Shown: positions 1-60,334 of the stretch, in pieces
Numbering within the stretch: the first letter of the stretch is position 1
Layout: the number at the start of each line of letters is the position of its first letter
From: Deltaproteobacteria bacterium
GTDB taxonomy: Bacteria > Desulfobacterota > Desulfomonilia > UBA1062
NCBI GenBank assembly: GCA_029574005.1
Contig: JAKQBR010000308.1
Location: 1-60,334 of the forward strand
Length of the DNA: 60,334 nucleotides
Direction of reading: 5' to 3'
The notes under the pieces: generated by a model
Databases searched by the model: none
What the model was told of the DNA's origin: nothing
Seen by the model: only the letters and a program-made list of their open reading frames with translations
Position numbers and translations under genes: made by a program

Positions 1-137
1 CCGCAGCACTGTATATGCTCCGCCCACCTCCGCCTCCTATCCTCAACCCCTTCTCGTCTCTCTCCCATGGCAGTCTCCTTTCAAGATCCACCATGGCAAA
101 TCCTGACCACTCTGATTAGATGCGGTTTATTGGGCGC

Positions 138-1085
138 TTACCATTTCTTGAGTACCACGTCACATGCAACCATGAAGTTTTCAAAATCATAGGATAACCC
201 AACGGTATGCATCGTGGGGGTGTAGCTGGTATAGATCTGGCCGGTGAGCGGTATATTGAGTTGTTTCGCTAAATTGACATTGGCCACGATGGTCAGCGGC
301 TCGACGTCGACCTGGTTGTGATAGCGGAATGAATAGGCCAGCTTCAGCTTCTGCTCGAAGGGCGTTACGAGCAGACCGAAGGTCGGGGCATAATTGCCCG
401 TCACGGTCAAGCCACCCTGCAGCGGTATGGCCTTGTTGCTGGGATCGAGCGTGGTATTGAGCGCGTTCAAGGAACCCTCGCCCCCCACACCGATCGAAAC
501 GCCGCCGCCTGCATACACGAGCTTTTCCAGGACCTCAACCCCAAGTCCGAGATTGATGATCAGGTGATTGACGTAATCGCCATAGGATATGAAGTGCGGC
601 TGGTCGGGTGGGAAACAGCGGATCCGCCAGAGATTATTAAAGTTCTCCGTCAAGGCCAACAGGACCCCGAGGGTCATGTTGGGCAGCTTCACGTATTTGT
701 CGGTTATGCCGTTCAGGTTGGCGGAAAGGCCGATCACCGGAGACCAAAAGTTAAGTCCGTCACCGCCGGCTCCGTCGGTCGGGTCAGAGCGCTCCCTCCC
801 TTCAGGATCATAGACGATCAGATCGCCGCCGGTCACCAGGTTTTTCACCTCGATATTCGGCTTGACATAGAGAAACTCCACGCTCATCTGATTGCCTCTG
901 AGCTGGCCAAGGCCGGCGGGGTTATAGTAGGTTGCCGCATAGTCATCCGCCACCGCCGCGAAGGCCCCACCCATGGCCGTGGCGCGGGCGCCGACGCCGA
1001 AGGCATCGGTCCAGGCATGGGCGGGCAGGGCATAACCAATCGCCATAAGGACAACGAATACAAAAATAACGCTGAATCTTCTCAT
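138..1085 (-). CDS. Outer-membrane beta-barrel, OMPP1/FadL/TodX-like hydrophobic-compound channel (315 aa)
   Basis: Signal peptide ending ALPAHA. The N-terminal block GVGARATAMGGAFAAVADDYAATYYNPAGL is typical of the FadL/TodX family. Amphipathic beta-strand pattern and C-terminal aromatic residue (..LKKW). RBS GAGGGGG upstream. Shorter than classical FadL. Confidence 0.65.
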   Translation of the reverse strand: MRRFSVIFVFVVLMAIGYALPAHAWTDAFGVGARATAMGGAFAAVADDYAATYYNPAGLGQLRGNQMSVEFLYVKPNIEVKNLVTGGDLIVYDPEGRERSDPTDGAGGDGLNFWSPVIGLSANLNGITDKYVKLPNMTLGVLLALTENFNNLWRIRCFPPDQPHFISYGDYVNHLIINLGLGVEVLEKLVYAGGGVSIGVGGEGSLNALNTTLDPSNKAIPLQGGLTVTGNYAPTFGLLVTPFEQKLKLAYSFRYHNQVDVEPLTIVANVNLAKQLNIPLTGQIYTSYTPTMHTVGLSYDFENFMVACDVVLKKW

Positions 1086-1114
1086 GTTAATGAACCCCCT
1101 CAGAAGTTTGTTGA

Positions 1115-1147
1115 GAGTGCGGGGCTGAGATCGTCAGCCCCGCACTC
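1115..1147 (-). other. Perfect 14-bp intercistronic hairpin between the 1021-aa lipoprotein gene and the porin gene
   Basis: GAGTGCGGGGCTGA (1115-1128) pairs perfectly with TCAGCCCCGCACTC (1134-1147), with a 5-nt loop. No U-run follows on the minus strand, so it is more likely a processing/stability or attenuating stem than a full terminator. Confidence 0.5.
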
Positions 1148-1158
1148 ACGTGTTGTTG

Positions 1159-4100
1159 CTAACCCCAGCAGTTGACGACAACCTTCAAGGCATCGAAAAT
1201 CCCATCGAAGAGCCTCGTTCCAGGCTGGAACTCCTGGTTGTGGAAGAATGTGCTCATATCGTTCATGACCCCGCCGAACTCGATGGCCTGGCCGTTATGA
1301 TCCAGGTGGATGGTCTTGAAGACCATGAGCATGACCGGATCCTGGCCGTTATACGACAGGCACATGGACCGGATGAATTCCCACGAGAGCATGTCATCCA
1401 GGTCATCTCCGAAGATCTTCTCCAGCCAATGCAGGTCCAGAGGATTATACGTCTCGTCCGCGTCTATGAGCCGCCACAGCACATCGCCGTTATCGCCGGT
1501 CAGGTCGAACAGGAAGTTCGTCAGGGGCGCGGTGTCGTAGATGCCCGTATCGCCCATCACGTGATTCACGACATCCATCACCGGCGTGTTGTCGTCATAC
1601 TTAAGCGCGCCGGCGCTCGGGTTATAGGTTGCATCGTAGATGCCCATCACCTTATAGCCCAGGGCCTTGAGGTTGAAGATCAGCGGGTTCTCCTTGCCGT
1701 TCACGTCATCCACGAGGTAGTCAATGAACGGCTGGAGCTTGCTGTCGGCGCTCACATAGTCGTAGTCCACGGTGCTGGCATCGATGATCTCATCCAGTCC
1801 GGGCACGGCCGCGGCCAGGTCTGAGGTAATCAGCTCGGCCTTGTCGCAGACCGTCGCCGCCAGATCCGCTGCCGCCGCGCTCACCTCGGTGTGGACATCG
1901 GCCTGGTTCAAGGTGTTGTTCACCAGGTTCCATACCGCGGTGCGATTGCCTTTGAGGCCTGCGCCGAGTTTGGGCAGCACGCCGGTCTGAACCAGGGCGG
2001 CCACATCGTCGCTGTAGAAGATATCTTTCTGCTTGTCGGTCTGATCCGTCGCGGTCATAATCACATCCCCCAGCGTGGCGCAGACCTGTGCCAACGGTTC
2101 ATGGTTGGCGCTGATGAAGGTATACAGATTATCGATGAACCCATCATCCTCGAACAGATCGTCTATGAGCTCCTGGTTGGTCTTGTCGTCAGGATTGAAA
2201 TCATGCGAGGTCAGAAGGTCGCACAGGTGCCTGAGCAGGTTGCTGTCCTCATACGGGGTTGTATTGAGCTTGTAGAGCACGCGCACCAGCAGGTCCAGTG
2301 CCGGATCCGCGATATCGGCATCATGATTGTAGCGCTCGCCCGAGGCGCCCCGCATGAGGTAATAGATCAACCCGTAGCCATACGGGCCCTCTATGGTCTC
2401 GAAGGCCGTACCGGTGTTGGCCTGGCGCAGGGTGCCCTTGTTCAGCCATATGGACATGGGCATGTAGGAGCTCAATTCAACCTCGTTCATGGCGCCGATG
2501 ACATGGATAAGCTGCGAACCATAGTTTATATCGCCGTAATACTGGATCAGCGGACCGGCCAAGGACAGCATGCGGTGATAATGGCCGGAGGTGAATTTCT
2601 TGTTGTTGCTCCCGGTAAAGGTCACGAGAGAGTTCATGGACTCGGTCATGATGCCCATGACATAGTCGGTCAGGGCGAAATTGGTCACGAAGTTCAAGAG
2701 CCAACTCAGTCCAGGGGTTGGAAGACCCATATATCTTATATCCTCGTTGAACCACAACCAGTCCGTTCCCTGCAGCGGATCTGGATAGGGCCGGTATTCC
2801 GCGGCCGAATCGATTGTGTAGGAGCCATGGAAGGATTTCGGATAGGAGTAGCACGACTGGCCCCAGAGATTGACCACGAACTGCAGGATATCGCTGCGCG
2901 TGCTGATGACCGGGCCGCCCGCCTCGCCTTTCTCGCCATCCTCGATGTCGATCAGGGAGAGGATCGCCTCGGTCGGATCGCCGCTCAGGGTATCCGAGAG
3001 GATGCACATGACGTCGAAGATCAGCATGATGGTGCGCATCTCGCTGAATTTCACCGTGCCGGTTTCGGTGGGCTCAAAGTCCTGATTCATCTGGAACATG
3101 GCACGGTACAGCGCATAATCGATCTCGTTCAGGTCTGGGATTGTATTGGTATAGGGGTCGCGCATATTGTATATCCGGGAAAGCGCGCTCGTCGCCCCGT
3201 AGATATTGTCGGCCCCGTCCAGTCCGTCAATGGCGTTGAGCACCCTAAGCATGAAGGCGCTCAGTTTCCCGCGACCCTCAGGCTTGAGGACATCCCCCAG
3301 GCAGTAGAGCAGGCGCTCCATATCGCTCATCGAACGCGTATCCCAGGCATTGTGTCCGTCGGATGCCTTGTTTGTTTTCATGAGGTGCCCGAGCGCGTAC
3401 ATCATCTTGTCAAGATCCTCCTTGATCTTCGGGTCCTCATCATAGAGTTTGTGCAGCGCGCTGAAGGTATCGATATAGAGCGGCAGGTTGTCCATATCCT
3501 CCAGATCCATATCCGGCAGCATGTCTTTCACATCCCCTACGGTGACATCCAGTCCCCGCTGGTCGATCTTGGCATCCAGTGCGTCCCATGCGTCGCGGAT
3601 GGCCTTGTAGTCCGCATTGTCTTCATCCAGGAAACCATGCGCCGCGTTCACCATGGCGCTGAAGTTCTGTCTGGTGAGCTTGCTGGTATCGAAGCCCAGA
3701 TCATTGATGGTGATTCCGTTCACGGCGTCATCGACTATCTGCTTGTCGCAGGCCATGACATAGGCCATCATCGGGAATACATGGGCCGTGAGGATATCAG
3801 GACCGGCGGTTCTGACGGCACGCGTCATGATGTCGCCGACATTGTTTTCGACCATCATGTCAAGCATGGCCAGCCCCGGGCTGCCGGCGGCTTCCTCGGC
3901 CGCTGTTTTCGGCTTCGTGCTGTCCATCCAGTCAACAATATTATTGAGCACACGGACCAGATTGCTGTAGTCCTCTGCCGAGGCATCGCCCGCGCGCACG
4001 GCCGCGTTCATGTTGCTCATCATGTTGTCGACCATGTCGAACATATCCCGCGAACTCATTCCGCCCAAGACCTGATTGAGATACGCATATTGCGTATCCT

Positions 4101-4224
4101 CTCCCAACAGAGACTCGCTCGTCAGACTATCGAGGTCGGGCTCATCGCTCTTACTGGCACACCCTGACAGGCAGCAACTTATGGTGAAGATCGCCAGAAG
4201 CAGGTATCTCATTGCGGATTTCAT
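1159..4224 (-). CDS. Large acidic, Met/Asp-rich lipoprotein of unknown function (1021 aa)
   Basis: Long uninterrupted ORF. Lipobox LLLAIFTISCCLSGC at the N-terminus. AT-rich promoter-like region upstream (4225-4620). I recognise no domain motif. Confidence 0.7.
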   Translation of the reverse strand: MKSAMRYLLLAIFTISCCLSGCASKSDEPDLDSLTSESLLGEDTQYAYLNQVLGGMSSRDMFDMVDNMMSNMNAAVRAGDASAEDYSNLVRVLNNIVDWMDSTKPKTAAEEAAGSPGLAMLDMMVENNVGDIMTRAVRTAGPDILTAHVFPMMAYVMACDKQIVDDAVNGITINDLGFDTSKLTRQNFSAMVNAAHGFLDEDNADYKAIRDAWDALDAKIDQRGLDVTVGDVKDMLPDMDLEDMDNLPLYIDTFSALHKLYDEDPKIKEDLDKMMYALGHLMKTNKASDGHNAWDTRSMSDMERLLYCLGDVLKPEGRGKLSAFMLRVLNAIDGLDGADNIYGATSALSRIYNMRDPYTNTIPDLNEIDYALYRAMFQMNQDFEPTETGTVKFSEMRTIMLIFDVMCILSDTLSGDPTEAILSLIDIEDGEKGEAGGPVISTRSDILQFVVNLWGQSCYSYPKSFHGSYTIDSAAEYRPYPDPLQGTDWLWFNEDIRYMGLPTPGLSWLLNFVTNFALTDYVMGIMTESMNSLVTFTGSNNKKFTSGHYHRMLSLAGPLIQYYGDINYGSQLIHVIGAMNEVELSSYMPMSIWLNKGTLRQANTGTAFETIEGPYGYGLIYYLMRGASGERYNHDADIADPALDLLVRVLYKLNTTPYEDSNLLRHLCDLLTSHDFNPDDKTNQELIDDLFEDDGFIDNLYTFISANHEPLAQVCATLGDVIMTATDQTDKQKDIFYSDDVAALVQTGVLPKLGAGLKGNRTAVWNLVNNTLNQADVHTEVSAAAADLAATVCDKAELITSDLAAAVPGLDEIIDASTVDYDYVSADSKLQPFIDYLVDDVNGKENPLIFNLKALGYKVMGIYDATYNPSAGALKYDDNTPVMDVVNHVMGDTGIYDTAPLTNFLFDLTGDNGDVLWRLIDADETYNPLDLHWLEKIFGDDLDDMLSWEFIRSMCLSYNGQDPVMLMVFKTIHLDHNGQAIEFGGVMNDMSTFFHNQEFQPGTRLFDGIFDALKVVVNCWG

Positions 4225-4537
4225 CTTCAGCCTCCTAATCTCTGTTCATGTTAGTGGTCTATAATGTTATAAACCAATAGCAATAGATATGCCATATGAT
4301 GGATGTTTAAAGGCCATGCGCATGTAAACTATTCCTTCTGGTAAGTTTTTGATTAATGAGGTCATAATTAACGTTTCGTCATTGCAATGAGCAATATAAG
4401 CAGGCCGTCATATTGAGATAATATGCTGCATCGCACCATTCAAGCGCTTCAGTGCAACTTTTTTCCATGGCGTGGGTATTATTTTTCATCCTCTCACAAT
4501 ACTTTGTAGTAAGTAAATACGACATTGTGTCATCCCC

Positions 4538-4575
4538 GGCATCGGTTCATCCCATATCCGGGATGAACCGATGCC
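4538..4575 (-). terminator. 16-bp hairpin downstream of the 479-aa lipoprotein gene
   Basis: GGCATCGGTTCATCCC (4538-4553) pairs with GGGATGAACCGATGCC (4560-4575). It lies about 50 nt after the stop at 4624. The flanking T-run is weak. Confidence 0.4.
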
Positions 4576-4623
4576 TTTCTTGTATCATCCTTCAACCAAC
4601 CCCTGACAACGCCCCCGAACGGG

Positions 4624-6063
4624 TTAATTGCCCGGCAGGCCGACAAAATCCAGATGCACCGGCAAGACGCAGACCGCATCGGTAGGGAGGCTGAGGAGGA
4701 AGTTTTCGAATTCCTTTTCCTGCTGGATGGTCAGGCCTTCACCAGATACCGGCTCCAATTTGGGCACGACGGCTACTCCGGCTAGAACGGCGTCACCCCA
4801 GCCGTCTAATCGCTCCCCCGTGGCGCTGTGCTTGAGCCCCTTCGAAGTCTCGGTCGTGACATTGGTCACCACGGCCACGCCTGGGAAGGGTATCTCGAAG
4901 ACCACCGGGTTGAAGGTGGCGTCAAAGGCCAGGTCTATCTGTCCGGTTTCCAGATCGACCGATCCCCCCAGTGAATGGGTCTCGATCTCGATGCGCACAA
5001 AGCCCAGCCCCGGAACCTCGCTCAGGAAGCGTATCCAGCCGGGTATGAGATCGAGATTCGGGACATTGAACTCGCTGAATTCCACCAGGGCCTTCTTGCC
5101 GTCATCGCTCAGCGTGTACGTACCAATGCCGTAGGACCCAAAGCCGTCGTAGCCGAAGGTCGGGAAGGTGGATATGGAAAGTTCGGCATCTTTACCGACC
5201 TTCATGAACACGCCCATCTCGCCGGTCGCCGGGGTCGGGGAGCCGGGGAATCGCCCCTCTGGAAAATCCAGGTGTGCTTCCATCTCGGTCACCGCGTCGG
5301 TCGGCAGGGATAGAAGCGCGTTGACGAACTCGGCATCCAACGGTTTTTCAGCACTGACGGCCTTGGGTATCTGTGCCACGCCGGCCAAGCGCAGATCGCC
5401 GCGGGCATTGAGCACGCGGCCGGCATACTCTTTTTCCGGGGCGATCTTGGTCCTGGACACACCGGTGTAAAGATCGGTGACCACGGACATTTCTGGATAT
5501 TCATAGCCGAACACGCTGGGTACAAAACGCGCGTCAAAGGAAAGCCTGACCTCGCCTGTCTTGAAGTCGACATACCCGATGAGGTCCTTGGACTTGATAT
5601 CCACCTGGACCGGGATATCAGGCAGGACAGATACCATATGCAGGGGCGGCACCGATTCCGGGGTGATATTCTCTTCCGGGAAGAACAATTCGGCCTTGCC
5701 GTCGCCGATATAGGTCATGGTCCCTTTTACGCCAGGGCCACGATCATTGTAAGGAAAGGACAAGGGGATAAAACCGATGGGCTTCTCAAAATCCTTCCAG
5801 ATGGTAAGGGTGCTGTCCCGGGTTCCCCAGGCATCGCCATCATGGAAGATGTTGTAGCCGATGGTCAGCCTGACCGGCTTGGTCTGTCCGATGAGATCCC
5901 GGTCCTCCAGCGCGGCCTGTTGTTTGTCCTTCCCGGATAAAGCCGTATCGGCGTCGTCGGAACCCGACCCGTTGCAGCCCGCTGCAACCATCAGCGCCAT
6001 CGCGGCGATGATCAAAGCCAAAGAAAACGACAACCGCACCTCGGCGTCCTTCATAGCTCTCAT
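4624..6063 (-). CDS. Lipoprotein with an internal tandem domain duplication, unknown function (479 aa from the ATG at 6063)
   Basis: RBS GAGGAGG lies just before the ATG at 6063, so the track start at 6081 is probably too long. Lipobox ALMVAAGC. Two repeated ~155-aa modules each end in LLSLPTDAV....HLDF. Confidence 0.7.
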   Translation of the reverse strand: MRAMKDAEVRLSFSLALIIAAMALMVAAGCNGSGSDDADTALSGKDKQQAALEDRDLIGQTKPVRLTIGYNIFHDGDAWGTRDSTLTIWKDFEKPIGFIPLSFPYNDRGPGVKGTMTYIGDGKAELFFPEENITPESVPPLHMVSVLPDIPVQVDIKSKDLIGYVDFKTGEVRLSFDARFVPSVFGYEYPEMSVVTDLYTGVSRTKIAPEKEYAGRVLNARGDLRLAGVAQIPKAVSAEKPLDAEFVNALLSLPTDAVTEMEAHLDFPEGRFPGSPTPATGEMGVFMKVGKDAELSISTFPTFGYDGFGSYGIGTYTLSDDGKKALVEFSEFNVPNLDLIPGWIRFLSEVPGLGFVRIEIETHSLGGSVDLETGQIDLAFDATFNPVVFEIPFPGVAVVTNVTTETSKGLKHSATGERLDGWGDAVLAGVAVVPKLEPVSGEGLTIQQEKEFENFLLSLPTDAVCVLPVHLDFVGLPGN

Positions 6064-6118
6064 GATGTCAATCCTCCTCATTCGTATTCATCCGGGGATG
6101 CACGGCATCCCCAAGAGC

Positions 6119-6153
6119 AAAAAACGGGACACGGTAGCGTGTCCCGTTTTTTT
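6119..6153 (-). terminator. Rho-independent (bidirectional) terminator after the flavoenzyme/microprotein operon
   Basis: A-run, then ACGGGACAC/GTGTCCCGT 9-bp stem (6124-6132 / 6139-6147), then T-run. It sits 4 nt after the microprotein stop at 6157. Confidence 0.7.
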
Positions 6154-6156
6154 GTT

Positions 6157-6294
6157 CTATGTCAGGTACCGGAAAGGAATATAGGGCACCTGTTTGATCA
6201 GCAGCATGAAATAGCGGCGCCGTCTGGGCATCCGGATGATCTCAAAGGCCCAGTATCCCAGCAGACCCAATAACAGGTATTTTTTAATGTTCAT
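6157..6294 (-). CDS. Microprotein A (45 aa), single predicted TM helix plus conserved C-terminal VPYIPFRY motif
   Basis: Hand translation: MNIKKYLLLGLLGYWAFEIIRMPRRRRYFMLLIKQVPYIPFRYLT. RBS GGAAGGAG lies 7 nt upstream. It starts 15 nt after the stop of the upstream flavoenzyme gene. A paralogue is at 9535-9678. Not in the ORF track (<60 aa). Confidence 0.6.
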   Translation of the reverse strand: MNIKKYLLLGLLGYWAFEIIRMPRRRRYFMLLIKQVPYIPFRYLT

Positions 6295-6309
6295 GGCATA
6301 TCTCCTTCC

Positions 6310-7857
6310 TTAAAGGTGATCCTGCTTGATCAGATCGCTCGTGATCAGGGCCGAAGACATGACGGTTGGGATACCACCGGACATGTGCGTGGAAGCCCCC
6401 ACCAGGTAGAGATTCTTGATGGCCCATGAGCGCGAGCGCGGCCGCAAGGGCCCCAGTGTGGTCATATCAAAGTCCAGTCCATAAATGCATCCGCGCGGAG
6501 CCAGGAGCCGGCGTTCGAAATCGAGCGGCGTGGACACCTTGGCATAGACGATATGCTTCTTGATGCCGGGCGAGAATACGCGGTCAAAGAAATCAATGCC
6601 CTCGTCCAGATAGCGATTGCGCATATTGTCCCAGTTGGTCCCGATCGGCGCATAGGGCACCGGCGCATTGTAGACGAAGTTTACGATATGGTGCCCCTTG
6701 TGAGACGACAGCTCCGGGTCTGCGTCCGTTGGCCAGCAGGCCAGCGACAGGCCGTTGCCGCGCGGCATGCAGTCGGCTTTATAATCGTACCACACCTTGT
6801 TCACGCTCGCCAGATCGGCCGCCAGCATGGTGTGGTGGGCGTTCAGGGCCGGTTCGGTATCCATGGCAAGGTAGATCATGGGGCAGCCCATGGACGGTGT
6901 ATAGGAGTTTATGCCGACATTGATGTGCCAGGGCAGGTTGTCGCGACCCACGAGGTTCTTGTAGGTCGTGAGCGCGCTGATATTGGAAAGCACGATGGGT
7001 GCCGTGATCTCCGTGCCGTCGGCCAGGCGCACGCCTTTGGCCTCTTTGTTTTTGCTCAAGAGGATGCGATCCACCAGGGTATTGGTCCTGATCTCGGTGC
7101 CGAATTCCTTGGCCACGGCCGCCAGGCCGTTGGGGATGGCGATCATGCCGCCCCTGGGATAGTAGATGCCGTAGTGCTCGGTCAAGGCAATGAGCCCCAG
7201 GAAGCCGGGGCAGAGCTCGGGGGCGGCGCCGACGAAGTAGCTCTGGAACGCCATGGAGCCGAGCACGATCGGGTCCTTGAAGCTTTTGCTGATGACGGAT
7301 TCATGCGTGGAGGCCATGAGCGGCAGCATGGAGGAGGTGCCGGGATTCTTGAGGACCATCTTTATGCAATCGGTCAGGGTCTGCATGGAGGAGCCCAGGA
7401 CCGCCATCAGATTCTTGTCGATCATCTTTTTGCCGTCGGCGGCGAATTTCCGGAAGGTCTCGCCGTCTTGCGCGTTGATGCTGGAGATGACCTTGCAGGT
7501 CTCTTCCCAGTCCACCGGGTAGGCGAACTTCTGGCCCTTCTCGTTGACGAAGGCATAGATCGGATCGCAGGGGATCAGATCCATATAGTCCTCCACCTTG
7601 CGCCCGCAGCGTTTGAAGACCTCATACATGGGGTCCACGAGCTCCACGATGGAGGCGCCGACATCGAGTTTATACCCTTCGTCTTCATAGGTCGAGCAGC
7701 AACCGCCGATGATACTGGACTGTTCCAGGACCAACACCTTGAGCCCCTGTTTGGCAAGCATGGCTGACGTGGCAAGTCCACCGATACCGGCCCCGATAAC
7801 GATCATATCGTAGTCGTATTGATTGGTTCCGAATTTAACCTTGGGATTTCTGCCCAT
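6310..7857 (-). CDS. Phytoene-desaturase-superfamily (CrtI/CrtISO/RetSat-like) FAD oxidoreductase, paralogue 3 (515 aa)
   Basis: N-terminal Rossmann motif DMIVIGAGIGGL...VLE, then GGCCSTYEDEGYKLDVGASIVEL, GIYYPRGGM, and C-terminal LYLVGASTHMSGGIP. RBS AAGGAGAA. Confidence 0.85.
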   Translation of the reverse strand: MGRNPKVKFGTNQYDYDMIVIGAGIGGLATSAMLAKQGLKVLVLEQSSIIGGCCSTYEDEGYKLDVGASIVELVDPMYEVFKRCGRKVEDYMDLIPCDPIYAFVNEKGQKFAYPVDWEETCKVISSINAQDGETFRKFAADGKKMIDKNLMAVLGSSMQTLTDCIKMVLKNPGTSSMLPLMASTHESVISKSFKDPIVLGSMAFQSYFVGAAPELCPGFLGLIALTEHYGIYYPRGGMIAIPNGLAAVAKEFGTEIRTNTLVDRILLSKNKEAKGVRLADGTEITAPIVLSNISALTTYKNLVGRDNLPWHINVGINSYTPSMGCPMIYLAMDTEPALNAHHTMLAADLASVNKVWYDYKADCMPRGNGLSLACWPTDADPELSSHKGHHIVNFVYNAPVPYAPIGTNWDNMRNRYLDEGIDFFDRVFSPGIKKHIVYAKVSTPLDFERRLLAPRGCIYGLDFDMTTLGPLRPRSRSWAIKNLYLVGASTHMSGGIPTVMSSALITSDLIKQDHL

Positions 7858-8004
7858 ACAATTCTCCTTGCTTCATGTCTCCATGCCTTAAGCATGGGGG
7901 AGTCCCCGCTCCTCACCGCAAGAGGGGGACGGTGAGGCGACGGGGCATGGGGCCCGTTTCCGGCTCATGCCGGAAGGCAGGCCCCGGGGTACATTGGTTC
8001 TGCC

Positions 8005-9513
8005 TTAGAGCTTATAATCCTGCTGAATCATATCGCCGACACAGACACCCGAGGCCGTGGTGGGTGGCACGCCGCCGCCCAGATGCGTGGAGGCGCCGCA
8101 GAGATACAAACCCTTGTAGAGAGGCGATCGCATGCGCGGCCTGAACATGGCAGTCTTGGTGAGGTCGTTCATGAGGCCGTAGACCGCGCCCTGCGGATGC
8201 AGGAAGCGGCGCTCAAAGGTCTTGGGGTCGATCAGGCGCTTGACCGTGATATGCTTGCGCAGATCCAGATGGAACTTCTTCTCCATGGTGTCCAAGGTGG
8301 CTTCGAGATAGCGCTCTTTGTACTCTTCGTCGTCCCAGTCGCCGTCCGCCAGATGATAGGGTGCGAAGGTGACCAGATTGAGCGAATGGTGGCCCTTGGG
8401 CGCCATGGACGGATCGGCGTGCGACGGCCAGGAGATGAGCATGAAGCCGCCCAGCGGGAGCTTGTTGTTTTCGTAGTCGCGGAACCAGATGTTGTTCATC
8501 TCTTCCAGCGTTGTGTAGCAGAAGGTGTGGTGGCACGTGAGGTCCGGCTTGGCATCCAGACCCAGGCATACCATGGGGGCCGGTATGGAGTAGGGGTAGC
8601 TCTTGATCGCGATATTGGCCCAGATAGGCAGCTTGGCCTCGCCGATCATCTGCTCGTACACAACGCGGGCATTGACGTCCGAGACCACGATCTTGGAGCG
8701 AACCTCGGTGCCGTCGGCAAGCTTCACGCCGATGACCTTCTTGCCCTCGGTCAGGATCTTGTCGACTTTGGTCTTGAGCTGGAGCGTACCGCCGTCTTCC
8801 TTGAAGGCCTTGAGCATGCCGTTGGGGATCCCGATCATGCCGCCCTTGGGGTAAAAGATTCCCATGTGCTCGGAATAGGCCAGGTAGGCCACATATCCTG
8901 GGCACAGGGCCGGCGGCAGACCGAGGAAGTAGGACTGCAGGCTCATGGAGGCCCGCACCTTCTCGTTCTCGAAAGAGCTGGTGAGCACCTGCTCGAAGTT
9001 CTTGACCATGACCGGGGCCACCTTGGCCATCTTCGGATTCTCCAGGAAGATCTTGGTGGCGGCCGTGAAGGTCATCATGGGCTTGGTCATGACCTTGCCG
9101 AAGGCCTCTTCGATCGCCTCTGCGCCAACCTTGCAGAAGGCATCCCAGTTCCTCCCGTCGGCCGGATTGAACTTCTCGATCACCTTGCGGGTCTCTTCAG
9201 GAGAAACCGGGTAGGAGAACTTCTGCCCGTCTTCGGTCAGGAAGCCGTAAATGGGATCGATGGGCTGGAAGGGGATATAATCCAGCGTCTTGCGGCCAAT
9301 CTTCATGAAGAGCTCATCCATGACGAAATTGAGCTCCACGATGCTGGCGCCGGTATCAAAGGTATACCCATTCTCGGTATAGGAACTGCAGCAGCCGCCG
9401 ACATTGCCGGAGTTCTCGAATACGACGGTCTTGAGCCCGCGATGCTGGCAGAGCGCGGCGGCGCTCAAGCCACCCAGCCCTGCACCAATGACTATCACAT
9501 CATAATCTGTCAT
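8005..9513 (-). CDS. Phytoene-desaturase-superfamily (CrtI/CrtISO/RetSat-like) FAD oxidoreductase, paralogue 2 (502 aa)
   Basis: DVIVIGAGLGGL, GGCCSSYTENGYTFDTGASIVEL, GIFYPKGGM, LYLCGASTHLGGGVP. Colinear with its neighbours at 6310 and 9716. Confidence 0.85.
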   Translation of the reverse strand: MTDYDVIVIGAGLGGLSAAALCQHRGLKTVVFENSGNVGGCCSSYTENGYTFDTGASIVELNFVMDELFMKIGRKTLDYIPFQPIDPIYGFLTEDGQKFSYPVSPEETRKVIEKFNPADGRNWDAFCKVGAEAIEEAFGKVMTKPMMTFTAATKIFLENPKMAKVAPVMVKNFEQVLTSSFENEKVRASMSLQSYFLGLPPALCPGYVAYLAYSEHMGIFYPKGGMIGIPNGMLKAFKEDGGTLQLKTKVDKILTEGKKVIGVKLADGTEVRSKIVVSDVNARVVYEQMIGEAKLPIWANIAIKSYPYSIPAPMVCLGLDAKPDLTCHHTFCYTTLEEMNNIWFRDYENNKLPLGGFMLISWPSHADPSMAPKGHHSLNLVTFAPYHLADGDWDDEEYKERYLEATLDTMEKKFHLDLRKHITVKRLIDPKTFERRFLHPQGAVYGLMNDLTKTAMFRPRMRSPLYKGLYLCGASTHLGGGVPPTTASGVCVGDMIQQDYKL

Positions 9514-9534
9514 CTCACGATCCTCTTTTACGCC

Positions 9535-9678
9535 CTAGATGAAGTATCTGAACGGCAGATAAGGCACATTCTTGGCAAGATGGATGAGATAGCGCTTCGT
9601 GCTGAGCGAAAGCGTGAACCACTTTCCTACCGCGCCAACGGCCAGCAGGAGCCATGCAAGTTTGACCAGTTTTGACAT
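9535..9678 (-). CDS. Microprotein B (47 aa), paralogue of microprotein A
   Basis: Hand translation: MSKLVKLAWLLLAVGAVGKWFTLSLSTKRYLIHLAKNVPYLPFRYFI. RBS AGAGGAGG lies 6 nt upstream. It is wedged between two flavoenzyme genes, with gaps of 37 and 21 nt. Not in the ORF track. Confidence 0.6.
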   Translation of the reverse strand: MSKLVKLAWLLLAVGAVGKWFTLSLSTKRYLIHLAKNVPYLPFRYFI

Positions 9679-9715
9679 CTCTTACCTCCTCTTTATCGGG
9701 AATAATCTCTTATGG

Positions 9716-11221
9716 TTATGCGCGAGCTTCCAGGATCTTGTCCGCGGTCACGACGCCGGAGGCCACCGATGTCGGCACGCCGCCGCCGAAGTGCGTTGAA
9801 GCACCGGCCAGGAACAGGTTCTTGATGACCCGCGACTTGTTGCTCATGCGGAACATGGCCAGCGAGGTGATATCCGAGAACAGGCCATAGATGCCGCCTT
9901 CCGTATGCAGCAGCCGGCGCTCGAAATCGAGCGGGGTGGAGACATCCATCATCGTGACATGTTTGCGGGCATCCGGCAGGACGTACTTCTCGAGCTCCTT
10001 GAGGCCCTGCTCTTTGTACCAATCCTTGCAGCGATCCCAGTTCTCGCCGATCGGGGCGTAGGGGGCCGGGGCGTTGCAGATCCAGTTCAGCACGTGGTGA
10101 CCTTCCGGTGCCAGGGTCGGATCGGCTTCGGTGGGCCAGCAGATGAGGCTCATGGCGTTCTGCGGGATGAGCCCCTTCATATAGTAGTCATCCCAGACGG
10201 AATTCATCTTCTCCAACGGTCCGGTTACGATGGTGTGGTGGGCATTCAGGTTGGGCTTGGCATCCAAGCCGACATAGATCATGGGGCACGGCATGGACTT
10301 CTGATAGCTTGAAACCGCTATATTAGCCCAACGCGGCAGGATCTCCGGACCGATGAGCTTGAGGTAGGTGACCTTGCCATTGATATTGGAAACGACGATA
10401 TCGGCCGTGATCTCGGTACCGTCTGAAAGCACGACACCCTTGGCGGTCTTATCCTTGACGATAATCTTATCGACCTTCTTGTTGAGCTCGACCTTGAGGC
10501 CGTATTCCTGCCCGGCGCGCATGATGGCTGAAGGGATACTGATCATGCCGCCCTTGGGATAATAGATGCCAAGGTGCTCGGAAAGAGCGATCATGCCGAA
10601 GATACCGGACCCCAGGTAAGGCGGACAACCGGCAAAGAACGACTGGAAGGAAACCGAGGCCAGCATGTCCTTGTTCGTGAAGGCCTTTCTCACGCACATC
10701 TCATGGTTCTGGACAAAGTACGGCAGGATCTTGTAGAGCTTGGGATATTTCGCAACGATTTTCATGGCGGCGCCGAAGGTATTCATATCGGCGCAGAGCA
10801 TGGCCTCCATGGCATAGTGCAGGAGCCACATCCCAAACTCTTCAAATTTGACCCAGCTATCATAGTCCTCGGGGGCCATCTTCTTGATGACCTCGCGGGT
10901 CCCCTCCAGGCTCGTCGGCATGGTGAAGCGCTTGCCTTCCGGGGTAATGAACGAATAGATCGGATCACAGGGGACGAGATCAAGGTAATCCTTGATATTC
11001 TTGCCCATGCGTTCGAAAACGACTTCAAGCGGGCGCACCAGTTCGACGATAGAGGCACCCACATCAAATTTATAGCCCTGGTTCTCGAAGGTCGAGCAGC
11101 ATCCGCCGATGACATTGTTCTGCTCAAGGACCAAAACCTTCATGCCCTTCTTGGAAAGCAGCGAACCCGTCGTAAGCCCGCCCAACCCGGCACCTATGAT
11201 TATCGCATCATAATCAGCCAT
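9716..11221 (-). CDS. Phytoene-desaturase-superfamily (CrtI/CrtISO/RetSat-like) FAD oxidoreductase, paralogue 1 (501 aa from the ATG at 11221)
   Basis: RBS AAGGAGAAGG precedes MADYDAIIIGAGLGGL, so the track start at 11281 is probably an over-extension. Motifs GGCCSTFENQGYKFDVGASIVEL, GIYYPKGGM, LFLAGASTHFGGGVP. Confidence 0.85.
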   Translation of the reverse strand: MADYDAIIIGAGLGGLTTGSLLSKKGMKVLVLEQNNVIGGCCSTFENQGYKFDVGASIVELVRPLEVVFERMGKNIKDYLDLVPCDPIYSFITPEGKRFTMPTSLEGTREVIKKMAPEDYDSWVKFEEFGMWLLHYAMEAMLCADMNTFGAAMKIVAKYPKLYKILPYFVQNHEMCVRKAFTNKDMLASVSFQSFFAGCPPYLGSGIFGMIALSEHLGIYYPKGGMISIPSAIMRAGQEYGLKVELNKKVDKIIVKDKTAKGVVLSDGTEITADIVVSNINGKVTYLKLIGPEILPRWANIAVSSYQKSMPCPMIYVGLDAKPNLNAHHTIVTGPLEKMNSVWDDYYMKGLIPQNAMSLICWPTEADPTLAPEGHHVLNWICNAPAPYAPIGENWDRCKDWYKEQGLKELEKYVLPDARKHVTMMDVSTPLDFERRLLHTEGGIYGLFSDITSLAMFRMSNKSRVIKNLFLAGASTHFGGGVPTSVASGVVTADKILEARA

Positions 11222-11296
11222 AGCCTTCTCCTTATAAGACTTTCTGCATGCACATGATATACGATCACTGCATTTGAACACTGTATGACCGAATAA

Positions 11297-11309
11297 TGAC
11301 GCTATGTCA
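11297..11309. promoter_or_regulatory. Operator-like palindrome TGACgctatGTCA overlapping a TTGACA -35-like hexamer upstream of the flavoenzyme operon
   Basis: On the minus strand it reads CTTGACAtagcGTCA. It lies ~75 nt upstream of the ATG at 11221 in an AT-rich gap. Related sites are at 12814, 41429, 4520, 14389 and 14489. Confidence 0.35.
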
Positions 11310-11470
11310 AGTTTTTTATTTATTATTGCGGGGCGCTGCCTGCCTCGGGTCGGAGACAGAAACCGGGAGGTATGGCTTTCATCATATTGTTTTTATTGTT
11401 CATTGAATATATCTTCGATGTCATCAATATCTGACATGATGTTTATTTTACTTGACACACCGGCGAGCGC

Positions 11471-12643
11471 CTAGAGCAGTTTCGCTATTTGGGCCTGCAG
11501 CCAGTTGCCGATGCTCTTTTTATAACCCGGCATATAGGTGTCCATGAAGTGCTGGATGCGCATATTCTCATTCCCGACATCCACCATGAGCTGCCCGTAA
11601 TTTTCCGGCACGTCCCGCCGATCCGCGCGCAAAACCATATGCAAGGCACCGGCCTTACACTTCGAGGCGCATATCCCGCAGCCGATGCAGCGCCAGGGCT
11701 CGTGGATCAGTTTTTTGTCGTATATATGCAGCGCTCCGGCCGGACACACCTTGGCGCAAGCACCGCAGGACGTACAGAGGCCGGCATCGAAGCGCACGAC
11801 ATAACGGCTGTTGACAAACATGGCCGGGGTGTTGAACCTCGTCATGGTGGCGAGTGATACGCAGCAGCAGGCGCAGCAGTTGCAGCAGATAGCCGGATTC
11901 TCGATATTGTCCGTAAAGTGAACCAGACCGGACTCTTCGGCGCGATCGACCGCCTCCAATATTTCCTGTTTGCTGACCATGCGGCCGAAGCCCACCTTCT
12001 CCACGTAACGGGCCGCCGCGCCGAACTGCATGCACACGTCCATGGGATGCGAACAGCGCTGACCGACGTACTCCTTCTGCCTCCTGCAGGCACAGGCCGA
12101 GGCCAAGGACCAGGCATCCTGGCGATCGATGATTTCACGAATGCTCTCCGACGGCAGAACACCGGTTTTGATATCCGGCAGACTCTCCTGAATCGGAATG
12201 ATGCGAAACACCTTTGATGGGCCGATGAGCATCTTCTGTGAATATTCAAGATTATAATACTGCTCGAAGAGCTCAGCGAACCTGCGGGTCCTTTCGTCAT
12301 CAGGGGCCTTGTACATGAAGGCCTCAAAGATGCCCGGCATCATCGGCATGACGATATATTTACGGTCCGCGCCGTCCCCGAAGGCGAATATCACCCCCCG
12401 GTCGGCCAATCTGTCCAGGATAACCCGGACCTCCTCCACCGGGCGGTGCACCCGTCGGGCGACCTTTTCGGCCGTGGGGCTCAGGATCGTTACCTTGCTT
12501 GCGATGAGGGCCTCTTCCTCACTGAACAACAGCTCGAGGATCTCAAGCAGCAGTTCATTGATGACGGATTTCAGCGGGGGCAATTGGTTCAAACGTTTTG
12601 CGAGCAGTTTATGCGCCTTGGTAGCCACGGAACCTCCTATCAA
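11471..12643 (-). CDS. Winged-helix-like N-domain / Cys-rich / 2x[4Fe-4S] ferredoxin-domain protein (390 aa)
   Basis: The C-terminus carries CTSCGACAKVCP and CIGCGICASKCK ferredoxin motifs. Extra Cys clusters: CACRRQ...C.....C and NPAICCNCCACCC. The N-terminal segment LSPTAEKVARRVHRPVEEVRVILDRLADRGVI looks MarR/wHTH-like. Confidence 0.7.
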   Translation of the reverse strand: MIGGSVATKAHKLLAKRLNQLPPLKSVINELLLEILELLFSEEEALIASKVTILSPTAEKVARRVHRPVEEVRVILDRLADRGVIFAFGDGADRKYIVMPMMPGIFEAFMYKAPDDERTRRFAELFEQYYNLEYSQKMLIGPSKVFRIIPIQESLPDIKTGVLPSESIREIIDRQDAWSLASACACRRQKEYVGQRCSHPMDVCMQFGAAARYVEKVGFGRMVSKQEILEAVDRAEESGLVHFTDNIENPAICCNCCACCCVSLATMTRFNTPAMFVNSRYVVRFDAGLCTSCGACAKVCPAGALHIYDKKLIHEPWRCIGCGICASKCKAGALHMVLRADRRDVPENYGQLMVDVGNENMRIQHFMDTYMPGYKKSIGNWLQAQIAKLL

Positions 12644-12936
12644 TTTAACATCACGTCATTTCGAGCATGATGTAGAGCAATTATACCATGTGCTGCTCTA
12701 TCAAGCAATATCAATGCTCAATACGGATTACGCCATGCCTGGCCCCGGCGGCAGGGAGAGGTTCAAGGCTGTCGAAACTACCGATCATGCATTTAATATA
12801 TTGTTTTTATTAATGACGATATGTCTATAAATGGATCACCAATGCGCATGCACCTTGACGGCCCCACGCAAGCCCCCCCATGAATCCCGGCCCTGCGCAC
12901 GGGGGAATAACGGTCTTTGGATTGATACCCGCCGGC

Positions 12937-14298
12937 CTAGCTCTCTTCGAGCTGGTGGTTTAAGAAATAATAGAGGAACCACGACATATTCTCGGCATAC
13001 TCTTCCTTGCTGCACTCCAGGACGCCCATGTTCCTCAGGAAGGTTGAAAAGCTCACGGTTGAAAGGATGATCTGCGCGGCGATGACGGGATCGACGTCGG
13101 TGCAAAAACCCTGCTCCTTGAGGGCGGCGATACGAAGACCCAGCGTTTCGGCGAAGGAGGAGAAATAGCCACGGTAATGGTTGCTGATCTTATCGCTGCA
13201 GAAGGTGCCCTGCAGGATAGCCCAGTTGAATGGGGTATCGAAGATATCCACGATCTGGTAGCTGATCCTTCTGAGTTCTTCTATGGACGACGTGTCCAGG
13301 CGTGCGATGAAATCCTTTGACGTCGCATTGAGCGGATTTATCCTCGAGATCATATTGCTGAAGACCGCTTCGATAATATCATCCTTGTCCTTGAAATAGA
13401 GGTAGAACGTCCCCCGGCTCAAGTCCGCGCGCTTGGCGATATCCGCGATGGTCGTATCGAAGTACCCCTTGGCCGCCAGCTCTTCCTCGGCCGCCTTGAT
13501 CAGCTCCTTGCGGGTCTTCTTATCCTTTTCCGAACCGTTGCGCCCCTTCTTGCCGGTCCGGCGCGCGCCTTTTTCGAGCATAAAGCCTGGGTAGAGGATG
13601 CCGGTGATCGTCTTGGCTAGATCCTCGTGAGTGGCCGTGATCATGCCCATGGTGCTCATCAGAATGGAGGTGGCAATACAGATGGACATGAAATCCGCCA
13701 GGATATCGACATTACAGTCCCGATAGCGCCCTTTCTTCTGCACCGTCTTGAGCACAACCTTGAAGATGTAGGCCGAGTCGCGCACGGCCTGCGTCGAGAG
13801 GGCAAAAATCTCCTTGCTCTGCAGCATGCCCTGCACAAGGGCCTTCATAAGGCCGGAGGCCATGGCCAGGGATTCCACAACCGTCCGAATGGTACCCTCA
13901 AACAGAGGAAGCAACTCCGGGGTAAGGGTGACCTTCTGGATATTGATCTGAGAGTTCACCGCATTGGAGATCTGCGGCACCATCTGCAGAAGGTCCTGCA
14001 CCATTGCCTTGAGGATATCGTTCTTGTTTTTGAAATACAGATAGAACGTGCCGTGGCTCACCCCGGCACGCTGGGTGATGGAATCCACATTGGTCAGGTA
14101 ATAGCCATGCTCGCTGAATTCCTTGATGGCCGCATCCAGCAGCCGCTGGCGCGTTTGTTCGCTGGCCACCTGTGTAGGTACAGTATTATATTCCAAGATT
14201 AGCCCTCGTGGGCCTAGTGCTAGCATCCCGGTCGCCGGTCTGTCAACTGTTCGCCTCGACGCATGACCACGGCGAGGTTCTTCACTGCCATCATGCAA
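12937..14298 (-). CDS. TetR-family regulator made of two complete TetR units in one polypeptide
   Basis: Two HTH boxes: TRQRLLDAAIKEFSEHGYYLTNVDSITQRAGVSHGTFYLYFKNKNDIL and TRKELIKAAEEELAAKGYFDTTIADIAKRADLSRGTFYLYFKDKDDII. Each is followed by a ~150-aa ligand-domain-sized region. The true start is uncertain; an alternative is the ATG at 14226. Confidence 0.8.
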   Translation of the reverse strand: MHDGSEEPRRGHASRRTVDRPATGMLALGPRGLILEYNTVPTQVASEQTRQRLLDAAIKEFSEHGYYLTNVDSITQRAGVSHGTFYLYFKNKNDILKAMVQDLLQMVPQISNAVNSQINIQKVTLTPELLPLFEGTIRTVVESLAMASGLMKALVQGMLQSKEIFALSTQAVRDSAYIFKVVLKTVQKKGRYRDCNVDILADFMSICIATSILMSTMGMITATHEDLAKTITGILYPGFMLEKGARRTGKKGRNGSEKDKKTRKELIKAAEEELAAKGYFDTTIADIAKRADLSRGTFYLYFKDKDDIIEAVFSNMISRINPLNATSKDFIARLDTSSIEELRRISYQIVDIFDTPFNWAILQGTFCSDKISNHYRGYFSSFAETLGLRIAALKEQGFCTDVDPVIAAQIILSTVSFSTFLRNMGVLECSKEEYAENMSWFLYYFLNHQLEES

Positions 14299-14382
14299 CG
14301 CCTGGCCGCAACGATCGCGTCGGCATGCGGCGGCAACAATAAGATCTACAGGATCACCTCGATAGCCCGGCCAATCCCTGAC

Positions 14383-14399
14383 TCATAATGACATTATGA
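14383..14399. promoter_or_regulatory. Perfect 8+1+8 palindrome TCATAATGaCATTATGA in the tetR / FAD-operon divergent intergenic region
   Basis: Read directly from the sequence. It lies between the minus-strand TetR gene and the plus-strand gene at 14546, the typical position of a TetR operator. Confidence 0.4.
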
Positions 14400-14545
14400 T
14401 CATTATAGAATGACGGTTCATTTCACGACAGTCCCTCAGCATTGCTCTTGTGTAAACATATAATCGAATGATATATGGATGTCATGACTGACGCTGTGTT
14501 TAGTTTTATCCGCCATAAGATGTCGGTCTTCTTGTATGAGGAGGT

Positions 14546-15946
14546 GTGCGTATGCCGGAAAAAGTATTTGACTGCGTGGTGATCGGTTCCGGGGTCGGCG
14601 GAAGTTGCGCCGCCGCCATGATGGCCCACTACGGCTACAAGGTGCTCCTGGCGGAAAAACGCGCCAATCTGGGCGGCAGGTTTTCAACCATGGAGATCGA
14701 CGGCTTCAAATGCCCCACCGGCGCATTGATCGTCACGCGTGGGACCGAGCTGGAAAAGACCTTCAAGGTCACCGGAGCCGAGTTCGACATCGTGAAGGCC
14801 GCCCAGGTCTCCTGGAAGATCGGCGACACGGTCTACCCGGTCTCCGGCCCTGGTGCGCTCAAGACCCTGTGGTCACTCTTCACCAAGCTGCCGCCCAGGC
14901 TCTACCGCTATGCCTTCATGTCGACGCTCAGACTCTTCGGCGCCATGGGGGAAATACTCTTCTTCAAATTCTTAAACCTGTTCCGCAAGGAGGAGGATTA
15001 CGTCTATCGCCGACATGAGGAAAACCCGGTCACGTTCCGTGAATGGATCGAGAGATACACGGACGACAAGGTCGTGATACAGTCCGTGCACGCCTTCATC
15101 TCGGCCCTGTTCAGCGCCATCAATGACTTCGAATGTCCGGCATCGGATGTCTTCGCCTTCGGCGCCAGCATGGCCAACCCCTTCAAGCCCCACACCTTCG
15201 GCTTTGCCCGTCACGGCAACGTCGAGCTCATGAAGTCCCTGGCACGGGTCGTCACGCAGAAAGGCGGCGAGGTTATGACCGAGACCGAGGTCAAAGAGAT
15301 CAAGATCTCGAATGGCGTGGCCACCGGCGTGGTCCTCGTCGGCCCGCAGGGCGAGTTCGAGGTCGCGGCCAAGACCGTGATCAGCAATGCCGGGCCCAGC
15401 GCCACCATGAACATGGTCGGCGAGCGGCACTACCCTGAGCCCTATGTGCGCAAGCTTAAGCAGACCCTGAGGCCGGCGCCCATCGTCATGGGCAACATCG
15501 CGAGCGACGTGCCGCTGATCGACCACAAAGGGCTCGTGGTCATTACCGGCACCAAGACCATTGTGGGCGCCGTAAACCTGACGTACCACACCAGGGATGT
15601 CGCCCCTGAAGGCCAACACCTCCTCTGGACCTTTGCCACGCCCGCCACCTGCACAAGCAAGATCGACAAGGAGATGGAGATCCGCCACCACATGGAGGAC
15701 CTGGAGACCGCCTTCCCGCTCTTCAAACAGCACGGCCGCGTGCTAGATCTCATGGTCAAGGACATCGACGACGATCTGCCCTGTTTGCGCACCTGGCCGG
15801 GGTATGACATGCCAGTGACCACCCCGATCCCCAACCTCTTCAATGTGGGCGACGGCGTCAAGGACTTCGGCTGGACGGGTTGCCCGGCCTGCGCCAAGAG
15901 CGCCTGGAAGGTTGTGAAAAAGATCCGCAGGGATTACCCGCTGTAG
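14546..15946 (+). CDS. FAD-dependent oxidoreductase, phytoene-desaturase/amine-oxidase superfamily (466 aa)
   Basis: RBS GAGGAGG. Motif VFDCVVIGSGVGGSCAAAMMAHYGYKVLLAEKRANLGGRFST (GxGxxG ... E ... GGR). Confidence 0.8.
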   Translation: MRMPEKVFDCVVIGSGVGGSCAAAMMAHYGYKVLLAEKRANLGGRFSTMEIDGFKCPTGALIVTRGTELEKTFKVTGAEFDIVKAAQVSWKIGDTVYPVSGPGALKTLWSLFTKLPPRLYRYAFMSTLRLFGAMGEILFFKFLNLFRKEEDYVYRRHEENPVTFREWIERYTDDKVVIQSVHAFISALFSAINDFECPASDVFAFGASMANPFKPHTFGFARHGNVELMKSLARVVTQKGGEVMTETEVKEIKISNGVATGVVLVGPQGEFEVAAKTVISNAGPSATMNMVGERHYPEPYVRKLKQTLRPAPIVMGNIASDVPLIDHKGLVVITGTKTIVGAVNLTYHTRDVAPEGQHLLWTFATPATCTSKIDKEMEIRHHMEDLETAFPLFKQHGRVLDLMVKDIDDDLPCLRTWPGYDMPVTTPIPNLFNVGDGVKDFGWTGCPACAKSAWKVVKKIRRDYPL

Positions 15947-16075
15947 GCAGGATGGAATGTCCGGACAATATCAGAAATTGCCAGCCGGTGGGTTGGCCTG
16001 GGACGCTGATCGATCATCAGAGATGCGATCGGTCAGCTCTCTGTTTATGCCCAAGGAGACTGAGAGGAGACTGAG

Positions 16076-17413
16076 ATGGGTGCCACGTATGATGCCATCG
16101 TCATTGGGGCCGGTATCGCCGGTTTAGGAATCAGCGGGATTCTGGCCCGCGCGGGGAAAAAGGTGGTTTTGCTGGAAAAGAACTCCCATGTGGGAGGAAG
16201 GGCCGCCACCTTCAAAAAGGACGGCTGGGTGCGCAGCATCGGCCAGCATGCCGCCTTGAAAGGCCAGCGATACGACACCCTGCTGCAGACCCTCGGGGTT
16301 GACTGCCCGCGCGAGTATTTCGGCGACCTGCAGATGTATTATGAAGGCCAGTTCAAAAGCATACTCGACATCATCCCCACGTTGGTCGCCCGCTTGAGTC
16401 CGGAAGACAACCTGAGGATTGCTGAAAAGCTGCTCAACCCGGCCGTCGATCTGGATGCGCTCGACGACATCTCCGCCGATGTATGGATTAAAGAGATCAT
16501 AACCGATGAGGTCTTGCTGGACTTCATGCGCATGGCAACGGTTATCATGACGACCATCCCCTTCATGAAGGATATGGCCGCCAGCACCCTGAAGGAATCC
16601 ATCATGATCATTACGCGCACCATGGAAACCTGGCTGGCTGCCAACGGCATGGGTGAATTCATGGAGGCCATGGCCGCCGACATCCGGCGGCATGGCGGAG
16701 AAATTCGGACGAACACCCCGGTGGAAAGGATCCTCATCAAGGACAAGAAGGTTCTCGGGGTTCTGGCCGGGGAGAAGATTGTAGCGGAAGTGGAAGGGGA
16801 GTTCGGCAATGTCACCACGATCGAGGCGCCGGTGGTCATATCCGCCATCCCCGTCTGGGAGATCTTCAAGATCGCCCCACAGGACGAGTTCCCGCAGGAT
16901 TTCGTGAAAAAGGCCTGGAATGTGTCGGCACACACCGCCAATCTGGGGCTTACCGCCGGGCTGAAAAAATCGGTCTACGAAGGCCGCGGATTGCTCATGG
17001 TCGATTATCCGAGCCTCGGATACCCGGGCAGCATCTTCATGCCCACCAATGTCTGCCCGAACCTGGCCCCTGCTGGCTACCAGCTTTTTGAGGCCTCCAT
17101 CATCTGCGACTACGACATCCGCAAAGACCCGGAACAGCTGCACCACATGATGGCCATGCTCAACAAAGACCTGCAGACATGGTTCCCCGGCTGGGACAAG
17201 CAGGCACTATGGATCAAGAACTACTTCCATTATGAAGAACCGAAACGCACCCCGGGTCGCGCCGGCAGGCATCGCCCCGATTACACGGCCGCAGGGATTC
17301 AGGGGCTGTTCCTGTGCGGGGATTCGATCGGCTCCCGCTGCCTGCCGGGGATGGAGTGCGCCGCCGATTCGGCCATGACCTGCGCCGAGATCGTGCTCGG
17401 CACGATGAAATGA
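16076..17413 (+). CDS. FAD-dependent oxidoreductase, phytoene-desaturase/amine-oxidase superfamily (445 aa)
   Basis: RBS GAGGAG. Motif YDAIVIGAGIAGLGISGILARAGKKVVLLEKNSHVGGRAATF and C-terminal LFLCGDS. Confidence 0.8.
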   Translation: MGATYDAIVIGAGIAGLGISGILARAGKKVVLLEKNSHVGGRAATFKKDGWVRSIGQHAALKGQRYDTLLQTLGVDCPREYFGDLQMYYEGQFKSILDIIPTLVARLSPEDNLRIAEKLLNPAVDLDALDDISADVWIKEIITDEVLLDFMRMATVIMTTIPFMKDMAASTLKESIMIITRTMETWLAANGMGEFMEAMAADIRRHGGEIRTNTPVERILIKDKKVLGVLAGEKIVAEVEGEFGNVTTIEAPVVISAIPVWEIFKIAPQDEFPQDFVKKAWNVSAHTANLGLTAGLKKSVYEGRGLLMVDYPSLGYPGSIFMPTNVCPNLAPAGYQLFEASIICDYDIRKDPEQLHHMMAMLNKDLQTWFPGWDKQALWIKNYFHYEEPKRTPGRAGRHRPDYTAAGIQGLFLCGDSIGSRCLPGMECAADSAMTCAEIVLGTMK

Positions 17414-17488
17414 TCGAATCAATACGGATATGAGCGCCCAGAAAGATCCTGCTAGGGATTAACTACTGCGCAAACAAGGAGGTATGCA

Positions 17489-18598
17489 ATGAAAAGGCTA
17501 TCTATACTCATGGTTGCTGTCATGTTCTTCATCGCGGCATGTTCACAGAAGGACGGTGACAGCCGGCAGAATTCGACCGATACCAAGACATCTGCCCAGG
17601 AAACGTCCGCAATCGATTACTCCCGGTACGAAAACCTTGACGTGGATTCGTACGCTGATTTTAATTCACTGCCCGCCGATCTGAAGGAAGATGTCTATGC
17701 AAAGGCATTGCTCCTTGCCGGTCTGATGGATCGATCCAGAGGATGCAAAGAATGCAATGCTGTTTCCGCCGGCATCTATTCCACGATCAACTCGGTGGCC
17801 TGCCTGCTGTACCATTGCTGGAAGCCCATGGTCTCGTGCGTCATCGACGGAGAGTGCAGGACGCAGCTCATGTCTTTAGGCGACTGCGTTCTCAAAGGCG
17901 GCGACGCAATGATGCTGTGCTGTATCGACGTCTTTTCAAAGCCCAACGAGAAGCTCATGGCAATGATGTCGTCCCTGGGAGACAGCGGATGCATGCCTGA
18001 ACCCGTGCTGAACTGCGCCCTCCCCACGAACAGGAACCAGATCGCGCCCGTCTCCCTGGCGGACCTAGAAGGCGACTGGTATGTGGTGCGCGGATTGAGC
18101 CCCGTCTATGACTGCTTCAGCGGCCAGAGATATTCGTTCCACCAGATAAGCGAGACCGTATCGACGTACGACTATACCTACTTCCCGAAGGACAAGGGAA
18201 CCCCGACACTGATCAAATGCACCACCACCGCGATTCCTTTTGCCCCGGGCGAGACAGAGATCTTTCCGGGGCGCTTCCGCGTCAACTACACGGCCTATGG
18301 GATGCCGGGCGTTGACGACTGGTTCGTCCTGAGCCATCCAAAGAGAGATTACCTGCTGATATTCTACTGCGGGGCAAACGCCATGGACTCATACGTGGGG
18401 GGCATCGTGCTCAGCCGTTCGCTCGATACCGATATCCCCAAGGATATCCTGAATGCCTTTGAGGACGCGCTGGCCAATGCCGGCATCGCCGATCCGGTTT
18501 CGCTGGCGGATTTCTGCACCCCGGACAATTCGGGGATTACCTATGACGATACCGCTGAGAGCTGGGAATCGACCCTGTTTCTGTCCTCACTCTACTGA
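17489..18598 (+). CDS. Violaxanthin de-epoxidase (VDE)-like lipoprotein: Cys-rich N-domain plus lipocalin domain (369 aa)
   Basis: RBS AAGGAGG and lipobox FFIAAC. There are 11 Cys between residues 86 and 176 (ACLLYHC....C....C...). The lipocalin part (GDWYVVRGLSPVYDCFSGQRYSFH; DDWFVLSHPKRDYLLIFYCGANAMDSYVGGIVLSRS; FCTPDNS) matches, from memory, the plant VDE blocks [59 protein letters not shown] and TDNTCGPEP. Confidence 0.7.
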   Translation: MKRLSILMVAVMFFIAACSQKDGDSRQNSTDTKTSAQETSAIDYSRYENLDVDSYADFNSLPADLKEDVYAKALLLAGLMDRSRGCKECNAVSAGIYSTINSVACLLYHCWKPMVSCVIDGECRTQLMSLGDCVLKGGDAMMLCCIDVFSKPNEKLMAMMSSLGDSGCMPEPVLNCALPTNRNQIAPVSLADLEGDWYVVRGLSPVYDCFSGQRYSFHQISETVSTYDYTYFPKDKGTPTLIKCTTTAIPFAPGETEIFPGRFRVNYTAYGMPGVDDWFVLSHPKRDYLLIFYCGANAMDSYVGGIVLSRSLDTDIPKDILNAFEDALANAGIADPVSLADFCTPDNSGITYDDTAESWESTLFLSSLY

Positions 18599-18633
18599 CC
18601 TCATGCTCTGGTAAAAGTCAATCCAAAGGCCGC

Positions 18634-18685
18634 CCTTCACCAGGACAGCCCGTCCCTCCACGGGGTACGCTGTCCAGGTGAAGGC
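18634..18685 (+). terminator. Long hairpin after the VDE-like gene
   Basis: CCTTCACCAGGACAGC (18634-18649) pairs with GCTGTCCAGGTGAAGG (18670-18685): 15 of 16 pairs with one A:A mismatch. It lies 36 nt after the stop. The following T-tract is modest. Confidence 0.45.
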
Positions 18686-19231
18686 CTCTTTGGGAAGGGT
18701 GTCAACCGGATATGAACCAGGAGGCCCCTTGACGCCCCCGCCCCCCCCATGTCAGCTGTCATCCACTGTCGGCTGAGTAACGCATCATTTTCACAGAGCT
18801 TCCCTTTCGCCGCATCCACTGATGTCAGACGGCTAATCGCACCACCGCACTGCACGACGATGTGTACTGGGCGCGGGATGACGGTGTTCTCGGCACGCGT
18901 CGCCTTAGCGTCGAAGCAAACCATGGTCTGCTTCGAACCGGCGGCAGCGATCAACGCCGTAAGAGACGGAGATAGAATCATCATAGCTGCCATGAGCGAC
19001 AACACCTCATTCCCGCCTGAGGGAAGGACCCCCTCGCTCCCCATCGTAGTGTCCCGCCGGATCATACCCCCTCAGTGTACCAGCCCCCAACCTTAGGGGG
19101 CAAACACCATAGCTCTTGAGCCTATTCTATGGGACGCCAGCCATAGCAGGCCCAGCCTGGTTTTCCAAACCATCAGCAATTCATGTTTATTTTCAACTGG
19201 TTGTATTTTTATTACCGCAGCGCGCCGACAT

Positions 19232-19246
19232 TGGCACGCCTTTCGC
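19232..19246 (+). promoter_or_regulatory. Sigma-54-type -24/-12 candidate (TGGCACgccttTCGC)
   Basis: GG and GC have the canonical 12-nt offset. It lies ~40 nt upstream of the ATG at 19285. One mismatch in the -12 element. Confidence 0.3.
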
Positions 19247-19284
19247 TCTCTCCAGGGCAGCGAACGAAAAAGGAGGGCTTAAAC

Positions 19285-19557
19285 ATGAAGGCCAATGAAA
19301 ATCATATCTGTGAGATCTGCGGGAAGGCTGAAGCCGTAACCGAGTGCGAACACTGCGGCAAACATCTGTGCCGCGACTGCCGCAAGCTGGAGATCTGGGG
19401 CACGGGCGCCGAAGACCTGAGCGTGAAGTATTTCTGCCCGGATTGTAAGGAAAATCCGGATGTCAACCCATGGGGGGCTTATGACAAGGAGTTCGGCTTG
19501 GGCGACGTGCTGAACATCGTGAACAACGAAAAGGACCAGGCGCTGAAGGCCGCCTAG
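19285..19557 (+). CDS. Small zinc-ribbon/B-box-like protein with four CxxC pairs (90 aa)
   Basis: RBS AAAGGAGGG precedes MKANENH, so the track start at 19183 is an over-extension. Cys pairs: CEIC, CEHC, CRDC, CPDC. Confidence 0.55.
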   Translation: MKANENHICEICGKAEAVTECEHCGKHLCRDCRKLEIWGTGAEDLSVKYFCPDCKENPDVNPWGAYDKEFGLGDVLNIVNNEKDQALKAA

Positions 19558-19601
19558 GTGCATAACCCTTTTCGGATATGCGGGACGCAGGAGAGAAGAT
19601 T

Positions 19602-19796
19602 ATGGAAACCATGAAGAAATGGCTTAGAAACACAATCACCAACGCGTGGATCGGTAAAGCGACTAAGGCCGGCCTTGTCGAGGCCATGGACGAGCTGTAC
19701 TACACCTGGGGGTCTGAAGGCATGGGTCCTTTTGCAGGCGCTGCCCTGGTTGTCACGAAAGAGGACAAGAACTATCCCGTGAAGCTGGCCGCTTAA
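19602..19796 (+). CDS. Small hypothetical protein (64 aa)
   Basis: RBS GGAGAG before METMKKW. Follows the Zn-ribbon gene. No recognisable motif. Confidence 0.35.
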   Translation: METMKKWLRNTITNAWIGKATKAGLVEAMDELYYTWGSEGMGPFAGAALVVTKEDKNYPVKLAA

Positions 19797-20143
19797 AAAA
19801 GACGCCATGCCGCGCGGATCACTCCCCCGTACGGCATGGCGGGCGCCGGCGGCAGCCGGGACTAGTCACAGCGATTCAGCCCAGCGCCGGATGAATGAGA
19901 CCTGCCCCGCCCATCAGCAGGCCGCTTCTTCCGGCGGCTTTTGTTCTTTCCCAAAAAACACCGCGCAGATCGAAAGAACCACACACAGAATGTAATGCGG
20001 TCTGAGCCTCTAGGACTTACCCTCGTCGGCCATGATAGGCCAACAAATCCGGCCGGCACATGCGCAAACACTCCCGCGCCATGCAGGAACCCCCTCGACG
20101 GACCGCTTATCTGTCAGCCGTTTGAAAACCGATCAGGGATCGT

Positions 20144-20359
20144 ATGAGAGGGAAAGGCACCCCCATATCGGGGAAGGAGGCACGGCCGATCAAGGCCAAT
20201 TGCCTTGTCTGCCGGCATTTTTTCATCACCCACCACCCGCGCTTCCCGTACGGCTGCCGGGCCGCGCGTTTCAAGTCGCGCCTCTTGCCCTCCCAGGAGA
20301 TGCAGCGCAATTCCGGGCTGCCATGCCAGTTCTTTGAGGAAAAGGATCGGGAACACTGA
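20144..20359 (+). CDS. Small conserved-looking Cys-containing protein (71 aa)
   Basis: The core is CLVCRHFFITHHPRFPYGCRAARFKSRLLPSQEMQRNSGLPCQFF. I recall similar short proteins in many proteobacteria but cannot name the family. A good terminator follows. Confidence 0.4.
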   Translation: MRGKGTPISGKEARPIKANCLVCRHFFITHHPRFPYGCRAARFKSRLLPSQEMQRNSGLPCQFFEEKDREH

Positions 20360-20473
20360 ACGTACGCCTGCCGGAAAACGCCTTAGCACGAATTTTCTGT
20401 GGGGGGGGTTATGCTTTTAGGAAGCGCGACGATAAGGATGGTACACCGAGAGACCTGCACCTACGAGAGGCGG

Positions 20474-20510
20474 GCCAGGCAGCTTGATACTGCCTGGCTT
20501 TGTTTCGTTT
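20474..20510 (+). terminator. Rho-independent terminator
   Basis: GCCAGGCAG (20474-20482) and CTGCCTGGC (20490-20498) form a 9-bp stem, followed by TTTGTTTCGTTT. Confidence 0.6.
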
Positions 20511-21012
20511 ATGAGGCATCGGTCTCGTAGCAGGCCACGATCTCGCCGAAGTACAGGGTATGGTAGTCTTTGGCCGGATAGAGCTCTTCCAGCGCCTTAT
20601 CGAGCAGGGCCGGATTCATGGGCGCCCTAAAGCGGATCAGACATTCGAGGTGGATGCCCTTGAGCTTGATTACCGGGGACACGGTCTGTTTGGCCGCCAT
20701 GGGGACCAGGCCAAGGGCCTCAAACTTGTCCACATTGCGGCCCGATTTGGTGCCGCAGAACATAAGGGCCTCCTTCATATCCGACGTCGGCACCGAAACG
20801 GTGAAATCCGAGGCCTTTTCTATGATGGTGAAGGTATGGCGCGAATCACGCACGGCTACCATGAAGACCGGCCGCTGCCAGATAATCCCGATCAGCCCCC
20901 AGCCGATGGTCATGGCGTTCAGGGACTCGCCCGCCTTGACGGTCAAAAAGGCCCCTTTCTGGATCCGGGCCATCAATGTCTGGGATACCGCAAAAGGGTC
21001 GCACTCTTTCAT
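20509..21012 (-). CDS. Flavin reductase-like FMN-binding split-barrel protein (167 aa)
   Basis: RBS GGAGAGGAG. Motifs GAFLTVKAG..LNAMTIGWG, MVAVRDSRHT and GTKSGRNVDKF are typical of the flavin reductase domain family. Confidence 0.75.
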   Translation of the reverse strand: MKECDPFAVSQTLMARIQKGAFLTVKAGESLNAMTIGWGLIGIIWQRPVFMVAVRDSRHTFTIIEKASDFTVSVPTSDMKEALMFCGTKSGRNVDKFEALGLVPMAAKQTVSPVIKLKGIHLECLIRFRAPMNPALLDKALEELYPAKDYHTLYFGEIVACYETDAS

Positions 21013-21190
21013 GGTCAGCTCCTCTCCGTGTCAAAGGGTTTCGAAAAACCATAACCGTTCAAAAATGATAATGCAAGACCCTACGCACCCCGGGTTGACG
21101 GCCCGATTCAAGTGTCTTTGATAATCGGCCGAATATGCATATGATTTCTATGCGATAGAAAAGAACGATCGCGCAGGAAAGGCTGACGGC

Positions 21191-22036
21191 ATGGCATACA
21201 ACATTTTAATCGTGGACGATTCCACCGTCGTAAAGGCGGTCATGGTCAATGCCCTGGGCCAAAGCGGCATCCCCATTCATGAGATCTTTGATGCCGCCAA
21301 CGGCCAGGATGCCCTGAAGATCCTCGATTCATCCCCCATCGATCTGGTGTTTGCGGATATCAACATGCCGGTCATGGGTGGCGTGGAACTGGTGGAGCGC
21401 ATGCATGCCGACGAGCGTCTGAAGGGTATCCCGGTGATCATCATTTCCACCGAGGGCAGCGCCACCCGGATGGAATACCTCAGGGAAAAGGGCGTCAGGG
21501 CCTATGTGCGCAAGCCCTTCACCGCGGAACAGATCCATGCGGCCGTCAGGACGGTGATGGACAGCATGCCGAACAGGCTTGAGGACAATCTGGCACACGC
21601 GCTTGAGTCCGTCATCAAGACCATGGCGTCACTGCCGGTCGAGACCGTGGACCCGCGCGATCTGCCGGAGATGGAGGCCCCCCTGCTGCACGCGCATATC
21701 GGCTTTGCCGGGAAGGAATCGGGCGAGATCGGGCTGCTCTTCGACCCTGACCTGGCAACGCTTCTAGCCGCGCGCATTCTCGGTCTCGAAGACAAGGGCC
21801 AGCTCCTGGACGATATGATCGAGGACGCGATCAAGGAGCTGCTCAATGTGGCATGCGGGCAGTTTCTGACCATGTCCTTCGGCGAAACCCCGGTATTCTC
21901 CCTTACGGTCCCGCATGTCTTCCCGTTGGGCGTACCCGCCTGCCGCGCCTTGCTCAAGGGTCCCCGCGTGAGGGCCTTTCTGGTCAACGGCTATACCCTG
22001 CTCGGCCACACCCGCATCAAGCCTGCGTCCCCGTGA
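21191..22036 (+). CDS. CheY-like receiver fused to a CheX-like domain (281 aa)
   Basis: REC motifs ILIVDDS, DLVFADINMP and YVRKPF. The C-terminal half has the size and pattern of a CheX-type chemotaxis phosphatase. Confidence 0.7.
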   Translation: MAYNILIVDDSTVVKAVMVNALGQSGIPIHEIFDAANGQDALKILDSSPIDLVFADINMPVMGGVELVERMHADERLKGIPVIIISTEGSATRMEYLREKGVRAYVRKPFTAEQIHAAVRTVMDSMPNRLEDNLAHALESVIKTMASLPVETVDPRDLPEMEAPLLHAHIGFAGKESGEIGLLFDPDLATLLAARILGLEDKGQLLDDMIEDAIKELLNVACGQFLTMSFGETPVFSLTVPHVFPLGVPACRALLKGPRVRAFLVNGYTLLGHTRIKPASP

Positions 22037-22569
22037 TGCAGGCCTGGTTCGCGCGGACCGTGGTGTGGATCATCGCCCACAGCCCGGGGCAGGCCGGTCC
22101 CTCGGTTGTCCAACTTTGCAGGTATTGTTTCTGAACAAGTGCTTTCACTCATTCAACAGCCATGTGAACCGCACTGGTGATGTCGGGCTTGATATCGAAT
22201 TTCAAGAAGTCCTTCATCTCCGATCGTTTGGACACGGGAGATCTGACTCCCAGCTTCATCCGCGCCGGGGCCGGTAATGCCGCCAGCGCCTTGCGGCCGC
22301 TGCCGGCCTTCGACAGTCTGGCCGGTGGGGCCGGCGCTAGTGACAAGATCATCCTCAAACGCACCGACGCCGCCTGGACATACCCCTATCACCTTGCGGC
22401 CTGTCGCGGACAGCTGCCTGGTCGATCGTCGCATCTCGATCAAGAGCGTTGCGCCGCCTCGACCGGGAGGAACCTTACACCCCGATCTTGACAAGAGCCT
22501 CGCGAAAGCTATCTTAACCGCTCAGACCTCACTGTGCAAACCTTTTAACCGCGAAAGGAGGGCACCGCT

Positions 22570-22974
22570 ATGCAGGAACAATGGCGCAACCGTTTCAAGG
22601 AAGTCCGGTCAATGTTCTGGAACACGGTCGAATCCCTGGCGATACAAGGCGTTGCGATGCAGCAGGCCGTCAAGGGGTTCATCCCCGGTCTCGCACCGAC
22701 CCCCGCGGCAGCGAACCATGTCGATGACCGCAGGCTTATGCGGCGCCTGCGCATGGACCGCACGGTATCTTTCTGGACTGAGGGCATGGAACCCCGCCAG
22801 GCTCGGCTCATCAACTTAAGTCGGAGCGGGATGTACATCGAGACCGACGCACCACTGGATCCAGGCCGTGAAACAAAGATCATGCTGCCCGTTTTGATGG
22901 CCAAGAATTTTCCCAGCGTGACCGGCCGGGTGGTCCGCAGGGCTGCCCACGGCATGGCCATTCAGCTGCAGTGA
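22570..22974 (+). CDS. PilZ-domain protein (134 aa)
   Basis: RBS AAAGGAGGG. It has the RRLMRRLRMDR (RxxxR) and NLSRSGM (D/NxSxxG) c-di-GMP-binding signatures. Confidence 0.65.
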   Translation: MQEQWRNRFKEVRSMFWNTVESLAIQGVAMQQAVKGFIPGLAPTPAAANHVDDRRLMRRLRMDRTVSFWTEGMEPRQARLINLSRSGMYIETDAPLDPGRETKIMLPVLMAKNFPSVTGRVVRRAAHGMAIQLQ

Positions 22975-23482
22975 GGCAGGGACGGGGGCCGATGACCCCC
23001 TATGAACCGAAACACGGCCCTTCAGGGTGTTTATCCTTCTTAAGGAAGGTCGGAGACGCCCGATGACGTGCTCCCCTGCACTGGGTCCTGGCTTCCTGCC
23101 TCTGCCACCCAACCTAACACCGGCCTTGATTCTCCAACAATTCCGGCGCGATCCCCAAAGCCGTGGCCGTGCGCAACGTGGTCTTGACGGGCGCCTTTTC
23201 TGAAACCGGAGCGGGCGTTGTCTGTTCCGCGACGCCATCTTCTATGCCTGCGAGGGAAACCATGACAAACACTCGTCGTGGCCTCTGCCGGATCATGAGG
23301 CATCTTTTCTGAGCCATCTCTCGCGTTCCTTCCCTGCCTGATGTATTACGCATTGTTTCTCCCGGTTGAAGACCCTTTTTGCGTGACACAGTCCTATACG
23401 GTGCGGCGCGGGTTGACAAACCGCGCCGCGCTGTGCTGGTATGCGCATGCACAGACGCCGCAACCACGGCAGGAGATGACCC

Positions 23483-23947
23483 ATGTTCGATATCGTCAAA
23501 CGCCTGATGGGGCAGGACAAGGAGCCAGCGGAATCCGGCGGCGCGCCGTCCGGCTCTGACCGCATCCTTATGGCCGCCTGCGCCCTCTTATTGGAGATGG
23601 CGGCCATCGACGGTGAGTTCAGCGCCGAAGAGCAGCAGGCCGTGCTGGCCATCATGCGGCAGGACTACGGCGTGGATGCGCATGCGGCCTCCGACATCAT
23701 GGCGGCGGCCCAAGCCGAGCGGGCGCGCAGCATCGACCTGTGGCGTTTCACCAACATCATCAACCAGCACTACAGCAAGGCCGACAAGCTCCGCGTGATA
23801 GAGACCATCTGGAAGGTCGTATACACCGACGGCAGGCTGCACGGCCACGAAGACCACCTCGTGCACACCCTGGCCACGTTGCTCAACCTTTCACACCCTG
23901 AGCTGATCGCGGCCAAGCTGCGCGTCAAGAAGGCCCAAGGGTTCTAG
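23483..23947 (+). CDS. TerB-family (tellurite-resistance-like) protein (154 aa)
   Basis: Motifs LLLEMAAIDGEFSAEEQ and VVYTDGRLHGHEDHLV are typical of the TerB/co-chaperone DjlA N-domain fold family. Confidence 0.6.
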   Translation: MFDIVKRLMGQDKEPAESGGAPSGSDRILMAACALLLEMAAIDGEFSAEEQQAVLAIMRQDYGVDAHAASDIMAAAQAERARSIDLWRFTNIINQHYSKADKLRVIETIWKVVYTDGRLHGHEDHLVHTLATLLNLSHPELIAAKLRVKKAQGF

Positions 23948-24047
23948 CGGCGCCCAAGGCCATGGGTGCCCGCTTTCCCTCCTTGACAGGCGCCCTGCGG
24001 GATGGTTATGTGCGGAAGATACTAAGCAGCTCACGGGGGGGCGACGC

Positions 24048-24587
24048 ATGCGATCATATGTGGTATTTTCATCCATGGGGCCAGACCGGCCCGGACTGGC
24101 CAAGGAAATCGCCGAGTTCTTCACGGCCCGCGGCATCAACATCGAACGCTCGCGCGGCTGTGTCTTGGGCAACGAGTTCGGCATGATCATCCTCACCTCG
24201 GGACTGACCGAAGACATCGAGCGCTTCATCGGCGAGCTCCCCAGCCTGAGGGAAAAGACCGGGCTCGAGATCCATGTGCGCAAGACCAAGGCGCCCAGCC
24301 ACCGCGAGGTGCTGCCGTCCATCCCGTACAAGCTCACGGCCACCTCCATCGACCACCCCGGCATCGTGCACCAGATCTGCAAGACCCTCCTGCAGAGGAA
24401 CATCAACATCGACGACATCGCCAGCACGGTGGACAACAACCCGGTCACCGGGGCCAACGTGTTCTCCATGGTCTGCTACTTCGCTCTGCCGCCCGCGGCC
24501 AAGATCAGCGACCTGAAGAGCGACTTCAACCGCCTGGGCGACGAGTACAACATCGATATCCGCTTCGAAGCCATCCTGAACCGCTGA
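24048..24587 (+). CDS. GcvR-like tandem ACT-domain protein (179 aa)
   Basis: Two ACT-like units: [29 protein letters not shown] and [28 protein letters not shown]. Lies immediately upstream of fhs. Confidence 0.6.
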
Positions 24588-24595
24588 AGACCGCT

Positions 24596-26269
24596 ATGGG
24601 CACACGCGACAAACACAGCCAAGAACCAGCCATCCGGCCCATCATCGACATCGCGGCCTCCATCGGACTTACTGAAGACGACCTGGAAACCTACGGCCGC
24701 TACAAGGCCAAGGTGAGGCTGGAGACCATAAGGCGCCTGAAGCGCCGCGAGAACGCCAACCTGATCCTGGTCTCGGCCATGACGCCCACGCCGGCCGGCG
24801 AAGGCAAGACCACGGTTTCCATCGGGCTGACCCAGGCCCTGGCGCGGCTTGGCAAAAAAACCGTGGCGGCGCTGCGCGAACCGTCCCTGGGCCCGGTCTT
24901 CGGCATCAAGGGCGGGGCCACGGGCGGCGGCAGGTCGCGCGTGCTGCCCATGGAAGACATCAACCTGCACTTCACCAACGACTTCCCGGCCGTGGAGAGC
25001 GCCCACAACCTCCTCTCCGCCATCCTGGACAACACCATCTTCCACGGCAACCCCTTGAACATCGACCCGCGCAAGGTCACCTGGCGCCGGGTGCTGGACA
25101 TGAACGACCGTTCGCTGCGCGACATCGTGATCGGCCTGGGCGGCTCCACCAACGGCGTGCCGCGCGAGACCGGCTTCGACATCGTTCCGTCGAGCGAGAT
25201 CATGGCCATCCTGTGCCTGTCGCGCTCGTACAAGGAGCTGTAGGACAAGATCCGCAAGATCCTTGTAGGCTTTACGTATGACGACAAGCCCGTGGCCGCC
25301 GGCGACCTCAAGGTCGAGGGCGCGGTGACCTCGCTCTTGAAATACGCCCTGCTGCCCAACCTGGTGCAGACCACCGAGGGCGTGCCCGCCATCCTGCACG
25401 GCGGGCCGTTCGCCAACATAGCCCAGGGCACCAACAGTATCATGGCCACGGACCTGGCCTTGAAGCTCTCCGATTTCGTGGTCACCGAGGCCGGCTTCGG
25501 CTTTGACCTGGGCGCGGAGAAGTTCTTCGACATCGTGGCGCGCTACGGCGAACTGAACCCCAAGGTCGTGGTCCTCGTGGCCACGGTGCGGGCGCTCAAA
25601 TACCACGCCGGCGTGGCGCGCGAGGACCTGAACATTCCCAACCCCCGCCTGGCGGTCCTGGGCCTAGCCAATCTGCGCAAGCACTACGAGAACATCGCCA
25701 AGTTCGGGGTGGAATGCATCATCGCCTTGAACCGCTTCAGCTCGGATACGGACGATGAGATCAAGGCCGTGGTCGAGGCCTGCGAGAACGAGGGCATGAA
25801 CATAGCTCCGGCCGACATCTTCGAACATGGCGGCGAAGGCGGCCTGGAGCTGGCCGAAAAGACCGTCCGCCTGGCCGAGAGCGTGAAGACCGCCTACCGC
25901 CCGCTCTATGACTGGAACAGCCCGGTGGAGGACAAGATCTTTACCGTGGCCAGCGAGATCTACGGGGCCGTCTCGGTCGACTACCAGCCCCTGGCCAAAC
26001 GCAACCTCGACCTCATCAAACGCTTTGGCTACGACAAGCTGCCGGTGTGCATCGCCAAGACCCAGCAGTCGCTCTCGGACAACCCCGCGCTTTTAGGCCT
26101 GCCGTCGGACTTCATCGTCACGGTCAGAGAGATCAAGATCGCCTCCGGGGCCGGTTTCCTCATCCCCATCACGGGCGAGATTTTGCGCATGCCCGGGCTC
26201 TCCAGGGTGCCTGCCGCCTACGGCATCACGATCGACGATGACGGCAATATCACCGGCATCAGCGGGTAA
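24596..26269 (+). pseudogene. fhs: Formate-tetrahydrofolate ligase interrupted by one in-frame TAG (25241-25243)
   Basis: ORFs 24596-25243 and 25292-26269 are in the same frame. Together they read as a full-length FTHFS ([52 protein letters not shown]). The TAG sits in ..SYKEL*DKIRKILVG.., where FTHFS sequences I recall have Lys (AAG to TAG is one substitution). Confidence 0.9.
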
Positions 26270-26284
26270 GGGAAGGACGCTCCC

Positions 26285-27052
26285 ATGAAGATCGCGGTCA
26301 CCGGCAAAGGGGGGGTGGGAAAATCCACCATCACCGCGGCGCTGGCGCTCTTAGCCGCCCGGCAGGGGAAAAAGGTCCTGGCCATCGACGCCGACCCGGA
26401 CGCCAACCTGGCCTCGGCCTTGGGCATACCCCTGGCGGCACAGAAGGCAATCGTCACCATCGCGGCCCACAAGCGCCTGATCGAGGAGCGCACCGGCGCC
26501 AAGGTGCAGCAGTACGGCCAGATCTTCAAGCTCAACCCCGAGGTAGCCGATATTGCCGACGCCTATGCCTACCGCCATCAGGGGGTGGCCCTTTTGGTCC
26601 TGGGCGCGGTGCAAGCTGGCGGCACGGGCTGCGCCTGCCCGGAGAACGTGCTCTTGCGGGCGCTGGTCCAGGACGCGGTGCTGGGGCGGGACGACGTTCT
26701 GTTCATGGACATGGAGCCCGGCATCGAGCACCTGGGGCGCGCCACGGCCCGCGGCGTGTCTGCGCTCGTCATCGTGGTGGAGCCTGGCCAGCGCGCGATC
26801 GAATCGTACAAGCGCATCGCAGGCATGGCATCCGACATCGGCCTAGGCAATATCGTGGTGATCGGCAACAAGGTCAGGTCCCCGGAGGATGAGGCCATGA
26901 TCATTGGCGGCGTGGAGAAGGCACGCCTCATCGGCCTGATCCCCTATACCGAGCGCTTCCTGGCCAACGACCGCGACGGCCGCTCGGCCTTGGACGACCT
27001 GGACGATGAGATCTCCACCCTTTTGGCAGACATCCTCCAGAGCCTCCTGTAA
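26285..27052 (+). CDS. cooC: CODH/ACS nickel-insertion ATPase, CooC/AcsF type (255 aa)
   Basis: P-loop GKGGVGKST and CxC motif GTGCACPEN. MinD/ParA-like size. Lies in the acs cluster. Confidence 0.85.
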   Translation: MKIAVTGKGGVGKSTITAALALLAARQGKKVLAIDADPDANLASALGIPLAAQKAIVTIAAHKRLIEERTGAKVQQYGQIFKLNPEVADIADAYAYRHQGVALLVLGAVQAGGTGCACPENVLLRALVQDAVLGRDDVLFMDMEPGIEHLGRATARGVSALVIVVEPGQRAIESYKRIAGMASDIGLGNIVVIGNKVRSPEDEAMIIGGVEKARLIGLIPYTERFLANDRDGRSALDDLDDEISTLLADILQSLL

Positions 27053-27250
27053 CCAATCGCACGCGTTCCCCGGCCGAACAGTTCTCGAACAACACCGATG
27101 CCTTGCGTACGGATGGCGGGCATGGTCAAGATCAGCCGTCCGGTGCCGAAGGGGGTGAACTTCGCAAGCGTCTGTCCGAGCGCTTGGAAGGGCTGCGGCA
27201 GAACCCGGCTGCCTGGATCGGCGCGCTGGCGGGCTCGGGCATGACGGCGC

Positions 27251-27628
27251 CGGTCCGGGAGCCATATCGATCCCGCACGCCTGCAGGGCCGCTCTGTCAG
27301 GACCGTGCTGTGGATGCTCAAATACCTTGAGGACCTCGGCGAGGCGGCGTCTTACTGCAAGCGGAGCATCGCGCTCTAGCCTTTGGCCGAGGACATCTAT
27401 CGTCGCCTCATGGTCTGCTGCCGGAACCTGGGGCGCCGAAGAGAGGCCCTGGCCGTATACGACCGGTTGAAACAGGCGTTCTTGACCGAGCTGAATGAGC
27501 CGCCCTCGCCCGAAAACGAGGAGCCTCGCGGCACGGCCCGCGACCATGAGCGCGGGTGGCTACCGGTAGGGTGCACAACCGCGGTCGGCTTCATTACGCA
27601 CCCGACACCGAAGGGAGACGGGAATTGA
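27251..27628 (+). pseudogene. Relic of a BTAD-domain (SARP/AfsR-type) regulator C-terminus
   Basis: The frame reads ..LEDLGEAASYCKRSIAL*PLAEDIYRRLMVCCRNLGRRREALAVYDRLKQAFLTELNEPPSPE, the typical BTAD signature. An in-frame TAG lies at 27377-27379. No N-terminal DNA-binding or ATPase part is present. Confidence 0.45.
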
Positions 27629-27660
27629 CAACCCGGAAACGAATCTGTTAGCTCTCTGGC

Positions 27661-28752
27661 ATGAGTATACCCATAAAACCGAATTGCATTGCCACGGCCA
27701 TCGGCAGTTTCCCGCATCCAGAGGCCTCCCCGGCCCTGGATATCGTCTTTGCCTCGCTTCCGGATGCGCCCCTGTGGCCGCAGCTGCCCAGACGGGGTCT
27801 CTATGAGCAGATGGAGATCCAGTATTCCGAGGGCATGCCATGCGCGAAGATCGACGCTGAAAAGGGCCGCATGCACTTCGAGACCGGCGGCGATTATTCC
27901 GAGGAGTTCGCCAGCTTCTACGAGACCTACCTGGCGGCCGCCGAGGCCGGATCAGGCGAAGGCGACTTCTCGGCCCTGGCCATCAGTCAGGCGTTCTCCC
28001 AGGGGCTCCACGCCTTCGAGGAGCGCCTCAAGGCGGGTGGTAAACGCTACCCCTACCTCAAGGTGCAGACCACCGGGCCGTGCTCGTTCGCGCTGACCAT
28101 TACGGACGAGAACAAGCGCGCCATCTTTTACCAGGAAGAGTTCCGCGACATGATCGTCAAGGCCCTGTCCATGAAGTGCCGCTGGCAGATCCAGAGGTTT
28201 CAGCGCTACGCCGAGCGGATGATCTGCTTCATCGACGAGCCCATCCTGTCGGCCTTCGGGTCTTCGACCTACATCGCGGTCAAGCGCGAAGAGGTGGTGG
28301 CCATGGTCGCCGAGCAGGTTCAGGCCGTGCACGCCGAGGACGCCGTCGCCGGTGTGCACTGCTGCGGCAATACGGACTGGACCATGCTGATCGACGCGGG
28401 CGTGGACCTGATCAACCTGGACGCCTTCAGCTACGGCGAGACCATCGCCCTGTATCCCGATGCCATGCGGCGCTTCCTGGAAAGCGGCGGACTGATCGCC
28501 TGGGGCATCGTGCCAACCTCGCAGGCCGTGCGGGAGCAGACGCCCGAGGGCCTGCTGGAACGCTTCGGCACGCTGGTCGATTTGCTCGCGGCCAAGACAT
28601 CGATGCCAAAAGACCTGATCCTGTCGCAATCTTTGGTCACGCCCTCCTGCGGCACGGGCTCGCTGAGCGTTGCAGACGCCGAGCGCGTCTTCGCGCTGCT
28701 GAAAGAGCTCTCCTTGCTCGCACGCGCCCGCTTCAGCCTGGACGAGGAGTGA
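27661..28752 (+). CDS. MetE-C-terminal / UROD / MtaA-superfamily (Zn-type) methyltransferase-like protein (363 aa)
   Basis: N-terminal IATAIGSFPH, FIDEP, and GVHCCGNTDW (an H-x-C-type metal site as in cobalamin-dependent methyl transfer partners and MetE). Sits between the two cooC genes. Confidence 0.5.
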   Translation: MSIPIKPNCIATAIGSFPHPEASPALDIVFASLPDAPLWPQLPRRGLYEQMEIQYSEGMPCAKIDAEKGRMHFETGGDYSEEFASFYETYLAAAEAGSGEGDFSALAISQAFSQGLHAFEERLKAGGKRYPYLKVQTTGPCSFALTITDENKRAIFYQEEFRDMIVKALSMKCRWQIQRFQRYAERMICFIDEPILSAFGSSTYIAVKREEVVAMVAEQVQAVHAEDAVAGVHCCGNTDWTMLIDAGVDLINLDAFSYGETIALYPDAMRRFLESGGLIAWGIVPTSQAVREQTPEGLLERFGTLVDLLAAKTSMPKDLILSQSLVTPSCGTGSLSVADAERVFALLKELSLLARARFSLDEE

Positions 28753-28759
28753 ACACGCC

Positions 28760-29530
28760 TTGAAGCCCTACACCATCGCGATTACCGGCAAGGGCGGCAC
28801 GGGCAAGACCACCATCGCCGCGGCCATCGTCGCCAGCCTCATCCGCCGCGGGCTCTCTCCGGTGCTGGCCGTGGACGCCGACCCCAACTCCTGCCTGGAC
28901 GGCGTCCTGGGCGTGCAAGTAGACAAGACCGTGGGCCGCTTGCGGGAAGAAAGCCGCGGCGCCGGCACCGGCGGGCCAAGCGGCATATCCAAGCGCGACC
29001 TCGTGGAACTGAGGATCGCCGAATGCCTGGTCGAGGCAAAAGACTTTGACCTGATCGCCATGGGCCGGCCCGAAGGCCCGGGCTGCTACTGCTATGCCAA
29101 CAACCTTTTCAAGGACGTGATCGGCAAGCTCACCCAGAGCTACCCCTTTATCGTGATCGACAACGAGGCCGGGCTGGAGAACCTCTCGCGCCGGCTGTAC
29201 CAGAGCATCGACCTCCTGATCATCACCGGCGACCCTTCCCGCCGCGGTCTGGCCACCATCGAGCGGCTCTACAACCTGGCCGGAGAAATGGGCATCGCCT
29301 ACGACGCCCTGGCGCTCGCGATCAACCTGGTGCGCAGCGGCTATGGCATGGAAGAGCTCGAGGCCCTGCAGCTCAAGACCAGCGCGCGCCACCTCCTGAC
29401 CCTGCCCTTCGATGCGGACATGGCCTTAGCCGGCGAGCAGGGACGCAGCATCCTGGGCGTCGATCCGTCAAACCCGGTGCTGTCCAGAATAGACGGATTC
29501 ATTACGCGGCTGGGCCTCCAGAACCCCTAA
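28760..29530 (+). CDS. cooC: Second CooC/AcsF-type nickel-insertion ATPase (256 aa)
   Basis: P-loop GKGGTGKTT and CxC motif GPGCYCYAN. Confidence 0.85.
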   Translation: MKPYTIAITGKGGTGKTTIAAAIVASLIRRGLSPVLAVDADPNSCLDGVLGVQVDKTVGRLREESRGAGTGGPSGISKRDLVELRIAECLVEAKDFDLIAMGRPEGPGCYCYANNLFKDVIGKLTQSYPFIVIDNEAGLENLSRRLYQSIDLLIITGDPSRRGLATIERLYNLAGEMGIAYDALALAINLVRSGYGMEELEALQLKTSARHLLTLPFDADMALAGEQGRSILGVDPSNPVLSRIDGFITRLGLQNP

Positions 29531-29730
29531 AACAGCGCACCCCGATCGGCCTTCAAAATGGGTTGACCTATCCGATATAACCTCTCTCCTTCCATCACGC
29601 GTCATCCGTCTCCATTCAACGCCTCCTGGTGAATGAACTTCAGGATTTGACTCCGTCTGATTGTGTGCTAAGTCAACTATGTTTTCCCCAATCGCATGCC
29701 GGGGAAATCCTTTGCCAGGAGAAGTGCGAC

Positions 29731-31680
29731 GTGGAGAAGAAACCGAAAACGGCTGAGGAAAGGGCTTGCGACCCTGCCTCGATATCATCCATCTGCAAGG
29801 CCGCGACCGATTGCGTGGACCTGAGCTTCTTTCGGGTCGAGCGCCAGGGCGCACCATGCCCCTTCGGCGCCAAGGGCCTGTGCTGCCGCATCTGCCACAT
29901 GGGCCCCTGCCGCATCACGGCCAAGTCACCGCGCGGGGTCTGCGGGGCCGACGCCGACACCATCGTGGCGCGCAACTTTCTGCGCGAGGTGGCCGGCGGA
30001 GCCGCCGCTCATTCCGACCACGGCCGGCACCTGGTGCTGCTCTTAAAGAGGATCGGCCGCGGAGAAGGCGGGGCGTACACCGTCAAGGACGAGCAGGCCC
30101 TGCACCGGGTCGCCCGCAGCTATGGGATCGATGTTCAGGGCATGGACATCTCCGCGCTGGCCGCCCAGGTGGCCGAGGTCCTCCTCGCGGAATTCACCTC
30201 CCAGGAGGAACCGCTCAAGACCCTGAGGCTCTCCCCTTTGAGCAGGCAGGGCGTATGGCGGAAGCAGGACGCCTCCCCCTCGGGCGTGGACCGGATGGTG
30301 GTGGAGGCCATGCACCGTACCCACATGGGCGTGGACCACGACTACATGAACATCCTCCTGCACGCCTTCCGCCTGTCGCTGGCCGACGGCTGGGGAGGGT
30401 CGCGCATCGCCTCCATGGTCTCGGACATCCTCTTCGGCACGCCCATGCCGGTGCGCAGCACGGCCAACCTGGGCATCTTGGGCGCGGAGACGGTGAACGT
30501 CCTGGTCCACGGCCACGAACCGGCCCTGTCCGAGATGCTCGCCGCCGCCGCCAACGACCCGGAGGTCAAGGAGTACGCAAAGCAGGCGGGCGCATCCGGC
30601 CTCACCCTCGCCGGCATCTGCTGCACGGCCAATGAGGTCCTCATGCGCCACGGCATACCGGTCGCCGGCAACTTCCTGCAGCAGGAGCTCGCCATCGTGA
30701 CCGGCGCGGTGGAGATGATGCTCATCGACGTGCAGTGCTGCATGCCGAGCCTGCCGGACGTGGCCAAGAGCTATCATACCGAGATCGTCTCCACGAGCCG
30801 CATCGCCAGGACCATCGGCGCACAGGCGGTCGAGTTCCAGACCGACAAGGCCTATGAAATCGCCAAGTCCCTGCTCAAGCGCGCCGCGGACAACTTCAGG
30901 AAGCGCGATCCCCAAAAGGTGGACATCCCCCGTCATACGAGCCCGCTCGTGGCCGGTTTCTCGGTCGAGGCCATCAAGTACATGCTGGGCGGCACCTACC
31001 GCGCCTCGTTCAGGCCGCTCAACGACGCCGTCATCCAGGGTCGCATCAGGGGCGTGGTCGGCATCGTGGGCTGCAACAACGCCAAGAGCAAGCTGGATTC
31101 CTATATCAATACCCTGACCATCGAGCTGCTCAAGGAAAACATCCTGGTCCTGAAGACCGGCTGCGCGGCCATCGCCTCGGCCAAGGCGGGCAAGCTCACA
31201 CCCGAGGCCGCCCTGGAATGTGCGGGCCCTGGCCTCAAAGAGGTGTGCGAGGCCGTGGGCATGCCGCCCGTGCTGCACATGGGCAGCTGCGTGGACAACA
31301 GCCGCCTGCTGGAGGCCGCCACCGAGATCGTGGCCGAAGGCGGCCTAGGAGAGGACCTCTCCGACGTCCCGGTCGTGGGCGTGGCCCCGGAGTGGATGAG
31401 CGAAAAGGCCATCTCCATCGGGTGCTACTTCGTGGCCTCCGGGATAGACGTTGTCCTGGGTCACCCCTTCTCCGTCGAAGGATCGGAGAACGTCACCCGC
31501 TTCCTCCACCACGAGGCCGGAGAGCTGTTCGGCGCATCGTTCCACGTGCACGAAGACCCGCACGCCGCGGCCCGCGCCATCCTCGAGATCATCGACCGGC
31601 GCCGCGAGAAGCTCGGCATCAACCGCAAGGCCGAACGCAAGCTCATGGATATGAAGGATCGGAGGGAACTCGGTGTCTAA
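29731..31680 (+). CDS. cooS: Anaerobic carbon-monoxide dehydrogenase catalytic subunit
   Basis: Motifs CPFGAKGLCCRICHMGPCRI, GVCGADADTIVARNF and HSDHGRH, with full-length colinearity to CooS/AcsA. The likely start is the GTG at 29731, preceded by AGGAGAAG; the track start at 29629 is an upstream GTG. Confidence 0.9.
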   Translation: MEKKPKTAEERACDPASISSICKAATDCVDLSFFRVERQGAPCPFGAKGLCCRICHMGPCRITAKSPRGVCGADADTIVARNFLREVAGGAAAHSDHGRHLVLLLKRIGRGEGGAYTVKDEQALHRVARSYGIDVQGMDISALAAQVAEVLLAEFTSQEEPLKTLRLSPLSRQGVWRKQDASPSGVDRMVVEAMHRTHMGVDHDYMNILLHAFRLSLADGWGGSRIASMVSDILFGTPMPVRSTANLGILGAETVNVLVHGHEPALSEMLAAAANDPEVKEYAKQAGASGLTLAGICCTANEVLMRHGIPVAGNFLQQELAIVTGAVEMMLIDVQCCMPSLPDVAKSYHTEIVSTSRIARTIGAQAVEFQTDKAYEIAKSLLKRAADNFRKRDPQKVDIPRHTSPLVAGFSVEAIKYMLGGTYRASFRPLNDAVIQGRIRGVVGIVGCNNAKSKLDSYINTLTIELLKENILVLKTGCAAIASAKAGKLTPEAALECAGPGLKEVCEAVGMPPVLHMGSCVDNSRLLEAATEIVAEGGLGEDLSDVPVVGVAPEWMSEKAISIGCYFVASGIDVVLGHPFSVEGSENVTRFLHHEAGELFGASFHVHEDPHAAARAILEIIDRRREKLGINRKAERKLMDMKDRRELGV

Positions 31681-34600
31681 ACTCATATGCTCCAGCGCTA
31701 TCACCGGCGCCGCACTGTGGGTGGCGCGCGCCGAGGAAAAACTCATTCAGGCGATCGCGGCCAAGGGAGAGACCTGCCCCGTGGCCTTCCCGGATACGGC
31801 CTATTACCTGCCCGTGATCTACTCCTTCACCGGGCATAAATGCACGACCCTGTCCGAGCTGCGGCCGGTACTGGCCCGTGCCAAGGCCTTGCTGCCCGGC
31901 GTACCGGCCGAGAAGGTCTGGTTGCCCTACCTGGGCAATACGCTCGATGCGGGCGTGGCCACCCTGTTCGCCTGCGAGATCATCGAGGCCTGCAAGTACC
32001 TGATCGGACCCAACCCGGTGGACGGCATCTGGCTGGGCGCGGCCAACGACGTGATCATGCGCGAGCGCGGCCTTGAGTTCGTGGACGGCACCGCGCCCGG
32101 CTTCGCGGCCATCACGGGCGCGGCACCCACCGACGAGATCGCGGTGAAAATAGCGCGCGAGCTGCAGGAAAAGAACATCTATGTGTTCATGGCCGGCCGA
32201 ACGGGCGGGCTCCAGTTCGCGGAGCAGCTCTCGCGCCAGGGGGTCGAGATGGGCTGGGAGACACGGCTTGTGCCGTTCGGCGCCGACGTATCGGCCCTGA
32301 TCTATGCCCTGGGATTCGCCAACCGCTCGGCCCTGTCTTTCGGCAATGTCAAACCCGGCGACTTTAAGGCCAATCTCAAATACAACAAGGAGCGCATCTT
32401 CGCCTTTGTCCTGGCCCTGGGCGAGGTCGACCAGGAGAAGTACGCGGCCGCGGCAGGGGCCTTGAACTACGGCTTTCCGGTCATCGCCGATACCGACATA
32501 CCGCAGATCCTGCCCACCGGCATCTGCACCTACGAGCACGTGGTTTCCAGCGTGCCGTACGAGACCATGGTGGACAAGGCGCTCGAGGTGCGGGGCTGCA
32601 AGGTCAAGATCACGAAGGTGCCCATCCCCGTGCCCTACGGCCCCGCCTTCGAGGGCGAGCGCGTGCGCAAGCAGGACACGCGTGTGGAGTTCGGCGGCAA
32701 CCTGACCCCGGCCTTCGAGTTCGTGACCATGACCGACATGGACGCGATCAATGACGGCGAGATCGAGATCATCGGCCCGGACGTGGACGAGGTCCCGGAA
32801 GGTTCGGCCCTGCCCCTGGCCATCTGGGTCGAGGTGGCGGGGCGCAAGATGCAGCAGGATTTCGAGGCCATCTTGGAGCGCCAGATCCACCACCTGATCA
32901 ACGGCAACGAAGGCATCTGGCACATGGGCCAGCGTGACATCGTCTGGACGCGCATCTCGAAGAGCGGCTACGCCAAGGGCCTGCGCCTGAAAGATTACGG
33001 CGAGATCCTGCACGCCAAGTTCCTGGGCAACTACCCGGCCATCGTGGACAAGGTCAAGGTGACCTTGATCACGCAACTTGACGAGGTCGAGAAGCGCCTG
33101 GCCATGGCGCGCGCCACCTACATGGAGCGCAACCGCCGCCTGGAGTCCATGACCGACGAGTCCGTGGACATCTTCTATTCCTGCCTGCTCTGCCAGTCGT
33201 TTGCGCTCAACCACGTGTGCGTGGTCACGCCCGAGCGTCTGGGGCTGTGCGGGGCATACAACTGGCTGGACGCCAAGGCCGCCTACGAGATCGACGAGAA
33301 CGGCCCCAACCAGCCCGTGAAAAAGGGCGTGTGCCTGGATGCGGTTAAGGGCGTGTGGAAGGGCGTGGACGAATACGTGTACGCCAACTCGCACAAGATG
33401 GTGGACAGCGTGTGCGCCTACTCCATCATGGATAGGCCCATGACCAGCTGCGGCTGCTTCGAGGTCATCTGCGCCTACGTGCCCGAGTGCAACGGCATCA
33501 TGGCCGTCAACCGCGAGTACACGGCCGACACCCCGGCCGGCATGACCTTCTCGACCCTGGCCGGCAGCGTGGGCGGCGGCCAGCAGACGCCCGGCTTCAT
33601 GGGCTGCGGCAAGGTGTTTTTGACCTCGCGCAAGTTCCTGGCCGCCGAGGGCGGGCACAAGCGTTTGATCTGGATGACCCAGCGCTTGAAGAAGGAGCTG
33701 GCTGAAGACTTGAACCGCCGCTTTGCCGAAGCGGGCGCGCCCGACCTCATGGACAAGATCGCGGACGAGTCCGTGGCCACTGACCCCCACGCCATCCGGG
33801 CCCATATGGAAAAGGTCGGCCACCCGGCGCTGACCATGCCCGACATCGCCCTCTCGGCCGAGACCACTACCCCACCCGCAACGGCTTCGCCGGCCTCCAC
33901 CGCATCTCATCTTTCCCCCTCGCCCCGCGCGGGAGAGGGGGGGCCTGCTTCCGAGCCTGCTGCGCCTGCCGCTCAGGAGAACGAGGGGGGTCTGAGCCTT
34001 GCCCCCGCAACCATAGCCCAGCTCAAGACCGAGCTCATGGACCAGCTCAGGCGGGAGATCAAGCAGAGCCTGACCGAGGAGATCGTCACCGAGATCATCG
34101 GCAGTCTGAGCGAGCGCTTCCTCGGCGCCAAGCCGGCCATCAGGCATGATGCGGCCGTCATCCCGGCGTGTGAGAAAAGCAGCTCCGTCATTCCGGCGAA
34201 CGCCGGAATCCAGGGTTCAGATCTACCGGGTCCCGGCCGGCGCTTAGAGGATGAAAAGAAAAAACCCACGGCCGCCGAACGTTTGAACGCGGTCAAGGCC
34301 ATACCCATCCGCACGGAAACCGCGGAGCTCTCCATCCACGCGGTCACCTTGGGCGGCGGCAACCGCCGCAGCCTCACCATCGGTGGGGATACGGCCATGC
34401 CTTTCCATCTCTGGGAAGGCAGCATGCCCAACCGGCCGCTGGTGGCCATGGAGGTCTTCGATACGGTAAGCCCCAAGTACCCCTCAGTGCTGAGAGATAT
34501 CTGGGGCGGGCTTCTCTCAGACCCGGCCGCCATGGCAAGAGCCTGTGTCGAGAGTTACGGCGCCGACCTGATCAGCGTGCGGTTGGAAGGCACCCACCCA

Positions 34601-35248
34601 GAGAAGGGCGGCCGGACGCCGGCCCAGGCCCTGGACGTGGTCAAGTCCGTTCTGGCGGCCGTGGACGTGCCCATCATCGTCACGGGCACAAGCCACTTCG
34701 AGAGCAACAACGAGGTCATGAAGGTTCTCGCCCGCGGCTGCGAGGGCGAAAACCTCTTACTGAACTGGGTAGAGCAGGACAACTACCGCACCATCGCGGG
34801 CGCGGCCCTGGCCTATGGCCACAGCATCGTGGCCCAGAGCCCGATCGACGTCAACATCGCCAAGCAGCTCGTGATCCTCCTGACCGGCATGAACATCCCG
34901 GTCGAGCGCATCGTGATCGACCCGGTCACGAGCGCCTTAGGCTACGGCATCGAGTACACCTACTCGGTCATGGAGCGCATCCGCCAGAGCGGCCTGGGGG
35001 GCGATAGCATGCTGGCCTGCCCATTGATCGTCTCGCCCGGACAGGAATGCGCCAAGATCAAGGAACTGCGCGCGTCCCAAGCCGAGTTCCCAGCCTGGGG
35101 CGACCTGGCACGCCGCGCGGCCCTGTGGGAATTCAGCACCGCCAGCGCCTTGCTCTACGCCGGGGCAGGCATCCTGATCATGTATCACCCCGAGGCGGCC
35201 GTGGCGCTCAAGAGAACCATTACCGACCTCATGGATGGAAGGAGCTAA
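31673..35248 (+). CDS. acsB-acsD: Acetyl-CoA synthase (AcsB) fused to the corrinoid Fe-S protein small subunit (AcsD), 1191 aa
   Basis: Residues 1-~725 align with bacterial AcsB up to its natural C-terminus (..EKVGHPALTMPDI). Motifs include FYSCLLCQSFALNHVCVVTPERLGLCGA and SCGCFE. The last ~310 aa align with AcsD (SLTIGGDTAMPFH, YGADLISVRLEG, IDPVTSALGYGIEYTYSVMERIR). A ~159-codon low-complexity linker joins them. The GTG start overlaps the cooS stop; RBS GGAGGG. Confidence 0.9.
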   Translation: MSKLICSSAITGAALWVARAEEKLIQAIAAKGETCPVAFPDTAYYLPVIYSFTGHKCTTLSELRPVLARAKALLPGVPAEKVWLPYLGNTLDAGVATLFACEIIEACKYLIGPNPVDGIWLGAANDVIMRERGLEFVDGTAPGFAAITGAAPTDEIAVKIARELQEKNIYVFMAGRTGGLQFAEQLSRQGVEMGWETRLVPFGADVSALIYALGFANRSALSFGNVKPGDFKANLKYNKERIFAFVLALGEVDQEKYAAAAGALNYGFPVIADTDIPQILPTGICTYEHVVSSVPYETMVDKALEVRGCKVKITKVPIPVPYGPAFEGERVRKQDTRVEFGGNLTPAFEFVTMTDMDAINDGEIEIIGPDVDEVPEGSALPLAIWVEVAGRKMQQDFEAILERQIHHLINGNEGIWHMGQRDIVWTRISKSGYAKGLRLKDYGEILHAKFLGNYPAIVDKVKVTLITQLDEVEKRLAMARATYMERNRRLESMTDESVDIFYSCLLCQSFALNHVCVVTPERLGLCGAYNWLDAKAAYEIDENGPNQPVKKGVCLDAVKGVWKGVDEYVYANSHKMVDSVCAYSIMDRPMTSCGCFEVICAYVPECNGIMAVNREYTADTPAGMTFSTLAGSVGGGQQTPGFMGCGKVFLTSRKFLAAEGGHKRLIWMTQRLKKELAEDLNRRFAEAGAPDLMDKIADESVATDPHAIRAHMEKVGHPALTMPDIALSAETTTPPATASPASTASHLSPSPRAGEGGPASEPAAPAAQENEGGLSLAPATIAQLKTELMDQLRREIKQSLTEEIVTEIIGSLSERFLGAKPAIRHDAAVIPACEKSSSVIPANAGIQGSDLPGPGRRLEDEKKKPTAAERLNAVKAIPIRTETAELSIHAVTLGGGNRRSLTIGGDTAMPFHLWEGSMPNRPLVAMEVFDTVSPKYPSVLRDIWGGLLSDPAAMARACVESYGADLISVRLEGTHPEKGGRTPAQALDVVKSVLAAVDVPIIVTGTSHFESNNEVMKVLARGCEGENLLLNWVEQDNYRTIAGAALAYGHSIVAQSPIDVNIAKQLVILLTGMNIPVERIVIDPVTSALGYGIEYTYSVMERIRQSGLGGDSMLACPLIVSPGQECAKIKELRASQAEFPAWGDLARRAALWEFSTASALLYAGAGILIMYHPEAAVALKRTITDLMDGRS
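33913..33944. repeat. GC-rich CCCCTC...GAGAGGGG element inside the acsB-acsD linker (encodes LSPSPRAGEGG)
   Basis: Imperfect inverted repeat. The peptide it encodes is of the kind usually seen when intergenic repeats are spuriously translated. Confidence 0.35.
34187..34214. repeat. Palindromic REP-like element GTCATTCCGGCGAACGCCGGAATCCAGG inside the acsB-acsD linker
   Basis: ATTCCGGCGAACGCCGGAAT (34190-34209) is a near-perfect palindrome (one central mismatch). It translates as VIPANAGIQ on plus and WIPAFAGMT on minus. From memory, both are signatures of a repeat normally found between genes in many proteobacteria. A half-copy GTCATCCCGGCG lies at 34157. Confidence 0.5.
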
Positions 35249-35251
35249 GCC

Positions 35252-36586
35252 ATGGCCCTGACCGGACTCCAGATCCAGAAACTGCTGCCGGGAACCAACT
35301 GCAAGGAATGCGGCTCGAACACCTGTCTGGCCTTTGCCATGAAGCTGGCCGCCAAGAAGGCCGCCATCACGGAGTGCCCATACGCCTCGGACGAGGCCAA
35401 GCACACCCTGGGTCTGGCCAATGAGCCGCCGGTCAAGACCATCGGCTTAGGCCCGGAGAAGAAGCTCATCACCGGCGGCGAGACCGTGCTCTACCGGCAC
35501 GACAAGACCTTTGTCAACCGCACCATTATAGCCGTGAACATCGATGACGACGCCGGGGCACAAGTTATCGACGCCGCCCTGGCGCAGGTGAAGGTCTATG
35601 CGCTGGAGCGCGTGGGCGAGACCCTGACGGTCGAGATGATCGGCCTCACCCAGCGCGGCGCCGACGCGTCGGGCTTTGCGTCCCTGGCCGGCAAGGCCTG
35701 GCAGGCCGCCGAACGGCCGCTCATCCTGCGCGGGCAGGATACGAAGGCCCTCAGCGAGGCGGCCAGGGCCGTGGCAGGCTCGGGCAGCATCGTATGTGCG
35801 CATGGCGAGGAACAGCTCGATGAGCTGCTGCCCGTGGCCAGGGAATGCGGCCATGCCGTGGCCTTAAGCGCGCCTGACCTCGACACCCTGGCGGCTTTGA
35901 GCGCCAGGCTGCGGGACGGCGGCATGACCGATTTGCTGCTGGGCTTCGAAACGCACAGCCTGGCCGAACAGTACCAGACCAACACCATTGCCAGGCGCGC
36001 GGCCATCAAGGACAACTTCAAGGCCTTAGGTCACCCGTTCCTGCACTTCGTCACCGGCGCCGACCCGTTCCAGACCACGGCCGCCGCCGTGACCGAGGTC
36101 GCCAAGTACGGCGGCGTCTGCGTGCTGCCAAGCTTTGACCCGGCTCAGCTCTCCGCACTCTTGACGCTGCGCCAGAACATCTTCACCGACCCGCAGAAAC
36201 CCATCCAGGTCGAGCCCAAGCTCTACACCATCGGCGAGCCCAAGCCCGAAGCGCCCGTGTTCGTGACCACCAACTTCTCGCTGACCTTCTTCATCGTCTC
36301 GGGCGAGATCGAGAACAGCGGCATCAGCGCCTGGCTGCTCGTGCCGGAGTGCGAGGGCATGAGCGTGCTCACGGCCTGGGCCGCGGGCAAGTTCTCGGCC
36401 GCCATCATCTCCAAGTTCATGCAGGAGATCGACCTGGAAAGCCGAATCACGTCCCGCCGCATCGTCATTCCCGGCTATGTGGCATCCATCAGCGGCGAGC
36501 TCGAAGACAATCTGCCGGGGTGGAAAATCCTCGTCGGCCCGGAAGAGGCGGCGGATTTGGAAGGGTTTATAAAAAGTTTTCTGTAG
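35252..36586 (+). CDS. acsC: Corrinoid iron-sulfur protein large subunit (444 aa)
   Basis: N-terminal [4Fe-4S] motif LPGTNCKECGSNTCLAFAMKLA. Length and colinearity match AcsC/CdhE. Tightly coupled to the acsB-acsD stop. Confidence 0.9.
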   Translation: MALTGLQIQKLLPGTNCKECGSNTCLAFAMKLAAKKAAITECPYASDEAKHTLGLANEPPVKTIGLGPEKKLITGGETVLYRHDKTFVNRTIIAVNIDDDAGAQVIDAALAQVKVYALERVGETLTVEMIGLTQRGADASGFASLAGKAWQAAERPLILRGQDTKALSEAARAVAGSGSIVCAHGEEQLDELLPVARECGHAVALSAPDLDTLAALSARLRDGGMTDLLLGFETHSLAEQYQTNTIARRAAIKDNFKALGHPFLHFVTGADPFQTTAAAVTEVAKYGGVCVLPSFDPAQLSALLTLRQNIFTDPQKPIQVEPKLYTIGEPKPEAPVFVTTNFSLTFFIVSGEIENSGISAWLLVPECEGMSVLTAWAAGKFSAAIISKFMQEIDLESRITSRRIVIPGYVASISGELEDNLPGWKILVGPEEAADLEGFIKSFL

Positions 36587-36800
36587 AGGTCAGCCGACCA
36601 GAACTGTGCATACCTTTGTCGCTCCTCATCGTAAGCGCTGCGGAGTACGTAGAGGGGTAAACCTCGCGCCACGACTCCGGTGCTCCTCGGTCTGCTTTGT
36701 TCTGGCGTGCTGTTGAGCAAGACCGATTTGAACTTTCAACAACGTGCTAGGATAGATATTCGTGCTATAATATCAGAAGCATGATGACAGGGGTATCAGG

Positions 36801-36858
36801 TCCCCTCTCCCACGACCCACTTCGCGGGTTCCCCGAGGGAGGGACAGGGTGAGGGGGA
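36801..36858. repeat. GC-rich intergenic inverted-repeat element (CCCCTCTCCC...GGGACAGGGTGAGGGGG)
   Basis: Translates on minus as ..LTLSLPRGTREVGRGRGD.., the classic spurious-ORF peptide of such repeats. Same class as the element at 33913. Confidence 0.45.
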
Positions 36859-36883
36859 ACATCTTTTTAGGAGCTGCATCTGA

Positions 36884-37354
36884 ATGACGAATTTGATTTC
36901 CGCTGAAGGCTTGCAGAAGCTCAAGGACGAATACAACCACCTCTGGACCGTGGTGCGGCCCAAGGTCGTGCAGGGCGTAGCCGATGCCGCGGCCGAGGGC
37001 GACCGCTCCGAAAACGCCGAGTACATCTACGGCAAAAAGAAGTTGACCGAGATCGACCGCAAGCTCAAGCACCTGGGCGGCCGCCTCAAAGTGCTTAAAG
37101 TCGCCGCGCCCCCGGCCAACCCCGCCAAGGTCTGTTTCGGCTGCTGGGTCACCTATGAGGAGGAGACCGGCGCAGAACGCTGCTACCAGCTCGTGGGCCC
37201 CGATGAGATCGACGTCAGCCAGGGCAGGATCAGCATCGACTCCCCCATCGGCCAGGCGCTCCTGAACAAGAAGGTCGATGACGAGGTGACGATCGGCAAG
37301 CCGAGAGGCAAGATCACGGCCTACATCACGGGCATCTATGCCGCCCGCCCATGA
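36884..37354 (+). CDS. greB: Transcription elongation (cleavage) factor GreB (156 aa)
   Basis: Motifs GLQKLKDEYNHLW, DRSENAEYIYGKKKLTEIDRKLKHL and ISIDSPIGQALLNKKVDDEV are closer to GreB than to GreA as I recall them. Confidence 0.75.
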   Translation: MTNLISAEGLQKLKDEYNHLWTVVRPKVVQGVADAAAEGDRSENAEYIYGKKKLTEIDRKLKHLGGRLKVLKVAAPPANPAKVCFGCWVTYEEETGAERCYQLVGPDEIDVSQGRISIDSPIGQALLNKKVDDEVTIGKPRGKITAYITGIYAARP

Positions 37355-37395
37355 TCCCATCCCGGAAGAAAAGGAGACGGATTTATCTTTCAGAT

Positions 37396-37436
37396 AAAAA
37401 ACCAAAAAAAATCCATCCCCTTTTCATCTCGGGATG
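37396..37436 (-). terminator. Weak hairpin plus long U-run after the nitroreductase gene
   Basis: CATCCC (37414-37419) and GGGATG (37431-37436) form a 6-bp stem. On the minus strand it is followed by TTTTTTTTGGTTTTT. Confidence 0.35.
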
Positions 37437-37440
37437 AGTG

Positions 37441-38373
37441 TTAGCGCCAGTCTATCTTGGCAGGGTCACGGGGCGGTATGCGGGAGAATTTGATGGCTGG
37501 ATACCCCAGTGTCATGGCGCCATGACACTGGTGATTGCGCGGGATGCCGAGCCAGTCCTTGATCTTACGATTGTAGTTGGTTGCTACATGCACGAAACCG
37601 TTGAAGCAGCATCCAACACCCAAAAGTTCGGCCATGAGCGAACAGCTGTATAGAGCCGCAGCGCATCCGAAACCGGCCGGCTGGTCCATCTTCTTGGTAT
37701 GCACCAGGATCATGGCCGGGGCATGATAACAGAAGCGGTCGATGCCCTGCTTTTTGAGCTCGCCGAATTCGCGTACGATGGGGGCATACATTTTAGGTAC
37801 GGCGATCAGCTCCAAGTTGCCGGTCAAATACATGAACATAAGAAAGAGCGGATTCTCGCTCAGGCTAAGGATCTTGTTAAGATAGGGCGTTACCATATCC
37901 TCCAGTGCCTGGATCTTTTCGGCTGAATCAATGACCGTATAGAAAATGTCCTGCCGGTTGCCGCCGGTGGCGGTGTAACGGCCGGCCTCGATGATCTTCT
38001 CGATCACCTCGCGATCGACTGGCTCGGGGCGGTAGTTACGCACCGAACGCCGCGCCGAGAGGAGCATCTGCAACGCCTCGGGCTTGGGCAAACGTTTTTT
38101 CTCGATCCGCTGCGGCTCGACATCACGGTGTTCCGGATCGACAAAGGCGCCTGCCGGGCAGACTGCCAGGCAGTGGCCGCATTTTATGCAGAAGGATGTT
38201 GGGTCAGCGCTGATTACTGATTTTTTATCCCGCAGCACAAAGATCTTGGCCGGGCATACTTTGACGCACAGGCCGCAACCAGTGCATTTTTCCGGTATGG
38301 TCTCAGGCGGTATACGTCTGAATCCATCCTCAATGGCCTGCATGGCCGCCATGGTCTTCTCAAAAAGGCGCAT
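37441..38373 (-). CDS. 2x[4Fe-4S] ferredoxin domain fused to a nitroreductase-family domain (310 aa)
   Basis: RBS GAGGAGGAA precedes MRLFEK, so the track start at 38556 is an over-extension. Motifs CTGCGLCVKVCP, CIKCGHCLAVCP and RRSVRNYRPEPV. Confidence 0.75.
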   Translation of the reverse strand: MRLFEKTMAAMQAIEDGFRRIPPETIPEKCTGCGLCVKVCPAKIFVLRDKKSVISADPTSFCIKCGHCLAVCPAGAFVDPEHRDVEPQRIEKKRLPKPEALQMLLSARRSVRNYRPEPVDREVIEKIIEAGRYTATGGNRQDIFYTVIDSAEKIQALEDMVTPYLNKILSLSENPLFLMFMYLTGNLELIAVPKMYAPIVREFGELKKQGIDRFCYHAPAMILVHTKKMDQPAGFGCAAALYSCSLMAELLGVGCCFNGFVHVATNYNRKIKDWLGIPRNHQCHGAMTLGYPAIKFSRIPPRDPAKIDWR

Positions 38374-38713
38374 AGGGATTCCTCCTCTCATCAGTACGCG
38401 TGCTTCCCACACGTACGCGCTGCAATAAAAAACACCTCCCGCTGGTTGTGAGAGGTGCTCTTCTGCGGGGCATTGCCAGGTACTCCGGATGATAACCTCA
38501 TGAACATTGATCGGTTTGTCCAGGATGGTATTCCTTTTCCTCATCGCCGTCGCCATGGTTTTCTATCCTTGAATAATCCTCATCCTAAAAAGGAAACTGA
38601 GGCGTCACCCATAGGTGGACCCTTATCCTGTCCACCTTTTCTCCCTGCAATACCGGGCATCCCGGCTTCACGCCCTTTCTGGCAAGGCTCCCCTCATGCC
38701 TTCTCGCGGTGCG

Positions 38714-39853
38714 TCAATCCTGCATGCCGCTCAAGAACATCCGTTCGTAGATGCGGCTCTTCAAAGAATCCGGCAAATGCATCAGGCAGCGTGAGCCGAA
38801 CCGGGCAAGGGGGTAAGGGATGTGCTTCCGATGGAAGGTGATGCCCTCCACCCAGGCATACCCCTCCACGGGCGGCTCCTTTCGGGCCAGGTTGACCATC
38901 TGGCCGTTGGCCCACAGGGCCATGCCCTTGACCTCCAGGATGCGGCGTTGACAGTGCCACTGGAATTGTCGCTGACCATGGTCCATGGTTACATCCACCC
39001 TGGCGGGGTAGCCTTGGGGCGCCCAGGTCACGGCCACGGCGTTCTCCGTCGGGGCAGTGACCTCGGTGCCATCGACGGCGAAGCAGACATTCCAGTTTTC
39101 CGGGCCTGAGATGACCACGCCGTAGTCGGTCGATCCGTCCCGGTAGCGATTGGCCCACACTAGCCACAGGTCTTCAAAGAACAGGAACCCCTTGCTCTGA
39201 AACCAATCCATGCCGCGCGGCAGCCAGGCCTGATCCAGGGACCCATACCCGGACACCCGCTCGCCGCGGATGGTCCCGGTGCAGCGGAAGACCTCCGCGG
39301 TGTAGTAGAGCCCCTCCTTGATCCGGACGCCCGGGAAGTAATAACTCAAGGCCGGGCCGAGCGACTCGAACTCGAGGTCAACGACCCCACCCTCCTCGCG
39401 CCAGTGGATCTTGTGGACACCCAACTGGATCTCGAAACTGTGCCTCGCGGGGTAGGACTTGACGATGGCCGCATCCTTGCCGTCAATCCGGTCGAAGGCG
39501 ATCTTGCCCGTATAGAGCTTTTTGAAGAGCCGGGTCGATACGCCCGCGAGATCGTCGCGCATCGTGAAGGATATGATGATGTTGGAATGGGTCTTTTCAT
39601 ACCCCCGCACCAGGCCATAGCGCTTGCCGCTGGCCGATTGCAGGGAGGCGCTGAGCCAGCCCTCATCCCATAACAACCCCTGGCGGGAGGTGGTCCTGAA
39701 ATAATCGTCGATCGAGCCTGGCACAAACGGGGTGACGATGACCTCGCGGCCATAATCCTGGAACAGTGACTGATTGGAATATTTCAAGCCCGGTGCACAG
39801 GCGCTCAAGCCCAAGGTCACCGCGATAGCCAGGATAACGACGCTCTGCTTCAT
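38714..39853 (-). CDS. Lipoprotein of unknown function (379 aa), co-oriented downstream of lipase paralogue 1
   Basis: RBS GGAGG before MKQSVVILAIAVTLGLSAC (lipobox). Beta-rich and Trp-rich. A CrtC/AttH-like fold is conceivable, but I cannot find the family motifs. Confidence 0.6.
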   Translation of the reverse strand: MKQSVVILAIAVTLGLSACAPGLKYSNQSLFQDYGREVIVTPFVPGSIDDYFRTTSRQGLLWDEGWLSASLQSASGKRYGLVRGYEKTHSNIIISFTMRDDLAGVSTRLFKKLYTGKIAFDRIDGKDAAIVKSYPARHSFEIQLGVHKIHWREEGGVVDLEFESLGPALSYYFPGVRIKEGLYYTAEVFRCTGTIRGERVSGYGSLDQAWLPRGMDWFQSKGFLFFEDLWLVWANRYRDGSTDYGVVISGPENWNVCFAVDGTEVTAPTENAVAVTWAPQGYPARVDVTMDHGQRQFQWHCQRRILEVKGMALWANGQMVNLARKEPPVEGYAWVEGITFHRKHIPYPLARFGSRCLMHLPDSLKSRIYERMFLSGMQD

Positions 39854-39952
39854 TCCGAGACCTCCGCTATGGCCCTCATGGAAAGGTATGGGATCAGGGC
39901 TTGCGTTATTTCGCGCTGCACCAGGATGGGCGAATACAAGACCTGCGGCCAC

Positions 39953-41380
39953 TCAGTTGCATCGGGCATCGCCTACCTGGTCAGCTGATGCGGCCTCGGC
40001 TTCAGGCATGCCGGCCCCGTTGGTCTGCCGGTCCAGCCAGTCGCCGATATACGGGTAGGTCACGTACGGGGCATTGAGTCCGTCGGTGATGTCGAGATGC
40101 GCCGAATTTGGGATCAGATGGTATTCGTCGCCTGGGTTGGGGGTCTTGGCCTCCATCAGCATCCCAACGATATCCTGGGCATGCACCATGGCCCCGGAAT
40201 AGGACATGACCGCGAGAGTGGGCAGGGTGAGCAGCTGCATATGCCGGTCATAATAGTAATACCCATCCTTGTCCGGGTCCGGTTTCGGGCCTTTGGCCAC
40301 GTCTTTGTTCTCGATGCCGTTTTTCCAGAATTCCCTGATCCTATGGTTCAGGGCGATGTCTCCCCATTGGCCCAGGCCGCGGATATAGGCGCCCGAGGCC
40401 GCGTAGCGGATGAAATAGTCGGTAACATAGGGGTGCGAATTATACATGAACCAGAAATTCTGTACGGACATGAGACCCTGCTTCCGTGCCTGCAACTCGG
40501 AATGCCGGTTGATATGATTAAAGTATTTGTCGATGAAGAAAGCCGTGATGTCACTGTCGGTGACATACCGGTTGAGTCCATTGTCCAAGGCGCTGTCCAG
40601 ATCGAGGTGGTCCGGCTTGCCGAAGGCCTTCCACATGCAATAGGTATCAATCGATGTGGGAAGGATCGGCGTGAGCCCCGGGTCGATTGCGATATAGCCC
40701 TTGATCAGGGCATTGCGCGAGCGGGCGAGCTCGGGGTTCGATCTGACATGCGGGATATACCCCGCCTTGGCCCCATCTTCGAGCTCCTTGGGATCGAAGT
40801 AGGCCCCCTGGAGATAGGCATGGCAAACGAAGCCGCCGGTGCTGTGGCCGCCGATGAACGGCCGCTTCCCCGTTTCGGCGACCACCTTCTTGACGCAGGC
40901 ATCCGCGTCCAGGATGCCCCAGACATCGTTATTGGTCAGCATGTTACCCATATCGCTTCTAAACTCTCCGCGGCCCGTACCGCGGTAATTGGCCAGCCAT
41001 ACATCGTAGCCTTTCACCCAGAGATAATGCGCCAGACTGTAATAGCGCATGGGATCCGCCTTGATGTAGGGGTCGTCTTTGGCCCATGGGGCCAGCGGGA
41101 TGGGCAGGGTCATATCCTTATAGTCGTCCCGGCGCTCTTCGGGGGTGTGGGTGAGGTAGATGTTCATGTTGCACATGATGCCGGTAAAGAGCAGTATGGG
41201 TTGGGCCCCATTTCGAAAAGCAGCCTCCGGGGCGGGCCGGTACCGCTTCATCTTGAGCGTCACGCCGTCATCGGTTTCTGCCGTATAAAGGCCGTCGGCG
41301 GCCGAAACGGGCTGGGCAACCCATAAAAAGAAGAGAAAAATACCGACTACGGTCAAGAGGCGTCTGCTTGCTGTATTCAT
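39953..41380 (-). CDS. Secreted lipase-like alpha/beta hydrolase, paralogue 1 (475 aa)
   Basis: Signal peptide ..AQPVSA. Nucleophile elbow GGHSTGG. N-terminal block DGVTLKMKRYRP.PEAAFRNGAQPILLF is reminiscent of the abhydro_lipase N-domain. Confidence 0.8.
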   Translation of the reverse strand: MNTASRRLLTVVGIFLFFLWVAQPVSAADGLYTAETDDGVTLKMKRYRPAPEAAFRNGAQPILLFTGIMCNMNIYLTHTPEERRDDYKDMTLPIPLAPWAKDDPYIKADPMRYYSLAHYLWVKGYDVWLANYRGTGRGEFRSDMGNMLTNNDVWGILDADACVKKVVAETGKRPFIGGHSTGGFVCHAYLQGAYFDPKELEDGAKAGYIPHVRSNPELARSRNALIKGYIAIDPGLTPILPTSIDTYCMWKAFGKPDHLDLDSALDNGLNRYVTDSDITAFFIDKYFNHINRHSELQARKQGLMSVQNFWFMYNSHPYVTDYFIRYAASGAYIRGLGQWGDIALNHRIREFWKNGIENKDVAKGPKPDPDKDGYYYYDRHMQLLTLPTLAVMSYSGAMVHAQDIVGMLMEAKTPNPGDEYHLIPNSAHLDITDGLNAPYVTYPYIGDWLDRQTNGAGMPEAEAASADQVGDARCN

Positions 41381-41413
41381 GGCGGATTCTCCTTCTTTAG
41401 TTACGCATTGTGA

Positions 41414-41442
41414 ATTAAACTACCAAACTGACAATGTGTCAA
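41414..41442 (-). promoter_or_regulatory. Sigma-70-type promoter (TTGACA-17-TTTAAT) with overlapping palindrome TGACaatgtGTCA
   Basis: The minus strand reads TTGACAcattgtcagtttggtagTTTAAT. It lies ~30 nt upstream of the RBS/ATG at 41380. The palindrome at 41429-41441 overlaps the -35. Confidence 0.45.
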
Positions 41443-41697
41443 CTATAATGGGATCAACACGCATTATCATTGCCATGGGCGCCCGCCTCGATTTTCCAGA
41501 TGAGCGCTACAGCGTTGAGTATGAAGCGGTTTGGATGGCAGCCGCACACCTCTTCATGAGGCGGATTCATGACGGCGTGATTAATATAAAGGGGCTGCGT
41601 CTCCAATCATCCCTTCATTTTCCTCCCAGAGGCTCTTCCACCCATAGTGGAACGGCCTTGATGCGCATCATCATCAGATTGCGCTTATGAAAAGGTT

Positions 41698-42030
41698 TTA
41701 GCCCCTGAAGAATGGACAAAACCTCCCGACGGGTAGGGTCGGCATACCAGGAGGGCGGCCGCGATGGACACCGCAGCCTTCGGCATCGTGGGAAATACCT
41801 GTCCCATCCGGTTTGAATGACAGCTCGGCGCCACGGTTGGTTGTAAATCGGGCGATGAACGCAGTGGTGGAAATGCGCCTTTTTACCGGCCAGGCGCGCA
41901 ATTTCATACGGTTTGAGCTGGACAATATTATAGCCGCAACACGCAAGGCAACGGTTGCAGGAAAACCAGACGAGGCTGGCGGCGGTTGTCGATCCATTTG
42001 GGCCCTGACCAACATACCGTATTGGTTTTA
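41698..42030 (-). pseudogene. Decayed YkgJ-family (CxxCxxCC) cysteine-cluster protein gene
   Basis: One minus-strand frame reads WFSCNRCLACCGYNIVQLKPYEIARLAGKK. After the A5 run (plus T-run 41880-41884) the family-like continuation is in another frame: ..LSFKPDGTGISHDAEGCGVHRGRPP....FCPF. There is no start codon for the first part. Confidence 0.4.
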
Positions 42031-42118
42031 TTGATTGCGTCGTATGGCACGGGCAAGCCCTACTGGCCCATGGAACTCCATGGGGCGAGGAGGCACCTTC
42101 GCCGGAATCCCCTGAGGC

Positions 42119-42670
42119 TCATTCCTCATGAATGATCAGCCTCCCCTTCTCTTCCGTCTTTGATCCGCCGCGCGGCAAGGTGATGACGATCCTGGTCCCG
42201 GTCGGTCCCTGATCTGGATCGGCGTTCGATTCGACCTCCATGGTCCCGGCATGCGCCTTGACCGCGGCATAGGCCAGAGGAATCCCCAATCCGATTCCCG
42301 CGGGTTTGGTGGTAAAGTACGGGATGAAGATCTGATCCATGTTTTCCGGGGGTATGCCACGCCCCGTATCTTTCAGCGTGATAACGATGCGCTGTCCGTC
42401 GTCCTTGGCATCAAGAGACAACTCGCCCCCGGAAGGCATGGCCTCCACGGCATTGGTTTCCAGATTCACCAGGGTTTCAAGGACCAGCGCCCGATCGATC
42501 CAGGCCATGGTGTCGGCGAGATTCAGAGAGAGCGTGATGGCGATGTTATCCGGCGCATTGAGGCGCGTCAGGCTTTCCTCGATTACCTTGCCGATATCCG
42601 AAGGGCGGCGCGGTGTCCTGTTCAGCGCGAGATTTCCACCCCTGCTGTTGATGGAGGGTTCTTCTTTCAT
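42119..42670 (-). CDS. Stand-alone HATPase_c (histidine-kinase ATP-binding) domain protein lacking a HisKA/H-box (183 aa)
   Basis: RBS GGAGAAG before MKEEP. N-, G1- and G2-box-like motifs: LVNLETNAVEAM, LKDTGRGIPPE, FTTKPAGIGLGIPL. No phospho-acceptor His region lies upstream. Confidence 0.65.
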   Translation of the reverse strand: MKEEPSINSRGGNLALNRTPRRPSDIGKVIEESLTRLNAPDNIAITLSLNLADTMAWIDRALVLETLVNLETNAVEAMPSGGELSLDAKDDGQRIVITLKDTGRGIPPENMDQIFIPYFTTKPAGIGLGIPLAYAAVKAHAGTMEVESNADPDQGPTGTRIVITLPRGGSKTEEKGRLIIHEE

Positions 42671-42967
42671 CGCTTCTCCGATTTTTTTTGTATACCAGAC
42701 TTGTCGGCAAAAAATAACCGCATCATCGGTACCACGCCTAGTCCCTGATCCACCATCCGCCCGTACGATGTGATGTCGACAAGCGAAAAAACGGTAAGGA
42801 CAGGTCCCGCTCTTGCCGAGACCGGTTCTTGGAGTTTTCCCTGTCGCCGCGGGCACGCATGGGGCCATGAAAAACACACAGGTTAAGGGATCCTTGATTA
42901 TACTTTGAGCCGAGACAGCCTTTATGCTATTCTATCGCAATTCGATGCGGCTGAGAGGTAATTAACG

Positions 42968-43666
42968 ATGGGATATGCTCCGGACGAGAATAAACCCGCA
43001 CCTTCCATGCGAAGGGATGTCCTGGAAATAAAGAGCCGCCTGTTCGATCTGTTCGTGGTGCATACCGAAACAGGGTATTGTATTCAGCAATGTTCCAACG
43101 AGCAACTCTGGGAAATCAAGAGCGCCATGGAGGAAATCAGGCGCGTCCTGTTGCAATACGCCCCGGCCGATACGATGCCTCCATCGCTCCTGCTCCTGGA
43201 CGAGTTCATCAATGTGTATTCATTGGCGACCATGCCGTTGCTCTTCGGTCAGGAGAGGCTCCCTTATCCGCGCCCGATATACGCTGTGCTCATCCAAGCC
43301 GCACTGCTGGCGGGAAAGCTGGAATCGCCGGATTGGATATTGGATAAACTGGTCGGGACCCACATCATCTACAATGAGGCCGGGTATATCATCGGCTCCA
43401 AAGGCAGCATGGGCGGGTATAGGGCAGAAGAGGTCGCGGGCAAGCATTTCACGGAATTCATTATTCCCGCACAAATCCCGAAGGCATCGGAGCAGTTTGT
43501 GAATCTGTTCAAGGGGAAGCGCGGTTCGCATTCGTATCTGTTGCGACACAAGGATGGCAGCACCGGCTGGCATACACTACACTGCCATCCTTACATAACC
43601 AATGAAAAGTTAACGGTATTGTCCGCCATCCAGGATGGATACAGCTCCGATTACATCGAAGGATGA
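42968..43666 (+). CDS. Unknown N-domain plus C-terminal PAS-like domain protein, paralogue A (232 aa)
   Basis: The C-terminus (GTHIIYNEAGYIIGSKGSMGGYRAEEVAGKHFTEFI...LLRHKDGSTGWHTLHCHPY) has a PAS pattern. Colinear with the next gene. Confidence 0.6.
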   Translation: MGYAPDENKPAPSMRRDVLEIKSRLFDLFVVHTETGYCIQQCSNEQLWEIKSAMEEIRRVLLQYAPADTMPPSLLLLDEFINVYSLATMPLLFGQERLPYPRPIYAVLIQAALLAGKLESPDWILDKLVGTHIIYNEAGYIIGSKGSMGGYRAEEVAGKHFTEFIIPAQIPKASEQFVNLFKGKRGSHSYLLRHKDGSTGWHTLHCHPYITNEKLTVLSAIQDGYSSDYIEG

Positions 43667-43690
43667 ACCCCCATAAAGGAATGAGCGTGT

Positions 43691-44401
43691 ATGTTTGAAG
43701 ACATGTTCTGGCCCTGGGCCGCAAGAAAGGCGGAACCACCCACTCTACCCAAGGAATTGTTCGAGATAAAGAGTGAGCACTTTCAAGAAGTGTTCGTGCA
43801 TACCCAAACCCGCAATACCGCGCTGTGCTTCAGCGCCGGCCAGATCCTGGAAATCAGGAAAGGTCTTCAGGAGATCCAAGGCGTGATCATGCGGCATGTC
43901 CCGGAGGATAAGCGGCAAGTGCCGTTGTCCCTGCTGAATGAATATCTCGAGACGCTTCATCTTGCCGCCCTGGCGTCATCCTTCGGAAAGGATGGTCTCT
44001 TTTACCCGCGGCCCTTATACAACTCGCTTTTCATGGCCGCGAACGAGTCCAACCACAAGGATGCTCCGGCCTGGATACTGGAGCACATGATCGGAACCCA
44101 CCTCCTGTACGATGAAAACGGCCGGATCCTGCAGGCGAGCGGCACCATTGCCGGACATGCAAAGGAAGAGATCGCCGGATCGTATATCTTTGATTTTATC
44201 GTACCGGAGCATATTCCCGCTGCCTTTGAACCGTTGGGGGACCTCTTGAGATGCATCAACATCGAACACACCTGTCTTCTCAAGGCCAAGGACGGATCAC
44301 GGCAATGGTATACCTTCTACTGCCATCCGTACAGGAAAGGCGATAAGGTCTTCATCCTTGCCGCGGCCAAGGCAGGTGGTTCATCCGGAGAGCGCATGTG
44401 A
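43691..44401 (+). CDS. Unknown N-domain plus C-terminal PAS-like domain protein, paralogue B (236 aa)
   Basis: Shares these blocks with 42968-43666: EIKS..F...FVHT, L.EI...L.EI, PLSLL.E, FYPRPLY, GTHLLYDENG and KDGS..W.TF.CHPY. Confidence 0.6.
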   Translation: MFEDMFWPWAARKAEPPTLPKELFEIKSEHFQEVFVHTQTRNTALCFSAGQILEIRKGLQEIQGVIMRHVPEDKRQVPLSLLNEYLETLHLAALASSFGKDGLFYPRPLYNSLFMAANESNHKDAPAWILEHMIGTHLLYDENGRILQASGTIAGHAKEEIAGSYIFDFIVPEHIPAAFEPLGDLLRCINIEHTCLLKAKDGSRQWYTFYCHPYRKGDKVFILAAAKAGGSSGERM

Positions 44402-44515
44402 TGCGCCGGAGGGCACACTGTGGGGACCAGGCTTCTCCCTGTGACAGGTCGTGTCGATTGCCCGTATCCGCACCCCTTGTTCCCTCTCAGCCGGAGCCCC
44501 GCGTACGCAACCGCG

Positions 44516-44956
44516 CTATGAGCTCGCGACGATGATTCCGCCGATGACGACAAAGCCTGCCCCGAGCATCAGCTTCAGGGCCTGCACGTCCTTCCATTCA
44601 GCAAGGAAAACCAGCCCGATGAGCACGGTGATCAGGGTATTCATATTGTACAGGGGCGCCAGCTTGGCAACCGGCACCCCGTAGCGCGTCAATGCCAGGG
44701 CGACCATCCCGGCCGCGACGGCCCAGGTCATCCCCACCAGCGCGGCAAAAGCCCCCGAACGCAGCGATATGTTCCTGTCCGGGACCAGGAGATAGTAGCA
44801 CACTCCAACCAGGGTAACCGATATCCCGATGCATACGAGATACAATCCGGTCCCGATGCCGGCCTGATTGCTCGATTTGGTAAACGCCCCCGATATGCCG
44901 AAAAATACCGCCGGGATAATCCCCCCCAGAAGCATTGCCCAATATGATGGTGTCAT
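44516..44956 (-). CDS. Small EamA/DMT-like 4-5 TM membrane protein (146 aa)
   Basis: RBS GAGGAAAAAAGG before MTPSYWAMLLGGIIPAVFFG. Hydrophobic throughout. The track ORF is over-extended to 45217. Confidence 0.6.
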   Translation of the reverse strand: MTPSYWAMLLGGIIPAVFFGISGAFTKSSNQAGIGTGLYLVCIGISVTLVGVCYYLLVPDRNISLRSGAFAALVGMTWAVAAGMVALALTRYGVPVAKLAPLYNMNTLITVLIGLVFLAEWKDVQALKLMLGAGFVVIGGIIVASS

Positions 44957-45293
44957 CCTTTTTTCCTCAGCAACAAGTTTTTCCGGTCGGGACGACGGAC
45001 CAGGCGGTCGGCCCTGCGCCCTTCCCTTCACAGGTGATATGGCACAGAACAGGGCCCATGGCACGCACTTTGCGGAAGACTTCAACTCCAGGCTCAGGAC
45101 CCGCACCCCTTCTTGCCCGAACAGGGCATCTGCCCCGCAGCCGGGGCGCCAAAGAGGCCCAAAACGCGAGAGGCCATTGACATGCGCACCGCTTCTGTGG
45201 TGTTCTTTGGTGAACACTGGTTGGATAGCGCCATACCATCACCCCATATTCTGCATTGTCTATGACATGGTAAGGGAGGAGGCACCTCAGCCC

Positions 45294-46685
45294 ATGAATC
45301 TGAAGGACAAACGCGTGGTGGTCATCGGGACCGGCATCGGCGGATCCGGCATCGCCGCCCTGCTTGCCAAGGAGGGGGCCGACGTGCTGGTCCTGGAGCG
45401 CAACCCCTACCCCGGAGGCAAGGCGGCCACCTTCGAGCGCGAGGGCTTTCGCTACGACACCGGGGTGCATTGGTTGGCGCGGGGCGAGCAGGGCCCCTTG
45501 GGCGTCATCAGGCGCGCGGTAGGAGGCGGCTTGCGCTTCAAGGCGCTGGAGCCGGCCATGTGCGTAGGCGTAGGTGGCCGCAAGACCCTGCTCAAGCAGG
45601 ACATGGTCAGTCGGGCTGAACTGGGGAGGGTCTTCGATGAGCTGGGGGTGCACAGCGAAAACCGCGCCGGGGCGTTCGCCTTCTTCGAAGACGTCATGAG
45701 GCCGCGCACCGAGCAGCAGCTCGCAGAACTGGACGACCTTCCCCTCTCCGACTACCTGGCCCGCTTCACCGGCGATCCTCAGTTCTTTCTGTTTGTCGCG
45801 GGGTTTATCGGCATGTACCTGGTTGTGTCCCCCAAGCACGCCTCCACGGCGGAGTTTCTTATCTGCTTCGCCGGTGAGGCCCGCGCGCGCAACCTCTGTT
45901 ATCCGATCGGCGGCATGGACGCCATAGCCAAGGACTATCTCGATGCCCTGAAGAGGATGGGCGGCGAGGTCCGTTTCGATACGAAGGCGGCGCGGGTTGT
46001 GGTGGAGGGGGGCAAGGCCGCCGGGGTTGAGACCGCTGCCGGCGAGATCATCCCCGCCGACCTCGTCATCAGCAACAGCGGCCTCAAGGAGAGCATCGAG
46101 CTGGCGGGCCGCCGCCACTTTCCCGCCGGCTATCTCGAAACGGCCGACAAGCTGCGCCTCTCCCTGGGCGCGGTGAGCGTCAAGTATGCCCTGGACGCCG
46201 AGGTGGTATCGCCTCACCTCACCTACTACTTCCCTACGCCGGACCTGCTCGATACCCAGACCGGCATTTTCTGCCCGGTGCCATCGGCCGCGGACCCCGC
46301 CCTGGCCCCTCCGGGCTGCCAGATGGTGCTGGCTGGCGCACCGGCGCCCGCCGGACTGGATGATCCCGACAAGGCCGATCGAATCTCGCAGGCCATCCTC
46401 GACAAGATCGAGAACACGATGCGCCACCTCTTCCCGGACATCGAACGGCACGTGGTATGGAAGCTGCGCACCAATACGCGCTACACCGCCGGTATCTCCG
46501 GCCGCTTCAGCGGCGAGGTGATCGGCGCGGCCCAGAGCTGCTTCCAGGTGGGCAGGAACCGTCCCGCCAACCGCACACCCATCGAAAACTATTACCTGGT
46601 CGGTTCGGACGCGGGCGGGCGCGGCGTAGGGACGGAGATGGCCGCGCAAAGCGCCCTCAATCTCTGGCGCCAGCTCAAGGGGTGA
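45294..46685 (+). CDS. FAD-dependent oxidoreductase, phytoene-desaturase superfamily (463 aa)
   Basis: RBS GGGAGGAGG before MNLKDKRVVVIGTGIGGSGIAALLAKEGADVLVLERNPYPGGKAATFEREGFRYDTGVHW. C-terminal YLVGSDAGGRGVG. The track ORF is over-extended to 44868. Confidence 0.8.
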   Translation: MNLKDKRVVVIGTGIGGSGIAALLAKEGADVLVLERNPYPGGKAATFEREGFRYDTGVHWLARGEQGPLGVIRRAVGGGLRFKALEPAMCVGVGGRKTLLKQDMVSRAELGRVFDELGVHSENRAGAFAFFEDVMRPRTEQQLAELDDLPLSDYLARFTGDPQFFLFVAGFIGMYLVVSPKHASTAEFLICFAGEARARNLCYPIGGMDAIAKDYLDALKRMGGEVRFDTKAARVVVEGGKAAGVETAAGEIIPADLVISNSGLKESIELAGRRHFPAGYLETADKLRLSLGAVSVKYALDAEVVSPHLTYYFPTPDLLDTQTGIFCPVPSAADPALAPPGCQMVLAGAPAPAGLDDPDKADRISQAILDKIENTMRHLFPDIERHVVWKLRTNTRYTAGISGRFSGEVIGAAQSCFQVGRNRPANRTPIENYYLVGSDAGGRGVGTEMAAQSALNLWRQLKG

Positions 46686-46832
46686 GTCCGCTGAGGTCAT
46701 ACCCCGCAGCCGGGATGCAAAACGGCAACAAAAGGGGGCGTATCCGATCTCATCGGTCGATAATCGCGAAGATTACCGTACGTTATAGGCGCGATTGAAT
46801 AGAACCTGTGTTTCTTCTTGACCGTGGTGGGA

Positions 46833-46848
46833 TGGCATGATACCCGCA
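46833..46848 (+). promoter_or_regulatory. Sigma-54-type -24/-12 candidate (TGGCATgatacCCGCA)
   Basis: GG/GC spacing is canonical. It lies ~57 nt upstream of the TTG start at 46905. The match is imperfect. Confidence 0.25.
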
Positions 46849-46904
46849 AGTTAGCGCTTACACACCATCTGTCCGGCCATGCGGCTGGTCGAGGAGGTAT
46901 TTGC

Positions 46905-48245
46905 TTGAACGTTGTCGTTATCGGAGCCGGCGCGGCCGGCTTGGCGGCTACATATGCCCTGCGCAAGGCCGGGGTGGATGTCACCACCTTTGAATCCCGG
47001 AATGAGGCCGGCGGTCGGGCCTACTGCTACGAAAAGAACGGGTTTATCTTCGATACCGGGGCGCAGTTCATGGCCAAGGTGTGCACGACCCAGCTCAGGC
47101 TCTGCCGGGAGATGGGGATGGAGGATCAGGTCTTCTCCTTCGGCCTGAAGACCTCCCATTGGCGCGACGGCAAGATCTATACCATGCCCACGGCCGGGGA
47201 TCTGCGCAAGTTCCTGAAGGAACTGCCCGAGTTGTTTCAGTTCCGGGGCATGCCGCTGCGCGTGTATCCGCAGATGGCGCGTCTGGGATTCCAGATGTTC
47301 AAACGCTATATGAACGTCGATGTCTCTACCATGAACCCGGAATGCCTCCTTGACCTGGGCGATATGAGCGTGGCCGACTTCACCTTGCAGTATGGGGGCA
47401 AGGAGGCCCTGGACTGGGTCATGGCGCCCATGGTGGGAGGGCTCACGCTGGGCGAGCCCGAGGAGGTCTCCATCCCCCACATCATCGGCCTGATGGGACT
47501 CTACGAGGGTCTTCTGCTGCTGCGCCGGGGCATCGGTTCGCTGCCGGCCGCCCTCTACGAGCACTGCAAGGCTTCCATCAAGCTCAAGACCCCGGTCAAG
47601 AAGGTGGTCATCGAAAACGGTGCCGTGCGCGGGGTGGAGACCGCGGAAGGCTTTGTCGCGGCCGACCATGTCATCTGCGCCACCACCGCATCCAAGGCAC
47701 TGGGTCTCATGCCCGACCTGCCGGACGGCATCCGCAAGCCCCTGGAGACCGTGAAGTACAGCACCACGGTGCATGTCATGCTGGCGCTCAAGAAGCGCAT
47801 GCTGCCCAAAGGGGTCTATATCATGACCATGCCGCGCTCGGCCGGGAGCTTCATGCCGGCCCTGAACGATTGCAGCGAGAAGTCGCCATGTGTCGCCCCC
47901 CCGGGGACCGGCCTGTCGCACTGCTGCACCTATGGTCGGCGCGCCCGGGAGATGCAGACGCTCCCGGACGGCAAGATCGTGGACATGACCATCGAGGAGC
48001 TCGGGCGATTCGTGCCCATCCGCAGCGAGGACGTCCTCATGACCGAGGTGGTGCGCTGGGACGAGGCCATCTGTCTGGAGGCCCCCGGAGAGTTCCCGGC
48101 CATGTACTGCCTGAAGCGCAACCACCTGCGCGATGTCAAGGGGCTGCACCTGGCCGGCGAGTACATGTATCTGATATCCTGCGTGGAGGGCGCTTTGCGC
48201 AGCGGCGAGGACGCGGCCGCGGCCGTTCTTGCCTCTCGGCAATGA
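46905..48245 (+). CDS. FAD-dependent amine-oxidase/protoporphyrinogen-oxidase-like oxidoreductase (446 aa, TTG start)
   Basis: RBS GAGGAGG lies 7 nt before the TTG, giving (M)NVVVIGAGAAGLAATYALRKAGVDVTTFESRNEAGGRA. C-terminal LHLAGEY. Tandem paralogue of the next gene. Confidence 0.75.
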   Translation: MNVVVIGAGAAGLAATYALRKAGVDVTTFESRNEAGGRAYCYEKNGFIFDTGAQFMAKVCTTQLRLCREMGMEDQVFSFGLKTSHWRDGKIYTMPTAGDLRKFLKELPELFQFRGMPLRVYPQMARLGFQMFKRYMNVDVSTMNPECLLDLGDMSVADFTLQYGGKEALDWVMAPMVGGLTLGEPEEVSIPHIIGLMGLYEGLLLLRRGIGSLPAALYEHCKASIKLKTPVKKVVIENGAVRGVETAEGFVAADHVICATTASKALGLMPDLPDGIRKPLETVKYSTTVHVMLALKKRMLPKGVYIMTMPRSAGSFMPALNDCSEKSPCVAPPGTGLSHCCTYGRRAREMQTLPDGKIVDMTIEELGRFVPIRSEDVLMTEVVRWDEAICLEAPGEFPAMYCLKRNHLRDVKGLHLAGEYMYLISCVEGALRSGEDAAAAVLASRQ

Positions 48246-48315
48246 ACGGGCTGCGAGGAGCAAGAATGCTAACCTTGAAAGCGCAGGCGCAAAATCACTT
48301 GAGAAGAGAGGGCAC

Positions 48316-49656
48316 ATGAAGATCATCGTCGTAGGGGCCGGGCCCGCGGGCTTGGCCGCAACCTATCAACTGAAAAAGCAGGGAATGGACGTCACCACCT
48401 ATGAAGGCTCGCCCTATGCCGGCGGCCGGGCCCGCGGCTACTTCAAGAATGGCTACCTGATCGATGTGGGCGCGCAGTTCGCGGGGCCGTTCTACACCAC
48501 CACCGTGGCGCTGATGCGCGAGCTGGGCGAGGCCGAGGAGTTGCACCCCTTCAAGTTCAAGACCGGGGTCTGGCGTAACGGCAAGCTCTATCCCATGACC
48601 ACCAGCATGTCGCCCAAGGATCAGCTCGCGAATCTGCCCGATCTGCTGCGGTTCAGAGGCGCAAGCCTCAAGACCTCGGTCCAGTCGCTCAAGATGTTCC
48701 CGGGACTGGCCAAGCTTTACCGCAAGGTCGATTATGCCAACTGGGATTTCAGCCGCCTGCTCGACATGGACCACCTGAGCGTGGCCGACTATACCCTGCA
48801 GCATGGCGGCAAGGATGCCCTCGAATATCTCTTCCAGCCCCTGACGGCCTACCTCACCCTGGGCGAACCCGAAGAGGTGTCCATGTCGCATTTCCTGGCC
48901 ATCTGCGGCTTCTTCGTGCAGGGTATCTGGTCGTTCGAACGCGGTATCGGGCAGGTGTGCCGGAGCTTGCACGCGGCCTGTGAGGACAAGGTCAAGCTCT
49001 CAACCCCGGTCAAACGCATCGTGATCGAAGAGGGCGCGGTCAAAGGGGTCGAGATCGACGGCGGCCTAATCGAGGCCGACGCCGTTATCTGCGCGGTCTC
49101 TTCCGTGGACGCCCTGAAGATGATGCCCAACCTGCCCGAATGCATGCGTCAGTGCCTGCACACGGTCAAGTACAGCAGCACGAGCCACATCACCTTCGGC
49201 CTGGAGAAGCGGCTCCTGCCCGACGGCTGGTATTCGCTGGTGATCCCGCGCAGCGCCGGGTTCGTCACCACCGGACCGGTCGACTCGTCGGCCAAATCAC
49301 CCTATTACACCCCGGGCGGCAAGGGCGGCCTGGTGCACTGCCTGACCTACGGCAAGAAGGCGCAGGCCTACATGCGGACCCCGGACGCCGAGCTGAAGCG
49401 GATCATGATCGAGGATATCCGCCGCGTCATGCCGCAGATGCCGGACAAACCGCCCCTGGCCGAGGTCCATCGCTGGAACGAGGCCGTCTGCCTCCAGTCG
49501 CCCGGGCAGTACCCCGCTGTTCTCAAGCTCAAGAACGAGTATGCCCGCGAGGTGCGCGGACTCTTCCTGGCCGGCGATTACATGTCGCTGTTCTCTTCGG
49601 TGGAGGCAGCCCTGCGCAGCGGTCTGTACGCGGCAGGCATGGCCGTGACTCAGTAA
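48316..49656 (+). CDS. FAD-dependent amine-oxidase/protoporphyrinogen-oxidase-like oxidoreductase (446 aa)
   Basis: MKIIVVGAGPAGLAATYQLKKQGMDVTTYEGSPYAGGRA and C-terminal LFLAGDY. Same length as, and colinear with, 46905-48245. Confidence 0.8.
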   Translation: MKIIVVGAGPAGLAATYQLKKQGMDVTTYEGSPYAGGRARGYFKNGYLIDVGAQFAGPFYTTTVALMRELGEAEELHPFKFKTGVWRNGKLYPMTTSMSPKDQLANLPDLLRFRGASLKTSVQSLKMFPGLAKLYRKVDYANWDFSRLLDMDHLSVADYTLQHGGKDALEYLFQPLTAYLTLGEPEEVSMSHFLAICGFFVQGIWSFERGIGQVCRSLHAACEDKVKLSTPVKRIVIEEGAVKGVEIDGGLIEADAVICAVSSVDALKMMPNLPECMRQCLHTVKYSSTSHITFGLEKRLLPDGWYSLVIPRSAGFVTTGPVDSSAKSPYYTPGGKGGLVHCLTYGKKAQAYMRTPDAELKRIMIEDIRRVMPQMPDKPPLAEVHRWNEAVCLQSPGQYPAVLKLKNEYAREVRGLFLAGDYMSLFSSVEAALRSGLYAAGMAVTQ

Positions 49657-50041
49657 AGCGTAAGCGTTTATTGGTATCATGCCATCCAACGGATACCATG
49701 CGGCCGTGCTGATCGTGGTCTTGGCTTTTCTCGTCCGGTCGTGAATCGCAGTACACGATACCCGCTTGATTGGGGATGCCTGCCTTGGAACGCAGGGGTA
49801 TATCCGGGATAGGCTGACCGATCTGTTCCTGGTTTATGCTGTGGCGCTCATCCTGCTCACGAAGCTGCGTCATCATTTGGATACCTGGTCAAAGCGCTGC
49901 GGCGTCGCGGGGAAGAATACAACCGCTCTCCATGAGACTGGCGACGGCGGATTCATATTCGCGGATAGCAGCGATGCCTTGGGCGGTTGTCTGAGAAATG
50001 TTTTTTATGATATCGTTTTATGAAGCGAGGTCTTTCAAGAC

Positions 50042-51031
50042 ATGAAGAAACTAGTCACGGGCGCGACCGGATTCATCGGTTCGGCAATCACGCGGGAGCT
50101 CATCAGGGAAGGGAAAGAGGTCAAGGTCTTCATACGCGAAACCAGCAATACCCGCAACATCGACAACCTCGCTGTCGAGAAGGCGTATGGGGATATCCGC
50201 GATGGCGATTCCATGAAACGGGCGCTGAAAGGGTGCGACACGCTCTATCTGACGGCCGCCAACTTTGCGCACTGGGCGCCTGACCCAAAAGTGCTCTACG
50301 AGGTCAATGTCGGCGGCACCAAGGCATCCCTCAAGGCGGCCCTCGACGCCGGGGTCGAGAAGGTCGTCTATACCAGCACCAACAACGCCATAGCGGCCAG
50401 CGGCCCCGTTCCTGCCGATGAAGAGAAGGCCTTCAATTACTGGGAAGCCCGGGACCACTATTCCATGTCCAAATATATCGCCGAGAATGAGGCCAGGATC
50501 TTTGCCATGCGGGGGCTGCCGCTTGTCATGGTCAATCCCACATTGGTCATCGGCGTGAACGACATAAAACCCACGCCGTCGGGGCAAATGATGATCGATG
50601 TCGTTAATCAGAAGATGCCCGGCTACATCGATGGAGGGATAAACATCATCGATGTCGAGGACGTTGCCCGCGGCCATATCCTGGCCGCGAAGAAGGGCCG
50701 CGTGGGCGAACGGTATCTGCTCGGCAACCGCAACATCACGGTGCATGATTACCTGAAGCTGATCGCGGATATCGCGGGGGTCAAGGCACCGGCTATCAAA
50801 TTACCATACCATCTTGCCCTGGCCGTAGGATACTTCTTCGAGTTGGGCGCATTGATCACCAGGAAACCCCCGGTGGTCACCGCGAGCGAAGTGCGGATCG
50901 GCAGGATGACGGAGTGGTATGACTGCTCCAAGGCGATCAACGAACTCGGCCTGCCTCAGACGCCGATTGAGATGACCATCCAAAAGGCCTTGAACTGGTT
51001 CAAGGAGAATGGATACCTTCGCAAATCGTAA
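50042..51031 (+). CDS. NAD-dependent epimerase/dehydratase-family SDR (HpnA / dihydroflavonol-reductase-like, 329 aa)
   Basis: Motifs TGATGFIGSAITRELI, the YSMSK catalytic motif, and the extended-SDR layout. Confidence 0.85.
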   Translation: MKKLVTGATGFIGSAITRELIREGKEVKVFIRETSNTRNIDNLAVEKAYGDIRDGDSMKRALKGCDTLYLTAANFAHWAPDPKVLYEVNVGGTKASLKAALDAGVEKVVYTSTNNAIAASGPVPADEEKAFNYWEARDHYSMSKYIAENEARIFAMRGLPLVMVNPTLVIGVNDIKPTPSGQMMIDVVNQKMPGYIDGGINIIDVEDVARGHILAAKKGRVGERYLLGNRNITVHDYLKLIADIAGVKAPAIKLPYHLALAVGYFFELGALITRKPPVVTASEVRIGRMTEWYDCSKAINELGLPQTPIEMTIQKALNWFKENGYLRKS

Positions 51032-51452
51032 AGATAACGCGTCGATTCATCCAAGGGCCCAGGCGACATCGATCGCCACGGACCGTCATCCACGCTGAGT
51101 AAAGGCTGAAAGAGCTCAGAATGGTCTCTGAAGACATGTTCCCGTTGCCCCGACATCGCGCGTGGTTCTCCGGATCATGTCGACGGCCTCATCATCAACC
51201 CGGTGAAAGCGGAACCGACGAGGTTGAGCACCGCCGCCGATGTCTTCAGGCCGCCTGCCCCGTCAGCGCCGGACAGACATCCCTCCCTTGTCATGGCCAT
51301 CGCTTTTTGACGCTCATGATGGTAGTATTCGACGACATGCCATAATAAAAACCAACCACGATTCCAGGCAGAAGAATAACATCCGAGCGATTCGAGGTCG
51401 GAGACAAGCAACGGGTTCAGTCACCAATAAACACATGACAGGAGGCCTGACG

Positions 51453-52325
51453 ATGAGGATGGAAAAGAGAAGCATGGCGCTCTTCACGGTCCTGGTTCAC
51501 CTGGCGCTGAGCGGTTGTGCGTTGCAACCCGGGTTGTACGGTCTGGACGCCGAGCTCACGGAGCAGGAAAAGAGCGAACCGGAGGCGAAATACTACACCC
51601 CGGTCTTCGCGCCCCTGCCCCCGGAGGTCGAGGAGGCGCTCGCCGAAGGACCGGTGGACCCCGGCCGGGCCCTGAGGCTCGCGGACATCAAGGACCTGAT
51701 CAAGCCGGGTTACCTCGCGGTCGAGAACGGCTATTGCGTCAACCCGGACAGGACCGGATTCGTGGCGGTCAAGACCGACATGCCCGGCGTCACCGCGGAC
51801 ATGATCCAGTGGTGGTTCTGGTGGCACGCCGAGAAGGACATCCGCTACAAGATCTGGTGCCCCGGCGACCATTACGCCATCAGCGTCAAGAACAGGGACC
51901 AGGCGGACGACACGGCCCTGAGCTACGAGCAGCGCCGCGTGAACAACACCCACTACCCCTACGAGGACACCGGGACCGGGGTCTTCCAGCTCTCCATCCG
52001 CTTTGTACCCCCGGAGACACTCTTCGGCTGCGACCCGACCAAAGACAGCGCGACCAACGGGATCGAGGCCGTCGTATGCGCCGTCGTAGGCTACAAGGTG
52101 GGGATGGTCACGGTCGAGCATACCTACATGACCCATGTCTTCCGCCGCACCCCCGGCGGCCTGGAGCTGAGGAGCCGTTTCTGGCCGGGATCGGCGCTCA
52201 AGAGCGAGGGTTTGCGCAAGATGACGATCGACCGTGACGTCGTCAAGGGGTTGGCCTACCACTGCGCGCGCGAGTTCAGCCATCTGGCCGGGTTCCTGCC
52301 GGAGATCTACCAGGAAATGAGATAG
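51453..52325 (+). CDS. PhlG/phloretin-hydrolase-like (DAPG-hydrolase family) C-C hydrolase, lipoprotein form (290 aa)
   Basis: RBS GGAGG and lipobox LALSGC. From memory, these blocks resemble Pseudomonas PhlG: PGYLAVENGY, MPGVTADMIQWWFWWH, RYKIWCPGDH, RSRFWPG and HCAREFSHLAGFLPEIY. Confidence 0.55.
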   Translation: MRMEKRSMALFTVLVHLALSGCALQPGLYGLDAELTEQEKSEPEAKYYTPVFAPLPPEVEEALAEGPVDPGRALRLADIKDLIKPGYLAVENGYCVNPDRTGFVAVKTDMPGVTADMIQWWFWWHAEKDIRYKIWCPGDHYAISVKNRDQADDTALSYEQRRVNNTHYPYEDTGTGVFQLSIRFVPPETLFGCDPTKDSATNGIEAVVCAVVGYKVGMVTVEHTYMTHVFRRTPGGLELRSRFWPGSALKSEGLRKMTIDRDVVKGLAYHCAREFSHLAGFLPEIYQEMR

Positions 52326-52483
52326 GCCGGCGTATGCGCCTCCATCGGCCTGCTCGGTTCCTGGCCGGGATAGGGCAACGGGCGCGGAGCGTGCGCGGGG
52401 TCCGACCTTCCCGAGGGCAGCAGGCATCGGGAAGGCTTGATACGACTCCCTGCCCAAGCACCCCGCCACGAAGGCAACCGGGC

Positions 52484-53926
52484 TTAACGGGCAGGTGCCA
52501 TGGTCGGGTCTGCCGCCGGCGTTTCCGGCATGACGGCCGAGGGGATGAGCGGTCCGCCGGCGCGTCCGCTCAGCTTGTCGAGCCAGTCGCCGATATAGGG
52601 AAAGGTAATGTAGGGCGCGTTGAGCCCGCAGATAATGTCCACATGGGCCGTATTGGGGATGAAATAGTACCTGTCGCGCGGGTCCCTGGTCTTGGCCTGC
52701 ATGAGGAGCTTGATGGTATCGTCGGCGGCTGACAGGGCACCCGCATAGGACAGGATGCCGAGCGTCGGAACGCTGATCAGGTTCATGTGCTCGTCATAGT
52801 AGTAATAACCGTCCGCGCCCGGGTTCGGCTCCGGCCCCTTCACCACATCCTTGTTTTCGGCGCCGTTCTTCCAGAATTCACGCATGCGGCTGTTCAGTCC
52901 TATGTCGCCCCATTGGCCCAGACCGCGGACAAAGACGCTGCCGCATCCATACTTGGCGAAGTAATCGGTGACGAACGGATTGCAATTGTTCATGTTCCAG
53001 AGATTCAGGTAAGGGGTCCAGTAGCCGCGCGTATCGGGCCGGAGGTCGTCGGCGTTGATGTCATTGAAAAACCAATCGACGAGGCCAGCCACCATCATGG
53101 AGTTCCTGGTAAGGGGAACCACCCTGCGGGTCAGGAGCTGCTCGATATCCCAGTATTCGGCCCGGCCGAATTTCTTCCACATGAACCTCGTGTCGATCTT
53201 GCCCGGGACCCAGGGGGTCGTGCCGGGCACGAGAGCGATGTAGCCCTTGACGAGCTTGTTGCGCTCGGCCGCCAGCGCGGGGTTTGATCTGACATGCGGG
53301 ATATATCCGGACTTATACCCCTCTTCCAGTTCAGCCTGGTCGAAATAGGCGCCCTGAAGATAGGCCTGGCAGGCGAAGCCGCCGGTCGAATGCCCGGCGA
53401 TGAAGGGGGTGATACCCGTTGCGGCGATGACCTTCTTCACGCACGGGTCCACGTCCAAGACGCCCCAGGCGTCATTGGCGTGCAGGGTGCTGCCCCGCTC
53501 GCTCTTGAGCTCACCACGGCCCATGCCGCGGAAGTTGGCCAGCCAGACATCATAGCCCTTGAGCCACAGGTAATGCGCCAGGCTGTAGTAGCGCAGCGGG
53601 TCAGCCTTGATGAAGGGGTCATTCAGCGCCCATGCCGCCAAAGGGGAAGGCAGCACGATCTTGGCATAGTGCTTTTTGTTCTCTTCCGGTGTGTGCTCCA
53701 GATAGACGTTCATGTTGCACAGGATCCCGTGGAAGAGCAGCACGGTCTGGGCCCCCTCACGAAAAGGCGCTTCGGGGGAGGGACGGTAGCGCAGCATCTT
53801 GAGCGTTATACCGTCGTCGGTGGTGACCGCATGGACATCCTCGGACGCCGCCAGGGGCAGTGCTGCGCCCAGCAGGGCAAAAACCATGCACCAGATGAGC
53901 AGACATGACCGTGTTCTGAGACGCAT
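52484..53926 (-). CDS. Secreted lipase-like alpha/beta hydrolase, paralogue 2 (480 aa)
   Basis: RBS GGAGG before MRLRTRSCLLIWCMVFALLGAALPLAAS. Motif AGHSTGG. Highly similar along its whole length to 39953-41380. The track ORF is over-extended to 54091. Confidence 0.8.
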   Translation of the reverse strand: MRLRTRSCLLIWCMVFALLGAALPLAASEDVHAVTTDDGITLKMLRYRPSPEAPFREGAQTVLLFHGILCNMNVYLEHTPEENKKHYAKIVLPSPLAAWALNDPFIKADPLRYYSLAHYLWLKGYDVWLANFRGMGRGELKSERGSTLHANDAWGVLDVDPCVKKVIAATGITPFIAGHSTGGFACQAYLQGAYFDQAELEEGYKSGYIPHVRSNPALAAERNKLVKGYIALVPGTTPWVPGKIDTRFMWKKFGRAEYWDIEQLLTRRVVPLTRNSMMVAGLVDWFFNDINADDLRPDTRGYWTPYLNLWNMNNCNPFVTDYFAKYGCGSVFVRGLGQWGDIGLNSRMREFWKNGAENKDVVKGPEPNPGADGYYYYDEHMNLISVPTLGILSYAGALSAADDTIKLLMQAKTRDPRDRYYFIPNTAHVDIICGLNAPYITFPYIGDWLDKLSGRAGGPLIPSAVMPETPAADPTMAPAR

Positions 53927-54117
53927 CCCATACCTCCAGGAAAGAGAATGACGAACGTGAAACCCGGGAAAAGGCGCCGCCCCGCCTGCGTGGCCGGCGG
54001 ATGAGCTTGGTCTCCAATCCCCGTGGGGCTGCCTCCAGCCGGTTCGTCTCAATGCTGCGGTTAGAAAACCACACCTGCTGAACCTATGCAATCTGAAAGC
54101 GACGGGTCCAATTTGTC

Positions 54118-54146
54118 TTGACCCCGCCAGGCCTTTGTCCTACTAT
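54118..54146 (+). promoter_or_regulatory. Sigma-70-type promoter candidate TTGACC-17-TACTAT
   Basis: Read directly from the sequence. It lies 60 nt upstream of the sensor-kinase ATG at 54206. Confidence 0.4.
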
Positions 54147-54205
54147 GCGCAAAAAGGATGGAAGCGGCCCTTGGCCCAGGCTCACCGGCACCACGATAAG
54201 GGATT

Positions 54206-55351
54206 ATGGAAAAATCGGCCTCGATGATTCTTAACGCAAGTCCGGGTCTCCAGGACACCCCCCTAAACATGCAGGCACACCCGGTTTCGCACGAACGCCT
54301 GCAGGAGCTGGCAGCGCTGGAGTCCTCCATCTTGGACGCCATCCCGCAGGCCATCGTGGGCCTGCACAACCGCCGCATCATATTCGCCAACAACGCGGTC
54401 AAGGATACGTTCGGCTGGCATCGCGATGAGCTGATCGGCCGGAGTGTGACCGTCTTTTATCGCAACAGGAAGGAATCCTCCGAGATCGCCCGCTATTTCT
54501 ATACCACCCTCGAACGCCAGCGGACCTTCGTGGTCGAGTTCCCCTGCCGCCGCAAGGACGGAGCGGACATCCTGTGCCGCATGCGGGCCGCCCGCATCGG
54601 CGAGAGACTGGTCGAGGGCCGCATCGTCATCACCTATGAGGACATCACGGTGCAGAAACGCGCCGCCCTGGAGCTCGAACGCTCGCGCGAACAGCTGCGC
54701 AGCCTCTCCGCCCACCTCCAGTCGGTGCGCGAAAAGGAAAGCACCCGCATCGCGCGCGAGATCCACGATGAGCTGGGCCAGTCGCTCACGGCGCTTAAGA
54801 TGGACGTCTCCTGGCTGACCAAGCAGCTGCCGGCCGGATGCACCGCCCTGCTCGAAAAGACGAGGCGCATGGCTCAGCTCGTGGATGCCACCATCGACAG
54901 CGTCCATCGCATCAGCACGGAGCTGCGGCCCATCATCCTGGATGATCTGGGCCTGAAGGCCGCCATGGAGTGGCAGGCCTCGGAGTTCCACCACCGCACC
55001 GGCATCCGCTGCGACATGGCGGTGGACGACGTGGATACCATCTCCAGGGAGCTGGCCACCAACCTCTTCCGCATCTTCCAGGGCACGCTCACCAACGTGG
55101 CCAGGCATGCCGGGGCCACGACGGTCAAGGTCCGCCTGAAACAAACACGCAGCGAGCTCTGTCTTAAGGTGGCCGACAACGGCAAGGGCATCACCGTTCA
55201 GCAGATCGAAGACCCCCAGTCCTTCGGGATCATGGGCATCCGCGAACGGGCCACGCTGTGGAACGGCAGCGTCCTGATCACGGGCAAGGCCAGACGCGGC
55301 ACGACCGTGACCGTCCGGATACCCCTGCCTGAGGAGTACATGCCCTCATGA
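54206..55351 (+). CDS. PAS-domain sensor histidine kinase, NarL/HisKA_3 type (381 aa)
   Basis: PAS region (ILDAIPQAIVGL...). H-box REIHDELGQSLTAL. HATPase_c region (VADNGKGI, GIMGIRERA). Confidence 0.85.
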   Translation: MEKSASMILNASPGLQDTPLNMQAHPVSHERLQELAALESSILDAIPQAIVGLHNRRIIFANNAVKDTFGWHRDELIGRSVTVFYRNRKESSEIARYFYTTLERQRTFVVEFPCRRKDGADILCRMRAARIGERLVEGRIVITYEDITVQKRAALELERSREQLRSLSAHLQSVREKESTRIAREIHDELGQSLTALKMDVSWLTKQLPAGCTALLEKTRRMAQLVDATIDSVHRISTELRPIILDDLGLKAAMEWQASEFHHRTGIRCDMAVDDVDTISRELATNLFRIFQGTLTNVARHAGATTVKVRLKQTRSELCLKVADNGKGITVQQIEDPQSFGIMGIRERATLWNGSVLITGKARRGTTVTVRIPLPEEYMPS

Positions 55352-55980
55352 TCCGCATCCTGGTGGCCGACGATCACGCCGTGGTGCGCGAGGGGGTCAA
55401 GCAGATCCTGGCTGGGCTGGATGACATGGTGGTTCAGGGCGAGGCCGCCAACGGACAGGAGACCCTGGACAAGCTGAATCAGGGCCACTACGACGTGGTC
55501 CTGCTCGACATCTCCATGCCCGGCCGCAGCGGCCTGGAGATCCTCGAAGAGATCGTGGGGCATCGCCCCCGGCTGCCGGTGCTCATCCTGAGCATGCACC
55601 CCGAGGAGCAGTATGCCGTGCGGGCGCTCAGGGCCGGCGCGGCCGGGTACCTTACCAAGGCCAGCGCCCCGCAGGAGCTGATCGGCGCCATCCGGAAAGT
55701 ATCGCGCGGCGGCAAATACGTGACCGCTTCGCTGGCCGAAAAGCTTGCCCTGGAGCTGGACCTGGGGGCCCAGAAACAGCGCCATGAGACGCTCTCCAAC
55801 CGCGAGTACCAGGTCATGCTCATGCTCGCGTGGGGGAAATCGGTGGGTGAGATCGCCTCTGAGCTGAGCCTGAGCGTCAAGACCGTGAGCACCTACCGCT
55901 CCCGCGTCATGGAAAAGATGGGCATGAAGAAGAACGCCGAGCTGACCCTGTACGCCGTAAACAATCACCTGCTCTCCTGA
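55348..55980 (+). CDS. NarL/LuxR-family response regulator (210 aa)
   Basis: Motifs RILVADDH, DVVLLDISMPG, and LSNREYQVMLMLAWGKSVGEIASELSLSVKTVSTYRSRVMEKMG. A 4-nt overlap with the kinase gene. Confidence 0.9.
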   Translation: MIRILVADDHAVVREGVKQILAGLDDMVVQGEAANGQETLDKLNQGHYDVVLLDISMPGRSGLEILEEIVGHRPRLPVLILSMHPEEQYAVRALRAGAAGYLTKASAPQELIGAIRKVSRGGKYVTASLAEKLALELDLGAQKQRHETLSNREYQVMLMLAWGKSVGEIASELSLSVKTVSTYRSRVMEKMGMKKNAELTLYAVNNHLLS

Positions 55981-56191
55981 TACAAACAGACACATCACTC
56001 ATCACCAGCAGGCTCGCCTCTCTCGCTGTAAGACAAACCCCGTCACGAGAGGGCCGGATTTTCCCACACGCAAATGGACGCTTTGCCCGATACCGCAGGT
56101 TTGAGCGCCATGCTACGTATGGTGATGATGAAAGACCGTCCAAACGAGACTCACGGGGTGATTCGATGCGCGTAAAAGGGGAGACGCTCCC

Positions 56192-58879
56192 ATGAACGGC
56201 GGTCTTCCCGCGGGACCGCCGGAGCAGGGCCTCTGGGATCCAGGGCTTTCCGATGCGCCGTCATCCGCTCACGGATCGAACATCCTGCCGGCACAAGGGG
56301 CCGAAATTATCGCGCAGGCGCTCATGGACAAACGCGGCTATCTTCTTGAGCACGAGAGCAAGGCCATCCTGGAGGGTATCGGCATAGAGACCAGCGGCGC
56401 CCTCGTGGCGGCCGATGAAGACGAAGCCGTGGCCTTGAGCCGCGCGATCGGTTATCCCGTGGTCTTGAAGATCGTCTCCCCCGACGTGGTCCACAAGACC
56501 GACGGCGGCGGGGTGAAGTTGAATCTCGTGAGCGACGAGGAGGTTCGCGTTGCCTTCCGCGCTATCATGCAGGCCTTCGCGCATGCCCGCGTCATCGGCG
56601 TCACGGTGCAGAGGATGGCCCCTCCCGGCATCGAGGCCATCATCGGCGCCACGCGCGACCCGAGCTTCGGGCATGTGCTCATGTTCGGCCTAGGCGGCGT
56701 CTTTGTCGAGATCCTGAAGGACGTGTCGTTCAGGATCCTGCCCATCACGGAAGAGAGCGCCGCTGAGATGATCGAGGAGATCAAGGGCAGCTCGCTGCTC
56801 AAGGGGTATCGCGGCCGGGGCGCCGACATCGAGGCCCTGAAAAGGCTTCTCCACAAGGTATCCCGGCTGGTGGTCGAGAACCCCTCCATCCGCGAGCTGG
56901 ACCTGAATCCGGTCTTCCTCTCCGCGGAAGGCTGCACGGTGGTGGACGCCCGCATATTCGTGGACGACGCCCCGCCGCCGCAACCGGCCCAGGCCCCCGT
57001 GGAAAGGCCGGACCTGCGCCCCCTGTTCTATCCCTCATCCATCGCCGTGCTGGGCGCCACGGACTCAATCGGCAAGCTGGGGTACAACGTCTTTCAGAAC
57101 CTCGTCTCGCATGGGTTCCAGGGCAGGCTCTACCCCGTCAATCCCGGCAGACAGAGTGTGCTGGGGGTCAGGGCCTACCGGTCGATCCTCGACATCGAGG
57201 ACACCGTGGACGCGGCCGTCATCATCGTCCCGGCCGAGGCCGTGCCTGGGGCCATCGAGGACTGCTGCGCCAAAGGCATCAAGTTCCTGATCGTCGAGAC
57301 GGCCGGGTTCGCCGAGACCGGGGAGGCCGGCAGAGAGATGCAGATGCGGATCAAGGAGATCGCCCGCCGCTCCGGCAGCCGCATCCTGGGACCCAACTGT
57401 TCGGGGATCATCAATACGCACCACCGCATGGTCCAGTCCATCGGGCTGCTGGGTCCGCTGCGCCGGGGCAACATCGGGCTCATCGCCCAGGCCGGCGTGT
57501 ATGCCGCCGGGATCCTTTCCGGCTTACGCCATGTCATCGACTTCGGCATCGTGGCCACCATCGGAAACAAGATGGACGTCAGCGAGACCGAGATCCTGGC
57601 CTATATGGGCAATGACCCCAACATCAGGGTGATCGCCCTGTACATGGAAGACGTAACCGGCGGCAAACACTTCATGCACGTCGCCGACCATGTGGCGCAG
57701 CGCAAGCCGGTCATGGCGCTCAAGACCGGACGCACCGCGGCCGGCCGGGAGGCGGTCTCATCGCATACGGCCTCGCTGGCGGGCGACGACGCCATCAACA
57801 GCGCCGCCTTCAGGCAGAGCGGGATCATCAGGGCCAGGGACAACGAGCACCTCTTCGCCCTCATGAGGGGTTTCTCCAAACAGCCGCTGCCCCAGGGACC
57901 GGGCGTCATGATCGTCACCTACACGGGCTCGCTGGGGGTGGCCGCGACCGATACGCTCTACCTGAACCATCTCAGGTTGAGCGCCTTTGAAGCCCCGGTG
58001 CAGAAGCGTCTGGCCGCATTGCTGCCCGGCTACCTGAACATCCGCAACCCGGTGGACTGCTCCTTCACCATGACGCCCGAGCAGCTCAAGGGCATCATCG
58101 AGATCGGCATCCAGAGTGAGGACGTGCACGGCTTCATCGTCATCATCCCGGGCGAAAACCTGGCATCCTTCCTGGACACCCTGGCAGGCATCGACTACCA
58201 GGGCAGGCCCATCGTCTGCGTGGTGGCCTGCAAGGAGTTCATGATCGATCAGGTCATCCTCCTGGAGCAGGCCGGCTTCCCGGTCTACTCCACCCCGGAG
58301 ATGGCGGCCGAGGTCCTGGGTGAAATGTACCGCTATGGTATGCGACGGCGTGCCACCCTTATCAAAGCCCTGGACCGCTCTCTGGCCGGCAGGTCTTTCA
58401 GCCTGGACAACCATCAGGTCAGGTTCCGGCTCCTCACGGAAGACGACATCGACTTGTGGATCGAGTTCGTGAACGGATGCTCGGCCGATTCGCTCTGGAT
58501 GCGCTTCCTCTCGCCTTTTTCCGCCACGCCGGAGAGGGCGCGGCGCTACTGCGCCGTCAACCCTGAGCAGGAATGCGCCATCTTGGCCGAGGTGATCGAG
58601 GACGGCCGCCCCAAGGCCCTCGGGATCGCCCGTTTGAGCAAGATATCCCTCCAGGACGAGGCCGAGTTCGCCGTGATCGTGGCCGACCCCTGGCAGAGAA
58701 AGACCCTGGGCAGCCTCTTATCCCAGGTGTCGGTGGAGCTGGCCAAGCAGTGGGGGGTCAAGAGCGTCATCGCCGAGACGATCTACGAAAACCACGCCAT
58801 GATCAGCATCCTGAAGCGCTGCCGGTTCAAGGTCCAGGAAAGAAACGGCAACATGTTCACCCTGTCCCTGAAGCTCTAA
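56192..58879 (+). CDS. ADP-forming acyl-CoA synthetase-like (ATP-grasp, then CoA-binding/ligase domains) fused to a C-terminal GNAT acetyltransferase (Pat-like, 895 aa)
   Basis: ATP-grasp block GYPVVLKIVSPDVVHKTDGGGVKLNL. CoA-binding block SIAVLGATDSIGKLGYNVFQNL..YPVNP. GNAT block FAVIVADPWQRKTLGSLL. Confidence 0.8.
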   Translation: MNGGLPAGPPEQGLWDPGLSDAPSSAHGSNILPAQGAEIIAQALMDKRGYLLEHESKAILEGIGIETSGALVAADEDEAVALSRAIGYPVVLKIVSPDVVHKTDGGGVKLNLVSDEEVRVAFRAIMQAFAHARVIGVTVQRMAPPGIEAIIGATRDPSFGHVLMFGLGGVFVEILKDVSFRILPITEESAAEMIEEIKGSSLLKGYRGRGADIEALKRLLHKVSRLVVENPSIRELDLNPVFLSAEGCTVVDARIFVDDAPPPQPAQAPVERPDLRPLFYPSSIAVLGATDSIGKLGYNVFQNLVSHGFQGRLYPVNPGRQSVLGVRAYRSILDIEDTVDAAVIIVPAEAVPGAIEDCCAKGIKFLIVETAGFAETGEAGREMQMRIKEIARRSGSRILGPNCSGIINTHHRMVQSIGLLGPLRRGNIGLIAQAGVYAAGILSGLRHVIDFGIVATIGNKMDVSETEILAYMGNDPNIRVIALYMEDVTGGKHFMHVADHVAQRKPVMALKTGRTAAGREAVSSHTASLAGDDAINSAAFRQSGIIRARDNEHLFALMRGFSKQPLPQGPGVMIVTYTGSLGVAATDTLYLNHLRLSAFEAPVQKRLAALLPGYLNIRNPVDCSFTMTPEQLKGIIEIGIQSEDVHGFIVIIPGENLASFLDTLAGIDYQGRPIVCVVACKEFMIDQVILLEQAGFPVYSTPEMAAEVLGEMYRYGMRRRATLIKALDRSLAGRSFSLDNHQVRFRLLTEDDIDLWIEFVNGCSADSLWMRFLSPFSATPERARRYCAVNPEQECAILAEVIEDGRPKALGIARLSKISLQDEAEFAVIVADPWQRKTLGSLLSQVSVELAKQWGVKSVIAETIYENHAMISILKRCRFKVQERNGNMFTLSLKL

Positions 58880-58926
58880 ACCCTGTTCGCACCGCGAGAT
58901 GGGCGGTAGGCGCCAGTCTCGTGCAA

Positions 58927-58962
58927 GGGGGGGATACGCCATGATCCCCCCCGCTCCTTTTT
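58927..58962 (+). terminator. Rho-independent terminator
   Basis: GGGGGGGAT (58927-58935) and ATCCCCCCC (58944-58952) form a 9-bp stem, followed by GCTCCTTTTT. Confidence 0.55.
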
Positions 58963-59132
58963 CATCCCGCAGCCGATTCAAGGTTGTACGATGGCATGGC
59001 CAGGGTTGGTCGATTCTCTCGTCAGGGGCATCCGGTTATTGCATGAACGCGGCTCGCGGCAAGAGAGTGGCGCGCCGCCATCTAAAAAAGTTGTTTCCTG
59101 CAATCTTCAGAATTTAATAGAGTATCATCTTA

Positions 59133-59161
59133 TTGATTTATTGACATTTATATTGCATTAT
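59133..59161 (+). promoter_or_regulatory. Sigma-70-type promoter candidate TTGATT-17-CATTAT in an AT-rich gap
   Basis: Read directly from the sequence. It lies ~70 nt upstream of the ATG at 59230. Confidence 0.3.
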
Positions 59162-59229
59162 TTCATGAGCCGTAGAGGCTATAAACGCATCGTGAGGCGT
59201 TTGAAAATCTTTGCGGAGGGACACCAGGA

Positions 59230-60334
59230 ATGAGCAACAGAAAACATCTCGTTATCGCTTTATCGATTATTTTGGCGTTCCTGCCGTTGCCGGGATTCGG
59301 TGCACAGGACACCGAAGAGACCCAAGCGCCGGCCTTGACGGCCGATCCTCACAACCAGTGGAGCGAGATCAATGGCGACGGTCTGTATGAGGCCGCCTGC
59401 GCCGATGGCGTGGTGATCAGGATGCGACGCTACCGGCCCACACCCGAGGCCCCATTCAGGAATGGCTGCCAGCCGGTGCTGCTCTTCCCCGGCATTCTGG
59501 AAAACATCAATCAATTCCTGCCCAGCAGCAACGCCGCCCCGGAGTGCGCCAAGCGTTACAAGGGCATGAAGCTCAGAACCCCCCTGGCCAGCTGGGCCCA
59601 GAACGACCCTTTCATCGCCGCCGATCCCATGCTCTATTTCAGCCTCGCTCAGTTCCTCTGGAATCAGGGCTATGATCCCTGGTTCGCCAATTACCGCGGC
59701 ATCGGCCGCGGGGTTTTCAAGAGCGATGGCCTTAAGGGCGACAAGGTCACGCTGGATACCTGGGCCACCCTCGACACCCCGGCCGCCATCAACAAAGTGA
59801 TCGAGGTTACCGGGCTCAAGCCCGTCATCGGCGGACACTCCACCGGCGGCCTGGTTTCCTATGCCTTCCTCCAGGGCGCCACTGTCGATCCGGATGAACT
59901 CACGGAGGCCCGCTCCGGCGGCTACAACCCGCACGTCAAGTCCGACCCAGAGCTTTCCCGACAGCGCCATATGCTGGTGCGCGGCGTCATCGCCCTGGAC
60001 CCTGCCTGCATCCCGCCCATGCCCGGCTGGGCCGACAACCGCCGATTCTGGGGCATGGCCAGCAAGCCGAGCTATTACAACCTTTCCGGCCTGGCGCATA
60101 ATCTCGACTTCATGTTGACGCAAGGCGGTGTCAATTGTATCGTCGAGTGGCTGTTCGACGGGTTTTACGACAGAAGTACCAAAAGCCAGAACTATTCCGG
60201 CACCGACGAGGCGCTGAACATCTGGAACACCCACGACAAGCATCCCAATATGAACGACTGGATCGCCTTCCATGTGCTGGAGAACTCGTATTCCTATGCC
60301 CTCGGCCAGTACCTAGACTTCGGCATCAACCAGA
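59230..60334 (+). CDS. Secreted lipase-like alpha/beta hydrolase, paralogue 3 (5' partial; runs off the window end)
   Basis: Hand translation: MSNRKHLVIALSIILAFLPLPGFGAQD...DGVVIRMRRYRPTPEAPFRNGCQPVLLFPGI...VIGGHSTGG...PHVKSDPELSRQRHMLVRGVIALDP. RBS GGAGGG. It is absent from the ORF track because it has no stop; the 59260-60273 minus ORF is its antisense shadow. Confidence 0.8.
   Translation, partial: MSNRKHLVIALSIILAFLPLPGFGAQDTEETQAPALTADPHNQWSEINGDGLYEAACADGVVIRMRRYRPTPEAPFRNGCQPVLLFPGILENINQFLPSSNAAPECAKRYKGMKLRTPLASWAQNDPFIAADPMLYFSLAQFLWNQGYDPWFANYRGIGRGVFKSDGLKGDKVTLDTWATLDTPAAINKVIEVTGLKPVIGGHSTGGLVSYAFLQGATVDPDELTEARSGGYNPHVKSDPELSRQRHMLVRGVIALDPACIPPMPGWADNRRFWGMASKPSYYNLSGLAHNLDFMLTQGGVNCIVEWLFDGFYDRSTKSQNYSGTDEALNIWNTHDKHPNMNDWIAFHVLENSYSYALGQYLDFGINQ

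Follow-up and report, generated by a model that had tools for sequence, protein, structure and literature searches.

Among the closest described systems is the limonene dehydrogenase CtmAB, a tandem pair of phytoene-dehydrogenase-like paralogues of anaerobic terpene catabolism, whose closest relatives are found in a sulfate-reducing deltaproteobacterium (PMC4109377). Its gene cluster includes a 2Fe-2S ferredoxin, CtmE, a reductase, CtmF, and, after ctmAB, the unexplained hypothetical genes ctmC and ctmD (PMC4109377, PMC11061730). The delta-24 steroid desaturase of anaerobic steroid catabolism is also made of two such paralogues, in an alpha4beta4 complex (PMC11061730); both it and CtmAB are soluble and lack Fe-S, and the covalent-flavin consensus G-F-[LR]-x-[NS]-[TL]-H-A is common to both subunits (PMC4109377, PMC11061730). 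IsrA, the putative isoprene reductase of Acetobacterium wieringae, has an N-terminal part of about 270 amino acids of unknown fold and two CxC motifs (Cys180/182 and Cys254/256), followed immediately by a [4Fe-4S] motif at residues 289-300 (PMC10134865). In the alkane uptake system AupA/AupB of Marinobacter, a FadL-type outer-membrane protein has an operonic partner of unknown fold, the inner-membrane protein AupB, required for uptake (PMC5989066). An earlier note on the DNA analysed here knew of no characterised system with such an architecture, and had thus overlooked CtmAB and the delta-24 desaturase (PMC4109377, PMC11061730) as well as AupA/AupB (PMC5989066).

The window, meaning the whole 60-kb stretch analysed, is from contig JAKQBR010000308.1 of an uncultured Deltaproteobacteria bacterium, which is a Wood-Ljungdahl anaerobe with genes for FTHFS, CODH/ACS and CooC. 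The locus is an uncharacterised CrtI-type flavoenzyme set with membrane microproteins and an Fe-S partner in such an anaerobe, accompanied by envelope genes, and has the following features:

1 to 137, minus strand: start of an IS66-family insertion sequence, first ORF beginning at about 68
138 to 1085, minus strand: truncated FadL-family channel gene (Toluene_X 29.8 bits, cut-off 29.7)
1115 to 1147: hairpin with a 14-bp stem in the lipoprotein/FadL gap
1159 to 4224, minus strand: 1021-aa lipoprotein, lipobox LSGC, acidic and mostly helical
4538 to 4575: hairpin with a 16-bp stem between the two lipoprotein genes
4624 to 6081, minus strand: lipoprotein of about 479-485 aa, lipobox AAGC, two tandem domain copies of about 200 aa
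6119 to 6152: bidirectional terminator-like hairpin, 15-bp stem with A6/T6 flanks, ending the flavoenzyme operon
6157 to 6294, minus strand: microprotein 2, 45 aa by translation, with an N-terminal transmembrane helix, a basic patch and C-terminal ...IKQVPYIPFRYLT
6310 to 7857, minus strand: CrtI-family flavoprotein A, 515 aa (TIGR02734 280.8 bits)
8005 to 9513, minus strand: CrtI-family flavoprotein B, 502 aa (TIGR02734 294.8 bits)
9535 to 9678, minus strand: microprotein 1, 47 aa by translation, with a transmembrane helix and ...AKNVPYLPFRYFI
9716 to about 11221-11281, minus strand: CrtI-family flavoprotein C, 501 aa (TIGR02734 296.7 bits)
11471 to about 12628-12643, minus strand: Cys-rich Fe-S protein, 385 aa (2x[4Fe-4S] at residues 282-340 by HMM)
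12937 to 14298, minus strand: single-chain double TetR (two TetR_N stretches, 111 bits)
14546 to 15946, plus strand: Amino_oxidase flavoprotein, 464-466 aa (crtI_fam 67 bits, below the cut-off)
16076 to 17413, plus strand: Amino_oxidase flavoprotein, 445 aa, weakly similar to HpnE and PRK07233
17489 to 18598, plus strand: VDE-family lipocalin lipoprotein, 369 aa (PF07137 89.8 bits)

Flavoproteins A, B and C, described in the earlier note as three tandem phytoene-desaturase-superfamily proteins of about 500 amino acids, are confirmed as such by HMM, all of them (281-297 bits) exceeding the 238-bit cut-off of the NCBIfam model TIGR02734 (crtI_fam). None reaches an NCBIfam equivalog cut-off, the scores against CrtID being 206-242 bits vs. 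640 required. By sequence they match the structures of CrtI and CrtD (B against Pantoea CrtI, 4dgk: E 2e-52), and they are 43-46% identical to one another. At the covalent-flavin consensus position they read G-Y-[KT]-[FL]-D-[VT]-G-A. The His motif occurs in only two of about 100 loci (L059 and L094), and the genes carrying it in the loci compared are about 25% identical to A, B and C. Assignment to the CtmAB family was rejected, the covalent-flavin His being replaced by Gly in all three.

An unlikely role for the three proteins is oxidative activation for catabolism in the manner of CtmAB and the delta-24 desaturase, in which a heteromer would act without O2 on a terpene, steroid side chain or squalene-like hydrocarbon, hydroxylating or desaturating it at an allylic position, with the Fe-S protein as the exit for the electrons. 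Tandem COG1233 paralogues with a ferredoxin have such a precedent in anaerobic terpene degradation (PMC4109377), the delta-24 desaturase offers a two-paralogue alpha4beta4 complex (PMC11061730), and the locus has tandem paralogues, a TetR and a FadL-type uptake gene. However, A, B and C are without the His motif, the locus has membrane microproteins and an Fe-S protein where both precedents are soluble and Fe-S-free, and genes for downstream catabolism are missing: there is no CoA ligase or beta-oxidation gene in the locus, nor any alcohol/aldehyde dehydrogenase gene nearby.

The two microproteins interleaved with the flavoprotein genes, noticed earlier, are encoded by real genes. Both are single-pass membrane proteins of 45-47 amino acids with the shared ending ...KQVPY[LI]PFRY.... 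In five of the related loci (L009, L016, L017, L019 and L034) microprotein 1 separates the C orthologue from the B orthologue, and microprotein 2 follows the orthologue of A in L009 and also in L020, from Deltaproteobacteria bin23, where that orthologue is 75% identical. Of 36 CrtI-like genes with an identity of 37% or higher, at least 13 have a microprotein downstream, vs. 1 of 71 below 37%. Seen in Actinomycetota, Delta/Syntrophaceae and Chloroflexota MAGs and in one Bacteriovoracaceae MAG, it is a clade-specific companion of CrtI-family genes across phyla.

In the Cys-rich protein (AF2 model, pLDDT 92), an N-terminal helical, possibly winged-helix region is followed by a Cys cluster that is invariant in the family alignment (C179-x-C181, C192, C199, C249-x-C251-C252...C256) and then by the 2x[4Fe-4S] ferredoxin part, to which the match in the PDB is restricted. 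Of its earlier reading as a wHTH/poly-Cys/2x[4Fe-4S] protein, the last two elements stand, while the winged helix is a weak match, with a Foldseek E of about 0.1. Shorter versions adjoin CrtI-family genes in L011, L016, L017 and L019, as does a full-length version in L018, the module being found beside such genes in six loci. Elsewhere the family adjoins molybdopterin oxidoreductases, transporters and a GPAT, all of them unrelated contexts, and the protein may have a general role in redox reactions or act as a regulator.

The core flavoenzyme module is probably controlled by the double TetR, recognised as such earlier and confirmed by HMM, which was called as 410 aa with its start at 14169; the genes ahead of the C-B pair in L017 and L019 encode MerR-TetR fusion regulators. 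Orthologues of B (57-63% identity) with those of C (59-62%) directly upstream occur in Actinomycetota MAGs, the tandem pair, microprotein and TetR recurring in these anaerobes at about 60% identity, and in most such loci a more distant CrtI-like gene has a Cys-rich Fe-S gene as neighbour; envelope genes are absent from all of these loci, whose hosts are monoderm. The G+C content of the locus, 56%, is lower than the 64% of the adjoining Wood-Ljungdahl genes, which together with the insertion sequence at its edge and the best orthologues of C and B lying in another phylum suggests an acquired accessory island.

The divergent plus-strand module is what the earlier note took it to be, two more FAD oxidoreductases and a VDE-like lipocalin. 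The latter bears the lipobox IAAC, is Cys-rich in its N-terminal part and matches the A. thaliana VDE structure 3CQN with E 4e-10; its DDW and Y-x-G motifs, which hold the reported catalytic Asp and Tyr of VDE, align with that structure. Only 13 related clusters were found, and homologues at 51-68% identity stand alone, while the flavoprotein-VDE adjacency is retained in relatives with VDE 87-90% identical. A second cluster, absent from the earlier note, lies at 44.9-51 kb and comprises three Amino_oxidase genes, two of them weakly HpnE/PRK07233-like, and an HpnA-like SDR barely above its cut-off (370.8 vs. 367.65 bits). The surrounding region is generally dense in flavoprotein and hydrolase genes.

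This second cluster, the canonically biosynthetic nature of the CrtI family and the apparent membrane anchoring of the enzymes would fit modification of an isoprenoid lipid of the cell's own (squalene-derived, carotenoid-like or the side chain of a polyprenyl quinone), with the envelope proteins exporting it to the outer membrane; we consider this quite improbable. No phytoene, squalene or prenyl-diphosphate synthase or cyclase accompanies the enzymes: crtB, crtE and cyclase genes are absent from the 60 kb, where the ORFs of at least 120 aa scanned gave no hit to the SQS_PSY, polyprenyl synthase or lycopene cyclase families, and from Pfam scans of two orthologous loci, L017 and L020 (L016 and L019 being spot-checked), which upholds the earlier view that this is not ordinary carotenoid biosynthesis. 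TetR control, moreover, is commonly that of inducible genes for catabolism or efflux, and the signs of an accessory island also speak against a role in the cell's own lipids.

The lipoproteins bear lipoboxes and are without recognisable domains, as had been observed, neither having a sequence match in Pfam, NCBIfam or the PDB. The halves of the 479-aa protein are 38% identical to each other (E 2e-27); L009 has an orthologue of it at 84% identity, and L012 a homologue at 42% in the vicinity of two FadL genes and an Fe-S homologue. The 1021-aa family is rare (4 clusters among 5.8e9 proteins; 38 representatives among 1.84e9 by profile search), with a lipobox Cys invariant across 16 members and a poor AF2 model (pLDDT 31), and a FadL gene lies downstream of its homologue in all five loci, down to 24% identity. 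In the window, the FadL fragment comprises a signal peptide and the first 313 of about 470 residues. Its alignment with the 470-aa FadL of L007 (54% identity) covers residues 1-313 and ends there, and its Toluene_X match is confined to the N-terminal part. Positions 1-137 are identical to 1063-1199 of L010, where the same 315-aa fragment precedes a 110-aa ORF, TnpB_IS66 and DDE_Tnp_IS66. The gene is broken at codon 313 by IS66 in the present genome, so that the FadL/TodX-like barrel proposed earlier keeps its family but is not intact.

Strong hairpins, including the terminator predicted earlier, separate the locus into three parts. The entire arrangement was found only in the close relatives L009 and L001; in remoter genomes the modules are separate, the lipoprotein-FadL pair adjoining FAD_binding_4, CCG and acyl-CoA-ligase genes, so that the neighbourhood conservation called for in the earlier note extends to the whole only at short range. 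The single envelope-spanning system put forward there is not supported, given the hairpins, this independent occurrence and the IS66 break, and the locus looks like loosely joined modules, not one proven envelope-spanning machine. Since hairpins intervene and the modules occur independently, their adjacency could be incidental. That they are unrelated neighbours, with different substrates and merely side by side on an accessory island, seems to us improbable: insertion-sequence activity and the general richness of the region in flavoprotein and hydrolase genes would also fit, but L009 keeps the order of flavoenzyme operon, both lipoproteins and FadL although its 1021-aa lipoprotein has diverged to 65% (as expected of an exposed envelope protein) vs. 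96-98% for the flavoproteins, the flavoprotein-VDE adjacency is kept in relatives, and every module points to lipophilic substrates.

Our preferred, still tentative reading is that the three adjacent, separable modules share one task, plausibly uptake and transformation of an exogenous, hydrophobic isoprenoid- or polyene-type compound. From membership in the CrtI, VDE and FadL families one may reasonably infer an isoprenoid-type substrate, in keeping with the hydrophobic one supposed earlier. The 479-aa and 1021-aa lipoproteins and the FadL channel would deliver it, by a route that may be inactive in the present genome since the channel gene is cut. In the core module (12.6-6.1 kb, minus strand), the microproteins after C and A would hold the cytoplasmic flavoproteins at the inner membrane, in which a lipophilic substrate would dissolve, and the Cys-rich 2x[4Fe-4S] protein with its extra cluster would link the flavins to a low-potential redox pool. 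The flavoenzymes would hydrogenate, dehydrogenate or isomerise C=C bonds of an isoprenoid chain; with a Wood-Ljungdahl anaerobe as host and an Fe-S protein as partner, we somewhat favour ferredoxin-driven saturation. In the divergent module, two flavoproteins would be joined by a periplasmic VDE-type lipocalin that binds or modifies lipid.

Characterised CrtI-family members, including those named by the NCBIfam models matched, use isoprenoid chains. The locus enzymes resemble CrtI and CrtD in a full-length match above the subfamily cut-off, in FAD-binding fold and size, and probably in being membrane-peripheral with isoprenoid C=C chemistry; they differ in having no equivalog match, in being paralogues in triplicate, in reading GGCCS where a GGR-type motif is usual, in their dedicated microprotein and Fe-S partner, and in a strict anaerobe as host with no synthase or cyclase context. 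The lipocalin shares with plant VDE the PF07137 domain after a Cys-rich region and an oxidising extracytoplasmic compartment, but is a bacterial lipoprotein of an anaerobe, without the Glu-rich C-terminal domain, in a host where ascorbate and a xanthophyll cycle are not expected, and its distant homologues are unlinked to flavoprotein genes. Like AupA/AupB, the locus has a FadL-family gene with a partner gene and a hydrophobic substrate would be involved (the AupA NCBIfam model weakly matches the FadL fragment, E 4e-5); its partner, in contrast, has about 1000 aa, is a lipoprotein without similarity to any NCBIfam model, and has its gene upstream of that for the channel. CtmAB and the delta-24 desaturase have in common with it tandem diverged phytoene-dehydrogenase-like paralogues, an anaerobic context and, by the reading preferred here, isoprenoid substrates, and CtmAB also an iron-sulfur protein gene inside the cluster, though that is a 2Fe-2S ferredoxin with a reductase rather than a Cys-rich 2x[4Fe-4S] protein; covalent-flavin His and solubility set both apart from the locus enzymes and their membrane microproteins. 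As for IsrA, compared by description only, its Cys pattern resembles that of the locus Fe-S family (C179-x-C181, C249-x-C251...C256, then [4Fe-4S] at 285-295), and both occur with flavoproteins in Wood-Ljungdahl anaerobes, with a proposed role on conjugated C=C bonds. IsrA, however, is a fusion of the module with an NfnB/GltD-type flavoprotein and has HypA and HypB as associated proteins, whereas in the locus the module stands alone beside CrtI-type flavoproteins, with no hyp genes.

Every gene that the earlier note had read from this stretch is present with the domains assigned to it, as seen in an ORF map and HMM scans of the window. Taken together, the sequence evidence supports a putative, previously uncharacterised TetR-controlled system of CrtI-type flavoproteins, microproteins and an Fe-S protein in anaerobes, in an apparently non-biosynthetic context. 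The genes concerned are the following.

From 14.3 kb down, minus strand: double TetR regulator, a single chain with two TetR_N domains
Minus strand: Fe-S protein, 385 aa, with 2x[4Fe-4S] near the C-terminus
9716-11221, minus strand: flavoprotein C, ~500 aa
9535-9678: microprotein 1, 47 aa
8005-9513, minus strand: flavoprotein B, ~500 aa
6310-7857, minus strand: flavoprotein A, ~500 aa
6157-6294: microprotein 2, 45 aa
6119-6152: hairpin terminator
Minus strand, beyond the hairpin terminator: lipoprotein of ~479 aa, lipoprotein of 1021 aa and FadL-like ORF
Plus strand: two further Amino_oxidase flavoproteins (HMM scans)
Plus strand: VDE lipocalin-domain protein, 369 aa (HMM scan)

Flavoproteins A, B and C all pass TIGR02734, the NCBIfam CrtI subfamily model, for which a full-length match and the curated cut-off of 238.1 bits were required (A 280.8, B 294.8 and C 296.7 bits); the plus-strand flavoproteins score 62-67 bits, below the cut-off. 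None of the three reaches a functional equivalog among the NCBIfam CrtI, CrtD, CrtN, CrtO and CrtISO models, the best being CrtID at 206-242 bits vs. a cut-off of 640, with 136-159 bits vs. 587 for the carot_isom model. Among proteins of solved structure, Pantoea CrtI and a gamma-carotene desaturase come closest to them. Neighbouring paralogues share 43-46% identity, and C and B stay paired across phyla. Directly after the dinucleotide-binding motif, A, B, C and their orthologues carry GGCCS[TS][YF]E, a pattern selective enough to pull this CrtI clade from GTDB; a similar GGCC motif is found in vertebrate RetSat. Ordinary carotenoid biosynthesis, against which the earlier note had argued, is rejected because synthase and cyclase genes are absent: no family of phytoene/squalene synthases, prenyl-diphosphate synthases or cyclases is detectable across the 60-kb window (SQS_PSY and polyprenyl_synt among them), and Pfam scans found no carotenoid-synthesis genes in L017 and L020, two of the numbered loci from other genomes and metagenomes used for comparison (L016 and L019 were spot-checked).

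The two microproteins interleaved with the flavoproteins are genuine genes, as had been proposed, the same small gene being conserved in other phyla. In both, a hydrophobic helix at the N-terminus is followed by a basic patch and by K-Q/N-V-P-Y-[LI]-P-F-R-Y-x-x at the C-terminus. In four Actinomycetota MAGs the gene sits between the C and B orthologues, and it also occurs 3' of A-type or C-type genes in MAGs of Deltaproteobacteria, Syntrophaceae, Bacteriovoracaceae and Chloroflexota. Under a strict pattern it was found downstream of 13 of the 36 CrtI-like genes with at least 37% identity (~18 by visual inspection), and of only one of 71 more distant CrtI-like genes. This membrane microprotein of the CrtI clade (45-50 aa), conserved and easily overlooked by gene callers, holds whatever the substrate; such a partner and the pairing of lipoprotein with FadL are the most solid new facts of the locus.

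Synteny was examined by scanning one genome per GTDB species with A, B and C, followed by tblastn of all window proteins. The order C-microprotein-B is found again in MAGs of anaerobic Actinomycetota (57-63% identity), where it is preceded by a MerR-TetR fusion regulator. A 75% orthologue of A lies on a deltaproteobacterial chromosome (L020), with another CrtI-like gene, a SnoaL-like protein, an SDR, DUF362 Fe-S proteins and a TRAP transporter as neighbours. The conservation of gene neighbourhood that the earlier note had wanted checked is seen across phyla for C-microprotein-B, but tblastn of the window proteins found no lipoproteins, FadL or VDE in the Actinomycetota C-B loci or in L020, and the entire minus-strand arrangement was seen in L009, where the flavoproteins are 96-98% identical and the large lipoprotein only 65%. 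The G+C content of the locus is 56%, vs. 64% for the adjacent Wood-Ljungdahl genes, which is consistent with an acquired island. Hydrolases of CocE/NonD type (Peptidase_S15 + PepX_C) lie near CrtI orthologues in L016 (17-1903) and near a 65% VDE-like homologue in L014 (11727-14213), and may reflect coincidence or a shared esterase step.

The Fe-S protein, earlier described as a winged-helix, poly-Cys and 2x[4Fe-4S] protein, does carry the two clusters near its C-terminus, but the winged helix is marginal. The module has the signature CxC...C...C, then CxCCxCCC, then two ferredoxin motifs. Its AF2 model is confident (pLDDT 92), and a Foldseek search of the model against the PDB matched the ferredoxin domain only, plus marginal winged-helix matches; profile searches of the PDB had the same outcome, and neither kind of search found a solved relative of the Cys-rich domain. 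A version of 265-278 aa lies directly beside CrtI-family genes in L011, L016, L017 and L019, and a full-length version occurs in L018. As full-length homologues also adjoin molybdopterin oxidoreductases, a GPAT and transporters in Acidobacteriota, Fusobacteriota and Clostridia, an obligate partnership with CrtI is rejected as a general rule.

Lipoboxes, defined by a signal peptide ending L-x-[GA]-C, are LSGC in the 1021-aa lipoprotein, AAGC in the 479-aa lipoprotein and IAAC in the VDE-like protein. The 1021-aa family is rare (4 clusters among 5.8 billion proteins, and 38 representatives when 1.84 billion were searched with a profile), with the lipobox Cys invariant in 16 members; AF2 gave it a pLDDT of 31 with 4 usable homologues. 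Two tandem copies of a duplicated ~200-aa domain, 38% identical to each other, make up the 479-aa lipoprotein. A FadL-family gene comes next after the 1021-aa homologue in all five loci examined, two of them containing distant homologues looked up directly, and the pair co-diverges down to 24-28% identity. That a ~1000-aa lipoprotein gene always sits immediately 5' of a FadL-family channel gene of its own suggests, whatever the substrate, that dedicated lipoproteins work with some FadL transporters. A 50%-identical lipoprotein-FadL pair in L007 (1-9033) lies beside an enzyme set different from that of the window, namely a CCG-domain protein, two FAD_binding_4 proteins (582 and 546 aa), two 360-aa NAD_binding_8 proteins and an AMP-binding/acyl-CoA ligase. 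Since that pair adjoins FAD_binding_4, CCG and acyl-CoA-ligase genes, we take lipoprotein-FadL to be a portable uptake module, not specific to CrtI; L007 could hold a different hydrophobic-acid pathway sharing the import module. In L012 (1-21152), homologues of the 479-aa lipoprotein (42%) and of the Fe-S protein (51%) have as neighbours two molybdopterin oxidoreductases, ferredoxins, SDR and SnoaL_2 genes (a pair also found 3' of the CrtI genes in L020) and two FadL genes; the locus may serve the anaerobic oxidation of a hydrophobic substrate.

The outer-membrane barrel of FadL/TodX type claimed for the window is a member of the family but not a complete barrel. A FadL/TodX protein was taken as a complete 14-stranded barrel of ~420-470 aa with an N-terminal hatch, and the window ORF comprises residues 1-313 only, ending at an IS66 junction. 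It aligns with residues 1-313 of the L007 orthologue (full length at 470 aa, with a clear Toluene_X match) and then stops; the 54% identity between them makes the family identity secure, while PF03349 gives 29.8 bits vs. a gathering threshold of 29.7, over hatch region 31-89 only. In an independent assembly (L010), the gene for an identical 315-aa product precedes a complete IS66 element, and window bases 1-137 are identical to its IS66 junction, from which it follows that the channel is interrupted in this population; the contig probably ends at FadL because of the IS66 repeat. The element in the FadL gene comprises a 110-aa ORF, TnpB_IS66 and DDE_Tnp_IS66 (L010 1063-3540), and in L007 and L008 an IS1595 transposase lies directly 5' of the homologous pair of lipoprotein and FadL genes. 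These IS66 and IS1595 elements suggest that the uptake module resides in mobile DNA.

The VDE-like protein, with its lipobox and a Cys-rich N-terminal region, matches PF07137 over profile positions 2-242 at 89.8 bits (gathering 25.7) and the A. thaliana VDE structure 3CQN at E 4e-10. Judged by these matches it truly belongs to the family; alignment of the DDW and Y-x-G motifs does no more than hint at de-epoxidase activity on violaxanthin or antheraxanthin with ascorbate. It is unusual for plant violaxanthin de-epoxidase to have a homologue that is a bacterial lipoprotein, and the relatives of this protein make up 13 clusters only. Homologues at 51-68% identity are not adjacent to flavoprotein genes, and adjacency to the 445-aa flavoprotein is confined to those with 87-90% identity.

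The host is a Wood-Ljungdahl anaerobe, since FTHFS, CooC and CODH/ACS lie on the same contig. This set (25292-36586, plus strand; G+C ~64% vs. 56% in the flanks) consists of FTHFS, two CooC-type ATPases, CODH, a fused ACS/CdhD-like 1191-aa ORF and CdhD with an Fe-S domain; the FTHFS ORF as listed spans only the C-terminal 322 residues of its profile. Between it and a PAS/histidine-kinase region is a minus-strand block (37441-41380) of a nitroreductase fused to 2x[4Fe-4S], a 412-aa ORF that matched no family, and a 475-aa alpha/beta hydrolase. A second lipid-type cluster, outside the locus described in the earlier note (44868-52325, plus strand; 52484-54091, minus strand), contains three tandem Amino_oxidase genes (44868-49656), one CrtI/CrtISO-like (123 bits) and two PRK07233/HpnE-like, together with a DAPG-hydrolase-like gene, lipase-like alpha/beta hydrolase genes and an SDR that barely passes the HpnA "hopanoid-associated sugar epimerase" model (370.8 vs. 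367.65 bits) and also resembles the sterol demethylase protein SdmB. Eight genes of the Amino_oxidase superfamily are found in the 60-kb window.

The sequences show family membership and co-occurrence, and a mechanism can be inferred from these. With no signal peptides on A, B and C, the flavoproteins are presumably cytoplasmic. The clade-specific single-pass microproteins would dock them at the inner membrane, into which a lipophilic substrate would dissolve, and the recurrent Cys-rich Fe-S module would let the flavins exchange electrons with a low-potential carrier. For an anaerobe able to use an extra electron sink, a ferredoxin-fed saturase would fit, and an oxidative activation like that of CtmAB would fit the precedent of anaerobic terpene and steroid degradation. 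It seems to us rather unlikely that the CrtI flavoproteins, the microproteins and the IsrA-like Fe-S protein form a new reductase, driven by ferredoxin, for saturating the conjugated C=C bonds in carotenoids or other isoprenoid polyenes, with a new two-gene lipoprotein-FadL import module feeding it. Were this so, it would provide a biological route to hydrogenated carotenoid and isoprenoid skeletons in anoxic habitats, and possibly an electron sink for Wood-Ljungdahl anaerobes. If the system does act on polyene or isoprenoid C=C bonds in strict anaerobes, it would give a function to the large clade of A, B and C, generically annotated "phytoene desaturase-like" and occurring in Deltaproteobacteria, anaerobic Actinomycetota and Chloroflexota, and would show how plant or algal carotenoids, squalene or terpenes undergo O2-free transformation. 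To treat uptake and transformation as one unit, as was first proposed, is a reasonable reading but an over-integrated one, as the modules recur apart elsewhere; the flavoprotein/Fe-S system adjoins the conserved lipoprotein-FadL module, broken here, and the VDE-like lipocalin, and coupling among them is not demonstrable.

Full-text literature searches turned up no paper on this combination of genes. The earlier statement that no characterised system with such an architecture is known has to be qualified, CtmAB and the delta-24 steroid desaturase being close functional analogues. The limonene dehydrogenase CtmAB is a pair of tandem COG1233 paralogues accompanied by the ferredoxin CtmE and the reductase CtmF (PMC4109377), and the delta-24 desaturase is an alpha4beta4 enzyme; the consensus G-F-[LR]-x-[NS]-[TL]-H-A, with the covalent-flavin His, occurs in both subunits (PMC11061730). 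The family is further marked by two adjacent, diverged paralogues that assemble into a heteromer; at the level of gene order and sequence, A, B and C are adjacent and diverged. In place of the consensus they carry G-Y-[KT]-[FL]-D-[VT]-G-A, with Gly at the His position, and their membership of the CtmAB/delta-24 family is rejected because the defining His motif is missing; a regex scan of all loci found the His motif in L059 and L094 only.

A literature lead for the Fe-S protein is its possible resemblance to IsrA, the putative isoprene reductase of Acetobacterium, with a ~270-aa N-domain, CxC at 180/182 and 254/256 and [4Fe-4S] at 289-300 (PMC10134865). Compared by these published positions alone, the Cys spacing nearly coincides with the invariant Cys of the Fe-S family in a 52-sequence alignment. 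In plasmid records, tblastn of the Fe-S N-domain found no IsrA-type fusion, only stand-alone 425-aa homologues in Cetobacterium and Acetoanaerobium. For the import module, AupA/AupB (PMC5989066), in which a FadL-type protein depends on a partner from its operon, is the closest precedent.

Follow-up and report, generated by a model that had tools for sequence, protein, structure and literature searches.

A phylum-spanning family of small proteins beside CrtI-like flavoenzymes of anaerobic bacteria: proposed membrane anchors or adaptors

In a contig of a Deltaproteobacteria bacterium (JAKQBR010000308.1; its 60,334 nt are referred to here as the window), two ORFs of only 45 and 47 codons are interleaved with genes for flavoenzymes of the CrtI family. 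Their position raises the question of whether these ORFs are genes at all and, if so, what such small proteins would do beside the flavoenzymes.

The two small genes and their coding status

The first ORF, micro1, is the final gene of the operon. It is separated by 15 nt from the stop codon of FlavoC (TAA, 6312-6310), and both genes are in one reading frame. The second, micro2, is located between FlavoA and FlavoB, 37 nt from the FlavoA stop codon (TAA, 9718-9716). The original prediction had described these two minus-strand ORFs, and its coordinates, sequences, Shine-Dalgarno sites and gaps of 15 and 37 nt all proved correct (Table 1). The hairpin downstream of micro1 can be read as a terminator on either strand, because an A run and a T run flank its stem.

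Table 1. Features of the micro1/micro2 region of the window
Feature	Position	Strand	Details
micro1, 45-aa small membrane protein gene (putative)	6157..6294	minus	'C-type' subtype, MNIKKYLLLGLLGYWAFEIIRMPRRRRYFMLLIKQVPYIPFRYLT
micro2, 47-aa small membrane protein gene (putative)	9535..9678	minus	'A/B-type' subtype, MSKLVKLAWLLLAVGAVGKWFTLSLSTKRYLIHLAKNVPYLPFRYFI
Shine-Dalgarno site of micro1	6302..6309	minus	GGAAGGAG; 7 nt upstream of ATG at 6294
Shine-Dalgarno site of micro2	9685..9691	minus	GAGGAGG; 6 nt upstream of ATG at 9678
Intrinsic terminator	6119..6152	minus	hairpin with 15-bp stem; 5 nt past micro1 stop
FlavoC, CrtI-family FAD enzyme	6310..7857	minus	515 aa
FlavoB, CrtI-family FAD enzyme	8005..9513	minus	502 aa; start 21 nt past micro2 stop
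FlavoA, CrtI-family FAD enzyme	9716..11221	minus	501 aa counted from MADYD; mechanical ORF begins at GTG, 11281
Protein with 2x[4Fe-4S] ferredoxin domain	11471..12643	minus	390 aa; upstream of FlavoA
Tandem TetR-family regulator	12937..14298	minus	two TetR_N domains; context gene

The micro1 and micro2 proteins are 41% identical across 37 residues, and their likeness is not due to chance, because a single comparison yields E=1e-7. Judged by their sequences, they are paralogues. Their C-terminal ends represent two subtypes, 'C-type' for micro1 (...PRRRRYFMLLIKQVPYIPFRYLT) and 'A/B-type' for micro2 (...STKRYLIHLAKNVPYLPFRYFI). The designation "unannotated", given to them originally, holds for the gene track underlying that prediction only; public protein sets, NCBI nr among them, already contain the exact sequences of both. 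Further members of the clusters to which they belong appear in public records as unnamed or "hypothetical protein".

About 100 homologues of 43-67 aa each, from at least four phyla, are free of frameshifts and internal stops; all loci compared are MAGs or metagenomes. The original prediction took both ORFs to be translated and proposed comparing synonymous with non-synonymous substitutions. This comparison reveals purifying selection, with dN/dS values of 0.02-0.46 over 17 pairs (<0.3 in 16 of them) and a dS of up to 2.3. Against the orthologues in locus L001, dN/dS is 0.15 for micro1 and 0.12 for micro2. Together with the intact frames of the homologues in several phyla, these values strongly support translation. 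The window peptides have no hits in Pfam-A or NCBIfam, and 34 diverse members yield only scattered, weak and unrelated matches there, shared by one or two members each. By these comparisons, micro1 and micro2 are genuine conserved genes under purifying selection that belong to an uncurated small-protein family.

Partnership with a clade of CrtI-like flavoenzymes

FlavoA, FlavoB and FlavoC are CrtI-family paralogues with 43-45% identity. They score 296.7, 294.8 and 280.8 bits, respectively, with TIGR02734, all above the curated cut-off of 238.1, and the N-terminal FAD-binding Rossmann motif DYDxIVIGAGxGG is present in the flavoenzymes of the window. Their closest characterised relatives are the phytoene desaturase CrtI (4DGK) and a gamma-carotenoid desaturase (4REP), with which they share the TIGR02734 family and the fold. 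FlavoB is similar in sequence to 4DGK with E=2e-52, and the AF2 model of FlavoC (pLDDT 92) reaches TM-scores of 0.82/0.86 to 4REP and 0.62/0.77 to 4DGK. According to this model, FlavoC has the three-domain CrtI/CrtD fold.

However, identity to 4DGK and 4REP is only 22-25%, and the scores for the named carotenoid equivalogs (CrtID, CrtD, CrtISO and CrtO) are all far below their cut-offs, the best being 242 bits against the 640 required for CrtID. The signature GGCCS replaces the GGR of CrtI in 83 of the 88 members of the subfamily. Scores against a flavoenzyme HMM are distributed bimodally. The hosts also differ from those of CrtI in being anaerobes (Syntrophales, Desulfomonilia, Anaerolineae and Geothermincolia-type Actinomycetota), and the gene contexts are catabolic or lipid-related. 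CrtI acts peripherally on lipophilic substrates, and the same is proposed for the partner flavoenzymes. To our knowledge, no small partner protein of CrtI has been described.

An adjoining small ORF on the same strand accompanies 68 of the 88 genes of the GGCCS subfamily, mostly at a gap of 10-21 nt. Away from contig ends, it occurs beside 65 of 82 subfamily genes but only 1 of 50 outgroup genes (Fisher p=4e-20, not corrected for phylogeny), and no other recurrent small hydrophobic ORF adjoins the outgroup genes. The association also holds in the reverse direction. A search for the tail motif beside crtI-like genes elsewhere had been suggested at the outset, and a metagenome scan with the C-terminal peptide motif alone retrieved 50 small ORFs, 47 of which adjoin a subfamily flavoenzyme; as this set was chosen by the motif, the tail conservation measured in it is inflated. 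At least 12 loci in genomes and many in metagenomes preserve the FlavoA-micro-FlavoB triad, and orthologues of micro1 directly follow a FlavoC orthologue in each of L001, L005, L015 and L016. The peptide subtypes track the flavoenzyme clades, as in the A-micro-B triad and the C-micro pair, through MAGs of the Actinomycetota, Chloroflexota and Desulfobacterota type. Such reciprocal, specific synteny and the co-clustering of subtypes with clades strongly support the functional link between ORFs and flavoenzymes that was claimed originally.

The partnership is strong but not obligate in cis, because 17 subfamily genes that do not lie at contig ends have no adjoining peptide gene and because the peptide gene of L123 and L124 follows one for a PlsC-like acyltransferase and has no flavoenzyme gene within 4 kb. 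Some of the subfamily genes without an adjoining peptide gene belong to multi-paralogue clusters with a peptide gene at least one gene away, while about 10 subfamily loci have none at all. On the evidence of sequence and gene order, the small-protein family is a dedicated partner of one GGCCS-marked clade with the CrtI/CrtD fold, almost always adjacent to it, in anaerobic bacteria. A new family, spanning phyla and missed by curated libraries, is tied to a CrtI-like flavoenzyme clade that is large but uncharacterised. The peptide also serves as a marker that separates the GGCCS clade from true carotenoid desaturases, with which the current annotation "phytoene desaturase" confuses it.

The neighbouring genes bear on possible substrates and electron partners. 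Within the window, genes related to hydrophobic substrates encode a FadL-like porin, two lipoproteins and a VDE-lipocalin protein; at other loci, they comprise FadR, beta-oxidation genes and acyl-CoA synthetases. Genes of the TetR type are found repeatedly, in 14 loci. Overall, the neighbouring genes that recur encode TetR/FadR regulators, acyl-CoA ligases, beta-oxidation enzymes, Fe-S/FAD proteins and a glycyl-radical enzyme. These contexts point to substrates resembling fatty acids or isoprenoids that are taken up and degraded by beta-oxidation. The 390-aa ferredoxin-domain protein is a possible electron partner, and homologues of it occur near the module in 12 loci. Its recurrence suggests an electron partner other than the quinone pool in at least some loci.

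Peptide architecture and proposed role

Each peptide begins with a few residues of basic character, followed by a hydrophobic helix that spans about 16 residues and varies in sequence and then by an amphipathic helix that is again basic; the chain ends exactly with the motif P-Y-L-P-x-R-Y-x-x. The N-terminal tail has a median length of 6 aa and a charge of +2, the uncharged run a median of 16 residues (range 11-24; KD15 ~2.4), and the C-terminal tail a median of 26 aa and a charge of +4.5. An alignment of 88 unique sequences that is anchored at their C-terminal ends needs no gaps. In this alignment, Arg-4 and Tyr-3 are 100% conserved, followed by Pro-9 (93%), Arg-19 (91%) and Gln-11 (89%), while positions -40 to -30, with at least 92% hydrophobic residues, are low in information. 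A low-confidence AF2 prediction places helices at residues 3-21 and 23-35 and coil at 36-45. By sequence criteria, a single hydrophobic helix with more positive charge on its C-side than on its N-side corresponds to the single-pass signal-anchor type. The topology is not clear-cut, because helices that span a membrane usually have a longer hydrophobic run and the N-terminus also carries 2-4 positive charges.

The original prediction suggested membrane anchors or subunits that tether the flavoenzymes to the membrane or the quinone pool. The former role fits, because the helix is variable, the charge is higher on the C-side and the tail is conserved to the exact C-terminus; moreover, no membrane-spanning-like segment was found in the partner flavoenzymes, and no signal peptide in their N-terminal sequences as read. 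The quinone link finds no specific support. With a probability of roughly 60%, the peptide is a membrane anchor or adaptor subunit of N-out/C-in topology that binds its cognate flavoenzyme through the cytoplasmic tail, at loci handling lipids and other hydrophobic substrates; we infer its membrane insertion, topology, binding and the action of the tail on the enzyme. Supplied in trans, it would insert its sequence-variable N-terminal helix into the cytoplasmic membrane, with the N-terminus out and the C-terminus in. The conserved basic amphipathic helix would lie at the membrane surface, and the extended P-Y-L-P-x-R-Y-x-x-COOH tail would dock on the enzyme, which in the case of micro2 is probably a FlavoA/FlavoB heteromer and in that of micro1 would be FlavoC. 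An otherwise soluble flavoenzyme would thereby be held at the site of its lipophilic, probably fatty-acyl or isoprenoid-like substrate, and its redox partner may also be found at the membrane. Expression or assay of subfamily flavoenzymes would then probably need the peptide, the omission of which could explain an inactive or mislocalised enzyme.

Synteny and co-diversification would also fit a transient assembly, maturation or regulatory factor in place of a stable subunit. Such a factor might assist flavin loading or dimerisation, or might keep the substrate tunnel plugged as long as the enzyme has not arrived at the membrane. Clusters with a single peptide gene for three to five flavoenzyme paralogues (L018 and L031) and subfamily genes without a peptide are consistent with a sub-stoichiometric or shared role of this kind. 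However, every member retains the hydrophobic helix, which would be superfluous for a soluble chaperone, and the tight translational coupling at 10-21 nt and the clade-specific tails are more typical of stoichiometric partners, which makes a transient factor rather unlikely.

Another possibility, which we consider distinctly unlikely, is that the invariant tail, ...P-x-[LM]-P-x-R-Y-x-x-COOH, is not a passive tether but inserts into the flavoenzyme as part of the active site or of a substrate or electron-acceptor channel. In the most extreme version, oxidation of the Tyr-containing tail itself could yield a redox cofactor that derives from the peptide and is tethered to the membrane. If true, a tail inside the active site or channel would define the first CrtI-type enzymes that have three components and depend on a peptide.

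The fixed distance of the invariant Arg-4 and Tyr-3 to the carboxylate, the conservation of the extreme C-terminus next to a variable N-terminus and the adjoining oxidoreductase genes recall precursor peptides. PqqA and MftA are likewise small, have a conserved Tyr-containing C-terminal end and are encoded beside redox enzymes. The flavoenzymes might accordingly modify the peptide at its R-Y pair and generate a RiPP-like product or a cofactor. However, PqqA and MftA are soluble peptides that have no hydrophobic helix and depend on a radical-SAM maturase, whereas the N-terminal helix of the micro family is atypical of precursors and no radical-SAM, YcaO, peptidase or exporter genes recur near the peptide loci, the neighbours being regulatory, beta-oxidation and Fe-S genes instead. 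As the CrtI/CrtD fold of the flavoenzymes also suits long lipophilic substrates, a precursor role is very improbable.

The chance of a cleavable Sec signal peptide releasing an exported basic peptide of about 25 aa, for example a signal or an antimicrobial, is remoter still. With MKK and a subsequent run of about 15 hydrophobic residues, the N-terminus looks like a signal peptide, and some members have small residues past the helix, as in ...AAWFQASES. On the other hand, no conserved cleavage motif (small-x-small) is found at -29 to -23, several members lack any N-terminal charge and the partner enzymes are cytoplasmic. The 4-8 Lys/Arg residues past the helix, in micro1 RMPRRRR directly after it, also disfavour export. 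Finally, the reading as chance or non-coding ORFs, or as mere translational-coupling spacers conserved for an RNA or DNA element, could appeal to their very short length and missing family annotation, but it is effectively refuted by the dN/dS comparisons, as synonymous sites are near saturation while amino acids are conserved, frame and exact C-terminus are kept in at least four phyla of differing G+C content, and an Rfam search of the region found no element.

Relation to known small subunits and heteromeric flavoenzymes

Limonene dehydrogenase CtmAB and steroid delta-24 desaturase are COG1233 flavoenzymes that take part in the anaerobic degradation of terpenoids and steroids. They are heteromers of two CrtI-like paralogous subunits, encoded side by side, and their hydrophobic isoprenoid substrates are attacked in the absence of oxygen (PMC4109377, PMC11061730). 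The window locus resembles them in its paralogous CrtI-like genes located side by side. The ctm cluster also lists, directly beside ctmB, the hypothetical genes ctmC and ctmD without database matches, and proteomics detected neither CtmC nor CtmD (PMC4109377). In gene position and missing annotation they resemble the micro family. A covalent-FMN motif near the N-terminus, G-F-[LR]-x-[NS]-[TL]-H-A, defines the CtmAB/delta-24 desaturase type (PMC11061730). This motif is absent from FlavoA, FlavoB, FlavoC and all 88 subfamily genes, which have GGCCS instead.

A membrane-tethered flavoenzyme built around a small anchor would follow a familiar mechanism; the advance lies in the new family and the new pairing, not in a new principle. 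Monoamine oxidases A and B, structural matches from the same flavoenzyme fold superfamily, are soluble-type flavoenzymes tethered to the membrane in cis by a single hydrophobic C-terminal helix. That anchor is part of the enzyme chain, whereas the one proposed here is a separate gene product that would dock via its conserved C-terminal tail. Separate subunits such as CydX of cytochrome bd and KdpF, of about 30-50 aa, have one hydrophobic helix, are encoded in the operon of their partner and are often missed by annotation. The micro family shares their small size, single helix and operon location, with no sequence relationship to them. CydX/KdpF-type subunits bind integral membrane complexes through helix-helix contacts; the micro family, in contrast, would associate with a soluble-type flavoenzyme, and its tail rather than its helix is conserved.

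Organisation of the flavoenzyme operon

The two small minus-strand ORFs, micro1 (45 aa) and micro2 (47 aa), lie among the genes of three CrtI-family FAD enzymes, FlavoA, FlavoB and FlavoC. When the sequence was read again, both ORFs had the coordinates and translations reported in the original prediction. From the gene coordinates, the gaps between the genes and the hairpin, the order of the operon is FlavoA-micro2-FlavoB-FlavoC-micro1-terminator. The small proteins are paralogues with 41% identity across 37 residues (E=1e-7), and the flavoenzymes are likewise paralogous, with 43-45% mutual identity. FlavoC and micro1 share one frame, separated by one TAA and five codons (GRRYA; 6295-6312), so that stop-codon read-through would yield a fusion protein. 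This layout is not kept at L001, the homologous locus of a close relative, where FlavoC and micro1 lie in different frames with a 14-nt overlap.

Features of the flavoenzyme operon and its surroundings in the window
Feature	Position	Strand	Remarks
FadL/TodX-like porin (outer-membrane channel)	138-1085	minus	downstream of operon
Predicted lipoprotein, 1021 aa	1159-4224	minus	signal peptide and Cys
Predicted lipoprotein, 485 aa	4624-6081	minus	signal peptide and Cys
Hairpin, 15 bp	6119-6152		3' of micro1; A run and T run at flanks; terminator-like on both strands
micro1	6157-6294	minus	start 15 nt past FlavoC TAA
Shine-Dalgarno-like GGAAGGAG			7 nt upstream of micro1 ATG
FlavoC, 515-aa flavoenzyme	6310-7857	minus	TAA 15 nt ahead of micro1 start
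FlavoB	8005-9513		start 21 nt after micro2 stop
micro2	9535-9678	minus	start 37 nt past FlavoA TAA
GAGGAGG			6 nt upstream of micro2 ATG
FlavoA	9716-11221		length taken from MADYD
4Fe-4S protein			upstream of operon
Tandem TetR regulator, 453 aa	12937-14298	minus	upstream of operon; two TetR_N domains in tandem
Two distant amine-oxidase/CrtI-like flavoproteins and a VDE-type (violaxanthin-de-epoxidase) lipocalin-domain protein	14546-15946, 16076-17413, 17489-18598	plus	divergent from tandem TetR gene

The three flavoenzymes pass TIGR02734 (CrtI family) and score far under every named carotenoid-enzyme model; by sequence comparison, their membership of the CrtI family holds only at the level of the subfamily. 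Their FAD-binding motif lies directly at the start of the protein, and neither a signal peptide nor a membrane-spanning-like segment was found in the flavoenzyme sequences checked. The carotenoid desaturases 4REP (TM-score 0.82) and 4DGK come closest to the AF2 model of FlavoC (pLDDT 92). Residues ~39-55 of FlavoA, FlavoB and FlavoC contain a near-invariant Cys-Cys in the motif G-G-C-C-S-[TS]-[YF]. GGCCS replaces the GGR of CrtI in 83/88 genes of the subfamily, as opposed to 4/60 outgroup (other CrtI-like) genes, which makes it a handy clade signature. The two cysteines may form a thiol pair close to the flavin or be the point of its covalent attachment.

Coding status and pairing with the flavoenzyme clade

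Both micro1 and micro2 are genes. In 17 pairwise codon comparisons, dN/dS ranged from 0.02 to 0.46 (16 values under 0.3) and dS reached 2.3; the peptide sequence has been retained although silent sites have diverged freely. Both ORFs are retained at L001, at ~82-85% DNA identity. Scanning one genome per species with a flavoenzyme alignment gave 79 loci, 42 of which contain small ORFs detected by a peptide HMM in six frames. All 56 of these ORFs end two residues past an invariant Arg-Tyr. The substitution pattern and the homologues with their kept C-terminus thus strongly support the original prediction that the ORFs are translated.

The family is new, and it is paired with an uncharacterised enzyme clade; small membrane accessory proteins are a familiar kind, of which this family and its pairing form a new variant. 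Queried with micro1 and micro2, a word-index search retrieved only three proteins. An exhaustive profile search with the peptides retrieved 16, including the database proteins P0005 and P0018, which were rejected as spurious repeats. Another database protein placed in a peptide cluster, P0035 (414 aa), looks by eye like an unrelated, much larger enzyme and was treated as a clustering artefact. No Pfam or NCBIfam model matches the family, and its database relatives (63/63, save one evident misnaming) are unnamed or called 'hypothetical protein'. No paper containing the tail motifs was found, and literature on phytoene desaturase in Syntrophaceae or fatty-acid contexts yielded nothing relevant. 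The hosts are MAGs labelled Actinomycetota (Geothermincola, Solincola, Anoxymicrobiaceae), Anaerolineae, Syntrophaceae/Smithellaceae/Syntrophales, Desulfomonilia and 'Bacteriovoracaceae'.

Flavoenzyme HMM scores are bimodal, with 88 subfamily genes at no less than 500 bits and 62 outgroup genes below 400 bits. A same-strand peptide gene directly adjoins 68 of the 88 subfamily genes, usually with a gap of 10-21 nt. Away from contig ends, a peptide gene is adjacent in 65/82 subfamily genes versus 1/50 outgroup genes (Fisher p=4e-20, relatedness ignored). The other 49 outgroup genes have none, and the sole exception lies downstream of a subfamily gene and its peptide gene. Small hydrophobic ORFs of any other kind did not recur beside the outgroup genes. 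In the reverse direction, metagenome contigs were searched with the motif [VA]PY[LI]P[YFG]RY[FLY][IAT] alone, the alignment for the metagenome scan comprising 12 closer family members. This search recovered 48 loci with 50 peptide genes, 47 of these genes adjoining a subfamily flavoenzyme. The proposed tie to the flavoenzymes, for which a search of other genomes for crtI-like neighbours of the tail motif had been recommended, is therefore strongly supported from both sides. The unpaired genes are those of L129, a short contig, and of L123 and L124. At the latter two loci (~3890-4066), the sole clear departures from the pairing, a family member (...ESRKRFIKHLARQVPYLPGRYYA) immediately follows the gene of a PlsC-type acyltransferase, and the surrounding 4 kb contain no CrtI-like gene; these loci hint at a link to membrane lipids.

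Enzyme and small protein have diversified together: on a neighbour-joining flavoenzyme tree, peptide subtypes track the enzyme clades. A ...STRRY..GKQVPYLPYRYFI peptide comes after FlavoA orthologues and before FlavoB orthologues, and a ...PRRxRY..KQxPYIPFRYLT peptide after FlavoC orthologues. The peptides of the remaining clades are ...EPSDWRY..LPKMPFRYFV, ...ESKKRF..KQxPYLPGRYYA and ...KKRFLKE..PYLIPRYFV.

Some loci depart from the simple pair. In L015 (13315-13488) and L016 (5980-6150), from Deltaproteobacteria-type MAGs, the C-type peptide gene is immediately followed by another, divergent one; the product of this second gene has a hydrophobic helix, then ...KPNLRYYL..T.KD..Y.Y.RYHV, and retains R-Y-x-x-COOH and little else. 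The EPSDWRY subtype (L005 8756-10585; L010; L033; L045) follows a subfamily flavoenzyme. In L005 the next gene after the peptide is a far more remote CrtI-like one (24% identity), and in the other three such a gene (24-26% identity) lies further along the locus; these loci may encode a heteromer of dissimilar subunits. Apparent flavoenzyme-peptide fusions (L005, L011, L021, L049, L050) were dismissed as mere open frames in GC-rich DNA with the flavoenzyme in another frame. Among the 120 best FlavoC homologues, no fusion was found and none exceeds 518 aa.

Architecture and proposed role of the small proteins

The architecture was derived from a gap-free alignment of 88 unique sequences anchored at the C-terminus, from which positions are counted. 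Hydrophobic residues make up at least 92% at positions -40 to -30, with poorly conserved residue identity, and position -28 is aromatic. Next come a D/E-S-(K/T)-(K/R)-R-(Y/F) segment, a basic amphipathic stretch that is hydrophobic at -18, -17, -14, -13 and -10, and the end Q-x-P-Y-L-P-x-R-Y-(F/Y)-(I/A/V)-COOH. Arg-4 and Tyr-3 are invariant, and Pro-9 (93%), Arg-19 (91%), Gln-11 (89%) and Pro-6 (86%) are conserved to the percentages given. The metagenome subset, picked by its tail motif, somewhat inflates the values for the ten C-terminal positions; the genome subset has the same invariants. Median lengths are 6 residues for the N-terminal tail (charge +2), 16 for the uncharged run and 26 for the C-terminal part (charge +4.5). 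A low-confidence AF2 model of micro1 (pLDDT 67) has helices at 3-21 and 23-35 and a non-helical end of ten residues.

The small proteins probably (about 0.6) serve the flavoenzymes as a trans-encoded membrane anchor or adaptor. The variable helix would embed in the cytoplasmic membrane, with the tail inside the cell because of the heavier positive charge on the C side and the cytoplasmic partners. The tail, which is clade-specific and has a fixed C-terminal carboxylate, would dock onto the cognate flavoenzyme. The original interpretation is partly supported: the analysis establishes that the genes are coding, that they partner and have co-diversified with the enzymes, and how their products are built; membrane insertion, topology, binding and an effect on the enzyme are what we infer.

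Other roles are conceivable. A transient assembly or regulatory factor is an unlikely one. That the flavoenzymes modify the small protein, in a RiPP-like or cofactor-like manner, is quite improbable, as no maturase genes lie nearby and the hydrophobic helix counts against it. An exported peptide is very improbable, because the segment past the helix is basic and a cleavage motif is missing. The chance of a non-coding element is negligible, this reading being refuted by the codon comparisons, and the RNA-element reading was rejected on these and on the absence of an Rfam match in the region of the small ORFs.

The nearest functional analogues of the proposed anchor are CydX-like proteins, CydX being a small single-helix subunit, and the C-terminal anchor that monoamine oxidases carry in cis. 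Structure comparison places monoamine oxidases in a common fold superfamily with FlavoC, but their anchor is cis-encoded, unlike the separate gene here. CtmAB and delta-24 steroid desaturase are heteromeric COG1233 flavoenzymes (PMC4109377, PMC11061730), and the likeness of the A-micro-B arrangement to them suggests that micro2 may serve a FlavoA/FlavoB heteromer. CtmAB-type enzymes have a covalent-FMN motif that is absent from the window flavoenzymes, and a CtmAB-type identity was rejected for this reason. In the limonene dehydrogenase cluster of Castellaniella defragrans, the hypothetical genes ctmC and ctmD are listed directly next to ctmB; they have no database matches (best BLAST E-values 2.3 and 4.1), and their products were undetected in proteomics (PMC4109377). 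By analogy, these may be small partners of a COG1233 flavoenzyme.

Genomic neighbourhood

The 453-aa regulator upstream of the operon is a fused TetR dimer. The plus-strand flavoproteins divergent from it carry the normal GGR motif, and no small peptide gene was found beside them (14546-18598). Between the operon and the FadL/TodX-like channel gene sit the two lipoprotein genes, whose products have no Pfam or NCBIfam match. Both are kept in L001, the 485-aa one also in L005 and the 1021-aa one also in L030. They may form an uptake or binding system for the hydrophobic substrate.

Recurrent neighbours at other loci are TetR (14 loci), the Fe-S protein (12), acyl-CoA synthetases (10), a 537-aa protein similar to FAD-linked oxidases (10), its partner, which is similar to a CCG-domain protein (5), and an 836-aa protein similar to glycyl-radical enzymes (6); apart from the first two, family names are by-eye sequence readings. 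In a Syntrophales MAG (L132/L133 8488-20141), a flavoenzyme-peptide-flavoenzyme-peptide array and a 66-aa hydrophobic ORF precede genes with Pfam hits to FadR, a beta-oxidation multifunctional enzyme, MaoC and three acyl-CoA ligases, a gene set that suggests fatty-acyl-type substrates for the clade. Overall, the context points to lipophilic, fatty-acyl or isoprenoid-like substrates handled at the membrane of anaerobes. In another lineage (L134/L135 5865-10159), a flavoenzyme-peptide pair directly follows genes for a multihaem cytochrome c-like protein and a ferric-reductase-type membrane flavocytochrome, possible membrane electron-transfer partners.

Follow-up and report, generated by a model that had tools for sequence, protein, structure and literature searches.

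The window, by which we mean the whole stretch of DNA that was analyzed (60,334 nucleotides), is a 60-kb contig of a Wood-Ljungdahl 'Deltaproteobacteria' metagenome-assembled genome, and the gene under study has bacterial genes on both sides of it. An earlier reading of the sequence by a model, referred to here as the original prediction, had described a 369-residue open reading frame on the plus strand and named its product a bacterial homologue of violaxanthin de-epoxidase (VDE). The frame is open and its translation is identical to the one described (Table 1). It is preceded by a ribosome-binding site that was graded strong, and it is under purifying selection, with dN/dS of 0.12–0.16.

Table 1 Features of the VDE-like gene and its surroundings in the window.
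Feature	Position	Strand	Basis
VDE-superfamily lipoprotein gene, 369 aa (NCBI HQP29891.1, 'hypothetical protein')	17489..18598	+	ORF, Pfam, phmmer, AF2/Foldseek, dN/dS
Ribosome-binding site AAGGAGG	17476..17482	+	Read in intergenic sequence, 6 nt 5' of ATG
Lipoprotein signal peptide and lipobox MKRLSILMVAVMFFIAA followed by C; Cys18 codon 17540-17542	17489..17542	+	Conserved Cys18, lipobox rule, low pLDDT
Cys-rich helical N-domain, aa ~103-176	17795..18016	+	Cys alignment to Arabidopsis, modelled helices
Lipocalin barrel, aa ~188-332; codons of D208 18110-18112, D276 18314-18316, W278 18320-18322, Y293 18365-18367	18050..18484	+	AF2, Foldseek, alignment
Divergent CrtI-superfamily flavoprotein, 445 aa (FAD445), directly 5' of VDE-like gene	16076..17413	+	Pfam Amino_oxidase 78 bits, full length
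Second divergent Amino_oxidase-family flavoprotein, 466 aa (FAD466), first gene of plus-strand operon	14546..15946	+	Pfam and NCBIfam
Perfect palindrome TCATAATG-A-CATTATGA, candidate TetR operator	14383..14399	.	Sequence of divergent intergenic region
Tandem double TetR-family regulator	12937..14298	-	Two TetR_N domains, E 1.6e-32
Fe-S protein, Cys-rich middle, 2x[4Fe-4S] ferredoxin domain aa 282-340	11471..12643	-	Pfam Fer4
Three paralogous CrtI-family flavoproteins: 6310-7857, 8005-9513, 9716-11281	6310..11281	-	TIGR02734 crtI_fam
Envelope genes at end of minus arm: lipoprotein 4624-6081 (485 aa), lipoprotein 1159-4224 (1021 aa), outer-membrane protein (OMP) 138-1085	138..6081	-	N-termini, Pfam

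The locus is much bigger than the original prediction had described. It is a divergon headed by the TetR-family regulator and comprising five CrtI-superfamily flavoproteins, an Fe-S protein, two lipoproteins besides the VDE-like one and an OMP. On the plus arm, an operon with two FAD oxidoreductases had been claimed, and this is plausible: two Amino_oxidase flavoproteins lie upstream on the same strand, the gaps measure 129 and 75 nt (the latter directly before the VDE-like gene), and a promoter/terminator scan that was otherwise uninformative found no terminator-like site in these gaps. FAD445 carries a GxGxxG motif near residue 10, and among PDB entries it most resembles 3KA7, an uncharacterised oxidoreductase from M. 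mazei; FAD466 shares 21% identity with FAD445 and scores under the equivalog cutoff in every NCBIfam comparison. The palindrome in the divergent intergenic region is unique in the window, where 0 copies are expected by chance; it is identical in loci L009/L010 and partly kept in the ~90% orthologous locus L004, and we take it as a putative TetR operator. Gene callers place the start of the TetR gene later in L009/L010, giving a shorter product of 410 aa.

On the minus arm, PDB matches of the 390-residue Fe-S protein are limited to its ferredoxin domain. The three CrtI paralogues score 281–297 bits against the TIGR02734 cutoff of 238 and are 43–48% identical to one another, and the product of 8005-9513 matches CrtI (4DGK) over its full length with E 2.4e-52. 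The two envelope lipoproteins have lipobox-like N-termini (...MVAAGC and ...CLSGC), with no Pfam or NCBIfam family found for either, and the FadL/PorV-like OMP shows marginal N-terminal matches only, to Toluene_X (29.8 bits, cutoff 29.7) and PorV. These envelope genes may be part of the same system, judging by strand and adjacency only. The 60-kb window holds eight Amino_oxidase-family paralogues and no phytoene synthase, squalene synthase or cyclase, and for this reason a carotenoid biosynthesis cluster was rejected as the primary reading. An Rfam scan of the 12–21 kb interval found no RNA element. The flavoproteins have no signal peptide and, with the Fe-S protein, are assigned to the cytoplasm; since the VDE-like protein is predicted to be exported, the two would sit on opposite sides of the membrane and any coupling between them would be indirect.

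Does the 369-residue protein belong to the VDE family? Its match to the Pfam VDE profile PF07137 is significant (E 2.4e-25, 89.8 bits, gathering cutoff 25.7), and residues 103–347 align to profile positions 2–242 of 242, that is, to the entire profile. VDE is the sole match in the Pfam scan, which returned no generic lipocalin family, and PF07137 is likewise present in 13 of 13 close homologues. A phmmer search with the protein finds the Arabidopsis VDE lipocalin domain (3CQN) with E 3.9e-10. The blocks singled out in the original prediction were all located (ACLLYHC at residues 104–110, GDWYVVRGLSPVYDCFSGQRYSFH at 195–218, DDWFVLSHPKRDYLLIFYCGANAMDSYVGGIVLSRS at 276–311 and FCTPDNS at 342–348), and the plant VDE blocks with which they had been compared agree with PDB 3CQN and plant representatives. 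The AF2 model (pLDDT 77.8, pTM 0.74) places N-domain helices at residues 92–166 and eight barrel strands at 195–309, followed by a helix at 318–329. Compared with solved structures by Foldseek, this model ranks the Arabidopsis VDE lipocalin domain first to fourth (3CQN/3CQR, target TM 0.69–0.75, with 0.75 for 3CQN as the best PDB match), above generic lipocalins. Identity to Arabidopsis VDE over the barrel is ~26%, as against 50–84% among members of the VDE clade. The claimed homology therefore holds on the significant HMM match, the Cys-rich domain, the modelled lipocalin fold closest to that of VDE and the retained Asp and Tyr described below. Alignment and model together indicate that the protein is a genuine bacterial member of the VDE superfamily, the family being known and the variant new, and it is almost certain that it is both a family member and the bearer of a lipoprotein export signal.

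The export signal is canonical. The N-terminus MKRLSILMVAVMFFIAAC has the layout MKR-LSILMVAVMFF-IAAC, with a positive n-region, a hydrophobic core and a lipobox, and Cys18 is unchanged in 14 of 14 close relatives, in agreement with the predicted export as a lipoprotein. Model confidence is low over residues 1–39 (pLDDT <50), which is expected for a signal peptide plus tether. Under a strict lipobox rule ([LVI][ASTVI][GAS]C), the signal occurs in 10 of 15 members of the close clade, in 0 of 28 plant VDE sequences and in 0 of 10 members of a Glu-type clade; among 137 full-length superfamily representatives, 13 carry it. As had been reported, 11 cysteines lie between residues 86 and 176 (C86, 89, 105, 110, 117, 123, 133, 144, 145, 168 and 176). 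Seven of the ten conserved VDE N-domain cysteines are present, C105/110/117/123/133/144/168 aligning to Arabidopsis C9/14/21/27/37/46/72, positions that are Cys in 130–132 of 133 representatives. The equivalents of C33 and C50, which form a predicted disulfide pair, are gone in the long subclade (S129 and F148), and that of C65 is Ser162 in the subclade of the window protein and Cys in relatives. The aligned N-domain is clearly homologous to that of VDE, with a disulfide pattern that appears altered. According to a review, the disulfide-rich N-domain is required for VDE activity.

Residues of the barrel were mapped to Arabidopsis numbering via the plant representative P0136, and the roles of D114, Q119, D177, W179 and Y198 are taken from the review, which assigns D114 and Q119 to ascorbate binding. 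The equivalents of D114, Q119, F123, D177, W179 and Y198 are all kept, as D208, Q213, F217, D276, W278 and Y293, so that the catalytic Asp and Tyr, whose conservation the original prediction had singled out for checking, are both in place in the alignment. The equivalents of D177, W179 and Y198 are invariant in 14 of 14 close relatives and in 28 of 28 compact-clade representatives, and D276, Y293, D208 and Q213 are invariant in the 14 and in nearly all of the 28, at overall identities of 25–45%. The L021–L023 lineage has Val where the window protein has Trp278, which indicates that substrate binding varies even inside the bacterial group. Missing are the pH-trigger pair H121/Y214 (Y215 and L308 stand there instead) and the dimer salt-bridge residue R138 (F232), and H168 and D117 are replaced by Y267 and S211; all five are invariant or nearly so in plant-type VDE representatives (16–20 of 20). 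Of the violaxanthin contacts, F123 is kept, but T246 stands at the position of Q153 and A248 at that of F155. The Glu-rich tail is absent, as predicted, the protein stopping at residue 369, 21 residues past the DNS motif; its short extra tail is common to 5 of 13 relatives, and the remaining eight are shorter.

These residues bear on whether the protein is an enzyme at all. Most lipocalins are passive carriers (as reviewed), and a non-catalytic protein could bind a hydrophobic molecule and shuttle it across the periplasm or keep it at the membrane. E. coli Blc (1QWD) is such a comparison, being an outer-membrane/periplasmic lipoprotein with a lipid-binding lipocalin barrel; it and other generic lipocalins are significant structural matches to the model, further envelope proteins are encoded in the locus, and gene neighborhoods vary as would be expected of a general-purpose binder. 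However, the match to Blc is much weaker than that to VDE, with no relationship at the level of sequence, and Blc lacks both a Cys-rich domain and the VDE catalytic residues; together with the Pfam result, which is to VDE and not to generic lipocalin families, these differences rule out a generic Blc-type lipocalin. A carrier role for the VDE-type barrel itself appears improbable, in that invariant polar residues (D276, Y293, D208 and Q213) inside a hydrophobic barrel are hard to explain without chemistry and the disulfide-rich N-domain that is essential to VDE activity is still present.

Published work holds that VDE has no prokaryotic homologues, and a 2026 review still presents VDE, VDL and VDR as belonging to photosynthetic eukaryotes, states that no prokaryote has a xanthophyll cycle and regards it as an open question where the enzyme came from. 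Could the gene be an artefact, whether a contaminant from an alga or plant, a product of chimeric assembly or a pseudogene in decay? A 99%-identical copy lies on a contig of 1.7 kb that was assigned to a 'Caldiserica' bin, which might point that way; the contig is probably mis-binned, and it indicates that the binning of short contigs bearing the gene is unreliable. Against an artefact stand the bacterial flanks on 60 kb of contig, the recurrence of the same protein with the same neighbors on at least eight contigs from independent samples, the bacterial lipobox and Shine-Dalgarno sequence, a composition that resembles the rest of the cluster (the entire cluster having GC3 below that of core genes) and the low dN/dS. 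Eukaryotic contamination and a pseudogene are ruled out on these grounds, and we give the artefact, already refuted, next to no weight: the gene is bacterial, as predicted, and native to the contig. The host had been taken for an anaerobe, and the acetyl-CoA decarbonylase/synthase and CODH genes that are present fit one; the metagenomes in which the gene occurs come from sludge and digesters.

Searches with the single protein, a close-clade alignment and a 40-sequence diverse alignment each returned essentially the same 13 proteins, and distant relatives were gathered by an exhaustive search of representatives. A scan of the genome collection found only two loci, one of them the probably mis-binned 1.7-kb contig, and a metagenome scan found seven short contigs with VDE-like genes. 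The window protein and its relatives show the complete two-domain VDE core with its catalytic residues in at least two bacterial phyla. In bootstrapped neighbor-joining trees of 60 replicates, the window clade has support of 60/60 and falls outside the plant/algal VDE core (51/60). A Glu-type VDL-like clade, which has an E-N-W motif and contains a Haptolina protein, is separate with 60/60. The deep branching order has support of 7/60, so the direction of any transfer is not readable from the tree.

Arabidopsis VDE (Q39249) shares with the window protein the order of a disulfide-rich helical N-domain followed by an 8-stranded lipocalin barrel, the six conserved active-site residues named above (Asp177, Tyr198, Trp179, Asp114, Gln119 and Phe123) and a location, predicted for the bacterial protein, at the surface of a membrane in an oxidising compartment of extracytoplasmic type. 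The two differ in that VDE has a lumen transit peptide in place of a lipoprotein anchor, a Glu-rich C-terminal domain of ~100 residues, and the C118-C249 disulfide and C33-C50 pair, whereas the bacterial protein has an additional N-terminal helical stretch (aa ~40–100) and a host without ascorbate synthesis or known violaxanthin. VDL1 and VDL2, the violaxanthin-neoxanthin tautomerases of chromalveolate algae, share the superfamily, the domain core and the lack of a Glu-rich tail, but their lipocalin domain is enlarged, the window clade lies apart from the Glu-type clade, and position 177 is occupied by Glu in VDL and VDR but by Asp (Asp276) in the window protein, as in reductive VDE. The original prediction listed VDR among proteins established to act on epoxy-xanthophylls, an activity that is not established for VDR. 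Short proteins with the VDE domain, all uncharacterised, occur in eukaryotes without photosynthesis (for example KAJ3314929.1 and KAJ3323542.1 of the chytrid Blyttiomyces) and in other bacteria (P0014, P0015, P0018 and P0019); these compact relatives have a signal, a Cys-rich domain, a barrel, Asp177, no acidic tail and M, L or Y replacing His121. They are 25–45% identical to the window protein, their gene neighborhoods are unrelated to its own, and most have no N-terminal extension and retain all ten Cys and C118-C249.

Such relatives raise the question of whether the gene was acquired horizontally from a microbial eukaryote and serves as a stand-alone maintenance enzyme for envelope lipids, its neighbors being incidental. 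The targets would be the cell's own membrane lipids, such as damaged or oxidised isoprenoid quinones or hopanoid-type lipids. The small minority of superfamily members that are bacterial-type lipoproteins fits this account, as do the compact relatives in chytrid fungi and on a contig with eukaryotic genes, the low GC3 of the cluster and neighborhoods that differ in most lineages. We nevertheless hold it to be rather unlikely: two different components of the locus recur beside VDE-like genes at ~50% identity, the 75-nt gap without a terminator-like site fits co-transcription, and the weak deep branching gives transfer no readable direction.

The recurrence of neighbors is partial. A redox partner lies beside the VDE-like gene in only 3 of 8 lineages. 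In L013, a 47%-identical full-length FAD445 orthologue is directly upstream of a 51%-identical VDE-like gene, and in L022 a 45%-identical full-length homologue of the Fe-S protein occupies the same place, an adjacency missing from the ~90%-identical L021 and L023. Neighbors in other lineages include an enoyl-CoA hydratase, an alpha/beta-hydrolase or a TRAP transporter, which fits lipid catabolism, and the broader bacterial members P0015, P0018 and P0019 lie in unrelated gene contexts. When all flanking proteins were compared by phmmer with each other and with the window, the orthologues of FAD445 and the Fe-S protein were the only shared ones; no constant partner gene emerged and a family-wide conserved operon was rejected.

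For the neighboring genes, and for these only, a model by likeness of layout is the limonene dehydrogenase CtmAB of Castellaniella defragrans with its ferredoxin CtmE, in which paired COG1233 flavoproteins and a ferredoxin carry out anaerobic terpene oxidation; an anaerobic deltaproteobacterium has the proteins most closely related to CtmAB. The shared plan consists of adjacent COG1233/phytoene-dehydrogenase flavoproteins of low identity and an Fe-S carrier in oxygen-independent isoprenoid metabolism, and the window offers the adjacent FAD466/FAD445 pair, an Fe-S protein in the divergon and the three crtI_fam paralogues. It differs in that the Fe-S protein here is a 390-residue 2x[4Fe-4S] protein whereas CtmE is a 2Fe-2S ferredoxin, and in that the ctm cluster is not reported to contain a VDE-like gene. 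Sterol delta-24 desaturase was dropped as a precedent, as its authors state that the enzyme is dissimilar to phytoene desaturases.

What, then, would the VDE-like protein do? We favor, at a probability of roughly 45%, a periplasmic-facing VDE-fold enzyme in a TetR-controlled isoprenoid-lipid locus, of which the VDE-like gene would be the last gene. The protein would be exported, lipidated on Cys18 and held by a disordered linker at the periplasm-facing membrane, in a compartment topologically equivalent to the thylakoid lumen, both permitting a disulfide-rich N-domain to form. The barrel would retain the acid/base core of VDE, with Asp276 as proton donor, Tyr293, Trp278 and the Asp208/Gln213 pair. 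Loss of the pH trigger, the salt bridge, the Glu-rich tail and two violaxanthin contacts suggests that the enzyme is most likely constitutive and acts on a different long hydrophobic substrate. Protonation would most likely drive the opening, removal or rearrangement of an oxygen function (an epoxide or an allylic or tertiary hydroxyl) of a polyene or isoprenoid lipid, and no ascorbate would be needed, as in algal VDL. That ascorbate-free chemistry is possible in the VDE fold follows from PtVDL1, which is active with neither ascorbate nor a cofactor, and by analogy VDL1 would be the best functional model. The locus as a whole may serve the oxygen-independent uptake of an isoprenoid-type lipid and its processing from both faces of the membrane, by the VDE-like protein in the periplasm and by the flavoproteins in the cytoplasm. 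Enzymatic activity, ascorbate independence, the substrate class and a functional link to the neighbors are what we infer, and catalysis on an isoprenoid-type lipid in itself falls somewhat short of even odds. Counting against this explanation are Asp rather than VDL-type Glu at position 177, the Val that replaces Trp278 in L021–L023, the variable neighborhood, the placement of the flavoproteins and the Fe-S protein across the membrane from the VDE-like protein, and the fact that an anaerobe is not expected to produce epoxides.

The Asp at position 177 bears equally on a true reductive de-epoxidase, the leading example of the original prediction. Such an enzyme would act on imported epoxy-xanthophylls (violaxanthin, antheraxanthin, diadinoxanthin or pigments of the fucoxanthin type, supplied by algal or plant debris in the sludge) or other epoxy lipids, with a non-ascorbate periplasmic reductant, for example menaquinol, a thiol or a cytochrome. 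Asp as in VDE, unlike VDL and VDR, would suit it, and so would the retained D114, Q119 and Tyr198, the pigment-rich biomass that sludge and digester samples offer, and the FadL/PorV-like OMP alongside CrtI-family enzymes, a family acting on carotenoid-type polyenes. However, D114 and Q119 are invariant in the Glu-type clade too, whose characterised member needs no ascorbate, and hence are not markers of reductant use. Moreover, prokaryotes do not synthesise ascorbate, Q153, F155 and R138 have become Thr, Ala and Phe, and no periplasmic electron donor is encoded beside the gene, its redox neighbors being cytoplasmic. For these reasons, we consider reductive de-epoxidation unlikely. The broader proposal, that the substrate context is a new one, is reasonable and gains strength from the lost Q153 and F155 contacts, the lost pH switch and the lack of ascorbate synthesis in prokaryotes; the flavoprotein pairing on which it also drew holds in some lineages only, and the epoxy-carotenoids or other epoxy lipids offered as substrates are guesses.

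The finding contradicts the published view of a VDE family without prokaryotic members, within certain limits: Pfam detects the VDE match easily, the bacterial group has few members and the evidence from gene context is partial. A bolder hypothesis, to which we assign only a slim chance, is that bacterial VDE-type lipoproteins are an overlooked prokaryotic branch, possibly the ancestral form, performing a periplasmic step of oxygen-independent isoprenoid or carotenoid breakdown together with CtmAB/CrtI-like flavoproteins. If true, the xanthophyll-cycle enzyme would be derived from a bacterial periplasmic lipid enzyme and would not be a eukaryotic invention. The locus is a candidate for the processing of isoprenoid or carotenoid lipids under anaerobic conditions, for which few enzymes are known. 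The bacterial proteins also provide a handle on the origin of the fold and of the Cys-rich domain, and with it on whether they passed from bacteria to eukaryotes or the other way, on the minimal catalytic unit that is left without a pH switch, a dimer interface and an acidic tail, and on the role of a VDE-type active site without ascorbate and, presumably, without violaxanthin.

The plus-strand gene at 17489-18598 is an uninterrupted open reading frame of 369 codons, and its translation agrees exactly with the 369-aa product of the original prediction, including every sequence block quoted there, the 11 cysteines counted within residues 86-176 and the absence of a Glu-rich C-terminal domain. 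The claim that the product is a lipoprotein is supported by MKRLSILMVAVMFFIAAC at the N-terminus, a textbook lipoprotein signal. The protein is labeled 'hypothetical protein' at NCBI (HQP29891.1) and matches no NCBIfam family. Pfam PF07137, the violaxanthin de-epoxidase (VDE) lipocalin domain, is matched with 89.8 bits (gathering score 25.7, E 2.4e-25), window residues 103-347 aligning with profile positions 2-242 of 242, and a search by sequence alone retrieves 3CQN, the solved lipocalin domain of Arabidopsis VDE (E 3.9e-10). In an AlphaFold2 model from an input alignment of 14 sequences (mean pLDDT 77.8, pTM 0.74), residues 1-39, the signal and tether, are disordered, helices run across the Cys-rich region (92-166), and eight beta-strands (195-309) are followed by a C-terminal helix. 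Among the PDB matches of the model, the VDE domain, at pH 7 and pH 5, takes the first four places (target TM 0.69-0.75), with ApoD, the crustacyanins and E. coli Blc ranking below. The outcomes named beforehand as speaking against the assignment, no VDE profile match and a generic lipocalin fold, are both absent from the PF07137, 3CQN and model results, and therefore the window protein is a VDE-family protein and belongs to the VDE superfamily.

Is the gene native to a bacterium? Independent samples yielded at least eight contigs that carry the identical protein with the same neighbors, and NCBI lists the remaining genes of the window under a 'Deltaproteobacteria bacterium' MAG. The VDE-like gene (GC 55.5%, GC3 0.72) has the same composition as the rest of its 18-kb cluster, and its dN/dS against orthologues at 87-90% identity is 0.12-0.16. 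Recurrence on independent contigs, bacterial neighbors, composition and dN/dS exclude contamination, chimera and pseudogene, and with them an artefact. The window also encodes a CheY-CheX regulator together with acetyl-CoA decarbonylase/synthase, CODH and formate-tetrahydrofolate ligase, which fit an anaerobic host. GC3 across the cluster (138-18598) is 0.71-0.84, slightly below that of the Wood-Ljungdahl core genes at 25292-36586 (0.87-0.90); the lower value in this putative lipid-processing cluster would fit an older island gained by horizontal transfer. The formate-tetrahydrofolate ligase gene (24596-26269) is split by frameshift, pseudogenization or assembly error into ORF 24596-25243 (N-terminal part) and ORF 25292-26269 (Pfam FTHFS positions 234-555 of 556). 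A 1191-aa fusion of acetyl-CoA synthase beta and a delta-like part (31673-35248; domains CODH_A_N, CdhC, ACS_CODH_B_C and CdhD) adjoins the Prismane/CODH gene (29629-31680) and the gamma subunit (35252-36586). A 99%-identical VDE-like copy lies on a 1.7-kb contig (L007, JAKLHS010000145.1) of a 'Caldiserica bacterium' MAG, most likely a binning error because the context elsewhere is deltaproteobacterial with ~60% GC.

A word-index search with the window protein returned only 13 clusters at 90% identity (PF07137 in 13/13), and an HMM run exhaustively against 1.84 billion representatives gave 481 clusters (50% identity) at E <= 1e-3, of which 183 reach E <= 1e-10. Plant VDE is among these, 84% identical to the Arabidopsis barrel; the corresponding identity of the window protein is 26%. 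In a neighbor-joining tree with 60 bootstrap replicates, the window clade was recovered in 60/60, its grouping with a short sister form (P0013, P0016) in 53/60, and a plant/algal VDE core without the window clade in 51/60; deeper branching reached only 7/60. The Glu-type E-N-W clade, with Glu at position 177, was recovered in 60/60 and includes a haptophyte protein, and it therefore corresponds to VDL-like proteins. Bacterial context was verified for the window, a 4.8-Mb Spirochaetota MAG contig, P0012, P0013, P0015, P0018 and P0019. Compact relatives, of short architecture, also occur in a chytrid fungus and on one contig with eukaryotic genes (L026), so that the family exceeds 'photosynthetic eukaryotes' on the eukaryotic side too. 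The chytrid, the non-photosynthetic Blyttiomyces sp., carries P0027 (KAJ3323542.1) and P0025 (KAJ3314929.1), and one of its VDE domains is the C-terminal domain of a 1393-aa protein. A strict lipobox is found in 10/15 close-clade, 0/28 plant-type, 0/10 Glu-type and 3/84 other proteins; bacterial-type lipoproteins are thus a small, concentrated part of the superfamily. One MAG (GCA_041306705.1; L003, L015) has two paralogues, long P0012 (385 aa) and short P0013 (300 aa), the latter without the N-terminal extension. In a short-form bacterial lineage (L021-L023, Ga0116147/Ga0116192 metagenome contigs), the otherwise near-universal Trp179 equivalent is Val, which hints at a different ligand, and the Asp177 and Tyr198 equivalents are kept.

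All residues with a role in a 2026 Plant Physiology review were scored across four groups of representatives, window residues (in brackets) being placed on Arabidopsis mature numbering via the plant representative P0136 (Sarcandra). In plant VDE, D177 protonates the epoxide and ascorbate is the reductant, positioned by Y198, D114 and Q119 (2026 Plant Physiology review). The catalytic D177 (D276) and Y198 (Y293) are kept, as are W179 (W278), D114 (D208), Q119 (Q213), F123 (F217), D98 and D206. Replaced are the pH trigger H121 (Y215) and its partner Y214 (L308), the dimer salt-bridge R138 (F232), H168 (Y267), D117 (S211) and the violaxanthin contacts Q153 (T246) and F155 (A248). In the N-domain, C105, C110, C117, C123, C133, C144 and C168 correspond to C9, C14, C21, C27, C37, C46 and C72, positions at which 130-132 of 133 representatives have Cys. 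C33 and C50 are predicted as a pair in the same review; their counterparts are both lost, and that of C65 is Ser in the window protein and Cys in relatives. The C118-C249 disulfide is absent in the window subclade and found in 5/14 close relatives and most compact relatives. Judged from the alignment, the catalytic core is intact and the pH-gating, dimer and violaxanthin-specificity features of plant VDE are all gone. The window protein thus differs from VDE sensu stricto in clade, pH apparatus, substrate contacts and acidic tail, and from the algal VDL/VDR proteins at Glu177.

How would such a protein act in a bacterium? Ascorbate synthesis is absent from prokaryotes, and the algal paralogue VDL1 catalyzes a reversible, redox-neutral tautomerization of epoxide to allenic alcohol without ascorbate or other cofactor. 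D114 and Q119 are invariant in the Glu-type clade too and are therefore no marker of reductant use. Reductive de-epoxidation of imported epoxy-xanthophylls with a reductant other than ascorbate would suit the Asp at 177, but the violaxanthin contacts are lost and no periplasmic electron donor is encoded beside the VDE-like gene. The invariance of polar residues inside the barrel argues against another alternative, a non-catalytic carrier. On the most economical reading, the protonation chemistry of VDE would also operate in the bacterial protein, without external reductant, on a long hydrophobic molecule carrying an oxygen function and on the periplasmic side of a membrane. In topology the periplasm corresponds to the thylakoid lumen, and essential disulfides can form in both compartments; we infer that this equivalence extends to the window protein.

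The two upstream FAD oxidoreductases of the original prediction are both present, in a locus larger than had been noted (see table). The gaps from FAD466 to FAD445 to the VDE-like gene are 129 and 75 nt, and a scan of plus-strand intergenic gaps found no terminator-like sites in them. The palindrome TCATAATGACATTATGA occurs once in the window, is not expected by chance, is identical in conspecific loci and partly kept in a ~90% orthologous locus, and is a candidate TetR operator on sequence grounds. A second short inverted repeat, TCATT-ATAG-AATGA, follows it in the divergent promoter region. In related loci, gene callers chose a shorter 410-aa start for the regulator.

Features of the locus around the VDE-like gene and of the second flavoprotein group
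Feature	Position	Strand	Remarks
Outer-membrane protein	138-1085	-	marginal FadL/PorV-like N-terminal matches
Two predicted lipoproteins	1159-4224, 4624-6081	-	1021 and 485 aa
Three paralogous phytoene-desaturase-family (crtI_fam) genes	6310-11281	-	above NCBIfam cutoff
Fe-S protein	11471-12643	-	390 aa
Tandem double TetR regulator	12937-14298	-	divergent from plus-strand genes; a single polypeptide with two complete TetR_N HTH domains
Perfect 8-1-8 palindrome	14383-14399		TCATAATG-A-CATTATGA; in 248-bp divergent intergenic region
FAD466 (flavoprotein)	14546-15946	+	
FAD445 (flavoprotein)	16076-17413	+	between FAD466 and VDE-like gene
Shine-Dalgarno sequence AAGGAGG	6 nt upstream of VDE-like ATG		strong
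Three further Amino_oxidase-family genes	44868-46685, 46818-48245, 48229-49656		first 605 aa

One of the crtI_fam paralogues matches CrtI 4DGK (E 2.4e-52). All five cluster flavoproteins carry the GxGxxG dinucleotide fold in roughly their first 30 residues, and none has a signal peptide (0/5); they are predicted to be cytoplasmic and the VDE-like protein exported. The two lipoproteins match no Pfam or NCBIfam family, and their genes sit between the CrtI paralogues and the outer-membrane protein gene. The 60 kb hold eight Amino_oxidase/CrtI-superfamily flavoprotein genes (three above the crtI_fam cutoff, two divergent, three further), an unusual expansion for an anaerobe, and no phytoene synthase, squalene synthase or cyclase. 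Just downstream of the second group lie a 3-beta-HSD/epimerase-like gene (50042-51031) and a DAPG-hydrolase (PhlG)-like gene (51240-52325).

The best precedent for the neighbor genes is limonene dehydrogenase CtmAB. Its two COG1233 'phytoene dehydrogenase family' flavoproteins are 27% identical to each other and are encoded side by side in a cluster with a ferredoxin; the enzyme performs oxygen-independent allylic oxidation of terpenes and has its closest relatives in an obligately anaerobic deltaproteobacterium. FAD466, FAD445 (21% identical) and the Fe-S protein have the same layout, the comparison being one of layout only. We infer that the whole locus, under TetR control, would serve to take up an isoprenoid-type lipid and to process it independently of oxygen, with one VDE-type step in the periplasm.

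The complete arrangement is retained in relatives at 86-100% identity. At 51% identity (P0011/L013), the immediate upstream neighbor in the same orientation is a full-length FAD445 orthologue (47%), with a DUF362 protein encoded before it, and in the short-form L022 (about 49%) a full-length 45%-identical homologue of the window Fe-S protein lies directly upstream; L021 and L023, ~90% identical to L022, are without it. Other lineages have a TRAP DctP gene, a divergent or downstream alpha/beta-hydrolase, a convergent enoyl-CoA hydratase (two lineages) or unrelated genes, and the flank comparison found no further recurrent neighbors. Redox partners from the window locus thus accompany VDE-like genes in 3/8 lineages, a partly conserved association that is suggestive but not decisive. 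A further alternative is an enzyme of envelope lipids that was gained by horizontal transfer, stands alone and has nothing to do with its neighbors.

The 2026 review discusses VDE, VDL and VDR in photosynthetic eukaryotes only and calls the origin of the enzyme an open question, and a full-text literature search found no paper on bacterial VDE-domain proteins. The window protein contradicts a published generalization (Coesel et al.), namely that VDE is without prokaryotic homologues. The weight of this is limited by easy Pfam detection and the small size of the bacterial group. Through the window protein, it becomes possible to test where this well-studied photoprotection enzyme came from and what its minimal mechanism is.
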